Below, one piece after another: positions 1 through 64,000 of a stretch of DNA of 64,000 nucleotides. The position numbers were made by a program, and so were the translations under genes. The notes below the pieces were generated by a model. That model had not been told where the DNA came from. It saw nothing but the letters and a program-made list of their open reading frames with translations, and did not search any database. The first letter of the stretch is position 1. Each line of letters opens with the position of its first letter. The DNA is from Hormiphora californensis. Lineage: Eukaryota > Animalia > Ctenophora. Where the stretch lies: positions 5,642,001 to 5,706,000 of the forward strand of contig CM035361.1 in the NCBI GenBank assembly GCA_020137815.1, read 5' to 3'.

Positions 1-20
1 CCGTGATCGTTATCCGTAAC

Positions 21-901
21 TAACGTGTTGGGCATAAAAAATGTCCCCCCTAGACTAGCATAGTTCCAGATATCGTAGAGCTCTAAAATTTTACACAGTT
101 ACTCTATGGGACAAATAAATAGGTTCCACAAAATTTAAAACTTTTAGCTCAAAGTTCATTTTTTTGATCGGAATGAACATTATCACTTATTCCAAAAAAC
201 ATGATTTTTCGGTCCAAAAGTTCAGCAATTGTCTTTGGCTCTCAATTTTCTTTCAAATGCGACCAAAAAAAGCCAAAACGGCCAACCACAAGGCACACAG
301 TGGTCATGTTTCTGACTGTTAGTCAGGTCATGTGATCCCCACCGAATCGTGTAAGTTATTCTGAATTGCTAATCAGGATTAGTTGTGGAGAATCACGTAT
401 CACAGCCGCTAATGAGGGATGACGATGATGATTGGCCATGAGATCCGAAGCTCATTAACAAGTCACCTCTTTACCCAAGTGCTCCCGAATCACATGTCGC
501 TTCTTCGATACACATCCCTCATTAGCGACTGTGATACGTGATTCTTCCCCACTAAGCCTGATTAGCAATTCACGATTCGGTGGGGATCACATGACCTGAC
601 TAACAGTCAGAAACATGACCACTGTGTGCCTTGTGGTTGTCCGTTTTGGCTTTTCTTGGTCGCATTTGAAAGAAAATTGAAAGCCAAAGACAATTGCTTG
701 ACTTTTGGACCTAAAAATCATGTTTTTTGGAATGAGTGATAATGTTCATTCCGATCAAAAAAATGAACTTTGAGCTTAAAGTCTGAAATTTTGTGGAACC
801 TATTTATTTGTCCCATAGAGTTACTGTGTAAAATTTTAGAGCTCTACGATATCTGGAACTATGCTAGTCTAGGGGGGACACTTTTTATGCCCAACACGTT
901 A
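21..901. mobile_element. ~880-bp foldback (long inverted repeat) non-autonomous element
   Basis: taacgtgttgggcataaaaa... at 21 is the reverse complement of ...tttttatgcccaacacgtta ending at 901. The ~400-bp arms match with scattered mismatches around a ~100-bp spacer. No coding capacity. Confidence 0.85.
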
Positions 902-1183
902 ATAATCAAAATCAGAGAATAATCGTGGAGAACCAATCGCGGATATCAATCGCTGATAACTAATAATTAATAGTAATCGCGGATAACTAACCACGACAAC
1001 TCATCGCGAATGAGTAATATGATAGTTACCAATCGCGGATAGCTAATCGCAAATATAGCTAATCGCGATAGCTAATCGCGATAATTAATCGCGATAATAC
1101 TTATAACAGATTCGTGATCAGTTATCTGCGATTGGTTGTCCGCGATTACTATCATATTTGTTATTCGGAATTGATATCCGAGA

Positions 1184-1251
1184 TACTAGATGACATGAAT
1201 TTTTTAATACAAGCTGCAGCTTGTATTAAAAAATGCATACATCATCTAGTA
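1184..1251. repeat. 68-bp palindrome with TA|CTAG...CTAG|TA ends
   Basis: tactagatga...ttttttaatacaagctgcagcttgtattaaaaaa...tcatctagta is self-complementary. Confidence 0.7.
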
Positions 1252-1266
1252 TAACAAAATGCCTGA

Positions 1267-1711
1267 TACTAGATCCAAAAACCAAACAAGTTTGGTGGAT
1301 AGCCGGGGCCGCAGAAATTTAAAAACGTGCGAAAGTTTTGATACATGAACTTTCGGGGCCTGGGGTGCTGTTAAATTCGCGTTTCCATGATAGTCAGCCG
1401 TTCTTTCAAAACACACTATTATTCTGTAAAACAGACTCTGAAACGATCCACTGCGTGCAGTATATTATACGTGATATGTGTGGAGCTATTTGTATGATAA
1501 TGTGGAATCAAAAATAGTTATAGTGATAGCTTGCAATCATTGCGATAGTTTTCCTGGCGTATAGTTTGAAAATGTTGCTGGTTATAATCATGGAAACGCG
1601 AATTTAACAGCACCCCAGGCCCCGAAAGTTCATGTATCAAAACTTTCGCACGTTTTTAAATTTCTGCGGCCCCGGCTATCCACCAAACTTGTTTGGTTTT
1701 TGGATCTAGTA
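1267..1711. mobile_element. MITE with ~120-bp TIRs (CTAG-atccaaaaaccaa terminus family)
   Basis: tactagatccaaaaaccaaacaagtttggtgg...cgcgtttccatgat is mirrored by atcatggaaacgcg...tttttggatctagta. TA flanks both ends. Confidence 0.85.
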
Positions 1712-3618
1712 TGCAACCATATAAAAGGTACTGAAAACCACTACTAGTGGTTGGGATGTAATAGCCGAGTATATATGAGAGCTAAGTGGTCCCTCGGTTA
1801 CAGGCAATGTTAACGGGGGCGACGCAGGACGCTTAGACGGTCCCTGTCATATGACCACCCAACCTTTTAATCTCGTATAATATCCGAATGAACTTGCATG
1901 ACATGTGGGCAATAGCGATCCTACTATATCTTGCCAGTACCTCAACCCTATACCCAGCCGGAGAATAGCTAAATTGAGTTTGTGTGTGTGTGTTTACTCA
2001 TTACCTCCCGGTGCTCCTACCCCCTCTACTAATATTGCTGGAAGTACCAAAAGGTCAGACCAATTTGGAATTTAAGAGCTGGTACAGTTTGACATATTCT
2101 TAACATCCATATATATTCGTCTTTATGAGTATGTCTTTGTCTCTCCGTCTTTGTCTCCCTGGAGGTTTAGGTTCAATTACCCGAAGCAATTGCTATTAAT
2201 TGTCTAATAATAGACCACGACTCGCCCACATCTTAACACATATTATACCAGCATAATACAGATATACAGTTACCATAGTAACAGTAAAATTTGGCATTCA
2301 AGTGTGAAAAAGAGGGTTATCAACCGAATGGTTGCGCTTATAGTATTATAAATTTATGTAGGATCTGGGAGATAGGGAGACTGATCGGGGAGTAAATTAC
2401 ATGATTTTTTGATGAGTTTCCTTAATTTAGAGTTAAAGAATGGCCCTACTCCAGGAAGTTGATTATAGTTGATTTGAAAAAATGGGCTAATCGTGGTCAA
2501 ACCGAAGATTGAGTAAATAACGAAAAATCGGGGGGAGACCGAGAAATTTTATTTTCAATTTCAACTCTCTATCTTTATAGAGAGAGAGAGAGAACTCTTT
2601 TGTCACGCGTGATTGTGTGATGAGTAATAATAAAAGAAAAGTGGCCCTCCATTTTGAAATATTTTCATATTTCCCCAGCCCCAATTACGAGGGTATGAAT
2701 ACTGCACGTGCATGTTGATTGTTGCGTGTTCCTGCACGGTGCTTTATGCATAAAACCACAATTGATACTGATGAGCTAGCCCCTGCTAGCGAAACAATTG
2801 TCTTCCTCTAAACTCTTGTTTTGTTTTGTAAAACCATAATTATGGTGATTTGCCATCTACTGCTTCGCCCCCCCCCCCCCATGATTGCCAAAGCTTTTCT
2901 ACCTACGTTTCCTTCGAAGTCGTCTTATCCGTTTGTTTAGTGCTTTGGGGGACCACATAATATACAGCACTCCATGCCAGTAACGTCGCACCACATACTG
3001 TCGGTCCAAACTTCAGTACGGTGCTGTCTGTGGTCCCCCTAAGCAACACTGCTCCTTCATAAAACATTTTTATGCACACGATCAGTTCAATACAGATACA
3101 ATTCGTATTATCAGATCCGTGATTATCTAATACATATCTATTTATCCTTAACAAAAAGCTTGGAAAACAAAGATAGGAATGCTCTAGGGCTGCAACTTGT
3201 AGCATGATATTTCATCAAAGAGATTTAAAGAGATTTAAAGAGGTTCTTGTGATTTATTGTTGACCAATTATAGAGGTAGAGAATAATATATTTTGGAACT
3301 TGATTGTTCCATGGAGGGTCTAAGTAAGTCAATAAAAATTACTATTGGACTCGTGGTCTCTCAGCAATCAGATTTTAATCTTTTATATATAAATCTCTGC
3401 GTTGTATGCACTAAAACGTATAAATAGTGGCACTTGCAGCCTACCATTCACTTTATTCATTCCGCAACTCTGTTAAGCTGATTAGTTTGTTGGGGCCTCG
3501 AAGATTATTTTCCTTTGTGAATAGACCCATTCCTGCAGGATCCTGTTATACACACCATCTTTTGTAATGTGCTGGCAGTATAACAACACTACATCTCTCC
3601 CTTTCTAGCAGAGCCGAG

Positions 3619-6600
3619 ATGACCCTATTGTGTGCTACACTCTGGTTAGTATATATCACATCATATACCAATACAGCTGAAGCCTTTCATGGTCAACCGT
3701 CAGCCCCTGACAAGGCTGCAATAGTAGTAGTACCAACCGCTCTCACCAACCAACCAACTAACCATACCAATGCAGCTGAAGAACCAACTGCTGATACTAC
3801 AAATATGGCTGACAACCATATTATATATGGACGTGCGGCTGAAAACTCAACGAGTACCAATAACACCACCACCAACACCACTGCTGACTATTTGCCAAGC
3901 AATCCTATGTCCAACTGTACAACTGTTGAAGTCAATGGCTACCTACACGAACAGTGCGGGGTAACAGAATACGGGGAAAATCTATTCAAATGTCCCTGGT
4001 CAGATGAACTTTACAACGTAACAATAATTTATAATAGTTTATATCGTAGCAGTTGCTATGACTTTAAAGTTACAAGCTGGTGTCAAGATGATCCAGGAAC
4101 GTACCAGGCATGTGGGCACGATGGGTGTTCGGTCACCAGGGTGCTGAATGGAACAACTCTCCTTTGTGGAACTTATATGTGTGATTTCTCTAATGGGTTC
4201 TTTTATTCTGGAAACTACATTGAAGAAGAAGATTCATATGCTCGCTGCAATGACATAGATGTTGAGTGTGAAGGAAATTTCAACATGGTGAACTGCACTC
4301 ATACACGCGGCCGCAGCAATGACAGTACAGATTGTGATGGAAGTTTTACTGGTAATGAGTCGTACTGTAACGGTGTGCAGTATGGTGTACATTGTGGGGA
4401 CGAATGGGTGCCTCCCCACAGGATGTGTGATGGCTATTCATATTGTCCCAATAGAGAAGATGAAGTTGGGTGCTTTAATTGGACTACTGCTGACCATACC
4501 ACATGTATTGCTCAGTGGGAGTGGACTGAACAACGTATAATCAAGATAAAGCAAAGTATGCGGTGCTTCCCGCTCCATATCCATCAGTATACAAATACAA
4601 TATGTGCCAATGGGCAGGATCATACCAACTGCAGTGATCCTAATAGAGTCGCAGTTCAGTGTCTATCAGAGGGATACCCAACAAACATTTCCATCTGGAG
4701 ATACTGCAAGGGATATGAAAACCTTTGTGATGATAACTACCATAATGAGTGTATTGATCCTGAATCGGGCTGTAGAATCCACAAGGGACAAAGGTGTGAT
4801 GGACATGTTGATTGTAACTCTGATATAGACGAAACCTACTGCAATCCCACTACCATTAGTTGTTTTCGAAGATTCCAGTCACAGCACGTGGGAAAGAATA
4901 TCTCTCTACCAATACCGTTCGAATGGGTAATGGATGGGCAGCAGGACTGTATCGATGGAACTGATGAAGATGAATCGCAGTGGAAAAAGTGTGGCTCGGA
5001 TTATTTTACCTACTACGAAGACCCCAAATCAGACTGTGAATGGATTCTGTTGTGCCCGTCAGAAAGAAAATCCATACGATTTTCGGAACTTTGTGACAAG
5101 ATTCCCACATGTCTCTTTGAAAATTATCTTTGTGCTGCTGTCATCGATTCGGGTATGGACGATGTTAATAATATCTCTCCAAAATACGACGGACTAAAAA
5201 TACTGCCGCATTGCCTCTCCAAAGGAAACGAGACATACCAATTTTCCAACTGCTCGATCAGAGAACACAAGTTCGGATTCGTACCAACAGTTCTTAATGT
5301 AACGAAGCCTACAATGGTTATTCTACCCAATGAGAAAATCAGCTGTCTAAATCTGTTCGGAGAGAACTATGTCTACGCCGCATGCAACAACATTTGTCTG
5401 GATGCCGACTGCCCACTGATCGATGTACCTGGAGACACTTGCGACAACCGTAGCGACAGTGTCCGGGCCCTCACCTGGGATAACACAGTTACAACTTTGC
5501 TGAAAATCGCAAACAGTTCATCGTATGACCAACAGATTTTTCCCTGTGTCAACAACAAGTGTGTGCAGTACCATCAAGTTTGTGACCTTAAAGACGACTG
5601 TGGGGATGGTTCTGACGAGAACAACTGTGAAAATAATTTCCAGTGTAACTCGAGTGATACTTATCTGAACTTGTCACAAGTGTGCAATGGAGTAGTAAGT
5701 TGTGGAGATTACTCGGATGAGTGCCAGCCTGAATGCCCACCAAACCACTTTAACATCTTCGCTAACGATAACCTCAGGATAGGAAGCTACATCATGGGAA
5801 CCATGTCGACAGTGCTGAACACAGTTTCTCTGGTGAGATCAGGATCGAAACTAACCCACCAAGAAACATATGAAATGTTCCTGAACCAACTTGGCATACT
5901 GTTGGTTAACATTGGAGACTTTTGCTTAGGACTTTATCTCATTGGCGTATCCTACTTTGACCAGATCCACAAGATGTCTGGAGTATATTGTCAGAAACGT
6001 TTCGAATGGTACAGTTCTACGAAGTGCTCTTTTCTTGGAGTTCTCAGCACCACTGGATCTCAACTGTCACTCTTCGCAATGACAATGTTGGCAATAAGTA
6101 GAGTCACCACAGTGGGAAGAATGGTCCTTCACGACTGTGGAACCTGTACATCTGCGGTGAAATTAGGAATCCTAGCAGGAGGCCCAATACTCATAAGTCT
6201 GATGGTTGCATTATCGCCAATATTACCGAACTTTGAAGACTACTTCGTTAACGGCTTGTATTATGAAAACTCGTCGTTGTTTTTGGGAACGATCGATAAG
6301 CCACGGCACTTTGCAGCTTTTAAAGTTTATTTCGGCGAAAACTCCAGTTCTTGGAGTAATGAATCATCTTGGGAAGAGATAAGATCGGCTGTTGCTAAAA
6401 TGTTTTTAAGGGGCTCTAAATCTGAAGGTAAATATAGAAAATCTGATTTATTTCATCAGGCACTTTCCAAGTCCCTAGCTATAGCGTATACAGCAGACAG
6501 TTGACTATCACAATATGATTATTTTCCTTGTCGATTTATAAAGACATGTAACATATCACCTAATTTCATAGCGTCTGCAGCAGACAGTAGACTATCACGA

Positions 6601-7211
6601 TATGATACTTCCCCTTTGTATATTTATAAAAACATGTAACATATCACCCAATTTCAGAGGTTAGACTGAGAGGAGAAACCGTTAACTTCTATGGAAACGA
6701 TGGTGTTTGTATCTTCAAATACTTGGTAAGGACAGATGATCCCCAGTGGGGCTTTTCAACCGCTGTTTTAACGATGAACTGTCTATGTTTCCTATTCATC
6801 GCGATAAGTTACATTCTTATCGGCTACAGAACGAGCAGGTCGGGTAGAACTGCAGGCCGTTTCGGTGGAAACAACAGAGAACTAAACGCGAAAATATTTG
6901 CCATCATCGTAACGGATTTCTTCTGCTGGATCCCTCTGGGGGTGGTGGCTTTCCTACATCTAGCAGAAGAGATCGATGCCACGAGCTGGTATCCATTTTT
7001 CTCAATCCTGATTCTCCCGATAAACTCGGTCATCAATCCCTTCCTGTACGAGTCAAACTTCTACATGGGCCTTGCTAGGTCGGCCATCTCGTTCTTGGTA
7101 GGTTCTGTCAGGAGAATGTGGCTAATCTGCCCCACTCTGAAGACTACTGCAGCACCAATTGCTAATGTCAGAGAAGAAGAGCTAGAGGGCATGGCGGAAA
7201 GTAGCCTATAA
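3619..7211 (+). CDS. LDLa-repeat class A GPCR (GRL101/LGR-like, no LRRs); exons 3619-6427 and 6658-7211, ~1120 aa
   Basis: Signal peptide, Thr-rich stalk, and multiple LDLa repeats (CDGYSYCPNREDE, CDGHVDCNSDIDE, CDLKDDCGDGSDE). TM1-4 lie in ORF 3619. The GT-AG intron 6428-6657 joins in frame to FYGNDGVCIFKYLV...TDFFCWIP...INSVINPFLY (TM5-7, NPxxY). Confidence 0.92.
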
Positions 7212-7620
7212 AACATTGTTGAAAAAGGGCTCACCAAATAGGATTTTCGTACAAACATGTGGTTGATTTGGATCTTATTCTTTGTTGCTAGAAAACTATT
7301 AGTATAATTAGTAACTAGTATGTAATATGATTATGTGTAAAAAACAATTATAGTCAATTATCGGTCGAGTCTAAATTAGGGTCTAAATGATCAGACATGA
7401 TCAGCTGGTGAAATATAACTGTGTGTGATTTTGATATCTTACTCTTTATTATCATAATCGGCAAAATGTAACTGGGTGTTTGATAGCAAAGATTTGTTGT
7501 GAGAAGTTTAGTTTTAAAAAAATTTAAAAAAAGGTAATAAATAGTATTTCTTTGATAACATTTATATTCTATAATTGTAGACGATCTCCCATTAACGGTA
7601 ATATATCATTATACATGGTA

Positions 7621-7795
7621 CAGTCGGACCCCGATTTAACGGCACCCTCGGGGGGAAAGGGTTTTGTCCGTTAAATCGGGGTGTCCGCTAAATCGGGGTC
7701 AAATACTGTACTGATTTTCTATATCGGGGGAAGATTAGGCTGCCGTTAAATCGGGGGGCCCTTAAATCGGGGGCCGTTAAATCGGGGTCCGACTG
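7621..7795. mobile_element. Tc1/mariner-pogo-type MITE (CAGTCGGACCCCGATT TIR, TA TSD)
   Basis: ta|cagtcggaccccgattt...aaatcggggtccgactg|ta, with internal aaatcgggg subrepeats. Confidence 0.9.
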
Positions 7796-8634
7796 TAGTA
7801 TGCTGTTATTTCAGCTGGACAAAACAGTTTATCAACTGCAGCTGCACAGCTGCATCGATGCGATGATATAATAGGGTGCAATGATGCAAGGGATGCGATG
7901 ATATAATAGGGTCAGGGCGATGTCGAAATCAGGATAGCGGTCATGCATCGCACTTACAGTGTGCAAGTGTAACCACATTAACTGTATAACGACATATTAT
8001 CGTCCATTATTGATTTTTCTTGGCAACCTTATAGGCCCTGTAGGATTCCCTTGCTCTTTGTGGCATATCACACCAAATGGAATTTTGCACACGAAATCCC
8101 AGCAGAGTAAAATCAGGCGGCGCGGAACGCTCTACGCGGTGTGACATTTTCCGGCAGGATTCGGGTAAAATGGTTGCAAGCGCGACCACCACGCGCCCGA
8201 CACGGCCGGTACAGTTTCTTGTACTTGTAGAGCGTTGGGCGCAATTTTCCAGCAACTATAGTGTGATTTACCTCTGCTGAAAATCCGTGCGCGAAATTTC
8301 ATTTGGTATGATTTGCCTGTCAGGCCAATGCTCTGACCACAGTTCTCGCGTGCTCTGCGAGAGAAACGATCGAATGGGTCAGGCCAATGCTCTGACAGTG
8401 ATTTGCCCCCTTCCACGATCCATGCCCTCTTTTATAAATGCAAAGAACAATGAACATGACAACCATAGGGGCTTGTGTGAGGGGAGGCGTGCGAACAGAG
8501 GGGCACGACGTGCCCAAACCTTTCTCAATTCTCATACCAGACCAATTGGTTTCAACCGATATCCGGAGCCGTTTATATAGCAACTCAGCCAAAATCCTGA
8601 ATCCCGATGACGAGAATGGTCCCTGCAACACATA

Positions 8635-8775
8635 CAGTCGAACCCTGATTTACCGTGAACTCGCGAGGAAAGGGTTTTGCCCGGTAAATCGGGAATCCCG
8701 GGATTCAGGATTTTGGCCCGATTCGGGATGTCTGGTATACATCATCATGTCCGCGGTAAATCGGGGTTCGAATGT
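8635..8775. mobile_element. Diverged relative of the CAGTCGGACCCC MITE
   Basis: ta|cagtcgaaccctgatttacc...gtaaatcggggttcgaatg, with the shared gaaagggttttgcccggtaaatcggg motif. Confidence 0.7.
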
Positions 8776-9446
8776 TCGACAATTCAAAACAAGTTAGATA
8801 AGTTTCTGCTTTAACTGAAAGTGAATGGTACACAACTACAATTTACAAATACAGAACTATAACTACAACTCAACTAAAACTCTAAATTAGTACAATAATA
8901 CTATGATCTAATATCTATTAGTATGATATCATTACTGACAGTGACAGCATTACGAATTACTCCCATTACACAACTTCATTTTCACAGAATTACCGTAGTA
9001 GGATTCCTATTGTAGGAACATATATTATTTTAACGCATTACATATCACTTGCAGCTGACCCTTGGCATTAGTATTACATTCACAATCGTTGTACAAATTC
9101 CTTCACCATCAGCTGTACAGTTGCTTTGCTTGTCTCAGCCTAATCAACACAGATTCTACTACAACATTCAACTTAAAATATCCCCAACTTCTAAAAAATA
9201 TCCCCTTCCTTTATACAAAATCCACTACAAATAAAATATCACTTTCTGTACACAGTACACATGTGCATTATTCAGTCCATGTTTCGTGTGTGATGGTGTT
9301 TTGTACCACAGACCCATCACACCGTTCAATGAACTAATCAACTAATTAGCGAGTAATTATCTCCAACTAATTAGCGAGTTATTATCTCCAATGTTGTATC
9401 ATCTCCGCACTACAAGGCTCTTCCAGCTTTAGATGACGGCTCTTTC

Positions 9447-12400
9447 TTATCTGTTTACATCTTCAATAGTTAACTCCTGATCCACTGATTCTGTGGGGGG
9501 GGGGGGGGGGGGGGGGGGGGGAGTTGATTGGTAATGTTTTGCCTTGTTTGAACAAAACAAGTAATGTTACTGTTTAGTAAGGTGATAAACCAGGAACACC
9601 AGAAAAAAATTTGTTACAAAGGATTTCCACCTCAAATGTACTCCTAAGGGTCCCCTCTATCGATTCCAACCAATGCTCATATTTGCTCAGGGGTGCTAAG
9701 GCCTCATTTCCGGGTGGGCGTGGTACCTGTTTTTTCAGCCTGAGGCCAAAACCATAAATACCCTTAAAATAGGAGTAGAGACAAAACTGAGGGCACTAAA
9801 ATGATCAGCGTCCTCGAATTAGTGGGGGTAGGTGCTGAAATTCAGTCTCTATCTCATCTGGTTAATTAGATAATTGGATAATTAGTTTTGCGCATAACCG
9901 TTTTTAGGTTACATGGCTATAGCCACTTAGGAATGGTTAAGAGACTTTTCATTGGTGCCATTTTGTAGGCAAAGCGAAATTATGGGGGGTCGAAGTCGGA
10001 CTTTTAAGCTCTATCTTCAACCGTTTAGCCGTTATTTGGCTTTAACGGTGTTCAAAATTGGGCTTTTTACCGTATTTTGCTCATTTTGAACACCGTTAAA
10101 GCCAAATAACGGCTAAACGGTTGAAGATAGAGCTTAAAAGTCCGACTTCGACCCCCCATAATTTCGCTTTGCCTACAAAATGGCACCAATGAAAAGTCTC
10201 TTAACCATTCCTAAGTGGCTATAGCCATGTAACCTAAAAACGGTTATGCGCAAAACTAATTATCCAATTATCTAATTAACCAGATGAGATAGAGACTGAA
10301 TTTCAGCACCTACCCCCACTAATTCGAGGACGCTGATCATTTTAGTGCCCTCAGTTTTGTCTCTACTCCTATTTTAAGGGTATTTATGGTTTTGGCCTCA
10401 GGCTGAAAAAACAGGTACCACGCCCACCCGGAAATGAGGCCTTAGCACCCCTGAGCAAATATGAGCATTGGTTGGAATCGATAGAGGGGACCCTTAGGAG
10501 TACGTTTCAGGTGGAAATCCTTTGTAACAAATTTTTTTCTGGTTGGGGCTAAAATCTTAGTTAAATCCCCTTACTAGTTAGTTATAATTGCATTATAATT
10601 GAACCTTCCATTATCCTCTCTCTATCTGTTTCATAATTTATAAGTAGTGGAAATAAATTTGAATCATGTGGTACACAAATCATAATTCCAGAAGTAATCA
10701 AAGATCATAAGACAGCATCAAACGTGCTGGGCTGTCTGGCGCCGCGACCCATCTGAGCGCACTGTCAAATGGGGTTTGGCGCCGCCATACAGGTGCTGGG
10801 TACAATTATCGCTATTTGCCAGATAAATGTCAGCTATAATAATATTCAAGTTGAATGTCAGCTACCTGGTGCAGTAGTTGTGGGGTGAAGGCAAGTTATT
10901 CGTCCACATACGACAGGGGCGAAGGTCTGAATGTGGGCCTCAACAATCTCATGATTCTTCCTGAAACAGAATGAAGGGGTTTTAGAGGACTGGAGGGGTG
11001 CCGGGTGGGTGAAAAGGGCGGGATCTGGAGGGGTGGGTGAAAAGGGTTGGGGTTTTAGAGGAGTAAAGTTGTAGAGCTCATGAAAGATATCACAAGCTCG
11101 CTAACTGTTATTACAGACAGTATACTATACAGTACTTAAAACCCCATTATACGGCACAATACCGTAATGGGGTATTATATTATTATAACATGCAAACTAA
11201 CAGAAGGAAACAGTGCTACAAGTAGGGTACAAAAGGGACTAAAACGTTATCATGCAAATATAGTAAAACATCACGGTTCATGCATTACAATATGCTAAAT
11301 ACTATAGTTGAGTTACGATCAACAACTAACTTCATGCACCACTGCAATATGCACTAAATACTAGTTGAGTAACTCAACAACTAACTACATGCACTACAAT
11401 ATGCACTAAATACTAGTTGAGTAATACTCAACAACTAACTTCATGCACTACTTCATGCTAAATCACTGCACTGGCAAGTGCCCCGGGGCCCATCCACCCC
11501 CCCCCCCTTTCCAAGAAAGAAAGAAAAATGCGAGGGGCCGACAGGCCCCGAAGCTAGAGAGAGAGAATGAGTGTGTTTGAAGTAGGTACACTAGGGGAAA
11601 GAAGCCTCTAAAGTGCACACTCTCCCTTTCACTTCTACAGTGCAGTACCATACGAACGCGACGAGACCGGATTTCAGGATCAAATTACACAAGCATGCAG
11701 TTGAACTAGAGTTATGAAACTTGGTATCCAGCTTTCCTTTTACTATCACTGCTGGAATCCAAAGTTACAAACTGATTGGACCTAAGATGCCGAAACGGTA
11801 GTGGTGTCAAATCCGGGTATAAAAGTGTCGTCTATATATATATAGATATACCACCAAAATCCCGGGAGCTTAGCTCTTGAAAACGATTAAAGCTTCAAAG
11901 TTGAAATTTTGTGGAGTCATAGTCCTCGATAGGGTGCGTGTAATAGGATATTTTTCGTTTCATACAACCTTAATTAAGACCTAATTATGCCCTAATTAAA
12001 TATGCATTTCCCACCTATCTCCGGACTGGGTGGTCGGAGAGACTTTTTTATAGCTTATCCGAACCGGAAACGTCGATTTATGGGGGGTCGTTCCCCGAAC
12101 AAAAAGTCGTATCTCGCACCCTTCTGGATTTATTCACATTTATGATTTTATGCATATCTTGAATATCTTTCAACTGGCTGATGTTAGGGACATGAAACAT
12201 GTCTAATTCGACGCAGAATGGTCGATTTATAGGGGGTCGTTCCCCGAACAAAAAGTCGTATCTCGCACCCTTCTTAATTTATGCACATATTTATGATTTA
12301 ATACAATCATTCGCTGAATGACTGATACTAGAAACTTTGAATTGGTGTTTGACGTAAAAAGATCGAAGTATATGCAGCAGATTTACCAAAAAAGAGAAAC

Positions 12401-15400
12401 ATCATACCAAAAAGAAGAGAAACTAGTACCAAAAACCAATCAAATTGGTTTGGATGACCTGGGGCCCAAAGGCGTCGGGATGCAAAATGTTGGTAGGATA
12501 AAACATTACTTTTGTAGGAAAATCTAAAAATGCGTCAAGAAAAACACTATTGTAGCTGGTGAAGGTCGCATCCCGACGCCTTTGGGCCCCGGGTCATCCA
12601 AACCAATTTGATTGGTTTTTGGTACTAGTAACTAACTACACGTCTCTCACCCAGGTACATTGTTTATATCTCCTGAACTCTTCAGTTCGTCAGCAGTCCG
12701 TGGTAGTCTGGTAGAGGTTGTCAAATTGTAATGTCAGTCAGTATAATATTGTCAAAATGTAATGAGGAATTAAGAAATTATTGGCCCCCTTTCTCTGTTG
12801 TATTATATATGTGTGTGCAGGTAAAATATTGGGTACAGTGCAGTACACAACGCCCAAATAAAACAATTTGAAATGACGTCAAAAAATGACGACACAAAAT
12901 GACGTCACAAAGTGGTAATGACGTCACAAAATGACGTCACACTACGTACGATTGGAGGATGGTATGCTGCCTGTGACTTGATGTTTTGTTTCGCATTAAT
13001 TTGGGAGTCTGACTTCGTCTCTTTTCCGCTAGATTACTTCGCTTCCTGTAGAGAGATATTTAGTTAATCAATTAGTGTGAAACTATTTATCACATCTGAC
13101 CACACGTCACCATAAATATTCATGATTTTTTCCCCGCCCGGTGAATGCCGAAGGCATTCACCCGGATGCCTTTTGTAAAAAGGCATAGGGGTTTAGAATT
13201 CGACAATTTTATTTTACATACTAGTGAAGTGTCACGCTTTTTTTGTAACGTAACCCGCTCAGTTGCGAGGGACAACGATGTTGCTCCTTCATCAAATACT
13301 TCAATGGCACGTTTTCAGGAAATGTGAGCCGTGCAATGTGGCGCACAATTTAGTGATACTAAAACACAATGATTTGTTCTATACGGTTTGACTGATTCAT
13401 AGATGATCGGAAATGCCTGTCCCGCCTTCCCATTAGATGGTTATGAAAATAAAGGTTGGCGGGGAAACATAGCATTATGAAACATAATGCAGTTATTCTT
13501 GTTATGCTGTTTTATTTTAATCAAAGTTTAATGTTGGAAGTAATAATAAAAGAATGATAAAATCCTTACTTTTCCATTTCCTCAAAGTGGTTCAGTATCA
13601 GGGTGTCCAATATCGGTCCATCATCATCACCACCTATCCTGGGAGCCTTGGAGAACATCGTATAACCATCCTTTCCCCGGGATATGTACTCCTTTACAGC
13701 TACCTTGTATACCTAGAGAGAGATATTGTACATTGTACATTGTGTACCTAGAGAGAAATACATTGTATGTTGTACATTGTATACCTAGAGAGAAATACAT
13801 TGTAATGTACATTGTATACCTACAGAAATACATTGTATACATTGTATGTTGTACATTGTACATACATTCTTTGTATACACAGCCATGTTTGGGGTTTATA
13901 AATTGAGATTATAGATGTGTGTAACTGGGTTCAAAACTAATCTATATATTAGCTGAGGGATCAGATAATAAAACAAAGAGACATTAACATGGAAAACACA
14001 ATTGAGAAGACACAATTGTCACAAACACACAAGTGCTAACCTTATCCATATCAATTGGTGAACCTAGTACTCGAACTGTATCTGTTAGGACTCTACTTCC
14101 AGGGTCCCTTGCAGGATCAAACCTGTCGGGGGAGAATTAGGTTGATATATGAAGTGAGGGGGGTGGGGGGTAGTGGGTACTGGTGGGGGAGAATTAGGTT
14201 AATATTTATTGGGGTTATGATCAGCTGTTTGTTAGATTTTAGGATTGATAACTGATCAAGGACCGGGGTGTGTTGAGTATCTCTCTTCACTTCTCCCACT
14301 TTGCCAGTTTGCCGGTCGGTTATAGCTGTCATGGGTTCAAGGTGGCATAATGAATAAGGGGGTCCATGATACCCCCTTGAATTCCATTATATAACTGATA
14401 AGGGGCTTTGGGGACATTATTGTGTGTAAATGGTTATTATATTCTATTTCATGATGGTAAGAGCTGTCTCTCTCCCTCTCTCTCCCTCTCCCCTCTCCTA
14501 CAAAGAATGGAAAATGTAGAAGAGAGTTAACGAGTCTCTCTATCCCCCCATTGTCCTCTATTAATAACTATTCATCTGGTGCAAGTATATAGCTCACAAT
14601 CACCTTGGAGAGCTAGGCTATATAATAACCCTTATTATAGAGAGCAAAAACTCAACTCGCTTTATTATATTTTCAGTCCTTGCCATTCTTGTCTTTAGAT
14701 AATTCTTTTGCTCGTGATCAATATAATACCAACCTGATTCCGGATTTGTGGTTGTTTTATTGAGGATGACACAGGTTGTGGTACAATTACTGTTGGTGGC
14801 TGTTATTCTGGTTGCACTACCCCACTACGCAGCTGCCACAGGTAATATATATTGAATATTGGAATAATATTGGGGTTTAGGGGGATCGCGATCTGCTTCC
14901 TCCCCCCCCCCCCCCACCCCCTCCACTCTATCATAATACTAGTAGTAGTAACTAAACCAATACAGACCAATGGTTGGTGACAAGAAAATAAATGGTCGAT
15001 TTAAAATCAACCCAATTCTTCCATCCCCCTCCACTCTATCATAATTGATAATACTAGTACATAGTAGTAACTAAACCAATTATACAGACCAATGGTCGAT
15101 TTAAAATCAACCCAATTATATTCCATTCAGTCTGGATACCAGTTACGTTAAATGCAGAGATACCTTGGGACCTAGAAAATGTCCCAATCGAATTCAAAAC
15201 CGACTCAACACTTGGCAGTAAGGATTACGTTAGGTTTGCTTTTGTGAAGATAAAACACGATGGCACCAGCGAATGGCTGACAGCGTTGTGGATTAGATTT
15301 TATGGAAATGTAATAGGAATATCCATCGGGGCTTGTTCCAACTCTAACAAGAATATTGACATGACTCAGTGCCAGGGCAATGAACGGGTCTGGAGGGTCC

Positions 15401-18400
15401 AAAAAGGAGAGGACACTTTAGAGACGTTCTGTAATGGAGTGTCTATCTTCAACTACCAGATTAGTGAGGGGACAGGGAATTGTAGGGAGAAGCTGCAGGG
15501 AGATATAGTAGATGCGATAAAATTTGCTACATATAGCGAAGCAGATGGTGGTCCTGCAGCAGACTTCTATAGAGGATTAAGTATACGTAAGTAAATCATA
15601 ATAACAGAAACATATTGGTAGGTTACAGCGCTTTTAATTGGGGACAGTTACTTGGGCCATATAATATGATAGTTGCCTTGATCGACCCTCTTTCCATGCA
15701 GGGAGGGTTAGAACATATTATACAGTCGGACCCCGATTTACCGAAACTGGGGAATCGGGGTCCGACTGTATATTAATATAATGGAATGTGCAGAGGGTTA
15801 GAACATGTACATATATGCAATGGATATATGTTGAAAAAGATGGGCATCTTTTTCAATGTAAATTCCTGTTGTGTGTCACGTGACTGGTTATCAGCCAATC
15901 AGGGACCAGTATTTCCTGATTCGGTCGGTTCCTGTTGTGTGGTAAGCTACAGGCGTTATAACAAGAGTTCACTAGATCGTAAGTTGCCACAAAGCTGTAC
16001 AGGCTATCTGACGGCCATTCTCAGACCTCAGTGCGGGTCCGGTAATGCTGTTTTTGACGATGATGGTGTGTATTATAATAATCGGGTGGGGGGGGGGGCA
16101 AAAAATAATCACAATGAAAAGAATTCCCATAAAAACAGGTTAACAACTTACGTGAACGAGACGCCTGAGACCTGTGGGAATCTCCCTTCCAATTCTGGGT
16201 ATTTTGATACACCGTTCTCTAGTGCTCCTATAACTTGGGATCCTGAAGAGGAGGGGGGATTTGTCAAGTGAATCCTGAGGAGTTGAGAATTGTCAGGCAC
16301 TGACTTAGCGGTGTGGAGAGGACAGTCTTGTATGAGAGGGGGATGCGGGTGGTAAGGAGAAGCTGGTGTGTTTATCTTGGTCTTATATATCCGTTCTTTT
16401 AGTGCTAACCTCAAAGTGTAGTATTGGTCACGTGAGTCGTTAGTTTAATTATTTAGTTATCTAAATAATCAATAAGTTAACTAACCTGTGCATTCTAGAA
16501 GTAACAACTCATCGAAAATTGGGAGGATTTTCTTAAGATCCTTCATACGGAGCTCCCCTGCTGGAAACAAATGGTCTGCTCTTAACGTACCGCTGAAAAC
16601 AGGTAATAAAATAATTAGTGATATTATATTAGTTAATAGTACAATAATTAATAGTTGTTAGTGCAGTCATTAGTCACAGAGTAATTAAAGTGAATATAAC
16701 GGGATAATTAAGGGATAATGAACGGGAAAGGGTTTCGCCCTCCAAGTCCATACCTATTCAGTATACTGTTATACTCCATACCTGTTCAGTAGTGCCACAT
16801 CAGCCTTCATTGCGACCCTCATGACATCCGTTATGAAGTTACCTGCAGGTGAAATGTATTAGACATGTTAACTCATGTTAACACATGTTAACACATGTTA
16901 ACTCATGTTAACTCATGGACTAAGTAGCATGTTAACTCATGTTAACTCTGGAAGAAACAGGTGATTTTATATAGTTATTCAAAACTAATTAATCGTACTT
17001 TTACTTTAGTTAATATTTCCTTATCTCTCCTCTTTACAATTACCTGTATTGCACTCCCGTGTTCTAATGTGTGCAAATCGTGTTTCCAAGTCAACTGAAA
17101 ACACTCCAACCACTTTCTCCAGTTCTCCTGACATTTTACCTGCCATGGTTAGGGGGTAATTAGTTAATTAAATGAGTAATTAATTAAGTAGTTAAATAGT
17201 TAAAGAAACTTAATCGAGTAATAAAGTAATCAAGTGTTATCATTCTGATCTCACCTCCCCCTTACCATTGTATTCGTTGACAACTTCAATCATTTTGGGG
17301 CAACAGGGAAGATCAGATGTTACCTCTAGCTTTTCTACTACCGTCTTTATCTGAAGAGGTTAACAACTTTGAAAACTGTGTCCGTTATTGAACCGTTTTT
17401 TGACTTTTGAGTTCACATTACAGCTAACCCGGTCGCTTGTAGTGGGAAAACGGTAATGGAGAACGGAGATACGGTAAGAAGTACGGACACTGGACAGCGG
17501 GTATAATATTCCAATCTATACATACCGGGTGGTCGGGAGATATCCTAACTGTTACTTTTGAGAATTCTCTGAAATCTGTTCCACTCTTGACAATTGTCCT
17601 GTGATTCCTCTGAAAATGGGGGAGAATTTAACTTTTAGTCAACAAAAGTTCACTGTTCATGGACACACAAATGCATAATGTTTTCGGGGAAATTGTCTGT
17701 CTAATATTGTATTTGTACTTTGTCAGTAGTTGTTGTAACTGTATTGTCAATAGAAAAAGGGTCTCGTCCTTTAAGTGTGAAAAAGTCAACCTTTCCATCT
17801 GCATCCAGCTGTATTTCCATCTGTCAGTAAACAAGTGTCAGTTATTGTCAGTCAGTCAGACTCTGAATTATAATAATCTCAAAATCTCTGACTCAGAGAT
17901 TTTGAGATTATTATAATTCAATGTTTGTTGTTCAAAAGCTACAATACAATTGCATTGTTTCAACTGATTTTGAACTATAACCTCCCTATCCCTACCTCTT
18001 CAACTCCATAGTTATGATCGTGCCCTCCCAAAACTAAATCCACGTGCTTTGCACACACTGCCAGTCGTCTATCATTATTCCACCTCATGTGAGTCAGTGC
18101 TATCACTATATCACATCCCTTTTCCTCCTTTAACATTGCTCCTGAGAGTGTTAGGGGTGATAACAAGAAGATATCATATTGCTAGTATAACAGTAAATCG
18201 TGGATAGCGGTTTTCTTGCAACTGCAGGAGCGCTTGTCAGCGCTAATGTCTCCTCTCATCCGCGCGCGCGTGTTCAAAGCTCTAGGCGCGGTCGTCAGGT
18301 GAGTGTTGTCAAAAAAGTAGGTGTAAAAGAGGCACGCCGCGCGTTCCATACAGTCGTTAGATTTCTAATCTTGCACAGTGCACTTTTGCAGAAATCTTGC

Positions 18401-21400
18401 AGTCAAAATAAATCGTCTTTTTATAAGGGGTGTCCCGAAAAAACATGCCCAATATAAAGAGGAAAGAAACACCCTTTACTAACCGTAGCTATCAGCTGAT
18501 TCGAGGTAGTCAGTGTAAATAATTTCATCCATTTCGATAGTAGATAGAGTTTCCATCCAACCCAATTCAACTAAACCAAGCAACCCTATCTGGAAATATG
18601 AGATTAGTTGTCAGACACTGACTGTTATACACCACGCAACCTCGGCCCGGTGCGAAGAGGAAGGTCTTATATGAGACAAGATATTAGGAATTGAGTAGAA
18701 CCATATCTGGAAATATGAGATTTAGAAAAGAGTTGAATTCAGATACAGACATGGTGTACACTATGAAGGGGGAAACGAACCATAAAGACTGGGATAGTCA
18801 GACTGCCAAGAATTGAAAAGTTTGGTAATTGGCCGGTATAATTACGAGGTATTAGCCCATTCTGGTAGTACAATTGACAAATCAGATACCACGCTGCATT
18901 CTAGCGGTATCATACATAGATCGACCACACCTCCCTTGATGTTCTAACCGAGTGAGGGAGGGTCGACCACACCTCCCGTGCAATCTTGTTTACATGATCG
19001 TATTTTGTCAAACTAATGAAATCTTATGGGGCGAATGCAGATGTAATGAAAACAATAAACAACAACTTCAAGTACTATACATATAAGGAGGAAGGTTAAC
19101 TGTCTGGTGACGTCATCATTTCCAAGGAACTATAACTGTGATGTCACTAATAATTTACTGGAGAATTCACCGCAACATTCAATGCCCCCCCCCCCCCCTT
19201 TTCCGTGATACAGCTCTAATATAAACAAGTTTGCAAACTGCAACTGCAGGGCGTGCAGCTGCAACTGATGTGGGAAAAATAAGAGAGAAGTAGAAAGATA
19301 GGGGTCAATCATGTGGCTGCAGAGTTTAACATCTGTCAAACCGTGGACACAGGTACATGTTATGTAATACAGGGAGTGATAAATGTTAGCACGGGGAGGT
19401 CTCAAAAAACAAGAAAGATAGATAGAGAGAGAGGGATAGAAATTAGATAGAGATAATTGAATTTATTACCCGTATTCCACAGTGGTCAATAACAAGATAT
19501 TCCTGTCCGTTTCCAAGTGGTTCTCCCGTTTCCCTGGGATTGATGTTACATGTTAGAGGGATTACATATATGTAATCTAACATCCCTCTAACATGTAATA
19601 ATGTATATTACATGTTGGAATGTTACATGTGGATACATCATACAGGATAAAAAGTCTAAGCTCCAAGCCTCCTTTACAAATTGTGTCGTCGCGGCTCGAA
19701 GTGAGAGAGGATCGAGCAGTAAAAGTTAAAAAAGAGGGACGTGGTGGATCGAACGACCACAGGTAGTCTTCAGACCTATAACAGCATATAATATTGTATC
19801 AGCTTTAAAAGACTCGATACACACATAGTTGTAGTAACAAGCATTGTTTTACACTTTTACAGTGTATGTGTACAGGTGTGTATATTTGTTCAAGTTTGTC
19901 TGCGTGTGTGTGTATGTGTAAAGTAGTACAAAGGTGTGCAACTATGCACTCGTTTATACATCAACATGTGTGATGAGTACACAATTCACACTCCTTATTT
20001 TTTGTACTTGGCCATTGATGACCGACAGTATACGACTAGAGTTTAAAGTGTGTAGTTGTACTTTAAGCAATACTAAAAGTAATACTTTTTAACACTTTTT
20101 GTCACACAAACGAGAACACACAAACACACGCACACACACAATTTCACTCAGTCTAACTCAATAAACACACATACTGCGACACGCCAAGGCACATTCTCTG
20201 CTTCAGCGTTTGTAAAAATACACATGTTTTACAAAACACATGTTTTACAAAACACATGAACTATTTGTGTAGCTGTGAAGTGCTTTGAGGATTGTAAATT
20301 TCTAACCTTTTAATGTATTTTCTAGGTTGAATAATTGTGGGAGGAATTCAGAAGAGAGAGAGGTAGAAAGAGATGGAGAGCGCCAAAGCGGAATAAGAAG
20401 TAGTTTCAATAACAATAATCTGTAAAATCTTAACACACGTCTGCAGACATACTTATCGATAACATTAGTCATCAGCCAGGGAAAGTTGGTAGCACCTTTC
20501 AGTTCTAATAAATCATCTAAACCGAAATCTGAAAAGAACGAGATGTGTATTTTTTAAAAGTTTTGGGGGGGGGGCGGAGAGGGTCCACTGGACTACTTTA
20601 GTAAGGCAGGTCCAGCCCTTAGTCCAGTTTAGACCGTCGGCCAAATTCAGGGTACCGTTTGACTTTTTTAGGACTCGACCCCCCCCCCCCCACCGGCCCC
20701 TATAGTTTTTTAGAAGTACATTGAAGGAGGCGTGAACTTTGAATTTAGTAACTTGTTACTACTAGTTTGGCTAATACGTCAATCGTTAGACAATGCCAGT
20801 GACATCCAACCGTTATTTCTCCGGTTGGCTGGCACTACCTAGAATAACGACTTTATGGTATAAACGGGTTTTATATTCAACTAATTATCAGTCCGGATAG
20901 CACGGTTGACTGTCAAAACAATAACAAGAGCTTGTCGATAATCGTCACTGATTTAACAACTTTCGGCAATATTCTATTGGTGTTAGCCAGATTTTCTCTC
21001 CCAAAAAGTACAGAATCTCTAGCACACTGAACCAGGAACCGACCGAATAAGGAAGTACTGGCCCCTGATTGGCTGATAACCAGTCACGTGACCTAAATAA
21101 CGAGTTCTGATTGGTTGTTGCCACAAGACCCTTACCGAAATCATGGTTGCCATACACAGCAGCGGATATATTCAGAGCGTTTAGGACTGGAACCATTTGA
21201 ATACCCTTGAACAGCGTGCTCACTGAGAGAGGGGGATGAGGAGTGAGATTTAGCTTTACAGGTGCTCTCATTGTTTTTGTCTTTTTCAACAACAAAAAAC
21301 TCAACTAAAAATCACAGTATTAATTCTACAATAAAAAACGCGTCTATCATTTTTCTCAGCCGGAACTCGGAAGGAGAAATCAAAACTTATTCACTAATCA

Positions 21401-22098
21401 TGTTTATCATACTTACTAGATGAAGGGTTGAATGCGTCCCCACTGAATAAAACTATGAGCTCCGGGTCAGCTGCTACCATATCCCTAATTTTCTGGACAA
21501 ATCTTGCTGCCCCTCCGATCGGTTCCTGACCCTCAGTTCCATCCTGCAAAATAAGGGATAACTTGGATAAAGAGCCATCCTGCAAAATAAGGGAGGTATA
21601 TAACTTGGATAAAGAGCCATCCTGCAAAATAAGGGAGGGATATAACTTGGATAAAGAGCCATCCTGCAAAATAAGGGAGGGATATAACTTGGATAAAGAG
21701 CCATCCTGCAAGGGAGGGATATAACTTGGATACAGAGCCATCCTGCAAAATAAGGGAGGGGGATAACTTGGATACAGAGCCATCTAACTTAACAGGGGGC
21801 GGTTGGAAAGTGGAAACTCCCGCCTGGAACCTGATAGTGATACCATGTTGCGTGACATGAATCTCTCTATCTATAGAGCTCTCAATTCTCTTGCAATGCA
21901 CACTTTGGGATTTTATGACGTTATGTATGTGATACATATGTGTATAAAAGAAATGTGCAAGCCTAATCAATGCACACGCATTAATTGACTGTTTATGTAC
22001 GTTCCATAGTTTTGGACGGTGTCCAAATTAAAAGTGATACACAGGTGCAGCTGTACAGGAAGAGGGGAGAGTGAGAGAGAGAAAGAGAAAAAGAGAGA

Positions 22099-22196
<98 letters not shown>

Positions 22197-22701
22197 GAGA
22201 GAAAGGTGAATTATGAAAGCATATCATCGTCACATGCGATAAACAACCAGGATGGTTCAGCCATGAAAACAGTATATCTCATGCTCCTTTCTCGGAACGT
22301 GTTCATTGCACGTCGCGGGCTGCCCGGCCGCCAGCCCTCCAAACCCGGGTGAAAATGCTAACAACAGTGAAATTACATGAGATAAACTACATCGCGTGCA
22401 TGTAATTTCACTGTTGTTAGCATTTTTACCCGGGTTTGGAGGGCTGGCGGGATAGCCCGCGATGTGCAATGACTACTCCAACGTGTTTCGAAAATGCAGC
22501 ACCAGGCTTGAAGAAAATGATCTTTAGTTTAGAAAATAGACCAGCGGACTCTAAATTTACTAACTTTACCTCAATATTGTAGACATCGTTAAAATGTATT
22601 ATCTTTAAAATTCCACTGCTCTCCACTGCACCATTAGTATCGGTATGGTTTCCATTGGTCTGGGCGGCTGAATTAAAATCTCTGCTAACCCTGCACCCCA
22701 T
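9447..22701 (-). CDS. Calcineurin-like metallophosphoesterase / 5'-nucleotidase (UshA/CD73 superfamily), ~19 exons, N-terminal MGCRVS
   Basis: Approximate in-phase GT-AG exons: 22570-22701 (IIHFNDVYNIE), 21415-21543 (GGAARF..FSGDAFNPS), 21136-21223 (VYGNHDF), 20454-20528 (FPWLMTNV), 19470-19533, 18484-18589, 17996-18141 (IALTHMR..VLGGHDH), 17526-17609 (VKSGTDFR), 17266-17350, 17044-17139, 16782-16842 (GNFITD), 16486-16592 (GTLRAD), 16152-16242 (LENGVSKYPELEGRFPQVSG), 14041-14122, 13569-13712 (GKDGY), 12950-13045, 12651-12707, 10866-10960, 9447-9490 (stop). Confidence 0.92.
9575..10576. mobile_element. ~1-kb foldback element, TAGTA...TACTA ends, 3-bp TSD (gtt), in last intron of the 5'-nucleotidase
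   Basis: Arms 9598-10058 and 10084-10543 are near-perfect reverse complements around a ~25-nt loop. Flanks read gtt|tagtaagg ... ccttacta|gtt. Confidence 0.88.
10732..10792. mobile_element. 61-bp micro-MITE with 8-bp TSD
   Basis: gtgctggg|ctgtctggcgcc...ggcgccgccatacag|gtgctggg. A homologous inverted copy lies at 37042-37098. Confidence 0.8.
11280..11460. repeat. ~53-bp tandem repeat (tgcactaaatactagttgagt..ctcaacaactaac), ~3 copies
   Basis: Unit visibly repeated. Confidence 0.7.
11464..12420. mobile_element. Composite non-coding element with ~150-bp subrepeats; related to 62723-63935
   Basis: Shares the cactgca..gtgccccgg start and gtcgatttatggggggtcg.ccccg.acaaaaa.tcgtatctcgcacc units with 62723-63935. 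Confidence 0.6.
12423..12628. mobile_element. MITE of the CTAG-taccaaaaaccaa terminus family
   Basis: ctagtaccaaaaaccaatcaaattggtttggatgacc...ggcgtcgggatgc is mirrored by gcatcccgacgcc...ggtttttggtactag. Confidence 0.82.
14766..15594 (+). CDS. Nested antisense gene: signal peptide plus one ~150-aa Cys-containing extracellular domain; exons 14766-14841 and 15131-15594 (possible extra exon 16025-16143)
   Basis: Exon 1 encodes MTQVVVQLLLVAVILVALPHYAAAT followed by ag|gtaat. Acceptor ttccattcag| joins in frame to VWIPVTLNAEIPWDLENVPIEFKTDSTLGS...VWRVQK..LETFCNGV...AADFYR. It lies inside the 14123-16151 intron of the minus-strand nucleotidase. Confidence 0.8.
15723..15768. mobile_element. 46-bp internally deleted copy of the CAGTCGGACCCC MITE
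   Basis: ta|cagtcggaccccgatttaccgaaactggggaatcggggtccgactg|ta. Confidence 0.85.
15875..15934. mobile_element. Partial copy of the CAGGAACCGACCGA MITE
   Basis: gtcacgtgactggttatcagccaatcagggaccagtatttcctgattcggtcggttcctg matches the right half of 52120-52228. Confidence 0.8.
17864..17920. repeat. Perfect 57-bp palindrome (28-bp arms, 1-nt loop)
   Basis: tgaattataataatctcaaaatctctga-c-tcagagattttgagattattataattca. Confidence 0.9.
21033..21119. mobile_element. Truncated inverted copy of the CAGGAACCGACCGA MITE
   Basis: Reverse complement of most of 52120-52228. Confidence 0.8.
21539..21785 (-). repeat. 36-42-bp tandem repeat, units carrying a copy of the 3' splice acceptor of nucleotidase exon 2
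   Basis: On the minus strand, (ccttatt)ttgcag|gatgg occurs six times, with spacings 36, 42, 42, 42 and 37, plus a degenerate seventh unit. Confidence 0.9.
22065..22203. repeat. (GA)n microsatellite
   Basis: Direct observation. Similar tracts at 27012-27128, 29464-29572, 52317-52429, 53937-53982, 55298-55410, 58371-58417 and 62395-62670. Confidence 0.95.
22302..22472. mobile_element. ~170-bp hairpin MITE
   Basis: tcattgcacgtcgcgggct..ccgccagccctccaaacccgggt..ctaacaacagtgaaattacatg is mirrored on the right arm, ending gcgatgtgcaatga. Confidence 0.75.
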
Positions 22702-23782
22702 AATATCATCCTCCTGTAAAGTCATGGTGCTGCTTGGTAGCGGGTGTTACATATTGTGGGAATATCCGGCGTCCATAGCGGGTTGAGATGATAGATAAAG
22801 ATACTCAATGGTTTAACAGTACGATCCGATTTATCACTGACGTCCGAATGGTTTTTTTAAAAAAAAACTAAAAAATCAGAGCTACATTAAAAATCACTTT
22901 AACAGCAATTCTTCACATTGATAAGCACTGCATTGGAAGTAGCCCCTGGACTTTGCCCTTATAACAGCTATAGGGGCCTTAAACCCCGCAGGAGCGGGGA
23001 GCTGCACCCTGGTCCCCGCTTGTCCCACATTATATCTCCCATCCACAACCCCAGAGACACTTTCTGGGCCGAAGGCCTGACGCCTTGGCAAACGCTGCTT
23101 GGGATAATGCAGCGCTTTTCAACCTGTAGAATGTAGCGAGCGAAAAAAAAACAACAAAAAACCAAAAACTCAAAACAACCAGAATAAATTATAATAAATT
23201 ACCCACACACCGTCATACTCTCATACTCCCTCTCTCTGCTCACTTGTCTCGAAAGTCTACATCTTCCACACTGACTGGGATAACCCTTCTCTTGGTTCCC
23301 CGAAGCGTAACAAAAAACAAAAACATTTTAAAAATCAAAATTTTTTCGGATCGAATTTTTTCACATTCGCGCGCAACAAAACTCTTAGTCGGTTGCGGCG
23401 GTGTTCAAGAATTCATAAATTCGCGCGTGACTGCAATAATCACTCCATGCCAATACAAGTTGGGCACGTCGGCCACTCCCTCCATTCGAAGCTTCCAAGG
23501 CTAGTCAGTCCAATCCAGTCAGAAAGAAGTAAAACAATCAAGTTTAAAAATAAAGTAGTAAAATAAATAGTGTGGTACCGCGATAACAATGTTTCAAGTT
23601 CACTCTTTACATAACACATGGGACAGCAAAAAACAGTCAAAAAAGATCAACACCGCCCACACCTAGAGATCACATTTGAAAACACCGCAACGCCAGTACA
23701 CCAGCACACACAAACAAATAACAAAACTCTCTCTCTCTCTCTGACTCTCTCGAAAAGAAGGAACACCGCGGGGGATGATAAA

Positions 23783-26700
23783 TTAGTCAACCTCCTCCAT
23801 CTTGGATGCCTCAGTATCGTCTCCTTCCAGAGGTGGGAGATCCTCAATGACCTCCTCACTGGTGCCATCATCCTCAATTCCCAGACCAAGCTCGATCATG
23901 CGGTGGATTCGGCTGCTGTGGGTGGTGGGGTCTTCAAGGGAGAAGCCGGAGGCAAGGAGAGAGGTCTCGAACAAGAGCATGACAAGATCCTTGACCTGTG
24001 GGGGAGTGAGGGGTTAGTTTTACCAGGCCGGGCAAAGGAATCTCTATGGTCCCATCCCTCAATCTCAACCATGGTGGAGACGGCCTCAAAGAAGAAGAAG
24101 AAAGAGGGGTTAGTTTGATATCTGTCCAGATTATTGGGATAGAAACAACTCTTTAGAGTTCTGGTAACAGAGGGGGGGGGGAGACTTACTGCTTTGTCGT
24201 TCTTGTTGTCATCAGCCTTCTTCTTCAGCTCCTTAATGATCAGATGATCAGGGTTCAACTCAAGGTGCTTTTTGGCAGCCATGTAGCCTGTGGTGGGAGG
24301 ATCAGGGTATTAGTATAGTTATTGGGGTGTTTAGGAGTGCGAGGAGTGAATTGGTATAATTATTGGGGTGTTTAGGAGTGGATGAACAGGGTGTCCTATC
24401 ACTTAGACAGCATGAAGTAGTTAAGATGAACTAATAAAAAGCCCCCACTTACCAAGAGAGCTGTTATCTCGAAGGGCCTGAGCCTTCATGATTCGCTCCA
24501 TATTAGCGGTCCATCCGTACTGACTGGTGACAATACAGCAGGGAGAGGTAACGAGCCTCTGGGAGACACACACCTTCTCGACCTTGGCGTCAAGAATGTC
24601 CTTCATGACCTTGCAGAGACCTGGGGTGGAGATGACGGTTAGATGTGGTTCGGAAAGGGGGAGGGTGGTTAGATGTGGTTTAGAAATAGGGGACGGTTAA
24701 ATGTGGTTTAGAATCACGAGATGAAGACCGCGGTTATAAAGGATTTCAGAGAGGTACCTTTAAACTAAGTTAGGAGAAAATAGCTGTATGCTGCAAATGA
24801 CACTTACCCTCATATGTGGCCTTGTCCTCCTCAAACTTCTTCTTGGCGTCTTCATCTTCTGGTAGTTCAACTCCCTCCTTGGTGACGGAAACCAGGTTCT
24901 TGCCTGTGGAGAGGGGGAGGGGTGAAATAGGGATTTTAGCACTGGTTCACAAATTATATCCCGTGGCCGTGGGATTTGGGCGAGTTTAGGTCAATATAAC
25001 AAGTATAACTTTCTCTGTCTCTTACCGTCGTATTCCTTGAGCTGTTGGACACAGTACTCGTCGATGGGCTCGGTCATGTACAGAACCTCGTATCCGTGCT
25101 TCCTGACTCGCTCAACAAAGGCTGAGTTCTTTACGGTGTCCCTGTGGTTAGTTGAGTGGTTAGTTGAGTGGTTAGAGGGGGTTAGTTGAGTGGTTAGAGG
25201 GGGTTAGTTGAGTGGTTAGGAGGGGGGTTTAGTTTAGTGGGTAGAGGGGGGGGGGTTAGTTGAGTGGTTAAAGAGGGGGGTTGGTTAGGTTTAAATGAAA
25301 CTAGAGAGGGCTAGGTTTAAATCTAAAAGATTGGTTAAGATGGCAATGGAAATTATCGGGACAGATGTTTAGAATATTTGAAAACCCACCTGTTCTCTCC
25401 GGTGATGTAGTAGATATCCTTCTGGTTCTCCTTCATTCGGGAAACGTAGTCCTTCAGGGAGGTCCTGGGAGAGAGAGATGGGGTTAGAGACTGAGATATT
25501 GTGGGGTTGGAGACGGAGAGCAGAGACGGATAGATGTATGGGGATATTACCGTGATAAGGGGATGAGATATTAGGGGTTAGGGACATGGTTCTCTGCCAC
25601 TTATTCAAGAAGGATTGAAAGCACATCGGGCGCTAAAATTTGAAGGTCAGCTCCCCCCGTGGAATTTTCTACCATGTGTTTCTCGAAAGTTCCCACAGAA
25701 CGGCCTGGAACGCGCAGCACTCGCGCTGACATTCACAACTTTTCTCACTCGGCCGTTTGGAATTTTCGCGCGCCCACACACACGCGGGGTGTTCATAAAC
25801 ACAGACGGACATACCACATGTTATAACGGCCCCCTAACGGTTGGGAGGGGGACTTGGCAAAATGCCAGAGTCATCAAGCATGGAATTAGGGAAAACAAAG
25901 TGCATTCTTTTGGAAAACTACCACATGTGTTGTCACGCTTGATTTTGGCCCACTGAACCACTATAACTTTAAAAAGAGGGGGTCCTAAATAATTAGACCA
26001 TGGGTGGCGGTGGTAGCGTGCCTCAGGGCTGTATAACTGTTCATACAGTCTTATAGTAGAGGCAATAATTACACTCACCTCCTCTGATTTCTATGAAACT
26101 TCTCCCATGCTAAGAGGTGGCAATAGAGGTTCAAATACCACAGAGTTTAAGTCTGAACAATGTTCGGTTCGTTAATTATCGCTAATTTAAAAACGCCAAA
26201 ATGGCCTAAAATCGCCCTAAGTTCCGAATTGAAATTTTGGAGTTGAGACTCCAGACTTCGTGGAGATGTCCGCTAGGATGACAATATGCACCAAAATCGG
26301 ACGTAAGCCTAAATTCGTCCGAATTTGGTACGAAACGCCGGGTAGACTGAATTTTGGTCACGTGACATGGGTCCAAAATCAGTTTTTTGCCATTTACGCC
26401 TTTCCTGTACGTTGGAGACTAAAAATATGGCCAGTACTTGTCATTTCCATCGCTTTCTGCATCTTTTAAGCCCCCTATAAATATCCCTTACTTCAACGGT
26501 TCAGAAGTGACGTCATTTAGTCCCCTGAAAAACTCTAACTACTGAACCGTTGGAGTAAGGGATATTTATAGGGGGCTTAAAAGATGCAGAAAGCGATGGA
26601 AATGACAAGTACTGGCCATATTTTTAGTCTCCGACGTACAGGAAAGGCGTAAATGGCAAAAAACTGATTTTGGACCCATGTCACGTGACCAAAATTCAGT

Positions 26701-27034
26701 CTACCCGGCTTTTCGTACCGAATTCGGACGAATTTAGGCTTCCGTCCGATTTTGGTGCATATTGTCATCCTAGCGGACATCTCCACGAAGTCTGGAGTCT
26801 CAACTCCAAAATTTCAATTCGGAACTTAGGGCGATTTTAGGCCATTTTGGCGTTTTTCAATTAGCGATAATTGACGAACCGAACATTGTTCAGACTTGAA
26901 CTCAGCGGTATTTGAACCTCTATTGCCACCTCTTAGCATGGGAGAAGTTTCATAGAAATCAGAGGAGGTGAGTGTAATTATTGCCTCTACTATTAATTAA
27001 AAACGGGACGCGAGAGAGAGAGAGAGAGAGAGAG

Positions 27035-27111
<77 letters not shown>

Positions 27112-29486
27112 AAGAGAGAGAGAGATAAAGAGATACTACTTACATCTCATCACCACTGTGAGAGCTGTAATACAGGAGGAGATCGCTCAACTTCTTTCGG
27201 TTGGTAGAGTCCTCGTGGATTCCCAGTTTTAGGTTCTTTCCTGAGGGAGAAGGGGGGTTTAGATGTTATAACCAGAGAGAGAGAGAGAGGGTGAGTTAGT
27301 TGAGTTTTGGGTGAGAGGAATGTGGCTTGAGAAAATTAGGAGAGAGGCACTAAATTAAAACAGACTTCCTACATAATAATGCAGTAGTATCCAGTGCATG
27401 TTGAATTCGTTACCAAGGTGACTGTATGACGTCACGATGACGTAATTTTGTAATGATCAAGGCAGGCATTATGTCACAGTTGCAGTGGGGGGTCAAAGTT
27501 CGATCAAGACAGGGAATCAGAACAAACCAACAGACACTCAGATCTAACCACGGAGGTCCAACAAAATGTACTTCACAGTTTGTAACTTACCGAACTGCTC
27601 GTAGAATTTCTTGAAGTTGTCCTTGTCCTCGTAGATCTCCATCATTAGCTCAACACACTTCTTAACCAGGTTCTTCCTGATCACCTGGAGAGGGAGGTAG
27701 TGAGGGTTAGATGGGAGCCTCCCATAGGGAGGGGGAGATAGTTCGTTAGATAGAAAGGAGAGAGGGATAGAGATTATATGAGACGGTTCGAAGAGTGGAA
27801 TGGGAGTGGAATACAGGAGTTGCTATTCTTTCAAAACAGAGTGTTTGAAAAAAAGGGGACTGGGTCATAGAAGGAGGGGACTCAATACCTTGAGGATCTT
27901 GCTCTGCTGGAGCATCTCTCGAGAAATGTTGAGGGGTAGATCCTCACTGTCAACAACACCCTTGATAAAGTTGAGGTATTCAGGCATCAGTTCGTCACAA
28001 TTCTCCATGATGAACACTCGCCTCACGTACCTGGGTGGGAGAGGGGGGTTAATGAGAGGGTGGGGGAGAGAAGAGGGGGAGGAAGGGGGTTAGAGGGAGG
28101 GGGAGGAAGGGGTGACGGGGGTTAGAGTTAGGGGAGTCTCACGTACCTGGGGTGGGAGAGAGAGGGTAAGTTGGTGGAATGATGGTCACATTTTGGGAAC
28201 ATGGGCCGGGGCCCGGGTTGAAAGGGACAAGATAGAAAGAGCTATCACACAGTAATGCAAGCTGCACAGCGGGGGACATGTAGGACCGGAAGTGGTGGTC
28301 TGGTTTGCTAGTCTAGACTTGCAGTGTTCTAAAGCTAGCCTAGTGAGTATAGTAAATAGTGGAGATCGGGGGAAAGGGCATAAGGAAGAAGGGGGAATTG
28401 GAAGGAGGGTATCAAGGGGGAACAAGGGATTAGGAAGGGGATCGGGGGAGATATTTAGGCTACTGTAATTATTGGTAAATGTCACTTTATTGTTTTACAT
28501 TCGAAAAGGTATCAGTAAATGTAAAGATATTTCAATTGATCTACTCACAGTTTGACGCTGTTCTTCATCTTCCTGTTCTCGAACATATCAAAGGGGGCTC
28601 TCTTGGGGATGAACACCAGAGCACGGAACTCAAGCTGTCCCTCAACAGAGAAGTGCTTTACAGCCAGGTGGTTTTCCCAATCATTGGTCAGGGACTTGTA
28701 GAAGCTACCGTACTCTTCCTGTGAAAGAGGGGAGGGGTGGAGGTTGGATAGCCACCTAGCTGTCACAGAAGGAGAGGGGTGTTTTTTGTGGCGACAGTGA
28801 TATCGATACTGATATCAGTATAGGCACTGTTCCACTAATTAGATCAATTATCCAAAGCACCTAATTAATTAACTAATTAACTTCAACAATTAACTAATTA
28901 ATTACCTCAGTGATATCGTCAGGGTTCCTTGTCCAAATTGGCTTGGTTTTGTTCAACTCCTCCAACTCGTTGTACTTCTCCTTGATTGTCTTCTTTTTCT
29001 TCTCCTTCTCTTTCTCCTCATCTACATCCTCGATCTGATGGAGGAAGGGAGAGGGGTTTGTAATCAAAGTAGTAAGAGAGGGGTTGGTGAGAACAGAATA
29101 AGGGGAAATGCAGATGTTATGGTTCTATAGTTACTAAACAAACTGAAAACTACCTGGCAACTTACCTTGGGGGTATCCTCAGCGTCCTCTCCTTCCTCCT
29201 TCTTCTCTTCCTCTTCCTCCTCTTCATCTTCACTGAGCTCCTTCTCTCGCTCCTTCTCAACCTGGAGGAAGGGAACAATGTGGGTTATTGGAGGGGGTTT
29301 ATTGGAGGGGGTTTATTGGGGGATCTTGTGGGTTAATATTGGAAGTCTTCTCTCGATAAATTTGAGTTCATCATTATTGATCAGACCAAGATTCAAGATG
29401 TAATGTGGTGTGAAAAGTGTGGCAGGTTTCCACCAGCCCACGCAACATTGAGTAAGTAGTAAAAGAGAGAGAGAGAGAGAGAGATA

Positions 29487-29540
<54 letters not shown>

Positions 29541-30763
29541 GAGTGAGAGAGAGATAGATAGAGAGTGAGGGAGAGCTCACACTTTTTAACTGCCAGCACA
29601 AGATACTGAAACTCTGGAATCTGCCACCCAAATTTTGCCCCCTTCTTAAAGATCTATCCAAAATTTCAACTTGTTATCTGCATCTCCCTCACAAAATGAG
29701 CCCTATTTCTAGACTCCCTCTCTCTCATACCTGTAGTTTGATGGGGTATCCAATGAACTGAGAGTGTTTCTTGATGATATCCTTTAGCCTCTTCTCCTCC
29801 AGATACTCGGTCATATCCTCCCTCATATAGAGAATGATCTTGGTTCCTCGGCCGATATCTTCAGCTTCGGCGTCCTTGAGAGAGGTAGATGTTAGTAAGA
29901 GAGGGGAAGGAGGGAGTTAGAGTGGTTATCGAGCGGGGTTGATGGAGGAATTGTATTGTATGGTCCTAGGATAACACTATATCGTCCTAGAAGACATTAT
30001 GATATATATTGTATTGTAATGGTATATTAACCTGGTGAATGGTGAAAGAACCTCCAGCACTACTGGTCCAGATATACTGTTCATCGTCATTGTTCTTAGA
30101 GTGAACCTCAACACGATCAGCGACAAGGTAGGCAGAGTAGAAACCCACACCAAACTGTCCAATCATACTAATATCAGCACCAGCAGATAGGGCCTCCATG
30201 AATGATTTGGTGCCAGACTTGGCGATCGTTCCTGGGAGAGAGAGAAGTGATTTAGAGAAAGGGGTAATGGTGGGAGAGATGTTGGTGGAGATAGATAGCG
30301 AGAGCGATAGAGAGCGGGAGAGGGATAGGAGAGATATATAAAACAAGAAGTCTTAAAAAACTAAACATCATCAAACTTACCCAGATTGTTGACAAGATCA
30401 GCCTTGGTCATTCCAATACCGGTATCAAACAGTGTCAGTGTGTTATCATCTTTGTTAGGGATGATTTTGATCTCAAGATCCTTCTCGGCCTCTAGGGCAC
30501 TGGGATCTGTCAGTGACTGATATCGGATCTTGTCCAAAGCCTGGTGATAAAACAGGGTCAGTCTCACAAACTAAGGAACAAGAATCAAATAGGAACAAGA
30601 CTATCAAAGAATGGCAAAAACAATGTTTCAGACTCACATCAGAGGCGTTGGAGACCAATTCTCGAACAAAGATTTCTTTGTTACTATAGAAAGTATTGAT
30701 AATCAAGCTCATCAACTGAGCAATCTCAGCCTGGAAGGCAAAGGTTTCGGCATTTTCGGCCAT
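23783..30763 (-). CDS. HSP90: Cytosolic heat shock protein 90, ~16 exons
   Basis: [71 protein letters not shown], and C-terminal MEEVD*. Approximate exons: 30638-30763, 30381-30540, 30032-30231, 29731-29874, 29166-29261, 28905-29034, 28549-28718, 27889-28030, 27591-27685, 27143-27240, 25390-25464, 25026-25141, 24808-24903, 24453-24620, 24190-24287, 23783-23995. Confidence 0.98.
26054..26992. mobile_element. ~940-bp foldback element, TAGTA...TACTA ends, 3-bp TSD (tta), in an Hsp90 intron
   Basis: tta|tagtagaggcaataattacactc ... gagtgtaattattgcctctacta|tta. Arms of ~450 bp around a ~37-nt loop. Confidence 0.9.
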
Positions 30764-30880
30764 CGTTGAGAGAGTATTTCCAAGTTAACGTCGAGAGATG
30801 AACGAAAGTTGCAGGTAGGTGCTGGTAAAACTAGCGATACCGCTCTGGTGAGGCAGGCTGTGGGCGAGGGAAGGACGCTC

Positions 30881-30925
30881 ATTGGTCAACACACCATGTG
30901 ACGTCACGGAATGTTCTCGAGATTC
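30881..30925. promoter_or_regulatory. Hsp90/MTAP divergent promoter core: CCAAT box, CRE palindrome and heat-shock element
   Basis: attgg at 30881, gtgacgtcac at 30898-30907, and GAAtgTTCtcGAgaTTC at 30909-30925 (nGAAn inverted array). All fall within the 384 bp between the two ATGs. Confidence 0.65.
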
Positions 30926-31147
30926 ATCCAACGCGACTTTGAATTTCGACTATCAGACTCTTGAGTGCGCGCAAAGATTTTATTGAAACTGCGCTGCCGT
31001 TTTACCGCGCGTTACTGCATTCCAAAAAATCCGACCGGAAAATATTGAAATTCTGAGTTTCCCGAAAATCGGAAACACGTGGGAGTGAAAGTCAGCACTT
31101 TTAACTTCTTCCGTTTCCCGTCCCGTGTCTGCTAAATTAAACTCAAA

Positions 31148-34100
31148 ATGAAGATTGGTATTATTGGAGGAACGGGTCTGGACAACCCAGACATTATGTC
31201 AAACATCACTGAAATGAGGTTCGAACTTGCCCCACCTGACCCCTCCCCAGCGCAGACCCCATTTTGATCCTTCCCCGGTTGGACTTCTCTGTCCTCTAAG
31301 ACTAAGAGGCCAGGCCAAGATTCTTCGCCCAAGTAGATGGCTTGTTAAATTCGTAAACTTAAGCCATCTTACTCTACAGATATGACGAGTCTCAAAATGC
31401 ACCAGCTAAAAACGGTGAACCCGCTTCGTATGGCGATCCCTCAGACCCACTTGTGACCGGTAAATTAATTGTCAATTCTCCCAGCTTCTATTACTAATTT
31501 AACGTGGCTGAATAAGCTCGAAGATCTCTGGGATATTAGCGACTAATTGAAGCTGATCTTTTCTAGCTGCTAAGACTGCTAAGACTTAGCAATTAACACA
31601 CTTGGTTCCTTCAGGTGAAATCGAAGGGGTCGGTGTGGCACTGTTAGGTCGACATGGTCGGGACCACCGCTTTTCACCCACCAACGTGAACTATCGGGCA
31701 AACCTTCTCTCGCTACGCAACTATGGTAAGTCTAGATTAGTCTCATTATGTGCTTTATAAATGTCCCTCACTTGCCGTGCTAATCATGATCACCCTCTTC
31801 TTATACGAACATAACTCCCACTTCTACTGAGCTTGTCCCACCCACTTCTGCTACTACTTCCTATGGCAGCAGCCTGCAGCAGTAGTCACGATAACATGTT
31901 GACGACATAATGGCATATACAATATTTCAAATGGGGGGGGGGAGTTCATTATCAGTAGCTCTCGTGACTCTTTAACATCTGGTATTTTGTTAAAATCACG
32001 CACTGGCCGCACATGACACACAGTGTGGCATTTCTTGTAATTTGAACTGCCTGCTATCATGGATGGAAGTTAAAAAGGCAGGCACCGTCTGTTTGTCTGT
32101 ATACTGCTGGATTTACAGATGGTTGTTTGGATATACATATCTGAAACTATCATCTCATTCAATATTTATTCCACACAATATATCTACTTCAGAAATCAAT
32201 AATATCTTTGTGTACAAGTAAAACAAGGAAGTTTTAGTTCAACAGTTTACACATGTTTCAATACAATTGTATTTCATCAGAACTGAATCACACTTGTCCC
32301 GTTCCTCCTCGCAACCGTGAGTAGAGCACTCTCCGGGACAAGGACCATCAACTATAATATCTTTGTGTAGGTATATTCCTGTGATTTAATTTTCAGTACC
32401 CACTGCAAGTTGCCACAACTGGTTTACACTCATGTGTCTATTCGAAAAAAGAAAACGCCTTATTTGGTCATGTTACCACTCCAAATATGGTCAATAAACC
32501 GCAAGATTGACGCATGCCATGACACTCCTCACGTGTCACACAGCCAGGGGGGCCCTCACGTACAGCAATGTATCCAAACACATGAGGTCTCATACTGCAG
32601 TTAACTGCCACGTACAGCAATGTATCCTGCAAACATGGGGTCTCATGTGTTATAGCTTATACCCCAAGTAACAGTTGTCTCAATATAGTTGAATTCAGAC
32701 TACGTCCTGAGAGAATAATAATAATAATAAATTATGACATCAATGTCATCTCATATATTTTCTCAAACTTTCTTTACCCTATTCAACTTCATAACCTTCA
32801 AAGAGTTAAAATAAATATATTTATCTCTTACATAACATCTTATTTAAATCACTTCTGAATTTCAATATACGTTGATTCCTTTGCATTTGGCAAATTTAGG
32901 ATTAGAAATCATATAATTCACGTAGGCATCACGCCCGTCAGCACGTAGTTTATCATAAATCAATGAGCTAAGCTCCCAGAATTGGCCATTGGAAGGTAAA
33001 CCAGCTGATGTAATCCCCACCTTGTACTTCTCCAAACGGGCTTTGAAAGCATTTACTGATGGGGCTTCTTTCACTGTCGCAGGTAGCTTGTTCCAGTAGT
33101 TGGCACATCTGTTAAAAAACACAGAGTCACCCTTGGAGTCTTTCAAGATGTTTGCACCACTCCTCGACAAACGAAACAAGTCCTGCCCGTATCGAACCTT
33201 TCCAGTGATGATCTTGTATGCCTCGATCAGGTCACCCCGCATTCGTCTCTCTAGGAGAGTTGTAAGTTCAAGTTCCTTCAGTCGCTCTTCATAAGTGAGA
33301 AGCCCGATTCCATCAATCAGTCTGGTGAACGATCTCTGAACATCCTCCAATTCCATGATCAGCTTCCAGTAACCATCAGTAGAGAAGGTAGCTAAAACAG
33401 CAGGCTGGACACAGTTTCCCAGCAGCTTCTCTATATCCTTCTATCATTCCTTTCAGGGTGTGATTTGATATATATATTTCAGGGTGTGACTTGATATACA
33501 GTCGGACCCCGATTTAGGGACACCCTCGGGGGAAAGGCTCTTGTCCACTAAATCGGGGTGTCCACTAAATCGGGGTCAAATAAGGTTAATTTCCTATATC
33601 GGGGGAAAAAATTCCTGTCCCTAAATCGGGGTGCCACTAAATCGGGGGCCCCTAAATCGGGGTCCGACTGTATATGTTTCAGGGTGTGACTTGATATATA
33701 TGTTTCAGGGTGTGATTTGATGCATATGTTTCAGGGTGTGATCTGATAATTGCAACATACAGCGTTGGATCCTTACGAGAGGACTACAAACCTGGCGATT
33801 TTGCAGTTCTTGATCAGGTAACTAGGTTACTAGGTAACTAGGTAACTAACTGATCTAGAGTCATGTTGAGTAAACTGGGTCTCTCTCGCCCCTTGCTCAA
33901 CAAATAACTCGGGCAGAAAAGAGGGCTAAATATGACAAATTTGGGAAGATGTACCTCACTATATTTGTCATAGTTATTTTCCTGATCCCTGCACTTTCCA
34001 AACATCCCCCTCCCTTGTGTGGAGAATCAATCCAATTATAACACAGTATAATTGTTTCTCTACCTAGGTGATTGATAGAACTCAAAAGCGGGATCTGACA

Positions 34101-36250
34101 TTTTTTGATGGAAAGGAAACTAGTTTTGGAGGGGTATGCCATGTGTCATTTGGAGATCCTTACTCACCTGAATTACGAGAGGTAACTACATTGCCATTAT
34201 ACGTATGATATGTGATATGAATTAAGTCACACTGCTGCAATAAACTCGGGTTTTTTGAAGTTGTCACAAAATTCGACGTTTGGGGTGACAACTTCAAAAA
34301 ATCCGACTTAAGTGATGCTAACCCTATATAGTTGCAGGAATTTTCCTCCAATCTCGAAGCTCACACCGTGTACATTTCACTTTGCGTGAACTGATTTGTT
34401 TCACAGTTATCGCTTACACGACACACGTACCGTTTCTTCTATCTGCTCGCACTTTCCCCTCACTTCTCACACTATATGTATGAACATCGTGGCAGCTGGA
34501 TCTCTGTAATTGTAGTGAGAAATAGAAAATAGAAAATGAGAGATCTAAGTAATTTCTCATCCTTGAAAAGCGGCCTACATTTTGGGAAGCATGGGCCTCT
34601 CTTTTTGCTCACTAGTTTGTGTAGGGAAGACCATCACATGCAGATCATAACAAAAAGACGAGCATTATATCATGTGAAAGAGAAAAGAGGTGTGTGATTT
34701 ATGTGTATAATCATTAGCTCAAACATCCCAATCCAACCAGATGAGTCTTCAGTTAACTAATTGATCTCCTAATTAACTAATTATACCCGTGCTGCCTAGG
34801 TGTTGATAGATGCAGCATCCAAGATGGATTTTACCATTCACTCCAGTGGAACAGCAGTGGCAGTTGAGGGTCCTCGATTCTCCTCTAGAGCCGAGGTAAT
34901 GAAATCAAAATTGAAAATCTCCTAACTTGACATCCTAACCATATTGAGAAAAAGATACCAAGGTAGACCTCTTCCTAAAACCCCTTCCCTCTCTTAATTA
35001 GAGCAAGATCTAAAACCCCTTCCCTCTCTTTAGACCTCTTCCTAAAACCCCTTCCCTCTCTTTAGACCTCTTCCTAAAACCCCTTCCCTCTCTTTAGACC
35101 TCTTCCTAAATCCCCTTCCCTCTCTTTAGAGCAAGATCTAAATCCCCCTCCCTCTCTTTAGACCTCTTCCTAAAACCCCTTCCCTCTCTTTAGACCTCTT
35201 CCTAAAACCCCCTCCCTCTCTTTAGACCTCTACCTAAAACCCCTTCCCTCTCTTTAGACCTCTTCCTAAATCCCCCTCCCTCTCTTTAGACCTCTTCCTA
35301 AAACCCCTTCCCTCTCTTTAGACCTCTTCCTAAAACCCCTTCCCTCTCTTTAGACCTCTTCCTAAATCCCCTTCCCTCTCTTTAGAGCAAGATCTAAATC
35401 CCCCTCCCTCTCTTTAGACCTCTTCCTAAAACCCCTTCCTCTCTTTAGAGCAAGATCTAAATCCCCCTCCCTCTCTTTAATAGAGCAAGATGTACCAGTC
35501 ATGGGGATGTGATGTGGTCGGGATGACTCAGGTCCCGGAAGCCCAATTAGCACGGGAACTACACATCCCGTTTCTGGGGGTTGCCATGGTGACGGATTAT
35601 GATTGTTGGAGGGAGGGCGAGGAGAGTGTCACACAGGAATCTGTCTGTAGGGTAAGTTGTGAACCGCACATTTTCGATATCCCCGATATTCCCATTACTC
35701 CTTCTAGAAGAAGCTTTTTCGATTATTTTAGGCTTACGATGTTTGTCTGTTTGTACTTTGTATAGATCCGGACCATAAATGTCTTATCATATTAGGGCTT
35801 AGGCAAACTAGACGAGACACTATTTACCCTGATGTTTAGTAACAAGGTTAAAATTTCACTCCGGACATATGTTTTTTGCAAAGCACCTTGTGTGATATTA
35901 CCCGAAACCATGTAAACATGGTGTAACTGCAACGTTCTTGTTGTTGTCAGTTAGAAGTCATGTTACCCGTGTTAGACAGTGCGGGCAACATACCGATCAT
36001 GAATCAACTAAAAATCAACTACCAATCAATTACCAATCAATCACCAATCAGTTACCAATCAACTACCAAACAATTACCAATCAATTAACAATCAACTACC
36101 AGTTAATTACCAATCATCTCCCTCCTGCAGATGTTATCGGGAAACAGAGATAAGATGATCAGGTATATAAGGGAGGTTATACCCCTTCTAAAGGATCGCT
36201 TCACACCACCCGCCACTAAGAAAGCTCCAGGAGAGGGGGACTTGTTATAA
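31148..36250 (+). CDS. MTAP: S-methyl-5'-thioadenosine phosphorylase, 8 exons
   Basis: MKIGIIGGTGL, LLGRHGRDH..PTNVNYRAN, VGSLREDYKPGDF, VEGPRFSSRAES, VVGMTQVPEAQLARE, MVTDYDCWRE. Approximate exons: 31148-31218, 31380-31459, 31615-31725, 33735-33817, 34068-34181, 34800-34895, 35484-35651, 36131-36250. Confidence 0.95.
32760..33380 (-). mobile_element. 5'-truncated CR1-type LINE remnant (ORF2 C-terminus plus 3' UTR) in MTAP intron 3
   Basis: LEDVQRSFTRLI..LTYEERLKELELTTLLERRMRGDLIEAYKII..FFNRCANYWNKLP..SVNAFKARL is the typical CR1 ORF2 C-terminal motif series. Confidence 0.88.
33499..33670. mobile_element. CAGTCGGACCCC MITE (TA TSD), inserted into an acceptor-repeat array
   Basis: TIRs and TA flanks present. 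A near-identical inverted copy lies at 40984-41152. Confidence 0.9.
34965..35483 (+). repeat. ~30-bp pyrimidine-rich tandem repeat filling MTAP intron 6
   Basis: ctaaaaccccttccctctctttagacctcttc repeated ~16-17 times. Four units read tag-agcaagat, like the true acceptor and exon start. Confidence 0.9.
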
Positions 36251-36341
36251 GAATTAGTTATTTTAAATAATTAATTTACTAATTAGTAGTAACGATGTTC
36301 TGATCTGATGTTTAGTTTCTATCTAATTGATTAAAATAAAA

Positions 36342-36713
36342 GGTAGGCGGTAAATGTTAACCAGATCTGAGAGAAAACGTACGTGCAAAACCACGTTTTT
36401 GTCCATAACTCAGTCATTTCTTGACCAATTTGCAAAATCTTGGGCGCGTTGGAAAGAAGACATTGAGCTCTTTCAAATGAGCCCAATAAAACTAAAATCG
36501 GCGCAAAATGAGCGGCGTCATGGCGCAAAATGCGCGTTTTCGCCACCACGCCGCGCAATTTGCGCCAATTTTCATTTTCTTGAGCTCATTTGAGAGATCT
36601 CAATGTCCTCTTTCCAATGAGCCAAAGATTTTGCAAATTGGTCAAGAAATGGCTGAGTTATGGGCCAAAACGTGCGAAATTCTCACAGATCTGGTTAACA
36701 TTTACCGCCTACC
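36342..36713. mobile_element. Mutator-like hairpin MITE, 9-bp TSD aaaataaaa
   Basis: aaaataaaa|ggtaggcggtaaatgttaaccagatctg ... cagatctggttaacatttaccgcctacc|aaaataaaa. Confidence 0.85.
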
Positions 36714-37041
36714 AAAATAAAACTAGGTGAGTTTTGTGTGTTGTGAAGTATGTGGGAATTATCTAACTTATTATAATCGGGGGGTTGTGTAATATGGTCT
36801 TTTTAGTGTGTATAATTACAATACCGATATTGACATCTGATCTGTTATCTGTATCAGTTTAGATCTTTTTAGAGTTAATTAACATAAAATAACCGCGTTT
36901 TATTTTTGACCGCCTCAACTACTATTTGCTAATATCACCCAACAGTGTTCATTGATTGGCTGTGTAGCAATCCCTGTATCAACCCCCCCCCCCCTCCGCC
37001 CCGCCTCCCCTCCCCCACCCGCCTCCCCACCCCCACCCGCC

Positions 37042-37098
37042 CTGTATGGCGGCGCCCATACCCCAATTTGATGCGCTCAGATCGGCGGCGCCAGACAG
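37042..37098. mobile_element. 57-bp micro-MITE with 8-bp TSD
   Basis: cacccgcc|ctgtatggcggcgcc...ggcgccagacag|cacccgcc. Confidence 0.8.
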
Positions 37099-37150
37099 CA
37101 CCCGCCGGGGTATACAAACTGAAAACACGGTATATTTATCTGGCATGTTA

Positions 37151-40100
37151 TTACAAAGAAATTACAAAAAGCAGGGGTAATAAAAACAATAAGTTATGGA
37201 GGTGATAAAGGCGACCAGCGCCCGATAGTGTCCTTGTCTTCTGGTGCAGGGACGGTCCAATACCTGCAGGAAAATAGTTTTATGAAGCAGCAAATTTCAC
37301 GCGTCGTTCTGGACGAGATCGATATATCAAGTCCCCACGACTGTTTTTCCTTTGGTAACAAAGTTACCCCCCTCCCTTGTCAGCGCGGTGGGGTAATTTC
37401 GTAACCAAGATGCTGCAATTACCTTGTGTGTTGTGTGGTGTAATGGTGATTCTAAACTGTGTATCAGGGGCAATGTTTGCTATGACAATAAAGTTGTCAG
37501 TGATATTTGTTCTAACAAATTCCTCTTTTCCCTGCTCATCCGTACACCGTACCTGCAAAAACAATTTGTGATTCTTCAACACGGATCAGATCTTTTTGGG
37601 TGACAGATCTTAGATCTTAGAAGCTAAAATCAAATGCATTTCTTGTTCGGGTGAACGCGGGGTGAACCCCACATGCATTTCATACGGAAAAGGGCGTATT
37701 TTTGTTCAGAATGGACGACCTTTACTAGGGTGCATGACTATATGTGTCAACTTACGTTATACCAAATGTATTTGAATTGTCAACTTACGTTATACCAAAT
37801 GTATTTGAATTGTCAACTTACGTTATACCAAATGTATTTGAATTGTCAACTTACGTTATACCAAATGTATTTGAATTGTCAACTTACGTTATACCAAATG
37901 TATTTGAATTGTCAACTTACGTTATACCAAATGTATTTGAATTGTCAACTTACGTTATACCAAATGTATTTGAATTGTCAACTTACGTTATACCAAATGT
38001 ATTTGAATTGTCAACTTACGTTATACCAAATGTATTTGAATTGTCAACTTACGTTATACCAAATGTATTTGAATTGTCAACTTACGTTATACCAAATGTA
38101 TTTGAATTGTCAACTTACGTTACACCAAATGTATTTGAATTGTCAACTTACGTTATACCAAATGTATTTGAATTGTCAACTTACGTTATACCAAATGTAT
38201 TTGAATTGTCAACTTACGTTATACCAAATGTATTTGAATTGTCCATAGGGAGCGCTCCATCCAAATCTAATATTCCTGACCCCAGCTATGACATATCTAG
38301 CACGGGGCAGATGACTGGGACGATCCTCTAGTGTGGTGGCAGACACTGAGGTCTTTGGACCACATCCTACCTCATTACACCCTTGGACCTGAAATATATA
38401 ATGGATCATACTTGATATGAATTACAGATCACGGACCTCGATTAACCGGGATTCGCGGGGAAAGTACTGTATGAACTCGTTTTTTGTCTAGGCTATTTTT
38501 TCTCTATCCCTCCGCTAAAGTGTGGATCATACTTGATATGAAAATTCGCGGGGAAGGGGTTTTGACCAGTAAATCGGGGCCGCCCGGTACATCGGGGTCC
38601 GACTGTATGAGCTCATTTTTTGTTTAGGCTATTTTTTCTTTATCCCTCCGCGGGGTATTATATATGTCTGCTACTACACTCCCAGTAGAACATAAAATGT
38701 GCATTACACAGGGGTTCACACCTATAAAGTGGTTACTGCTCTTGTAGTGTAAAAACATGCACTAATCAAATATAACGGCACTGGAAAACTTAGTAGGCGT
38801 TTCCGGCTGTAAATCAGCTCGACAACATGTCGACAAGTTGCCTTTTTGTAAAGCTGCAAGGTATATCGAGAGACCCAACAAAGTGGAATTAATAAACGCG
38901 GACTCGCTGATAAATTTTCGTAATTTCGTATCCGCGTTTATTAATTCCTCCTAAGGTACTTGACATATCGACAGAATAGTTGACTTACCGCTGCCAGAGC
39001 TTTGGCCTTCACTCATTCTCATTTCTTTCAAATAAGCACAAGAACTATGTTAGAGCATTAGTCTGACAGACTCACCGAGAGAAGGTACTTGGTATAAGGT
39101 TGGAGGCGGGTTAGGGTAGAAAACAGGGCTGATTCGTACACTCTCTCCTCTTTAAAATCAAATGTGTAGGTCAGCTTGTAGTAGGTTATCTTTCCATTCT
39201 GTTTACTGCACGTGTGGAATAAGGGGTTAACAGTACGATTAGATATTTACTTTCGTTAATAAATGTAACGTTCTTTCTCTTTTCATTATCTCACTTTTCG
39301 ACCCTTAGGGATTTTCTTCAAATCAAACCTACCTTTTCTCAAGCTGATTCCAGGTGCACACTATTGCCGTGCTGTTTAGTTGGTGTTCACATTGGAAGAC
39401 AGTGGGCACTGCAGAGGGAAGTTCTTCTAGTGTAGTGAAACTGATCCGCTGACCAACAACATCCCCTTGAGAGAATACTGAAGAAAGTTGGGGTCAAACC
39501 GCGGGGACGCGTAAGGGTCATGATGATTGTTACTAACATTTGTTAGTCGTCAAAAACTAGACTCTTAGATGTCAAACGAACGTTCGTTTAACTAAAAGTT
39601 TTTTTTTCACAAATTATAGAACCATCATGTGCCTAAAGACTCTCAGCTCCGTAGTTTACTTTCTTCTAAGTAACTGCACCTGTTGCATAATAGAGGGTCC
39701 CGGGGCTGAGTTTCTGAATCGTTAAACTGGTTTTAAACTCACTGAACTTTAACGCGTCTTCTTTCCATAATCTGCAAGGGAGGTTTTAATTTGGTACTGG
39801 ATTTAGTTATCTTGGCACAAGGTTCGATCTTTCAAGTTTTTGTCGAAATTCGACAAGGTTTTTCATGCATGACATGATAAGTTTCGTTTGGAAAGTTTTG
39901 AAATTGATTTTAGTTTACCTATTTACCAGTCGAATCTCATAAATTAGTGCGTTATCATCTGTGTTGGGTTTCTGCCAATTTAATCTTACTGACCTGCGGG
40001 AATATGAGTCAAACAAGTTTGAAAAATAGAAGCATTTAATTAATTAATCATAATCTCCAAACTCAAAGTGAGAAAAAATGGGTCTACAGGGCAAAAAGTT

Positions 40101-43100
40101 AGAACTCGAATTAGAATTCTTCAAAATTCTCTCAATATATCTTACGTTGAGCTGAGGACAGTATGATTGAGAGGTAAGCAGGTTGATAGAGGTTCTATCA
40201 CTTCTACCTTAACGGGTTCACTAACCATACTACCATCAGCACTCCGGGCTTTTATCTAGACGGGGGGATGCTTTTATCTAGTGGGGGGTTAACAAGATAG
40301 ACAACGATATAATCATACTATTATTAAAGCAAATAGGGAAATGATGGGTGATGGTTTTTTTACCAAATATGGCACAAAATTCCTGGAAATGGCCTTTTGC
40401 ACGTGTTGTCCCTAGAGGGACCCTGGCAACCTGCCAGCTTGAGCCTTAAACTGCACGTGCATCCTTGATTCATCTCTCTGCCGGTTGTGTGATTGATCGC
40501 TTGCTCGATTTGATCTGTTCACCCCCTGTTCACCACGTTTCGTGAACATGACTACTCAACTTCAACACAATCGCCAGACGCGCTGACGCCTATAGACTAC
40601 GTGATAGAATCCTACAAAAGAGGTGATTATTATTCAAAAAATGTTGTCAACACACGTAATAACAAAGTATCAATGGCACTAATAAGAAATGGCAGTAATA
40701 CGTGAAAGTATTTTTGCAAAACGTGCTCCTTCATAAAATACTTCAGGGCCTGGCAAAAGAGGACCCGTGGTTTTTCTGTCGAAAGAATCGCTGTGGTTAA
40801 TTTACCTGATAAATTTACTGATTTAAAAAATTTCAAATGACACTACACTATTTGCATAGTTTACTGTATGACCATTGACCATCCCCGACATTCGCCCGTA
40901 GGGCGAGCGGGCTTACTAGTGGTACTAAATCAAATAAATTGACAGTGGGGGGTTGCTTTTATCTAGAGGGGGGATGCTGTATACAGTCGGACCCCGATTT
41001 AGGGGCCCCCGATTTAGTGGCACCCCGATTTAGGGACAGGATTTTTTTCCCCCGATATAGGAAATTAACCTTATTTGACCCCGATTTAGTGGACACCCCG
41101 ATTTAGTGGACAAGAGCCTTTCCCCCGAGGGTGTCCCTAAATCGGGGTCCGATAATATGTTTCTAGAACAATAGGGGAATATCAGGGGAATATACTAATA
41201 TCTGAAGGGGAAGTTGCTTTTATCTAAAGAGGGCGAGATGCTTTTTTCTAGTCCGGTCCAATGCACACATACCTGATAGTATCCCGTATCAGTTGCAGTA
41301 GCACAGACTATCTTGATAACGCCAATGTTGGTATTTGGGTCCCAGCTGCATTCTGTGTGCCAGCCCTTGCTTTTTGTTATCGGAACAGCGTTTATGAAAC
41401 ATTTCACCTGATAAAGTGGGTTGGTGAGGTGTTTATTAGGAGTGGCAGCTGCCATAAGAATACAATTGCGCCATAACGGTTACCACATAGAGGGGAAGTG
41501 GTACCTTTCGCCCTTCCCCCATGCTTTTGCATTTTGAGTGATGCAAATCTTCTCGACCACAAACTGTCAGTACGATCAGTCATCAGGGGCAATATTATTA
41601 CACACCTCTAAAAGTTGAAGAGGAGTAGGAAGACCGTTTTCGTGTCCCTTTACTACTTGAAATGCAACGGAAAACGTTGAGCCTCCTCTAACGATCTGAT
41701 AAGAGACAGTGAACAGTTTAGTTGTTTGTTTGCGTCTTTGTTTCTTTGCTAAAGCCATTTGTTTGACCCCGCGGGTGCAGTTTACAAGTACAAAAAGACT
41801 GAAGACACTCACGTCAGCCGTTGGTACTCCTTTGTTTATATGAGGTGGTTCCACTAGCGCCAGAATGTAGCTTGCCTTAGCTGATATCAAGCCTAAACTG
41901 AAACAGGGATGGTTAATCAGTTAATTAAGTAATTAACTTATTAATTAATTAATGAGAGCACATGGGTACCTGTCAATAGTTTCACAATAAATGATGCTCT
42001 CTAATTGGACGTCTGTGTACGAATAGTTGAACACCTCCCCATAACAAATGTTTTCACTGTATCTTTTAAATCTGCAAAGAGTTGCTGATAATAGACCCTG
42101 GATGGAAAATCCAGGCTTGGAATGATAATTGTATTTAATTGATTAATTAACTAATTAATTGAGCTATTAATTAACTAATTGATTGATATTGTTACCTGGG
42201 ACTTGAGTTCCCATAGATAATTCTGGAACCTTGAAGCCCAGCTTTGGCATTGTAATCAGCGTAAACTTCTATATTCAGATCTCTACAAGAAAGGGAAGGG
42301 TATATGTTTTTAGTATCGCGTATATATCGAATCCTGTTTTTAGTTGGGAGATTGCTAGAACCCAAGAGTCATTGCAATCCATCTGCAGAATGGCCGGTAC
42401 CACTATTTTGATTCTGTTTTTCGTACTTGGGAGAGCGGTGCTCCCTCTTCAATTATGATTTATGAATATGACAATATGACATACAGTTGTACTTACTGAT
42501 TAGGTTTTATATACATGTATAGCGCTGATTCAAGTTCACATGATTCTCCATTCTTCAACCAGCACCTGATTGATGTTTGTGAATGATTTGTAAAGTATAC
42601 CAGAGGAATGGTTATAATTATGGGTGGGTATGCAAATATGGTTCAAACCGATTGGAAAATGTTTATTTAATTCTTGGTCCATTAATTGAACTTTATTGTA
42701 ATCTTGTAGCTTGTAACTTACCTTACTCCATGTTTATGGTTTAGGAAATAATACTTTACATCCGTTTCTGTGAAATCATCTGGGTCAGGCTCGATTTCAT
42801 CTTCAATTTTTAGCTCAATCTCGTTACCTGACGGAGAGATAGTTACTTTAACTAGGAGAGAGAAGGAGAGATTATTGCTTTAACTAGGAGAGATACGGAG
42901 AGATTGCTGCTTTAACTAGGAGAGAGACGGAGAGATTACTTACTCTGGACACTGCTACCACCACATTCCTCTGTGTCGGCACACCTCATCCCGCAGGCGT
43001 TAGTTGCGTGACATGAGTACATCCCCACGTCCCTGAAAGATGAATCTTGTGTGCAAGAGTCAATCAGAGGCCTGTATTATGAAATAAAGGCCTCTGATTA

Positions 43101-43200
43101 GTTCGCGTTAGCTGTGCTCAAGTCAGGCCACAAACTCACGGGTCGGAGAAGTTTGTGATAAAAAGATGGCCCAACTTGGTGATGGTGTATTTTCCCCCGT
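37151..43200 (-). CDS. GPI-anchored Ig + fibronectin type III cell-surface protein, copy A (5' exons garbled at ~43200-44200)
   Basis: In-phase exons encode Ig motifs (DVGMYSCHATN, ATATDTGYYQ) and three FN3 units (SVRLNWQKP..IQKLSPGTLY; VCTWNQL..NGKITYYKL..LQPYTKYLLSVQGCNEVGCGP; IRFGWSAP..IAPDTQFRITITPHNTQGIGP). The C-terminus is TLSGAGRLYHLHNLLFLLPLLFVISL*, with the stop at 37151-37153. Confidence 0.85.
37745..38243 (-). repeat. 30-bp tandem repeat (~16.5 copies), each containing the exon end and 5' splice donor
   Basis: Minus-strand unit is caattcaaatacatttggtataac|gtaagttga. The first unit is the real exon end (...QFKYIWYN). Confidence 0.92.
40984..41152. mobile_element. CAGTCGGACCCC MITE
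   Basis: Inverted near-identical copy of 33499-33670; right TIR slightly eroded. Confidence 0.88.
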
Positions 43201-46200
43201 AAAAAATCAAACCGTTCAAGGGGTTTTTTTTCCCTGCTCATGGGGTTAAAATCGGGGGGGGGGTAACTCCAGGGTTTGTGAAAAAAACTGTTTTTCGTTG
43301 TAGGTAAAAAAACACCAAAAAAATGACAAATCAAAGTTTAAAAATTTGATAAACAAGGTCGAACCCAAAATAGGGCGGACCCCCCAGGGGTCTTTTAACC
43401 CCCCCCGAAGGGGTTTTTAAAAAGCCCAAATAGAAACCCGAAAAAAAGGTAAAGGGAAAATTTTAAAACACATTTTTTCCCCCATGTTCACAAAAACTTT
43501 TTTGGGCTGAAAAAAAAGGTCACCCTTCCCCCCACCATTTTTAATTTTGCCCCCATAGGGCCCCCCCCCCCCCCCAAAAATTTTTTTTTATTTTAGGCCT
43601 TTTTTTATTTTTTTTATTTTCCGGAGATTTGGGTAATTTAGAACCCCAAAAAAAACCCCTTTTTTTATGCAAAAGACCCCAAACCGGGTGGGATTTGAAC
43701 CCTTTTTTTTGTTTAAAAATACCAAGTTTTCCCCGGGGGGGAGTGGGTTGGGAATAAAGGGGAAAATTGGGGGGGTTTGGGGGGGGGGATGGGGGGGGCA
43801 TAAAAGGGGGCCTGGGGGGCTATTGACCATTTTTTTGTAAAAAAATCTGCGGGGGGTTTAAAACCGAAGTTAAAAAAATTTACTTTAATAACCCCAAAGG
43901 GGCCCCGTATATGGGGGGTTTTTTTAAAAATGAAAAAAAGGTAAATGAACAAAATCAAGGGGGGTTTTTATTTTAAATTTGTTTTTTGGGGTTTTTAATT
44001 AGTAAAAGTTTTTTAAACTGGGGTTATTTTAAGATAATTAATCGGTTTTCCCTAAAACCCAATTTAAGGTCGGAATTTGAGGGGAATAAGAAATTTTGTT
44101 GGGCCCGGGATTTGAGAAAATCTCTGTTTTCCCCCCCCCTTTTTGGAATTATTTAGAAATTAAAATTCTTAAACAATATCACTAATCCCGGGGGATAACT
44201 AAAGATGGGTTGGATGGAAAATTGATGGGACGGAGCCCGAGAATTGGCTAAATTTTGTCTAATATAATGCCCAGGTGGGTAAAGGCCCCCTTCAGGTTTT
44301 TAATTTTTCAAACTTTTTAGGGGCCAAAAAATCCAAATATTTTTCAACATTGGGATTTTTTTTTTCAATTTGGGAGGCCCCCAAATTTGGGGGAATTGGT
44401 AGAAAAATTTGGGGAGTTTATTCATTTTTTTTTCCCACCATTTCAGGTTTTTGGGGTTTGGGTTTAAAAAACCTTCCCTTTTTTTTGTTTCCTTTAAAAA
44501 CACCCACCAGAATGTAGCTGGGCCTTTTTTTATGACCCAAAAGCCGGAAAAAATCTACATAGAAAACAAACTAACGTTATGGGTTTAAAAACCCTTTTTA
44601 ACCCCCCCCCAAAACACTAATTTATGAAAATTTTCCCCCCACCCCCCCCCCCCCCCCCCTCCCCCCTTTTTAAAATGAAACAAAGGTTTTTTTTCTTATG
44701 TTTTTCAAAAAATTAAAAAAAACGGGGGAAAACTGAGGAAGGTTGGGAAAAAAAAACCCCGGCCCCTTTTTGCTTTTTTGCTCCCCCGGGGGAAAATTTT
44801 TTTAAACACTTTCCGGTCTTTTTGGACGAAGTATGTCCCCCCCCCAAATTTTTCCCCAAGAAGTTCCCCCCCCCCCTTTACGGTGTTACCCCCTTGGAAC
44901 AACCCCGGAACCTATTAGGTGCTTTGATAAAATACCAAATAGAATAAGAAAAATAATCAAGTCCCCACACGTTTTTTTGGGTATTTTTTAACAAATCGTA
45001 ATTTTTTGGGGTTTTTTGGGGGTATGGTATTCAAATTTACGGGGGGGTTTTTTTGACAAAAATTGTCCCGTGTTTTTTTAACCCCTTTTTTGATCCTCAC
45101 CGAAAAAAAACCAAAAAAAAAAGGGCTTCAAAATCCAGAAAAAAACTTTTGGGGAAAATCTTTAAAAAAATAAAAATTTTTTTTTGGGGGGGGCCGATTT
45201 CTACGGAAGATTTTTTTGACTTAAATTAGAATATCCGGGGATGGGTTTAACCTTACGATAAAAAATTAGAATTGTCACACGTTAAAAAATTATTTAAAAG
45301 TCCCCTTTAAAATTATTTAATTTCCTTAGTTTAAAAGTTTTTAATTTCAATTGTATACATTTAATTTCAAAAACGATCAAAAAATTTAAATTTTCCTTTG
45401 TATACCAAAATTAAATTTAATTGCCTGTTTAAAATTTATTTAACCCTTTTTTAAAAGTTTTTAAGAATTTTTTTATCCAAAAATTTTTTGAAAATTTAAA
45501 AAGTTTAAAATTTTTGAATTGTCAACTTCGTTTAAAACCAAAATTTTTATTGCAAATTCAAAAAAATGTTTTTTTTTCAATTTTCTTAACCCAAAAATTT
45601 TTTGTTTATACTTTTCCAAATGGATTTTTAATTTTCAATTTTTGTTTAAAAAAATTTAAGCAAAATTCGAAAACCCATTAAATTTAATTTTCCTTTTTAA
45701 AACCAATTTTAATTTCATTATTATAAAAATGTATTTATTGTAATTAAATTTACCAAATGATTTTAATTTTAACTTACTTAAACCAAAGATTTGAATTGAA
45801 CACTTTCCTTATTTTAAAAAATTTAATTTCAATTTCCCCAAAAAAATTAATTTTACTTTTCTTTTTTTTACCAAATTATTTAAAGTAAATTAGGGTTTCC
45901 CAAAAATTTGAAGTCAAATTACGTTTTTTATTTAATTTTATTAGTTTAAAATTTTGAATTTTTCCCTCTTATAAACCAAAGGGTTTTTTTTCAAAATTTT
46001 CTTTTTTCCAAATTTTAAAACCTTCTTTTCCAAAAATTTTAATTTGAAAGGAACCTCCCCCCGTCCAAGTTGGAATATATTTTAGTTTTTCGAACCGGCA
46101 AACTAAATATTTTCAAAAATTTTACTATTTTCTGACTAACCCAAATTATCTAATACCAAAATAAATTTAAACCCTTTTAAAAAAGAAAAAATATGGGAAA

Positions 46201-46255
46201 AAAGGAAAGGTAGTTGTCCAAAAAAAAATTTTTATTCGGAGAACTCGATTCAATT
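43190..46255. other. Homopolymer-inflated garbled segment; degraded echo of neighbouring Ig-FN3 gene sequence (probable low-quality consensus)
   Basis: Abrupt switch to runs of A/T/G/C. There are residual matches to ~47400-48600, to ~36900-37740, and to the 30-bp repeat (ttgaattgtcaactt, tataccaaa at 45270-46030). Confidence 0.75.
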
Positions 46256-46375
46256 GATCGGTAAATGTGTATCTTCGTTAGTGATAATTGTATTTAATTG
46301 ATTAACTAATTAATTGTGTTATTAATTAACTAATTGATTGATTGTTACCTTGGACTTGATATCGTGACTGTTACC

Positions 46376-48552
46376 TTGGACTTGAGTTCCCATAGATAAT
46401 TCTGGAACCTTGAAGCCCAGCTTTGGCATTGTAATCAACGTAAACTTCTATATTCAGGTCTCTACAAGAAAGAGAAGGGTATTATATTAGCACGATCTGA
46501 TTTGATTCGTGATTCAAATTCTGTTTTTCGTACTTGGGAGAGTGTTTCTCCCTAGGGTCATCAGAAGGGGAATTCACTTACTGTTTATAACATGCATGGT
46601 TTCACTTACTGTTTGGGTTTCATATACATGTATAAAGTTGAGAAATAGTTGCTGATTTGTTCACATGACTCTCCATTGAGCAGCCAACACCTGTTAGATA
46701 TTTGTGTATGAATTGTTAAAGCAATATACCAGAGGAAAAAGTATAGTTAACTATAGTTCTGCTGAATCTACATGGTTCAAACCGTGTTCTGGCCCATTAA
46801 TTGAACTTGTAACTTGTTAACTTACCTTACTCCATGTTTATGGTTAAGGAAATAATACTTCACATCCGTTTCAGTGAAATCATCTGGGTCAGGCTCAATT
46901 TCATCTTCAATCTTTAGCTCAATCTCGTTACCTGACGGAGAGATAGTTACTTTAACTAGGAGAGAGAAGAAGAGATTATTGCTTTAACTAGGAGAGAGAC
47001 GGAGAGATTGTTAATTTAACTAGGAGAGAGATGGAGAGATTGTTGCTTTAACTAGGAAAGAGACGGAGAGATTGTTACTTTAACTAGGAAAGAGACGGAG
47101 AGATTACTTACTCTGGACGCTGCTGCCACCACATTCCTCTGTGTCGGCACACCTCATCCCACAGGCGTTCGTTGCGTGACATGAGTACATCCCCACGTCC
47201 CTGAAAGATGAATCTTGTGTGCATGAGCGAATCAGAGGCCGGAATTATGAAATAAAGGCCTCTGATTGGCTCGATCGTGTTAGCTGTGAGTGACCTAAGA
47301 AAGTATGTATCATCTAAGGCTCTCGAGTCAGGCCACAAACTCACGGGTCGGAGAAGTTTGTGATAAAAAGATGGCCCAACTTGGTGATGGTGTACTTTCC
47401 CCCGTCAACTACATCACTGAAATAATATAAATTACAAGTGTGAATTAGTTTGCAAACTCTGCTACTTTGTTGCATGTATTTGAGACATTGGTGACATAGA
47501 CACCTGGCGCGACCACATTTGAGACATGACATTTGAGACATGCCCGGCAGGGGGAATGCAGATCAGGATTCTCCCATGGTTTAAATGAAACAAAAACACG
47601 TCACAAAAAGCTAGATCACACATGTATTTGACTCACACCACAATCCCGTCGATTCTTCTACTCCAAGTAATAGTTGGACGAGGTATTCCCGCCACGGGAC
47701 ATGCTATTACACCCGTCCTTCCTCTTTTGAAGGTTTTGGGCAGCGGCCTAAATAGGTAATCCTGGCGAGGGAGAGTAGTGAAATATTGAAAGGTGAACCT
47801 TCCACACCATCAGGAGGGTTGACAGTAGGATTAGCTTAGGGATATAGGATCTATCAACACAGTATGTGCGTTCTGATCTATAACTTTTTAATTCTCGTTT
47901 AATTCTGTACATTAGTTTAGCTAGGGGGACGGATAAATTTCACCGAGCATTCCGGTAAATCAGCTAATAGAGCTATAAAAACCAACCTCTTCTTCTTTGA
48001 TGCAAAGATGAGCCGCTGTAAGAGCCAGGCTATGAGGTATTATGAAGCCCATTTCCTTTTCTGTTACACTCACTACCATCATGTAACTTCCCTCGTGAAG
48101 GGACGTGGACTTCTGGACGAATAACCTGTGGGAATTATGGGCGGGGTGGGTGGGGATGGGGCGGGCGGCGGGCGGGCGGGATGGAGGCGGGTGGGGATGG
48201 GGGTGTTGCGCATGGTAGTTTGGTAAAAACCTACGTGTCGGTGTGGCTGACTATCTGACTGAAGTTAAACATGATTGACATGTTACAGGTACCCGTTAAA
48301 CAGTGGTCCACGTATAATGGGTAGTTTCTGAAGGCTGAAAATGGAATCAATTGTAAACTGGAGCTAATTACTATCGGGGGCTGATTTTTAAACGAAATTT
48401 AATAAAATTGGGTGCTAAGTTCGAAGATAGCTATTACAATTACCTGGATTATTTTCGAAGAAATTAAATTCGATGGGTTTCCCCGGATAGAATACGAACT
48501 GGTGAAGAATGACTGAGGGAATTAGGAGCGAGGAAAGTAATAACAGAATCAT
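46376..48552 (-). CDS. Ig-domain cell-surface protein, copy B: exons 1-9 (signal peptide plus Ig domain); downstream exons missing or garbled
   Basis: MILLLLSSLLIPSVIL signal peptide, then in-phase exons AFRNYPLYVDHC.., ..IACPVAGIPRPTITWSR.., ..LGHLFITNFSDPDVGMYSCHATNACG... Exons 5-9 are paralogous or allelic to 42196-43200. Confidence 0.8.
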
Positions 48553-49180
48553 ATTGTGGGCCGCTGTGTAAAGATGGAGTGTTTTATAGTACTGCACATT
48601 TAAAACAGTTTATCAATTATCAAACACTAAAAAGGTTCATCAAATACTTTGATACTAGCAAGAGTGATATAAACTAAATATAATCCAAATCATAACCTTC
48701 AGGCAAAGGAAACATTGAGCCAAGTTAGGTACAATTCAGCATGGACTATAATAATAAAGGATGTCGAGTGTCGTGCCACATGTAATATTTAGGAGAGATA
48801 AGAGAGACCTATATAAATTGCATTTGCTGCGAGCCTAAAGCCCCCTGAGTAAAATGTGCGAGCCTCTCATTGTTTTCATACTGTATCTCCAGAGAGGGCC
48901 GTAGTACTAGTCTTTTGTAATTCATTTCCCCTCTTCCACTAAATGTAGGCTACAACAATACTTGGAACTATTAGGACCTATGTCTAGAAGGGCACTACTT
49001 GTAACTTAGGACCTATTTTATCAAATCATGTCTAGAAGGGTACTCAAAAGTAGGACCTATTTGATTCAATCTTGTCTGGCTATATATGACCATCTGTGCT
49101 TATCGAGTGTGAGACCTGGATGTTATACTTCTTTACTTATTTCTTCAAGTAATATATTGCTTGTTTAAACTCTGGAGAAG

Positions 49181-50288
49181 AATCGTTCGTTACGTTGTAT
49201 TTCGTTTCACTTTTGCTTGTCTCAGACACCAAAAGGGCTATTTTCCTCAATAAAATGCAACTCAAATCTGTTTCTAGTTCTCATTTCCATCACACATGAC
49301 CTCCCAGTTACCGCTGAACTGTCTCTCGGGCCTGGCCTGGTCTCATTACTAAATTACAGCTACATTTTTGTCCAATATGAGCTCTTCCCCTCACTAAAAT
49401 GAAACTTAAATCTGCCTCAAATACCAATATTCGACAACATATGATCTCTCAGTCACCAGAGAGCAGTCTCCCCGGCAAAGCACAGTCCAATAGTTAGTTT
49501 AGGGCAGCAATTTTGGCCAAAATCGACCAAAACTTTGGAATTTCGCATTTAATTAAATTTGGAAAACTTTGTACTCTGCCATTGCGTGTTTGATAAAGGA
49601 GCACTAACAAGTCACAGAGCAGAATTCTATTCATTAATCGTTCGTTACGTTGTATTTCGTTTCACTTTTGCTTGTCTCAGACACCAAAAGGGCTATTTTC
49701 CTCAATAAAATGCAACTCAAATCTGTTTCTAGTTCTCATTTCCATCACACATGACCTCCCAGTTACCGCTGAACTGTCTCTCGGGCCTGGCCTGGTCTCA
49801 TTACTAAATTACAGCTACATTTTTGTCCAATATGAGCTCTTCCCCTCACTAAAATGAAACTTAAATCTGCCTCAAATACCAATATTCGACAACATATGAT
49901 CTCTCAGTCACCAGAGAGCAGTCTCCCCGGCAAAGCACAGTCCAATAGTTAGTTTAGGGCAGCAATTTTGGCCAAAATCGACCAAAACTTTGGAATTTCG
50001 CATTTAATTAAATTTGGAAAACTTTGTACTCTGCCATTGCGTGTTTGATAAAGGAGCACTAACAAGTCACAGAGCAGAATTCTATTCATTAATCGTTCGT
50101 TACGTTGTATTTCGTTTCACTTTTGCTTGTCTCAGACACCAAAAGGGCTATTTTCCTCAATAAAATGCAACTCAAATCTGTTTCTAGTTCTCATTTCCAT
50201 CACACATGACCTCCCAGTTACCGCTGAACTGTCTCTCGGGCCTGGCCTGGTCTCATTACTAAATTACAGCTACATTTTTGTCCAATAT
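49181..50288. repeat. 455-bp tandem duplication, ~2.4 copies
   Basis: aatcgttcgttacgttgtat starts at 49181, 49636 and 50091. The copies look identical by eye. Confidence 0.92.
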
Positions 50289-50766
50289 AACCCCCCGCCC
50301 CACCCCCGCCCACCCTCCCCCACCCACCTCTCCCAATATAGCGGACATTGCAAAACACCACACTACAGAGACAATCCTTGTGTTTTGGTGCACTAAGTCG
50401 CTTATCGCCTGTAACAACTAACAAATGTTCTTATCTATCTCATCCGAATTGTCTTCTAGAACATTTCACACTCTACACTGCTACACTGCTACAATCTGCC
50501 CAACCCCTTGTTTGTGTTTGATCGTCTTCGTTTTCGTTTATCTTTATCACTGCATTGGAAATGTTTACACCTCTCATCTCATCACCAACAACATCACGGT
50601 ACCAATCAACCATCAAGGTCGTAAGTTCACCTGTCCGTATTGTTTGTTCATTTATTGTGTACAGTTGATATTGTGAATGTAATTAACTATTCAATAATTA
50701 AGAGTAAGACAAGACATAGCTTGAGAGTGTGCCCTAGACAGACCAACATACGATAAATATCAAACC

Positions 50767-50942
50767 AGACCAAGACCCTCTCAAAGGCAAAACGTTACCT
50801 ACTCGACCAAGACCCTCTCAAAGGCAAAACGTTACCTATTTTCAAGACCAAGAACCTCTCAAAGGCAAAACGTTACCTATTTTGAAGACCAAGACCCTCT
50901 CAAAGGCAAAATGTTACCTACCCGACCAAGATCCTCTCAAAT
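50767..50942. repeat. ~37-bp minisatellite (gaccaagaccctctcaaaggcaaaacgttaccta), ~5 copies
   Basis: Direct observation. Confidence 0.85.
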
Positions 50943-51538
50943 GTTCCAGAAATTTAAACCATGAGTCTCTTTCTCTCCCAGGGGAGAGAAAGGGACTCAG
51001 CGCCATAGTTGCCACATACCCGGGTTGGTATGGAGGTTTGCTGAGCGTATCCCATGGTTTAGTGACAAACAAACAAACAACAAACAAACAAACTCTGGAG
51101 AACTAGAGGGGGTGGAGCAAGGATAAACGATACTGTACCGTTGTTTTTTAAAACGAGGGACGGATTGCAGCACATTACTAATATGAACGATAACAAATGA
51201 TATACAGGTTGAGAAAGCATAAAAGTCAACATCTCTATCTCTCTACTGCACATGTGGTGTCATGTTCTGCGATAAGACAATTAGAAATGTTCATGCTGTA
51301 CATGCCGTAACAGACCAAATATTCTTCTATATAATTTTCCCTGCCCGGTTGGATGCCGTAGGGGCCGGGCGACAAAACTTAATACTTGCAGTTGTATGGA
51401 CGATAGTGTCAGTCTAGGATAACCCGTAAAAAACTGTCTGAATAAGCTTATTCAAACTGTTTTGTGCGGCCTGCCCTAAACTGACACTTATAAAAGTACA
51501 TGAACAGGCAGGTGGACAGTATCAGTAAATATCTATTA

Positions 51539-51710
51539 CAGTCGGACCCCGATTTACCGGGATGCTCGGGGGAAAGGGTTTTGCCCGGTAAATCGGGGTG
51601 CCCGGTATATCGGGGTCAAATACCGTTAATTTCCTATATCGGGGGAATTTTATCCTCCCGGTAAATCGGGGTTCCAGTAAATCGGGGCCCGGTAAATCAG
51701 GGTCCGACTG
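51539..51710. mobile_element. CAGTCGGACCCC MITE (TA TSD)
   Basis: ta|cagtcggaccccgatttaccgg...gggtccgactg|ta. Confidence 0.9.
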
Positions 51711-52119
51711 TATTATTAATATCAGGGGCCATGAAGGTACTACAATTAATGGAGCAACACCTACAACACACTTACCACACAAAACTACAATTTCCAATAC
51801 CCAAGGTGTTGTTTTGAGTCGCCTGACCGAAGGTGTTTCTGCTATTCCACAGTTTTGTTGGATTTTTCTCAAAAAGCTTCGTGCCTCATTTGAACATCAA
51901 CAAGCTGCTCTATAGAATCCGGATCTGTATACCACACGAACTGGGGTCTATTATACAGTCAATAAGTCAGGTTCTATGATCATGTAGTAGTATCAATTGA
52001 CCATCTCGATAAAGACGATACAAAGCTTTCAATACAAGTAGAAGTCAGAAGGTCATCTGCATCGAACATGATCGTGAATGAAAAAAAGCACAGCTGATAG
52101 ATGTGTGTAATGTTGAGAT

Positions 52120-52228
52120 CAGGAACCGACCGACACAAGTAAACAACCAATCAGAACTCGTTATTTAGGTCACGTGACTGGTTATCAGCCAATCAGGGAC
52201 CAGTATTTCCTGGTTCAGCCGGTTCCTG
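52120..52228. mobile_element. 109-bp hAT-like MITE (CAGGAACCG TIR), 8-bp TSD gttgagat
   Basis: gttgagat|caggaaccgaccga...gccggttcctg|gttgagat. Confidence 0.9.
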
Positions 52229-52330
52229 GTTGAGATATGTACGATATGAGACGGTGATAAATTAAAGTAAAAAATTGTTCCAAACACGCTATGCGTAACG
52301 CTTCAGGGAAGCTGTAGAGAGAGAGAGAGA

Positions 52331-52430
<100 letters not shown>

Positions 52431-53936
52431 AGTATCAGCAAAGGATAGAAATGACTGTCTTGAGAGATGTAGAAAAAGATGTAGAAAAAGATAAAAAGAT
52501 AGAAAGTGCAGATCAGAACGTCACGAAATTAATTGCTGTTTAACGATAATATATATCTAAAACGGTGTGTAGCCCTCGCATATCGTTCTGAATTTATTTC
52601 CGGCTTCGGATAATGATCTGTGTTTTGAACTCGTGGATAAAAAGAGCATTATAAAACTTTACAAGAGGGTACTAGGATAATCATACATTCATCATGATAA
52701 TGATATTACTAGGTTCCTTATTCTATGGTTTTACCCCCCCCCCCCCCCCCCCGTGGGGTGCGACCAGAGAGGGCCGATGAAAATCAGATTATTTAAGAAA
52801 TCATTCAAACACGAAATGATATAGGACATGTTCTAAAAACTATTAGGTATAATACAGAGATCGAGAGATCTCATTTAATACATTGATAATGAGGTAGAAT
52901 ATCGTAACATTAGCAAAACTGATTTGTACTTCGATAAGTGCTTATCAGTTTTTGAGTTGCTGCGATTTTTTGTACTATTCGTTATGTACTTGCTAAAATA
53001 TCTAACTTTTTTGAATTTTTTTCTGGAGCTCCAATTCCGGGTTTTTTTCAAAGGACTTTTTCCTATAGAATGGCTTGCCCGCGACCATCTGATCTCTCTC
53101 CACGACCCGAGGAAAATAAGGAACATGCTGTTACTTGCTAGCTGATAAAACTCCCATTTGCATTTTCACTGATTGTGTGGGGATTGTGTGCTTTCTTTAC
53201 ATCATCACGCATGCGAAGTGATGAGTGCAGTAGCACACACCGCTTAAATTCTCTGAGGAAAGCATGAAATTCGTACTGCACAAACGGGGATCCCTCCCGT
53301 TATTTCCTGGGCTTATAATTTTATGGCTTACGACATGTAACGGACACGGACAAATGCATATAGTAGCTGGTGGAAAGGGATTAGGGAAATAAAGATCATT
53401 TTTACTGAACTCAAATATCAATTCAAAAACAGTTTCAAAGCGAAGTAATTTTGATATCTCCTTCTGGTGATCAACACACACACACGCCCTCTGTACAACA
53501 GTTTAATGGGGAATCTCACACATACACGGGCAGAACTCGGTTAAGGAGAGATTAATTAGTATTCTGAATAATGAGTTCAGAGCTAGAATTAAATAGGGAA
53601 GAAAATCGAAAAATACTGGGTTTGACCGGGAATTGAAACAGTTTCGGCAGCTCAATTATTCTGTAGCAGAGGAACATGAGTGAAAAGGGCTACATATAAG
53701 AGTAAGCTATTCTGAGCGATAAATGTAGAGAGGGATTGAGAGGAAAGAGAGAGTTAGAGCGAGAGATAGATGGAGAGAGCGAGAGAGCGATGGAGAGAGC
53801 GATGGAGAGATAGGAAGAGAGACAGAGGAGGATAGAATGAGAGAGAGAGGGGGAGAAGAAAGACATAACGAGTCCTAACACGTGCCCGAGCCACCTCCCG
53901 TTACATCAAGATGCCCAAGCTTTCACTTTTTTCATA

Positions 53937-53983
<47 letters not shown>

Positions 53984-54881
53984 CTTCCCTCTCCACACAC
54001 CCTTCCCTCTCCACACACCAATTGAACTATGAAGCAGCCTGCAGTTGTCCAGTTTCTAACTAAGTCCTGTCTGCAGTTTAATCATTCACGCGATTAGCTC
54101 TCAATCCCAGCTATAACACTTAAGTCCTGCATCTCTCCACAGGTGTAATATTGGTACATCAGTGAAAACGAGCTATGCACTTCATGCAGGGACAGATTAC
54201 AATATCAAAATGGAAAACTATATTGATAGACTCAACTGTCTTTGGATAAAATACAAAGGTTTTAAAACATGAACAAAAACTGAGGAATTAGGGCAAAAAT
54301 GAAGAGTACTTGCTCCAGAAATTCAGCCTGCTAAGTACCACTGTTATTGAGTCGCTTGACACTGTTTCCGTGAACAATTCAACACTGTTATTGTATAGGC
54401 TGCATACTGTATATGTTATGGTATGGTCTATGCACCAAAATATGGCCGTGCAATGTATATAACGAACCAAGTTATAATTGTATTATGAGGTGCAGCTACG
54501 GAGAAATACAGTCCCCATGAAGGCCATGATACTCCGATGCATATTTTACAATAAAGTTGGCCAATACAAGCATAATTCTGAAGAATTGAAGAAATAAAAC
54601 ACATTTCTGGCGAACAAGTTTTTTAAGAGGTGCCCTGGCGTGAATCAAGCATTTTGAGTGAGGTGATAAGCACATGTTGAATATAATATGGCGGATGGCC
54701 CTTATCTTTACATTTTATACAGGGAATCTGACTCAACTTTGGAAAACTTCATTTCTTTCTTAAAAGAAAAATATATAATTTTGTTTCATGAATCCTTGTA
54801 ATGTTTTAATCCTCATTTCTAAGACCCTCTTTTACATTTTCGTGGAGATAGAGGGTCGAACAAGGCAAATGAATCCTATAT

Positions 54882-55220
54882 TAGTGTCTGACGGTGTATA
54901 AGGTCCAAATGAGGCACGAAGCTTTTCTGAATCAGCTTTTCAAGACGAATCCAACGCAACCGGAATTAGCTTTCTATCTTATCGGGAAGGTTCGGTTCAC
55001 TCACGCTCATTTTTAGTCATTTTTGCCGCGCGAGCCAATCAGAAGCCAGAATTTCGAAATCCAGCCCTCTGATTGGCTCGCACGGCTAAAAATGAAAAAA
55101 AGTGAACCACACCTTCCCGATAAGATAGAAAGCTAATTCCGGTTGCGTTGGATTCGTCTTCAAAAGCTGATTCAGAAAAACTCCGTGCCTCATTTGGACC
55201 TTACACACCGTCAGACACTA
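54882..55220. mobile_element. hAT-like hairpin MITE, 8-bp TSD tcctatat
   Basis: tcctatat|tagtgtctgacggtgt ... acaccgtcagacacta|tcctatat. Arms are complementary almost to the centre. Confidence 0.9.
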
Positions 55221-55294
55221 TCCTATATTCGAAAAGTCTATGATCAGATGATCTGGGTCACTCTACAAACAGACTAACAAACTTCAAAGTCCGT

Positions 55295-55413
<119 letters not shown>

Positions 55414-55521
55414 GCTCTTCACAAGCAGTTCCTTCACGGGTCGCTGCCTGTAAAAGGGACTGAGTGTAATTGAATTTGTCTCGACCTGGAAAGCCTGCAC
55501 AAGCAAGGGCGGGGGATGAAC

Positions 55522-57406
55522 AATGATGATCTTCCAAAACCTCACAAAACGAAACAAGGAAAATGATGATCTACCAAAACCTCACAAAACGAAACAAGGA
55601 AAATGATGATCTTCCAAAACCTCACAAAACGAAACAAGGAAAATGATGATCTTCCAAAACCTCAAAAAACGAAACAAGGAAAATGATGATCTTCCAAAAC
55701 CTCACAAAACGAAACAAGGAAAATGATGATCTTCCAAAACCTCACAAAACGAAACAAGGAAAATGATGATCTTCCAAAACCTCACAAAACGAAACAAGGA
55801 AAATGATGATCTTCCAAAACCTCACAAAACGAAACAAGGAAAATGATGATCTTCCAAAACCTCACAAAACGAAACAAGGAAAATGATGATCTTCCAAAAC
55901 CTCACAAAACGAAACAAGGAAAATGATGATCTTCCAAAACCTCACAAAACGAAACAAGGAAAATGATGATCTTCCAAAACCTCACAAAACGAAACAAGGA
56001 AAATGATGATCTTCCAAAACCTCACAAAACGAAACAAGGAAAATGATGATCTTCCAAAACCTCACAAAACGAAACAAGGAAAATGATGATCTTCCAAAAC
56101 CTCACAAAACGAAACAAGGAAAATGATGATCTTCCAAAACCTCACAAAACGAAACAAGGAAAATGATGATCTTCCAAAACCTCACAAAACGAAACAAGGA
56201 AAATGATGATCTTCCAAAACCTCACAAAACGAAACAAGGAAAATGATGATCTTCCAAAACCTCAAAAAACGAAACAAGGAAAATGATGATCTTCCAAAAC
56301 CTCACAAAACGAAACAAGGAAAATGATGATCTTCCAAAACCTCACAAAACGAAACAAGGAAAATGATGATCTTCCAAAACCTCATAAAACGAAACAAGGA
56401 AAATGATGATCTTCCAAAACCTCATAAAACGAAACAAGGAAAATGATGATCTTCCAAAACCTCACAAAACGAAACAAGGAAAATGATGATCTTCCAAAAC
56501 CTCACAAAACGAAACAAGGAAAATGATGATCTTCCAAAACCTCACAAAACGAAACAAGGAAAATGATGATCTTCCAAAACCTCACAAAACGAAACAAGGA
56601 AAATGATGATCTTCCAAAACCTCACAAAACGAAACAAGGAAAATGATGATCTTCCAAAACCTCACAAAACGAAACAAGGAAAATGATGATCTTCCAAAAC
56701 CTCACAAAACGAAACAAGGAAAATGATGATCTTCCAAAACCTCACAAAACGAAACAAGGAAAATGATGATCTTCCAAAACCTCACAAAACGAAACAAGGA
56801 AAATGATGATCTTCCAAAACCTCACAAAACGAAACAAGGAAAATGATGATCTTCCAAAACCTCACAAAACGAAACAAGGAAAATGATGATCTTCCAAAAC
56901 CTCACAAAACGAAACAAGGAAAATGATGATCTTCCAAAACCTCACAAAACGAAACAAGGAAAATGATGATCTTCCAAAACCTCACAAAACGAAACAAGGA
57001 AAATGATGATCTTTCAAAACCTCACAAAACGAAACAAGGAAAATGATGATCTTCCAAAACCTCACAAAACGAAACAAGGAAAATTATGATCTTCCAAAAC
57101 CTCACAAAACGAAACAAGGAAAATGATGATCTTCCAAAACCTCACAAAACGAAACAAGGAAAATGATGATCTTCCAAAACCTCACAAAACGAAACAAGGA
57201 AAATGATGATCTTCCAAAACCTCACAAAACGAAACAAGGAAAATGATGATCTTCCAAAACCTCACAAAACGAAACAAGGAAAATGATGATCTTCCAAAAC
57301 CTCACAAAACGAAACAAGGAAAATGATGATCTTCCAAAACCTCACAAAACGAAACAAGGAAAATGATGATCTTCCAAAACCTCACAAAACGAAACAAGGA
57401 AAATGA
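55522..57406. repeat. 40-bp minisatellite, ~47 highly homogeneous copies
   Basis: Unit aaatgatgatcttccaaaacctcacaaaacgaaacaagga, with rare single-base variants. Confidence 0.97.
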
Positions 57407-57563
57407 GCGCTAAAACAAAAAAGTAGTGCGGTAGGCTGGTGCATAAAGCTGTGCAAAGGTCGGCCTTTGGTTGATGTTAGTGTTAGTGTTATTCTTCACA
57501 GGTTGTACCTTTGATAGGTAGAGAGAGAGAGAGAGAGATGGAGATTGGAGAAAGAGAGAGAGA

Positions 57564-57595
<32 letters not shown>

Positions 57596-57731
57596 TAAAG
57601 AGAGAGAGTTACTTTGTAACTTCCGGGTCTGAAGGTTCATCCCTGCAAATTGATAGTACCACTACCGCCTACTGAATCGCAATTGCAGCCTAGAGCCATG
57701 GTATGTCAGCCCCTAGAAACACCTATGTGGC

Positions 57732-58003
57732 GATTCAAAAAGGACGTCCAGGGGTAGGCCCTACTACCTCCCCCTCCCCCTAACCGGTAGGTAGCCGATT
57801 TTGGACATCTCTGGGCAAAGGGGAGGGGGGTTGACGCAATTCCCAGGTTTTGAAGAAAAATTTTACTGATTTTACTAAATATAGGTGGACGAAACTCGGA
57901 CAGGGGAGAGGGAGGGGTCTGGCAGATTGGGACAGGCCTGGACAGGGGGAGGGAGGGGGGGGGGTAAAAAATGGCCAAAAATCATGGATGTCCTTTTTGA
58001 ATC
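57732..58003. mobile_element. MITE-like element with gattcaaaaaggac.tcca TIRs
   Basis: gattcaaaaaggacgtcca at the left end and tggatgtcctttttgaatc at the right end. Confidence 0.65.
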
Positions 58004-58367
58004 TATAAGGATTGTTGCTAGGCCTGTTGGCACGTACCATATGGGTCAAGTCTCCCCTACAGGGTATAGCGCGACGTGCCCAAGGTAGCCTGTCTTTTCC
58101 ACAATACATGAATGATCAACGACGCGACAACACGGTATGAGATCCAACAGACTGGGAACATGTCAAATATGAGACCATTTCTATATCACCTGATACTGTT
58201 CTGTTAATTATTCAAAACATTCACATTCCATAAGTAGTTAATTACTTCACATTCTTTAGTTATCTTTAACATAATATGAAGTAATATTAATATATGCGAT
58301 TATATCACACTAAGATATCACTGCAGTCGGTCAATGGGGAGATGTAGTCATATAATGGTGTCCTATA

Positions 58368-58421
<54 letters not shown>

Positions 58422-59054
58422 GATTGGATTGGATTGGACAACTATTTTGAAACACAAAACAATGTCACGCCCGAAAACGAAACATAATAAACAATTAATA
58501 TTGCACCCCATGCCGGAAGTGTCTTTAAATAGTGTTCGTCTAAATCGATATCTGGTGACTGGCTTGTAGGGTATGATGTTAATATTAGGTATAGGGAGAG
58601 GAGTAGGTCCTCAAGGAATAATAATAGATGAATCTGAAAATCCTAAAAAGCTGAAAGGGGGGCCGATACTTGGGTTGGCACTATGGCGTCCAAGTACCGG
58701 TGTAGGGGCGGTGGGAGGGAGTAAAGGTTAGGGTTAGGGGATGGGGACTTCTGTGTTAAATAAATGAAAAAGTGACAACACCCCGCGTCCATGGACGCGA
58801 GAAAGAAAAAACCTATAAACCTAGAAAATCACAGATAAAAAAGAAAAGGGGGAAGAAACAGAGGGGAAGAGAAGAACACAAAAAGGGGACTGCAGCACAC
58901 GGATCAGCACACAACTCAGCACATGTAAATGTTAACACGGTAAGACAAACAGCAATAAAAACGAGTAGAACAGATACATATATAGGCTGAGAGCTGGTGA
59001 TGGGGTATGAAGCAGGTCCACCTTAAGAAAGTCAGAGAAAAAGTCTGAGATCAT

Positions 59055-60870
59055 TTTTAGTATTAATATATTGGCTTGAAACATCTTGAAATTGCGAGTG
59101 TTACTATACCCCTTGGGGTAGCTGTATGGAGTCCACTAGGGACCGGAAGTGAAGGTTAACTAGAAAGTCAAGGGTGAAGGTCAGCAGTCAGCTAAGATTC
59201 ACTTCGTATAACTCGACTCAAAAACTCATAAAATTCAAAAAAGTTCAAAAAAGTTCAAAAAAGTACAAAAACCGATCGGATTAAGTATCCAAACAGATGT
59301 TACTATTGGTCCATGTATCCTGATCACCCCGAGATTGTTTTTCAAGCAACCATTTACCAACCCTCTTTTTAAATGAAGGATGGCCGATGAACGGCTTAAT
59401 ATCAGGATTGTTGATGGCAATGTTCCAAAAACGAGGTGCAGCGAAAATGAAGTTACCATTAAGAACTTTTATACGGCCTTTGGGGATAAGAGCCCTATTA
59501 GAGAAGGTAGAGAAACTGGTCAGACCATCATTCCCAACAATACTTTGGTTGTGAACAGCAGTAATGCAGCTCTTGTGGTAAAGATTGTGAACAGAGAGTA
59601 GATTATTCGAACCAAAAGTGTCCTTGGTATGTGAGAATACATGTACGGGTCCTCGTGGAAGCTTAAAAATGGTTCTTAGTGCTTGTTTTTGAGCACGAAA
59701 AATTGGCAGGAGTTTGAAGGAACTTCCGCCTGAACCCCAAACACTGAGATCATAGAGAATGTGCGATTGTATAAACGCACAGTATACTGGTTTGAAGAAG
59801 GACTCAGGTATGGATTTAGACATAACTCTTAAACATCCAATACTACTCGAAAGCTTCAGGGATACTGATTCTATGTGATTGGACCACGATAGAGTGGAGC
59901 TGATAATAACACCAAGAAATTTGATTTTATCTACTGCCTCAACCAATGTACCAGACATATAGAGGTTGGGGTAATGAGATGGGGAAGAACGGAGTGATTT
60001 GAAATATAAAAGTTTTGACTTGGACGAGTTGAGATGTAAAATGTTTTGAAAGAAATAGTTTTCAAGTGCAGATGTTATGGCTTGAAGACGCATGTGAAGC
60101 TCAGCGGGACTGGTTGCTGTAACAAAGATGTTAGTGTCATCCGCATAGAGTATAAAAAGTACATAATCAGATGTGATGGTGTTCACAATATCATTAATAT
60201 AAATTATAAACAAAAGGGGACCTAAAACAGATCCTTGTGGAACACCTGTGGATATCGGGAGAAGTGCAGAGTTAGTATTACTGATAGACACATATTGTGA
60301 TCTATCAGAAAGATAGCTCCTAAAGATTTCAAGTGCTGAGCCTCTGACACCCATGTGCTCGAGTTTAGATAGTAATATGCGATGGTTAATGGTGTCAAAA
60401 GCTTTTGACAGATCGATAAAAAGACCAGCACAATGGGATTTGTTATCAAGAGAGTTAATTACAGAGGTTACAGCAGTATTGAGCGCCTGATCAGTAGAAT
60501 GTCCCTTCCTAAATCCAAACTGGTTCTTATAGAGCATTGGCTCCACAAAAGAGTAGAGTCTTCTGTGGAGACATTTTTCAAATAATTTTGCAAAGGTTGG
60601 AAGAATGGAGATAGGTCGGTAATTTTTGACACAGTTGCGGGGCCCATTTTTGTGGAGTGGTATTACTCTCGCTATCTTTAGCTGTGTCGGGAAAACGGAG
60701 TCCCTAATACAAAGGTTGAAGAGCTCAGAGAGGTCAGGGGAAAGAAGAAAGATGAACTGCTTGAGCAGCCTGGGGGATAGTTCTGAAGATTTATTTGGGT
60801 CAAGAGAACGAATTAAGTCGGAAATCTCAGTGGGAGAAATAGGATCAAGGAAAATAGATTTAGAATTGGA
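59055..60870 (-). mobile_element. CR1/L2-clade LINE ORF2 reverse transcriptase plus 3' UTR
   Basis: Open frame from ~60870 (..KIARVIPLHK..NYRPISILPTFAKLFEK) through QFGFRKGHST, FIDLSKAFDT, GVPQGSVLGPLLFIIYIND, LYADDT and IKFLGV to the stop at 59281. Confidence 0.95.
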
Positions 60871-60884
60871 TCTCTCTCTCTCTC

Positions 60885-62394
60885 ACCTGAGTCAATTATC
60901 GGTATAGCGTGCAAAGAGATACGCAGTAACACGGGTGTTGAGGTAAAACCTAGCGATATTCAGATAGCTCATAGGAATGGTGATGGCAAGAAGAATAGTG
61001 ATGGTAGGGTACTTAGATCTGGTGTAGTTTCTGGTGGTAATAACTCCACCAATTCTTCTGGTAATGTCCCCTCTATCACTGTCCGATTCCAAAACCTCAT
61101 GAAAAAGGACCAAGTCTCTGCCAAAATACGTAATCACGGTAAAGGTACCAAAATTACTCAGTCTTTAACCCCATATCTTCGTGGTGTTAAAAGGGCGATT
61201 GGCGAGGCAGTTAAAACCAAGCGTCCTCATCTTTCTGTGCGTTTTATCCATCTGAAATCTGCTACAGCAGGTTTAGCGGTGAAACTAGTAGCTAAGGATA
61301 ACCCTGGTGAAAAAACTACCTGGGAACACTATACTGGAATATGGTGTGTCCAGGATTTTGTCGATCAATTGAAATAGTTATCAGTATGATCCTCCTAATT
61401 ATTTATGCATATTTATTCCATATATATATATTTACTGATTTCATTGCTACCCTACTAGTTCCACCTTATACACATATATATTGATATATTATATTTCATA
61501 GCTACCATATTTGTACCATCTACCCGTTTAGTTTACCCGTTTAGTTTATGTTTTACATATACAATATAGCATTTGTATGACATAAAGTTTTCGGCCCTCC
61601 ATTCCTATAATGTAGTAATATCCATCATATAATATAGTTATTAGTTACCCTTTATGTAATATAGTTACCCATTTCCCCGGTTCGTACTGAAACTTCTAAC
61701 CTTTTGTCTCCATGGTCATTATCCGTGACCATTGCAACATATGTGACAAACCTATATACACACACCAATTTATTGTTTATTGCAACCTTGAAAATCACAT
61801 CTACCATTCTAAATGTCTGAAAATTGACAATTCTACAAGTATTGATATTCTTTCTTCCCCCTCCTCTGAAGACTGGTGGTGCAGTCTCTGTCTATCCGAC
61901 ATCTTACCGTTCTATAACTATCTGGTACAAAGTGAAAATTGTACTCCTATCAAGTGTGGTTCGTGTCAACAATTCATCAGTCCTTACAAGCACACATCTA
62001 TCAATTGTGACAATTGTGGGAATGTGAATCATTCATCTTGTACCAATAACTCTCTCTGCATTCATTGTGATACCTCATCGGATGAAAATGTTTCAACTTC
62101 TCTTGACACACGGATTTTCAACCCTTTCTCTGATCTTCTCACCTCCCGTCATGGGCCACAGGAGGATCACACTAGTTTGCATGCTTCCATAGTCAGTAAC
62201 ATTCTTCAGAATTGTAACTATATTAATGGTAATAATCTGACTACTCCTGTGTGTAACTTTTCTGCGATGTTTCTTAACATTGACGGGGTTAAATCCAATT
62301 TTGATGAATTTGATGAATTTGTTACCTCTCAATCTCATGGGTCGAATTGTGATTTTTATGCTCTCTGTGAGACTAACATCAAGCCTCTCTGGAT

Positions 62395-62395
<1 letters not shown>
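60885..62395 (+). mobile_element. LINE 5' segment: ORF1 C-terminal part (to 61377) and ORF2 N-terminus (PHD-type fingers plus start of AP endonuclease, 61712-~62395)
   Basis: ORF1-type motifs DIQIAHR, PSITVRF and ITQSLT. ORF2 has CNIC..C..HSKC..WWCSLC..LPF, then FLNIDGVKSNFD..ALCETN, cut by (GA)n. Confidence 0.8.
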
Positions 62396-62425
<30 letters not shown>

Positions 62426-62525
62426 TAGAGAGATAGAGATAGAGAGAGATAGAGCACGATATAGAGAACGATGATCTAGTCTATGAGATCGATTCTCTAC
62501 TCTCGCTCTCTCTCGCTCCTTCTCG

Positions 62526-62561
<36 letters not shown>

Positions 62562-62582
62562 CTCTCTCTCCTCTCTTCTCTC

Positions 62583-62618
<36 letters not shown>

Positions 62619-62722
62619 GCTCTCTCTCTCTCTTCCTCTCTCTCTCTCCTCTCGCTTCTCTCGCTCGCTCTGTTTTTCACTTTCCCTAAAATTAACATAC
62701 GTTAATTTAATTAATTATCATA

Positions 62723-64000
62723 GCACTGCAGTGCCCCGGCCCAAAAGGGGGGTTGGGGGCAGAGCCCCCACCTTAAAATCCCCTCTAACTCAAAAATAAA
62801 AGAGAGAGCACACGGAACCTTCTACCCCACAAGCGCGTTAACCTGCCAGTGCTACTATATACCATTGCAAATTTCGGGGTTTTTGATGCTTTAAAAATGC
62901 ATGTTCCAGATGAAGTAGAGGGATGAAATTTTGTACTCTGAGGGCCCTCATATAGGAGAAGAGGCATACAAAATTTCAGAATGATCGGATGTAAGGTAAA
63001 AATTTGCCAGAGGGGGTCCCAAAATGCAAAAATGTAGGGAGGGGACGGGAGGGGGACGGGAGGGGACGGGAGGGGAGGAGATTGAGTGTTCTCCTAAACC
63101 AGAAATAGTAGAGACTTGCCGTTTGGAACATTGGTTCCTTGCATTATTTGGCGTGGTATAGGCTATGTGAAAACTTCGAAATCGCCATAGTTCATTAATT
63201 ATTCATTAATTATTCATTAATTATTCATTTTAATAACTTAATTGCGTTATATCTCCACTTCGGCTCGTCCTAAAACGTTTTCATGGGTATATTCCGACTC
63301 AAAATAGTCAATTTATGGGGGGGTCGTCCCCCGGACAAAAATTCGTATCTCGCACCGTTTAGCCGTTATTTGCATATTTATGCTCAAATTCATGATTTTA
63401 TGCATACCCGTTAAAATGTCCACTTCGGCTGACCCTAGAACGTTTTCTTGGGTATATTCCGACTCAAATAGTCGATTTATGGGGGGTCGTCCCCCCGACA
63501 AAAATTCGTATCTCGCACCGTTTAGCCGTTATTTGCATATTTATGCTCAAATTTATGCATATTCTTTAAAATTTCCACTTCGGCTGACCCTAGAACGTTT
63601 TCTTGGGTATATTCAGACTCAAAATAGTCGATTTGTGGGGGGGTTGTCCCCCGGACAAAAATTCGTATCTCGCACCGTTTAGCCGTTATTTGCATATTCA
63701 TGCTCAAATTCATGATTTTATGCATACCCTTTAAAATTTCCACTTCGGCTGACCCTAAAACGTTTTCTTGGGTATATTCCGACTCAAAATAGTCGATTTA
63801 TGGGGGTCTTCCCCCAGACAAAAGTTCGTAACTCCCACCGTTTAGCCGTTATATGCATATTTATGTAGCATTCAGATCCCAAAATAAAATCAGGAAAAAA
63901 GTTGTCTCTTTTTTACACCAAAAAGAACAGAAATTTAGTCCAAAAACCAATTAAATAAATTAGTTTGGATGCCCGGGCCCATTTGGTGTCACGGGGGTAA
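62723..64000. mobile_element. Composite repeat element with four ~160-bp tandem units (63250-63865), followed by a ccaaaaaccaa-family terminus
   Basis: ccacttcggct units at ~63255, 63420, 63576 and 63740. tagtccaaaaaccaa..tttggatgcccgggccc at 63937 resembles the 12423 terminus. Confidence 0.65.

What the first reader, a model, noticed from the sequence alone, without database searches (positions are those of the whole stretch)
13712..46615. Window-wide pattern: introns stuffed with tandem copies of their own splice sites
Seen in all five main genes. Duplicated acceptors, usually with the first exon bases: 6490-6657 (GPCR); 13712-13830, 18585-18722 and 21539-21785 (nucleotidase); 28022-28160 (Hsp90); 33451-33745 and 34985-35492 (MTAP); 40247-40290, 40954-40978 and 41215-41251 (Ig gene). 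Duplicated donors: 16748-16792, 37745-38243, 46343-46387 and 46575-46614. Several copies read AG|GT (cag|gtacgt, tag|gtatac), the form of recursive splice sites. Inference: a mutational process that expands exon-intron junctions, plus a splicing rule that picks the exon-proximal copy. This could be a route to intron growth, intron gain or isoform tuning. I am not aware of it as a described system.
Basis: partly seen in the sequence, partly recalled or inferred. Interest (0 to 1): 0.8.

Follow-up and report, generated by a model that had tools for sequence, protein, structure and literature searches.

The report
Splice-junction "mirage" repeats in comb-jelly introns
In five genes of what is likely a comb jelly, about one splice site in eight has a stray copy of itself in the neighbouring intron, a repeat type already known from lancelets and human genes that is likely harmless because the copy next to the exon is used, although here the duplications also pile up at intron 3' ends for a reason still unknown.

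Summary
All 12 listed sites are there and two more were found, 14 in all; an anchored test flags 12 of 110 modelled splice sites. The claim that it is undescribed is wrong: these are amphioxus-type 'mirages' (PMC3087553, PMC3902484), like the human F7 VNTR and CBS 844ins68. This scan has noted them in at least 7 other genomes. Local duplications are enriched at intron 3' ends (15 of 24 events against 4.4 expected), but about half of those lack the AG. Donors are not enriched, and acceptor-spanning enrichment fades under stricter nulls. The AG|GT 'recursive' look follows from exon starts (3 of 9 against 16 of 42). 36 of 40 decoys would break the protein. RNA contigs for Hsp90 and MTAP fit exon-proximal use. 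Two donor copies differ between likely alleles, inside a falsely duplicated assembly block. Best reading: microhomology-seeded duplication filtered by selection. New here: a likely ctenophore case, and a 3'-end bias worth a genome-wide test.

The parts
6481..6657 (+). GPCR intron 1: two copies of an ~87-nt unit ending at the acceptor; decoy TAG with a 2-nt indel, no exon bases
21539..21784 (-). 5'-nucleotidase intron 1: 42-nt array, 5 decoy acceptors, 4 in frame and stop-free (+36, +78, +120, +162 nt); 5-nt flanking repeat GATGG equals the exon's first five bases
18582..18722 (-). nucleotidase intron 5: 24-nt acceptor copy 117 nt upstream, unrelated filler between; use would add a stop
13701..13863 (-). 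nucleotidase intron 14: 35-37-nt array, 3 decoy acceptors reading AG|GT because the exon starts with GT
16747..16791 (-). nucleotidase intron 11: donor copy 28 nt downstream; use would shift the frame
28022..28151 (-). Hsp90 intron 7: acceptor plus 9 exon bases copied 116 nt upstream; two RNA contigs join at the proximal site
33451..33748 (+). MTAP intron 3: 26-nt units carrying ~13 exon bases, 4 decoys, array split by a short inverted-repeat element at ~33497-33670
33816..33848 (+).
34964..35491 (+). MTAP intron 6: 32-nt x16 array; 4 units carry 8 exon bases, the others only the pyrimidine tract and TAG
   Evidence: RNA piece from 35482
37745..38243 (-). Ig/FN3 gene intron 13: 33-nt x15 array, 14 decoy donors, each adding an in-frame stop; 4-nt flanking repeat
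40248..41252 (-). Ig/FN3 gene intron 7: one acceptor family at 40248-40290, 40954-40980 and 41205-41252, separated by insertions
46343..46387 (-). donor copy in the second (likely allelic) copy; absent at the matching donor near 42196
46573..46614 (-). donor copy with filler in the second copy; absent at the matching donor near 42497
25144..25280 (-). Hsp90 intron 11: AG-free 12/22-nt array of a CTAAC (branch-like) motif, ending 2 nt before the intron end
24634..24713 (-). Hsp90 intron 13: AG-free ~28-nt x3 copies in the branch zone
24309..24380 (-). Hsp90 intron 14: AG-free 41-nt duplication ending 21 nt before the intron end
29285..29319 (-). Hsp90 intron 4: 14-nt duplication ending 23 nt before the intron end
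24008..24116 (-). Hsp90 intron 15: 13-nt branch-zone match 96 nt apart (weak; near chance level)
16863..16948 (-). nucleotidase intron 10: 10-nt array ending 20 nt before the intron end; does not include the acceptor
36002..36116 (+). MTAP intron 7: 11-nt x10 array ending 14 nt before the intron end
38402..38651 (-). Ig/FN3 intron 12: ~130-nt duplication ending 13 nt before the intron end
42831..42938 (-). Ig/FN3 intron 1: 32-nt array filling the intron (3.4 copies; 5.4 at 46934-47105); the unit also matches many unrelated contigs, so it is likely a dispersed repeat
43140..46250 (.). noisy, homopolymer-rich block between the two copies; likely assembly artefact

Best explanation
These are 'mirage'-type repeats: short local duplications, likely seeded by slippage or end-joining between 4-5-base repeats, that overlap an intron end and likely persist because the spliceosome keeps using the copy next to the exon. 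Shown: the copies, the flanking short repeats at several arrays, the loss of reading frame if decoys were used, and presence/absence differences between two copies of one block. Inferred: (1) a duplication arises; (2) some grow by unequal exchange into arrays of up to 16 units; (3) alleles in which the decoy wins are removed by selection, so the survivors look like 'decoys plus a proximal rule'; (4) the surplus at intron 3' ends likely comes from this filter and not from a splice-site copying device: the working branch point, pyrimidine tract and AG protect one copy from decay, and young insertions dilute intron interiors. Step 4 is the weakest and does not fully account for the numbers.
For: Units of 8-87 nt at both boundary types match the mirage description. 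Flanking repeats of 4-5 nt at the 33-nt, 42-nt and 32-nt arrays and the 46375 donor, and of 7 nt at two arrays away from junctions. Tandem arrays are as dense outside the modelled genes (1.11 per kb) as in introns (1.14 per kb), so the genome duplicates short stretches everywhere. 36 of 40 decoys would frameshift or stop. RNA contigs join Hsp90 28028 to 28547, one contig without mismatch over the 142-nt exon, and an MTAP RNA piece begins at the proximal acceptor. Donors are not enriched; acceptor-spanning enrichment is lost with 2x persistence and in short introns. AG-bearing decoys occur in 1 of 31 introns up to 300 nt and 8 of 20 longer ones, as a filter would predict (post hoc). Human F7 and CBS show the same proximal use.
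Against: The 3'-zone excess is strong: 18 of 29, 15 of 24 and 14 of 17 events against 5.1, 4.4 and 3.4 expected (P 1e-7 to 2e-9). It survives 2x persistence alone (P about 1e-4 to 1e-6), capping intron length alone (P 2e-4 to 1e-3), and short introns alone (8 of 12 against 3.7, P=0.008). Short-repeat seeds are hardly denser at 3' ends in 26 event-free introns (0.37 against 0.36, 0.14 against 0.12, 0.059 against 0.043), so base composition does not explain it. Introns with and without 3'-zone events do not differ in C content, pyrimidines or branch motif. The length split weakens when pre-duplication lengths are used (P=0.35 at two of three cut-offs). RNA evidence covers 2 of 14 sites, from metatranscriptome contigs of other individuals that may lack the decoys.
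Confidence: 0.6

Rival explanations
1. Intron 3' ends are a mutational hotspot for short duplications. Something tied to transcription or splicing at the branch point and acceptor (polymerase pausing, exposed DNA, a G-rich template strand) would raise the local rate of breaks or slips, and selection then only removes alleles in which the decoy is used.
For: 3'-only against 5'-only events are 16:4, 14:3 and 13:1 (P 0.012, 0.013, 0.002). Seed density does not explain it.
Against: One window, chosen for this pattern. C-runs are no richer in affected introns. Both duplications that differ between the two likely alleles are at donors, not acceptors.
Confidence: 0.17
2. Extra branch-point and pyrimidine-tract copies are kept by selection because they would strengthen or back up 3' splice-site recognition, most of all in heavily transcribed genes.
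For: Five of 15 Hsp90 introns carry junction-free duplications in the branch zone, and the intron 11 array repeats a CTAAC motif (9 YTAAY in the last 130 nt against a mean of 1.4 in introns without a 3'-zone event). YTAAC peaks 15-30 nt from the 3' end.
Against: Four of the nine junction-free 3' events carry at most one such motif. Affected introns do not have weaker acceptors. AG-bearing decoys add risk, not benefit.
Confidence: 0.1
3. There is no real positional bias: short introns, a high background of repeats and the choice of this window produce the pattern.
For: Array density is the same inside and outside the modelled genes. Donor-spanning counts match expectation. Acceptor-spanning counts match it in short introns.
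Against: The 3'-zone excess holds at three thresholds, in short introns alone, and in the symmetric 3' against 5' test that needs no length model.
Confidence: 0.1
4. The decoys are functional: recursive (AG|GT) splice points or alternative acceptors that tune isoforms.
For: The Hsp90 and nucleotidase intron 14 decoys read AG|GT; recursive use would restore the frame. Four decoys in nucleotidase intron 1 are in frame and stop-free.
Against: 21 of 55 exons start with GT, and duplicated acceptors are not enriched for it. The two introns are 328 and 518 nt, short for recursive splicing (recalled: it is typical of very long introns). The listed RNA joints show only the proximal Hsp90 site (174 joints were not shown, and contigs drop rare forms).
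Confidence: 0.03

Closest known systems
Amphioxus 'mirage' minisatellites (Adh3, globins BflGb6 and BflGb9, troponin C, PGBD5). Seen: passages of PMC3087553 and PMC3902484; the original Adh3 paper was not read.
   Same: Tandem copies of intron-exon boundaries, both 5' and 3'; units of 10-160 nt; many but not all carry AG/GT; regular splicing undisturbed; copy number differs between haplotypes; proposed there as a route to intron gain; mechanism stated as unclear.
   Different: Likely ctenophore host; several cases are two copies with filler or split by later insertions; an equally large class of duplications stops just short of the AG; a 3'-end excess is quantified here, which the passages read do not report.
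Human F7 intron 7 37-bp VNTR. Seen: abstract and Discussion of PMC1557585.
   Same: The first unit spans the donor; identical pseudo-donors follow; only the exon-proximal one is used. Same layout as the 33-nt x15 array at 37745-38243.
   Different: There the pseudo-sites were shown to be functional but outcompeted; here not tested.
Human CBS 844ins68. Seen: passages of PMC7490669 and PMC1802585.
   Same: Duplication of an intron's last 52 and an exon's first 16 bases; the downstream acceptor is chosen; polymorphic.
   Different: A single human allele, with G runs between the sites steering the choice; no such element was tested here.
[quoted passage not shown] Seen: passages of PMC3443670.
   Same: Local tandem duplication around splice-like signals.
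   Different: That makes a new intron from exon sequence; all copies here sit in existing introns and no new intron is shown.

Membership tests
mirage minisatellite | repeat unit spans an intron-exon boundary and is copied next to it | tested here: met
   12 of 110 sites by anchored test plus the 46375 donor. Three are spaced 57-117 nt apart, not head-to-tail, and the GPCR copy has no exon bases: these four are looser members.
mirage minisatellite | unit length in the minisatellite range (10-160 nt reported) | tested here: met
   8-87 nt; one 8-nt unit is below the reported range.
mirage minisatellite | both donor and acceptor boundaries affected | tested here: met
   9 acceptor and 5 donor families.
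mirage minisatellite | authentic site stays next to the exon and normal mRNA is made | tested here: inconclusive
   Frames are open only with proximal sites for 36 of 40 decoys. RNA contigs fit proximal use at 2 of 14 sites, from other individuals.
mirage minisatellite | length instability between haplotypes | tested here: met
   Two donor copies present in one copy of the block and absent in the other; pieces of both copies occur in one run with no differences. That the copies are alleles is inferred, and the direction (gain or loss) is unknown.
mirage minisatellite | somatic instability (reported for Adh3) | not testable with these tools
   needs tissue-level long reads
recursive splice site | AG|GT juxtaposition beyond chance | tested here: not met
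   3 of 9 against 16 of 42, P=1.0
recursive splice site | intermediate junction or lariat reads at the site | not testable with these tools
   only assembled contigs were available
intron gain by tandem genomic duplication | duplicated exon segment spliced out as a new intron | tested here: not met
   All copies lie inside introns whose other end is unrelated sequence; intron positions were not compared with orthologues.

The most novel reading that the evidence does not exclude
The last ~50 bases of introns in this animal are a true duplication hotspot, 3-4 times above the rest of the intron, driven by splicing-coupled DNA damage or by selection for spare branch points. Mirages would then be the visible, AG-bearing half of a general process that grows introns from their 3' ends, with short introns tolerating only AG-free copies.
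Probability: 0.22. Interest if true: 0.62.

Novelty: new member of a known kind. Interest (0 to 1): 0.3.

Why it matters
As it stands this extends a little-studied repeat type to a likely ctenophore and warns annotators that decoy junctions are common in such genomes. The paper that describes mirages in globins calls their mechanism unclear (PMC3087553). The measurable lead here is the 3'-end bias that includes AG-free copies. If it holds genome-wide and in new mutations, it would link splicing to where DNA mutates and give a route for directional intron growth. The arrays are also natural tests of how an early-branching animal picks one acceptor among identical ones only 22-42 nt apart.

Tried and rejected
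No whole genome is held, so no genome-wide test was possible. A scan of metagenome contigs with the element's terminal repeat gave 4 contigs of 1.1-1.5 kb, too short to annotate. The nested + strand exon had no homologue among 98 candidates (weak evidence). MTAP hits gave no close animal orthologue. Pfam named 4 of 11 single exons (Hsp90, phosphorylase, 7tm_1, and a metallophosphoesterase just under its cut-off); five Ig/FN3 exons and two nucleotidase exons matched nothing, so the 'Ig/FN3, contactin-like' label rests on my reading of motifs (recalled) and on open frames. Organism B contigs align to exons and a few flanking bases and show no decoy at 85% identity; that is not evidence of absence. 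RNA run X16 gave no exon cover of the Ig/FN3 gene. A 4-nt insertion in the 8-nt donor repeat appears in one contig in each of two runs, but among many repeat-derived contigs, so I do not count it. Rejected: microhomology density as the cause of the 3' bias; weak acceptors or C-richness as predictors; recursive splicing; reverse transcription of the lariat tail, because several units include sequence upstream of the branch-like motif. Rows dropped before the hand count: of 42 clusters, 3 GA-rich, 2 internal to the inverted-repeat element and 1 second-copy repeat of an array were removed, and 7 pieces were merged into 3 events, leaving 32. One search repeated the count automatically on 51 introns, leaving out the 4 introns of the second copy.
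Full report
1. Setting. The window holds five intron-bearing genes. The best relatives of the GPCR's long exon are EukProt proteins labelled 'sb/346...' at 33-67% identity; I recall that label as a Pleurobrachia gene set, so the animal is likely a ctenophore. I built gene models by hand and checked them by translation: GPCR, 5'-nucleotidase, Hsp90, MTAP and an Ig/FN3 gene all read through without internal stops. Pfam confirms Hsp90, phosphorylase and 7tm_1 exons and gives a sub-threshold metallophosphoesterase match; 7 of 11 exons matched nothing. The models give 55 introns, median 202 nt.

2. The observation. Scoring each splice site against other AG or GT positions in its own intron, with all other introns as background, flags 12 of 110 sites. 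The GPCR acceptor and the donor at 46375 are also duplicated, making 9 acceptor and 5 donor families. Chance gives about 1.3 matches per resampled set of introns against 42 clusters seen. A second sample carries three of the decoys with no differences. Three cases are spaced copies with filler, and one family is split by later insertions.

3. An assembly caveat that became evidence. 43140-46250 has 49 homopolymer runs per kb against 6-7 on either side, and includes a 69% identical echo of the 33-nt array. One contig of run X5 joins 42123 to 46234 across it. So 42120-43190 and 46280-47420 are likely two alleles placed in tandem; paralogy is not excluded, and one exon differs by a 12-nt indel. 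Run X2 holds pieces of both with no differences. Both donor duplications are in one copy only, and the 32-nt array has 3.4 against 5.4 units. A ctenophore genome paper reports 3.2% heterozygosity with many intronic indels (PMC8527503, passages), which fits.

4. Is it more than background? Tandem arrays are equally dense in introns and outside the modelled genes (25 in 21.9 kb, 32 in 28.8 kb). I placed each duplication at random in its own intron with the added bases removed. Hand count, 32 events: acceptor-spanning 9 against 2.7 (P about 4e-4), donor-spanning 4 against 2.7 (P=0.27), 3' zone (spanning, or ending within 25 nt) 18 against 5.6. Automatic count on 51 introns at three thresholds: acceptor-spanning 7 of 29, 6 of 24, 4 of 17 (P 0.006, 0.013, 0.089); donor-spanning 3, 2, 1 (P 0.46-0.87); 3' zone 18, 15, 14 against 5.1, 4.4, 3.4; 3'-only against 5'-only 16:4, 14:3, 13:1. 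If copies at an intron end stay detectable twice as long, acceptor-spanning enrichment goes (P 0.10-0.36) but the 3'-zone excess stays (P 1e-4 or less). In short introns alone the 3' zone holds 8 of 12 against 3.7 (P=0.008) and acceptor-spanning is 2 against 1.8. Capping intron length at 200 or 150 nt and doubling persistence together give P=0.027 and 0.087. About half of the 3'-zone events stop short of the AG. The window was chosen for this pattern, which inflates every junction count.

5. How they form. The 33-nt, 42-nt and 32-nt arrays and the 46375 donor have 4-5-nt direct repeats at their ends, and two arrays away from junctions have 7-nt ones. This is the footprint expected of slippage or microhomology-mediated joining (established knowledge, recalled). 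In the 42-nt array the 'copied exon bases' are that microhomology. In MTAP introns 3 and 6 and Ig/FN3 intron 7, 8-13 exon bases were really copied. Seed repeats are hardly denser at 3' ends of 26 event-free introns, and affected introns do not differ in composition or branch motif (18 against 33 introns). The cause of the 3' bias is therefore not shown.

6. Which copy is used. 36 of 40 decoys give a frameshift or stop; the four exceptions are in nucleotidase intron 1. In a metatranscriptome, two contigs join Hsp90 28028 to 28547 at the exon-proximal acceptor, one without mismatch over the exon and one from a more distant organism. A low-depth MTAP piece starts at 35482, at the proximal acceptor. 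These RNAs come from other individuals, 174 joints were not shown, and contigs drop rare forms, so decoy use is not excluded. AG-bearing decoys sit in 1 of 31 introns up to 300 nt and 8 of 20 longer ones, while AG-free 3' copies sit in 6 and 3 (P=0.05; P=0.35 with pre-duplication lengths at the same cut-off). This is a post hoc hint that short introns tolerate decoy AGs poorly. The AG|GT form is explained by 21 of 55 exons starting with GT.

7. What is known. [quoted passage not shown] PMC3902484 (one passage) adds PGBD5 and troponin C. PMC1557585 (abstract and Discussion) shows that only the most upstream of the F7 VNTR donors is used. CBS 844ins68 is the acceptor analogue (passages of PMC7490669 and PMC1802585). 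The scan's notes list 65 similar findings in at least 7 genomes, and none held the word ctenophore; they are unchecked and not counted as support. Paper searches for a ctenophore case and for a 3'-end enrichment listed nothing on point; some searches gave the precedents. Only listings were seen for the other hits. Subscription journals are largely missing from the library, and no supplements were read.

8. Verdict. A real, multi-gene case of a known repeat type in a likely new phylum. The best reading is background microhomology-seeded duplication filtered by selection (0.6). The residual 3'-end excess, including AG-free branch-zone copies, is the one point that known accounts read here do not cover; it leaves about 0.22 for a true hotspot or selection for spare signals. 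Novelty: new member of a known kind. Interest 0.3.

Noticed in passing
window 43140-46250: Noisy homopolymer-rich block with almost no contig cover, between two likely alleles of the Ig/FN3 gene; likely a false duplication in the assembly.
   Followed up: yes
window 42497-42565 against 46610-46690: One Ig/FN3 exon differs between the two copies by a 12-nt indel and several amino acids while neighbouring exons are nearly identical; organism B matches the 46.6-kb version. Possible old balanced polymorphism, or paralogy.
   Followed up: partly
window 14767-15587 (+), inside nucleotidase intron 13: Likely nested gene on the opposite strand, with a signal-peptide-like start and no homologue found. 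Its own intron has a ~110-nt duplication ending 15 nt before its acceptor.
   Followed up: partly
window 33497-33670, 40981-41155, 7618-7797, 51537-51712: High-copy ~175-nt inverted-repeat element, with a shorter form near 15720; one copy sits inside the MTAP decoy array, so that array is older than the insertion.
   Followed up: partly
window 42831-42938 and 46934-47105: The 32-nt unit that fills this intron matches many unrelated contigs in three DNA runs, so it is likely a dispersed repeat family.
   Followed up: partly
window 32715-33393: A reverse-transcriptase-like fragment (my reading of the translation) in MTAP intron 3 is skipped by a contig of run X5: a likely insertion polymorphism.
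   Followed up: no
window 50764-50941: 41-nt x4 array outside the modelled genes whose minus strand reads like a donor (AG|GTAAC); no exon was assigned.
   Followed up: no
window 55522-57406; 49181-50288; 63254-63865: Large arrays: 40 nt x47, 455 nt x2.4 (100% identical) and 163 nt x3.8, not tied to a junction in my models.
   Followed up: no
window 37151-37263 (-): The Ig/FN3 gene ends in a hydrophobic tail, as in GPI-anchored contactin-like proteins (label recalled, not from a call).
   Followed up: no
window 9800-10540, 25980-26980, 12400-12630: Long near-perfect inverted-repeat elements; the second makes up most of Hsp90 intron 10.
   Followed up: no
window 59284-62425: Open frames resembling a LINE-type reverse transcriptase (minus strand) and zinc-finger/endonuclease pieces (plus strand); my reading.
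   Followed up: no

What the first reader, a model, noticed from the sequence alone, without database searches (positions are those of the whole stretch)
42196..47420. Duplicated GPI-anchored IgSF gene with one hypervariable exon amid synonymous-only divergence
Seen by manual comparison of copies A and B: exon 6 has 4 of 4 synonymous differences, exon 7 has 5 of 5, and exon 9 has 2 synonymous plus 1 A/V. Exon 8, however, reads CWLKNGESCELES----ALYMYIKPN (42497-42565) versus CWLLNGESCEQISNYFSTLYMYMKPK (46610-46690): about 6 replacements plus an in-frame 4-aa indel, with the cysteines kept. Inference: purifying selection on the scaffold and diversification of one surface patch, as expected of a self/non-self or cell-identity recognition molecule. 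Analogies are Hydractinia Alr Ig-like proteins and the contactin-like Ig-FN3-GPI layout. The contrast holds whether the copies are paralogs or uncollapsed alleles.
Basis: partly seen in the sequence, partly recalled or inferred. Interest (0 to 1): 0.8.

Follow-up and report, generated by a model that had tools for sequence, protein, structure and literature searches.

The report
Two alleles misassembled as duplicate gene
The apparent duplicated gene is one comb-jelly cell-surface gene (predicted GPI-anchored Ig-fibronectin adhesion protein) whose two alleles were likely placed side by side by an assembly error, and its odd exon is real but shows only two forms, likely an old divergent allele block rather than a hypervariable self-recognition patch.

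Summary
The base counts are right, and the A exon 8 is no consensus error: short-read contigs match it exactly. It is not a duplicated gene. Only exons 5-9 occur twice, separated by 3 kb of homopolymer-rich degraded sequence. A DNA contig and an RNA contig from other samples join B exon 9 straight to the single exon 10, so B is an allele and A/B are likely haplotypes set in tandem by the assembler. Exon 8 sits in a ~300-bp block where introns and silent sites are also 3-4 times more diverged; its dN/dS is 0.10-0.23, and the 'patch' is best aligned as one compensated frameshift. B-type exon 8 is near-identical in four studies; whole A-type was seen in one. A modest replacement excess remains (p 0.004-0.26 by counting method), so balancing selection is not excluded. 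The gene is a ctenophore Ig-FN3 protein with a GPI-type tail and a distant spliced homologue; it fails the contactin and Alr architecture tests. Earlier scan notes described exon-edge repeats in this genome, not this gene.

The parts
37154..48327 (-). One gene, 20 modelled exons (e2-e21), about 700 aa: Ig-like domains, three FN3, hydrophobic C-terminal tail; 5' end unresolved
   Evidence: All GT-AG junctions, no internal stop with either A or B exons 6-9; collinear with a spliced homologue over e8-e21, 180 of 512 identical
47637..47761 (-). Exon 4, first half of an I-set-like Ig domain, single copy
   Evidence: Pfam Ig_3 E 0.002, I-set E 0.0033, both under the curated cut-off
46250..47420 (-). 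Copy B: exons 5 (47416-47345), 6 (47200-47112), 7 (46931-46826), 8 (46690-46610), 9 (46461-46375); an allele of the gene
   Evidence: DNA contig joins 46234 to 42123 and RNA contig splices 46375 to 42071
46610..46690 (-). Exon 8, B form (81 nt), the form seen in four studies
   Evidence: X2 0 differences in listed pieces, X5 2 differences over 46594-46704 (one silent at 46624, one not listed), X7 spliced RNA 1 difference, X8 last 19 letters 1 silent difference
43210..46234 (.). Degraded, homopolymer-rich sequence: noisy copy of 47938-48673 (at 43618-44220) and of 37116-38260 (at 44672-46249); likely unpolished contig ends
   Evidence: 0.32-0.58 of bases in runs of 4 or more in the six 500-bp windows 43001-46000, against mostly 0.03-0.2 elsewhere; local alignments above a reversed-query control; skipped by contig joints
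42135..43210 (-). Copy A: 3' part of exon 5, exons 6 (43032-42944), 7 (42827-42722), 8 (42565-42497), 9 (42282-42196); likely the second allele
   Evidence: exact 560-bp contig in X1 and X2
42497..42565 (-). Exon 8, A form (69 nt): three codon replacements, five silent changes, and a net 12-nt loss best aligned as +2 and -14 nt
   Evidence: five gap settings; whole exon seen only in runs X1, X2, X4
42314..42630 (-). Block of deep A/B divergence spanning the 3' half of intron 7, exon 8 and most of intron 8 (limits set by eye)
   Evidence: 46 of 240 against 35 of 680 mismatches, corrected ratio 4.15
41273..42071 (-). Single-copy exons 10-13: end of the exon-8 domain and the next Ig-like domain
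   Evidence: 15 of 33 and 19 of 45 identical to the homologue in e10 and e13; Atlas features Ig-like
37423..40255 (-). Single-copy exons 14-20: three FN3 domains
   Evidence: Pfam fn3 E 2e-20, three stretches, on homologue P0052; nearest solved FN3 are LAR-type phosphatase and contactin
37154..37263 (-). Last exon: hydrophilic spacer, then a hydrophobic stretch ending at the stop, no cytoplasmic tail; predicted GPI signal
   Evidence: Hydropathy up to 3.2 in the window and 3.0 in the homologue; no GPI predictor was run

Best explanation
One comb-jelly gene for a predicted GPI-anchored Ig-FN3 adhesion protein appears twice over exons 5-9, likely because the assembler joined two haplotype ends through unpolished sequence, and its exon 8 differs between the two alleles likely because allele A carries a short, old haplotype block that stayed under purifying selection and took one compensated frameshift. 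Shown: B exon 9 runs on to the single exon 10 in DNA and in spliced RNA of other samples; both exon-8 forms exist in short-read data; introns and silent sites around exon 8 are 3-4 times more diverged than the flanks; dN/dS is 0.10-0.23. Inferred: A and B are the two haplotypes of the source animal; in a species with about 20% silent difference between haplotypes in exons 6, 7 and 9, recombination leaves small blocks of much older ancestry; exchange with exon-edge repeats in intron 8 may have helped keep the A form. Inferred from architecture: the protein works like contactin, as a membrane-tethered adhesion or recognition molecule without its own signalling tail, and exon 8 likely encodes the loop after the B-strand cysteine of an Ig-like domain, which tolerates length change (12, 14 and 16 residues in A, the homologue and B).
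For: Only e5-e9 are doubled and one open frame runs through either copy. Spacer is a degraded copy of both flanks and starts inside A exon 5. X5 DNA contig of 531 bp: 46234-46448 exact plus 42005-42123; X8 RNA contig: 46375 to 42071 with CT..AC ends, 45 letters on the short side; X7 contig spliced e7-e8B-e9. Contig depths in X2: A 119, B pieces 129-156, exon 10 269; in X1: A 14.9, other exact single-haplotype contigs 14.6-21.8, shared exon 5 41.5 (supporting only, the tool warns depth is no copy number). pS 0.55-0.59 against 0.20, p 0.036; shifted-frame alignment at all five gap settings; Fisher p 0.12-0.26 when counted as events. Listed exonic variants: 22 silent, 1 replacement of 23. Neighbouring HSP90 94% to Bolinopsis microptera, other named animals 77% or less. 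High heterozygosity is on record for a pleurobrachiid, about 3.2% (PMC8527503, passages).
Against: The joins come from samples other than the likely source, and the RNA contigs have depth 2 and 4; no long reads of the source were seen. A replacement excess remains after scaling for silent divergence: Poisson p 0.024 for 3 or more and 0.004 for 4 or more events at the 1:11 background, Fisher p 0.008-0.056 when counted by nucleotide or residue. A narrow peak of silent divergence centred on a replacement-bearing exon is also what long-term balancing selection gives (established population genetics, recalled). A 4.15-fold older block has a 1.6% tail per site under a simple exponential model. Runs were found with the B sequence, which favours B carriers, and the output tables were cut.
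Confidence: 0.62

Rival explanations
1. Same gene and same assembly error, but the A/B exon-8 dimorphism is an old balanced polymorphism: the loop contacts a partner or a parasite protein, and selection keeps both forms while recombination trims the linked divergence to about 300 bp.
For: Divergence peak is centred on the one exon with replacements; replacement excess p 0.004-0.024; A lacks the aromatic pair shared by B and the homologue; A is found unchanged in three runs whose genotypes differ at other sites; an A-like intron 8 with the exon end, 14 differences from A, persists in a second study.
Against: dN/dS 0.10-0.23; only 3-4 independent replacement events; exon singled out after the fact, and only exons 6-9 have a direct A/B comparison; whole A exon seen in one study only; B form conserved.
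Confidence: 0.22
2. A and B exon 8 are not plain alleles but two descendants of an old local duplication of the exon-8 region (exon-edge 'mirage' type), with different copies lost or converted on different haplotypes.
For: X5 contig of 297 bp (depth 125) carries the last 28 nt of A exon 8 and an A-like intron 8 behind a 30-letter piece like B intron 8; intron-8 variants in X5 stand in 7 contigs at depth 565, with a short go-back joint. B has donor-edge copies at 46589 (11 of 14) and 46356 (14 of 14) that A lacks. Mirage clusters vary between haplotypes in amphioxus (PMC3087553, section 16).
Against: The joint rests on 30 letters at 80% likeness. No second exon-8 copy in the window; no convincing exon-8 relic in introns 7 or 8 (best 24 of 500 shuffles among 16 tests). 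An unequal crossover between old alleles gives the same contig.
Confidence: 0.1
3. One reading: a hypervariable self/non-self locus like Hydractinia Alr, with many exon-8 alleles under diversifying selection.
For: IgSF surface protein; indel and replacements concentrated in one exon.
Against: Two forms in 6 runs; B form 0-2 nt different across four studies; dN/dS below 1; no transmembrane helix with cytoplasmic tail, no cluster of paralogues in the window; ctenophores fuse readily (PMC11565835).
Confidence: 0.04
4. A real tandem duplication of exons 5-9 on one chromosome of the source animal.
For: Phases would allow exon 9 to splice to exon 5 or 6 (all phase 2); both forms occur in the same runs.
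Against: Spacer is degraded flank sequence; contigs join B exon 9 to exon 10; single-haplotype depths for both forms.
Confidence: 0.03

Closest known systems
Contactins (CNTN1-6, Drosophila Cont; PMC10084454, passages)
   Same: Ig domains followed by FN3 domains and a GPI-type tail; FN3 region matches contactin-2 at E 3.6e-12 (homologue as query).
   Different: About three recognisable Ig-like domains (perhaps part of a fourth) and three FN3, against six and four; LAR-type phosphatase F scores higher (2.4e-14); the review states contactins appear missing in ctenophores; no orthology test was made.
Hydractinia Alr1/Alr2 (PMC9546547, passages)
   Same: Divergent Ig-like domains plus FN3-like fold on a cell-surface protein of a non-bilaterian.
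   Different: Alr proteins are single-pass with a cytoplasmic tail, one domain per exon, tens to hundreds of alleles, 41 clustered genes. Here: GPI-type tail, domains split over several exons, two exon-8 forms seen, one gene in the window.
Haplotypic false duplication in assemblies of heterozygous genomes (term seen in search listing; mechanism recalled)
   Same: Two haplotype ends of one locus set in tandem, each at single-haplotype depth, reads join across.
   Different: The spacer here is 3 kb of degraded flank sequence rather than a gap.
Amphioxus 'mirage' exon-edge repeats (PMC3087553, abstract and section 16)
   Same: Tandem copies of exon-intron boundaries that differ between haplotypes: exon 19 donor (33 bp, 15 copies), B exon 9 and exon 8 donors.
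   Different: Whether such a copy supplied the A exon-8 end is not shown.

Membership tests
Immunoglobulin superfamily (Ig-FN3 cell-surface proteins) | Ig domain with B- and F-strand cysteines and C-strand tryptophan | tested here: met
   Exons 4-6 carry C, W and the DxGxYxC motif; Pfam Ig_3/I-set E 0.002-0.003 on the half domain, under cut-off
Immunoglobulin superfamily (Ig-FN3 cell-surface proteins) | The exon-8 domain has an Ig fold | tested here: inconclusive
   Atlas features 0.90, Ig-type clusters, lead only; no Pfam hit; model pLDDT 26-34 in this domain
Immunoglobulin superfamily (Ig-FN3 cell-surface proteins) | FN3 domains C-terminal to the Ig domains | tested here: met
   Pfam fn3 E 2.1e-20, three stretches, homologue P0052; collinear with exons 14-20
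Contactin | Six Ig plus four FN3 domains | tested here: not met
   Three FN3 and about three or four Ig-like domains in the model; 5' end unresolved, so the Ig count could rise, the FN3 count cannot
Contactin | GPI anchor | tested here: inconclusive
   Hydrophobic C-terminus without cytoplasmic tail in both proteins; no predictor or assay; signal peptide exon not joined
Contactin | Orthology by phylogeny; binding to CNTNAP/L1 partners | not tested
   No tree built
Hydractinia Alr | Single-pass transmembrane helix with cytoplasmic tail | tested here: not met
   Hydrophobic stretch ends at the stop codon
Hydractinia Alr | Each domain in a single exon; clustered family of paralogues | tested here: not met
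   Domains span 3-5 exons; no paralogue in the window at DNA level; whole genome not held
Hydractinia Alr | Tens to hundreds of alleles | tested here: inconclusive
   Two exon-8 forms in 6 runs of 4 studies; small sample, found with B, tables cut
Hydractinia Alr | Allele-specific trans homophilic binding that controls fusion | not testable with these tools
   Needs cell aggregation and grafting assays
Haplotypic false duplication | Independent sequence joins across the extra copy | tested here: met
   X5 joint 42123-46234, X8 joint 42071-46375
Haplotypic false duplication | Long reads of the source carry one copy per molecule | not testable with these tools
   Only assembled short-read contigs were served

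The most novel reading that the evidence does not exclude
A ctenophore contactin-like GPI-anchored adhesion protein carries an ancient, selectively maintained dimorphism in one Ig loop, with the A form made by a compensated frameshift and held in reserve by exon-edge repeats, so that the two forms bind different partners: a first candidate recognition polymorphism in a phylum thought to have little allorecognition and no contactin.
Probability: 0.15. Interest if true: 0.72.

Novelty: new member of a known kind. Interest (0 to 1): 0.3.

Why it matters
As it stands: a warning that this assembly holds haplotype duplicates joined by degraded sequence, and a gene model for an Ig-FN3 protein with a GPI-type tail in a ctenophore, a layout a review reports as absent for contactins in this phylum (PMC10084454); three text searches listed no paper whose title or abstract start describes such a ctenophore gene, which is weak evidence. 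If the dimorphism is balanced and changes binding, it would give a concrete locus for asking whether comb jellies have any molecular self/non-self or parasite-driven surface polymorphism.

Tried and rejected
Whole genome: not held, so no genome-wide background and no paralogue search. Homologue search with exon 4 alone: 0 of 6 candidates scored. Search with P0052: 1 hit among 5272 candidates, no full-length relative. Exon-9 motif scan of metagenome contigs: 0; scan with P0052: 1 locus of 51 stretches. Two structure predictions on the homologue failed (mean pLDDT 34.6 and 36.9); Foldseek on the second gave no match at E 0.001, its top rows (E 0.02-0.08) being mostly Ig-type chains, so exon 8 was not located on a structure. 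Lack of cover on the spacer (two bins at 0 in all four runs, two bins with high low-complexity matches) is not used alone. Homopolymer-compressed alignment of the spacer was weaker than the plain one and supported mainly the 33-bp repeat part. Consensus error as the cause of the exon-8 differences: rejected (exact contigs). Exon-8 relic in the window's introns: not supported. Candidate signal-peptide exon 48552-48444 ends in phase 1 while exon 2 as modelled starts in phase 0: not joined. Direction of the indel: B matches the homologue in spacing from the second cysteine and scores 787 against 780, but the homologue's whole loop length lies between A and B, so 'A is derived' is only likely. Papers listed, 82 other than those cited were seen as listings only.
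Full report
Observation. Aligning 42100-43200 with 46250-47450 confirms two versions of five minus-strand exons. Codon comparison gives 4 of 4 silent differences in exon 6, 5 of 5 in exon 7, 2 silent and A/V in exon 9, and 69 against 81 nt in exon 8 with 17 nt and 6 residue differences at the best single gap.

One gene, not two. After repeat masking, the only long similarities within this gene are the three A/B blocks covering exons 5-9. Exons 2-4 lie only above 47420 and exons 10-21 only below 42135; a 20-exon model with GT-AG junctions reads without an internal stop using either A or B exons 6-9. The 5' end is unresolved. The last exon of the neighbouring HSP90 is 94% identical to Bolinopsis microptera and 77% or less to the other named animals among the 120 rows listed, so the organism is a ctenophore; earlier scan notes call it Pleurobrachia (not tested at genus level).

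The spacer. In 43001-46000, 0.32-0.58 of bases lie in homopolymer runs. Chunks align above a reversed control to 47938-48673 (from 43618-44220) and to 37116-38260 (from 44672-46249), that is to both flanks of the doubled block; 3 of 16 chunks gave no signal above control and two more were marginal. The degradation starts inside A exon 5. This is what two overlapping, unpolished haplotype ends would look like (inference).

Independent sequence. Ten runs were listed and six laid, all as assembled contigs. A 560-bp contig matches A at 42264-42823 without a difference in X1 and X2, and 447 bp in X4, so exon 8A is no consensus error. In X5, another sample, one 531-bp contig matches B at 46234-46448 exactly and continues into intron 9 and exon 10 at 42123-42005. 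In X8, an oligo-dT RNA run, a contig of depth 2 splices B exon 9 to exon 10 with CT..AC ends; in X7 a contig of depth 4 splices exon 7, exon 8B and exon 9. These joins skip copy A and the spacer. Contig depths fit alleles: X2 A 119, B 129-156, exon 10 269; X1 A 14.9 against 41.5 at shared exon 5, though the tool warns against reading depth as copy number. The joins are from other samples, so allelism in the source animal itself is inferred.

Is exon 8 hypervariable? B-type exon 8 differs from the window by 0 (X2, listed pieces; 46632-46656 not among them), at most 2 (X5, one silent, one unlisted), 1 (X7, unlisted) and 1 silent letter in the 19 seen (X8), across four studies. The whole A exon appeared only in X1, X2 and X4, one study, possibly the source. 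The runs were found with B and the tables showed 40 of 157 and 40 of 64 variant rows, so a third form could be missed. Of 28 listed variants that I entered, 23 were exonic: 22 silent, 1 replacement (V/I, exon 7); I left out five exonic rows that are A/B differences already counted (the A/V change and four silent ones) and other intronic rows.

Selection. In exon 8 pS is 0.55-0.59 against 0.20 in exons 6, 7 and 9 (p 0.036), and dN/dS is 0.10 (18 codons outside the patch) to 0.23 (22 codons) against 0.02. Mismatches are raised over 42630-42314, introns included: 46 of 240 against 35 of 680 columns, a corrected ratio of 4.15, with limits chosen by eye. At all five gap settings the best alignment shown places a 2-nt and a 14-nt (or 12+2) gap around a shared 6-7-nt stretch read in different frames, so three replacements and the indel are likely one compensated frameshift. 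So: an old block, still under purifying selection, with a modest replacement excess that was picked after the fact. A simple exponential model puts a 4.15-fold older segment at 1.6% per site; with a few dozen blocks of this size along the gene, one is not surprising (inference). About 3.2% combined heterozygosity is reported for Hormiphora californensis (PMC8527503, passages).

The protein. A search with exon 19 returned 50 proteins; one, P0038, aligns over 463 residues at 33%, E 1e-80. Its cluster mate's contig L001 is a spliced reading frame collinear with exons 8-21, 180 of 512 identical; exon 8 is 8 of 25 (B) or 9 of 23 (A), no lower than average. Its organism is not given. It has three FN3 domains, nearest in solved structures to LAR-type phosphatases and contactins, Ig-like features in its N-terminal part (leads only), and the same hydrophobic end without a cytoplasmic tail. 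B shares with it the spacing after the second cysteine and an aromatic pair that A lacks. From the cysteine pattern exon 8 likely encodes the loop after strand B of an Ig-like domain, but both folds failed.

A lead on origin. In X5 a 297-bp contig of depth 125 holds an A-like intron 8 and the last 28 nt of A exon 8 (14 differences, 22 gap letters) joined to 30 letters resembling B intron 8, and intron-8 variants stand in several contigs at high depth. B has donor-edge copies that A lacks, like amphioxus mirages (PMC3087553, section 16) and like earlier notes on this genome. This suggests unequal exchange around exon 8, but rests on a 30-letter side, and no exon-8 relic was found in the window's introns.

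Comparison. It works like a contactin-type tethered adhesion molecule (inferred) but fails the six-Ig, four-FN3 test (PMC10084454, passages). It fails the Alr tests of a transmembrane helix with tail and one domain per exon (PMC9546547, passages). Pleurobrachia, Bolinopsis and Mnemiopsis form chimeras (PMC11565835, preprint, passages; supplements not seen), which weakens an allorecognition role.

Verdict. The duplication is likely an assembly artefact (about 0.93); the exon-8 dimorphism is real; an unselected or weakly selected old block is most likely (0.62), a balanced dimorphism possible (0.22), an Alr-like hypervariable locus unlikely (0.04). Interest 0.3.

Noticed in passing
window:37745-38243: 33-bp tandem repeat, 15 copies, 99% alike, whose unit spans the end of exon 19 and its donor site (mirage-type repeat).
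   Followed up: partly
window:46356 and 46589: Donor-edge copies of exon 9 (14 of 14) and exon 8 (11 of 14) in allele B, absent from allele A.
   Followed up: partly
window:39136-39616: Runs X1, X2 and X4, listed as one sample, differ in the variants they carry, and X2 seems to hold three or more haplotypes; they may come from more than one animal.
   Followed up: no
window:44400-44700: Weak resemblance of the spacer to exons 10-11 (41792-42017), barely above control; the spacer otherwise lacks 38260-42125.
   Followed up: partly
window:23780-30770 (-): HSP90 gene with many introns; last exon 94% identical to Bolinopsis HSP90.
   Followed up: partly
window:31150-36140 (+): Exons that look like a methylthioadenosine phosphorylase gene head-to-head with HSP90; name recalled from the motif, no call confirmed it.
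   Followed up: no
window:3619-7210 (+): 936-codon open frame with LDLa repeats (Pfam PF00057 E 1.7e-10) followed by a second exon that looks like the end of a seven-helix receptor (by eye).
   Followed up: partly
window:49181-50288 and 55522-57406: Near-perfect tandem arrays: 455 bp x 2.4 (100%) and 40 bp x 47 (99%).
   Followed up: no
window:7619-7801, 33497-33676, 40982-41152, 51537-51716: Four copies of a ~180-bp palindromic element, one inside intron 13 of this gene; many other long inverted repeats (e.g. 1-900, 9570-10540, 26100-26990).
   Followed up: no
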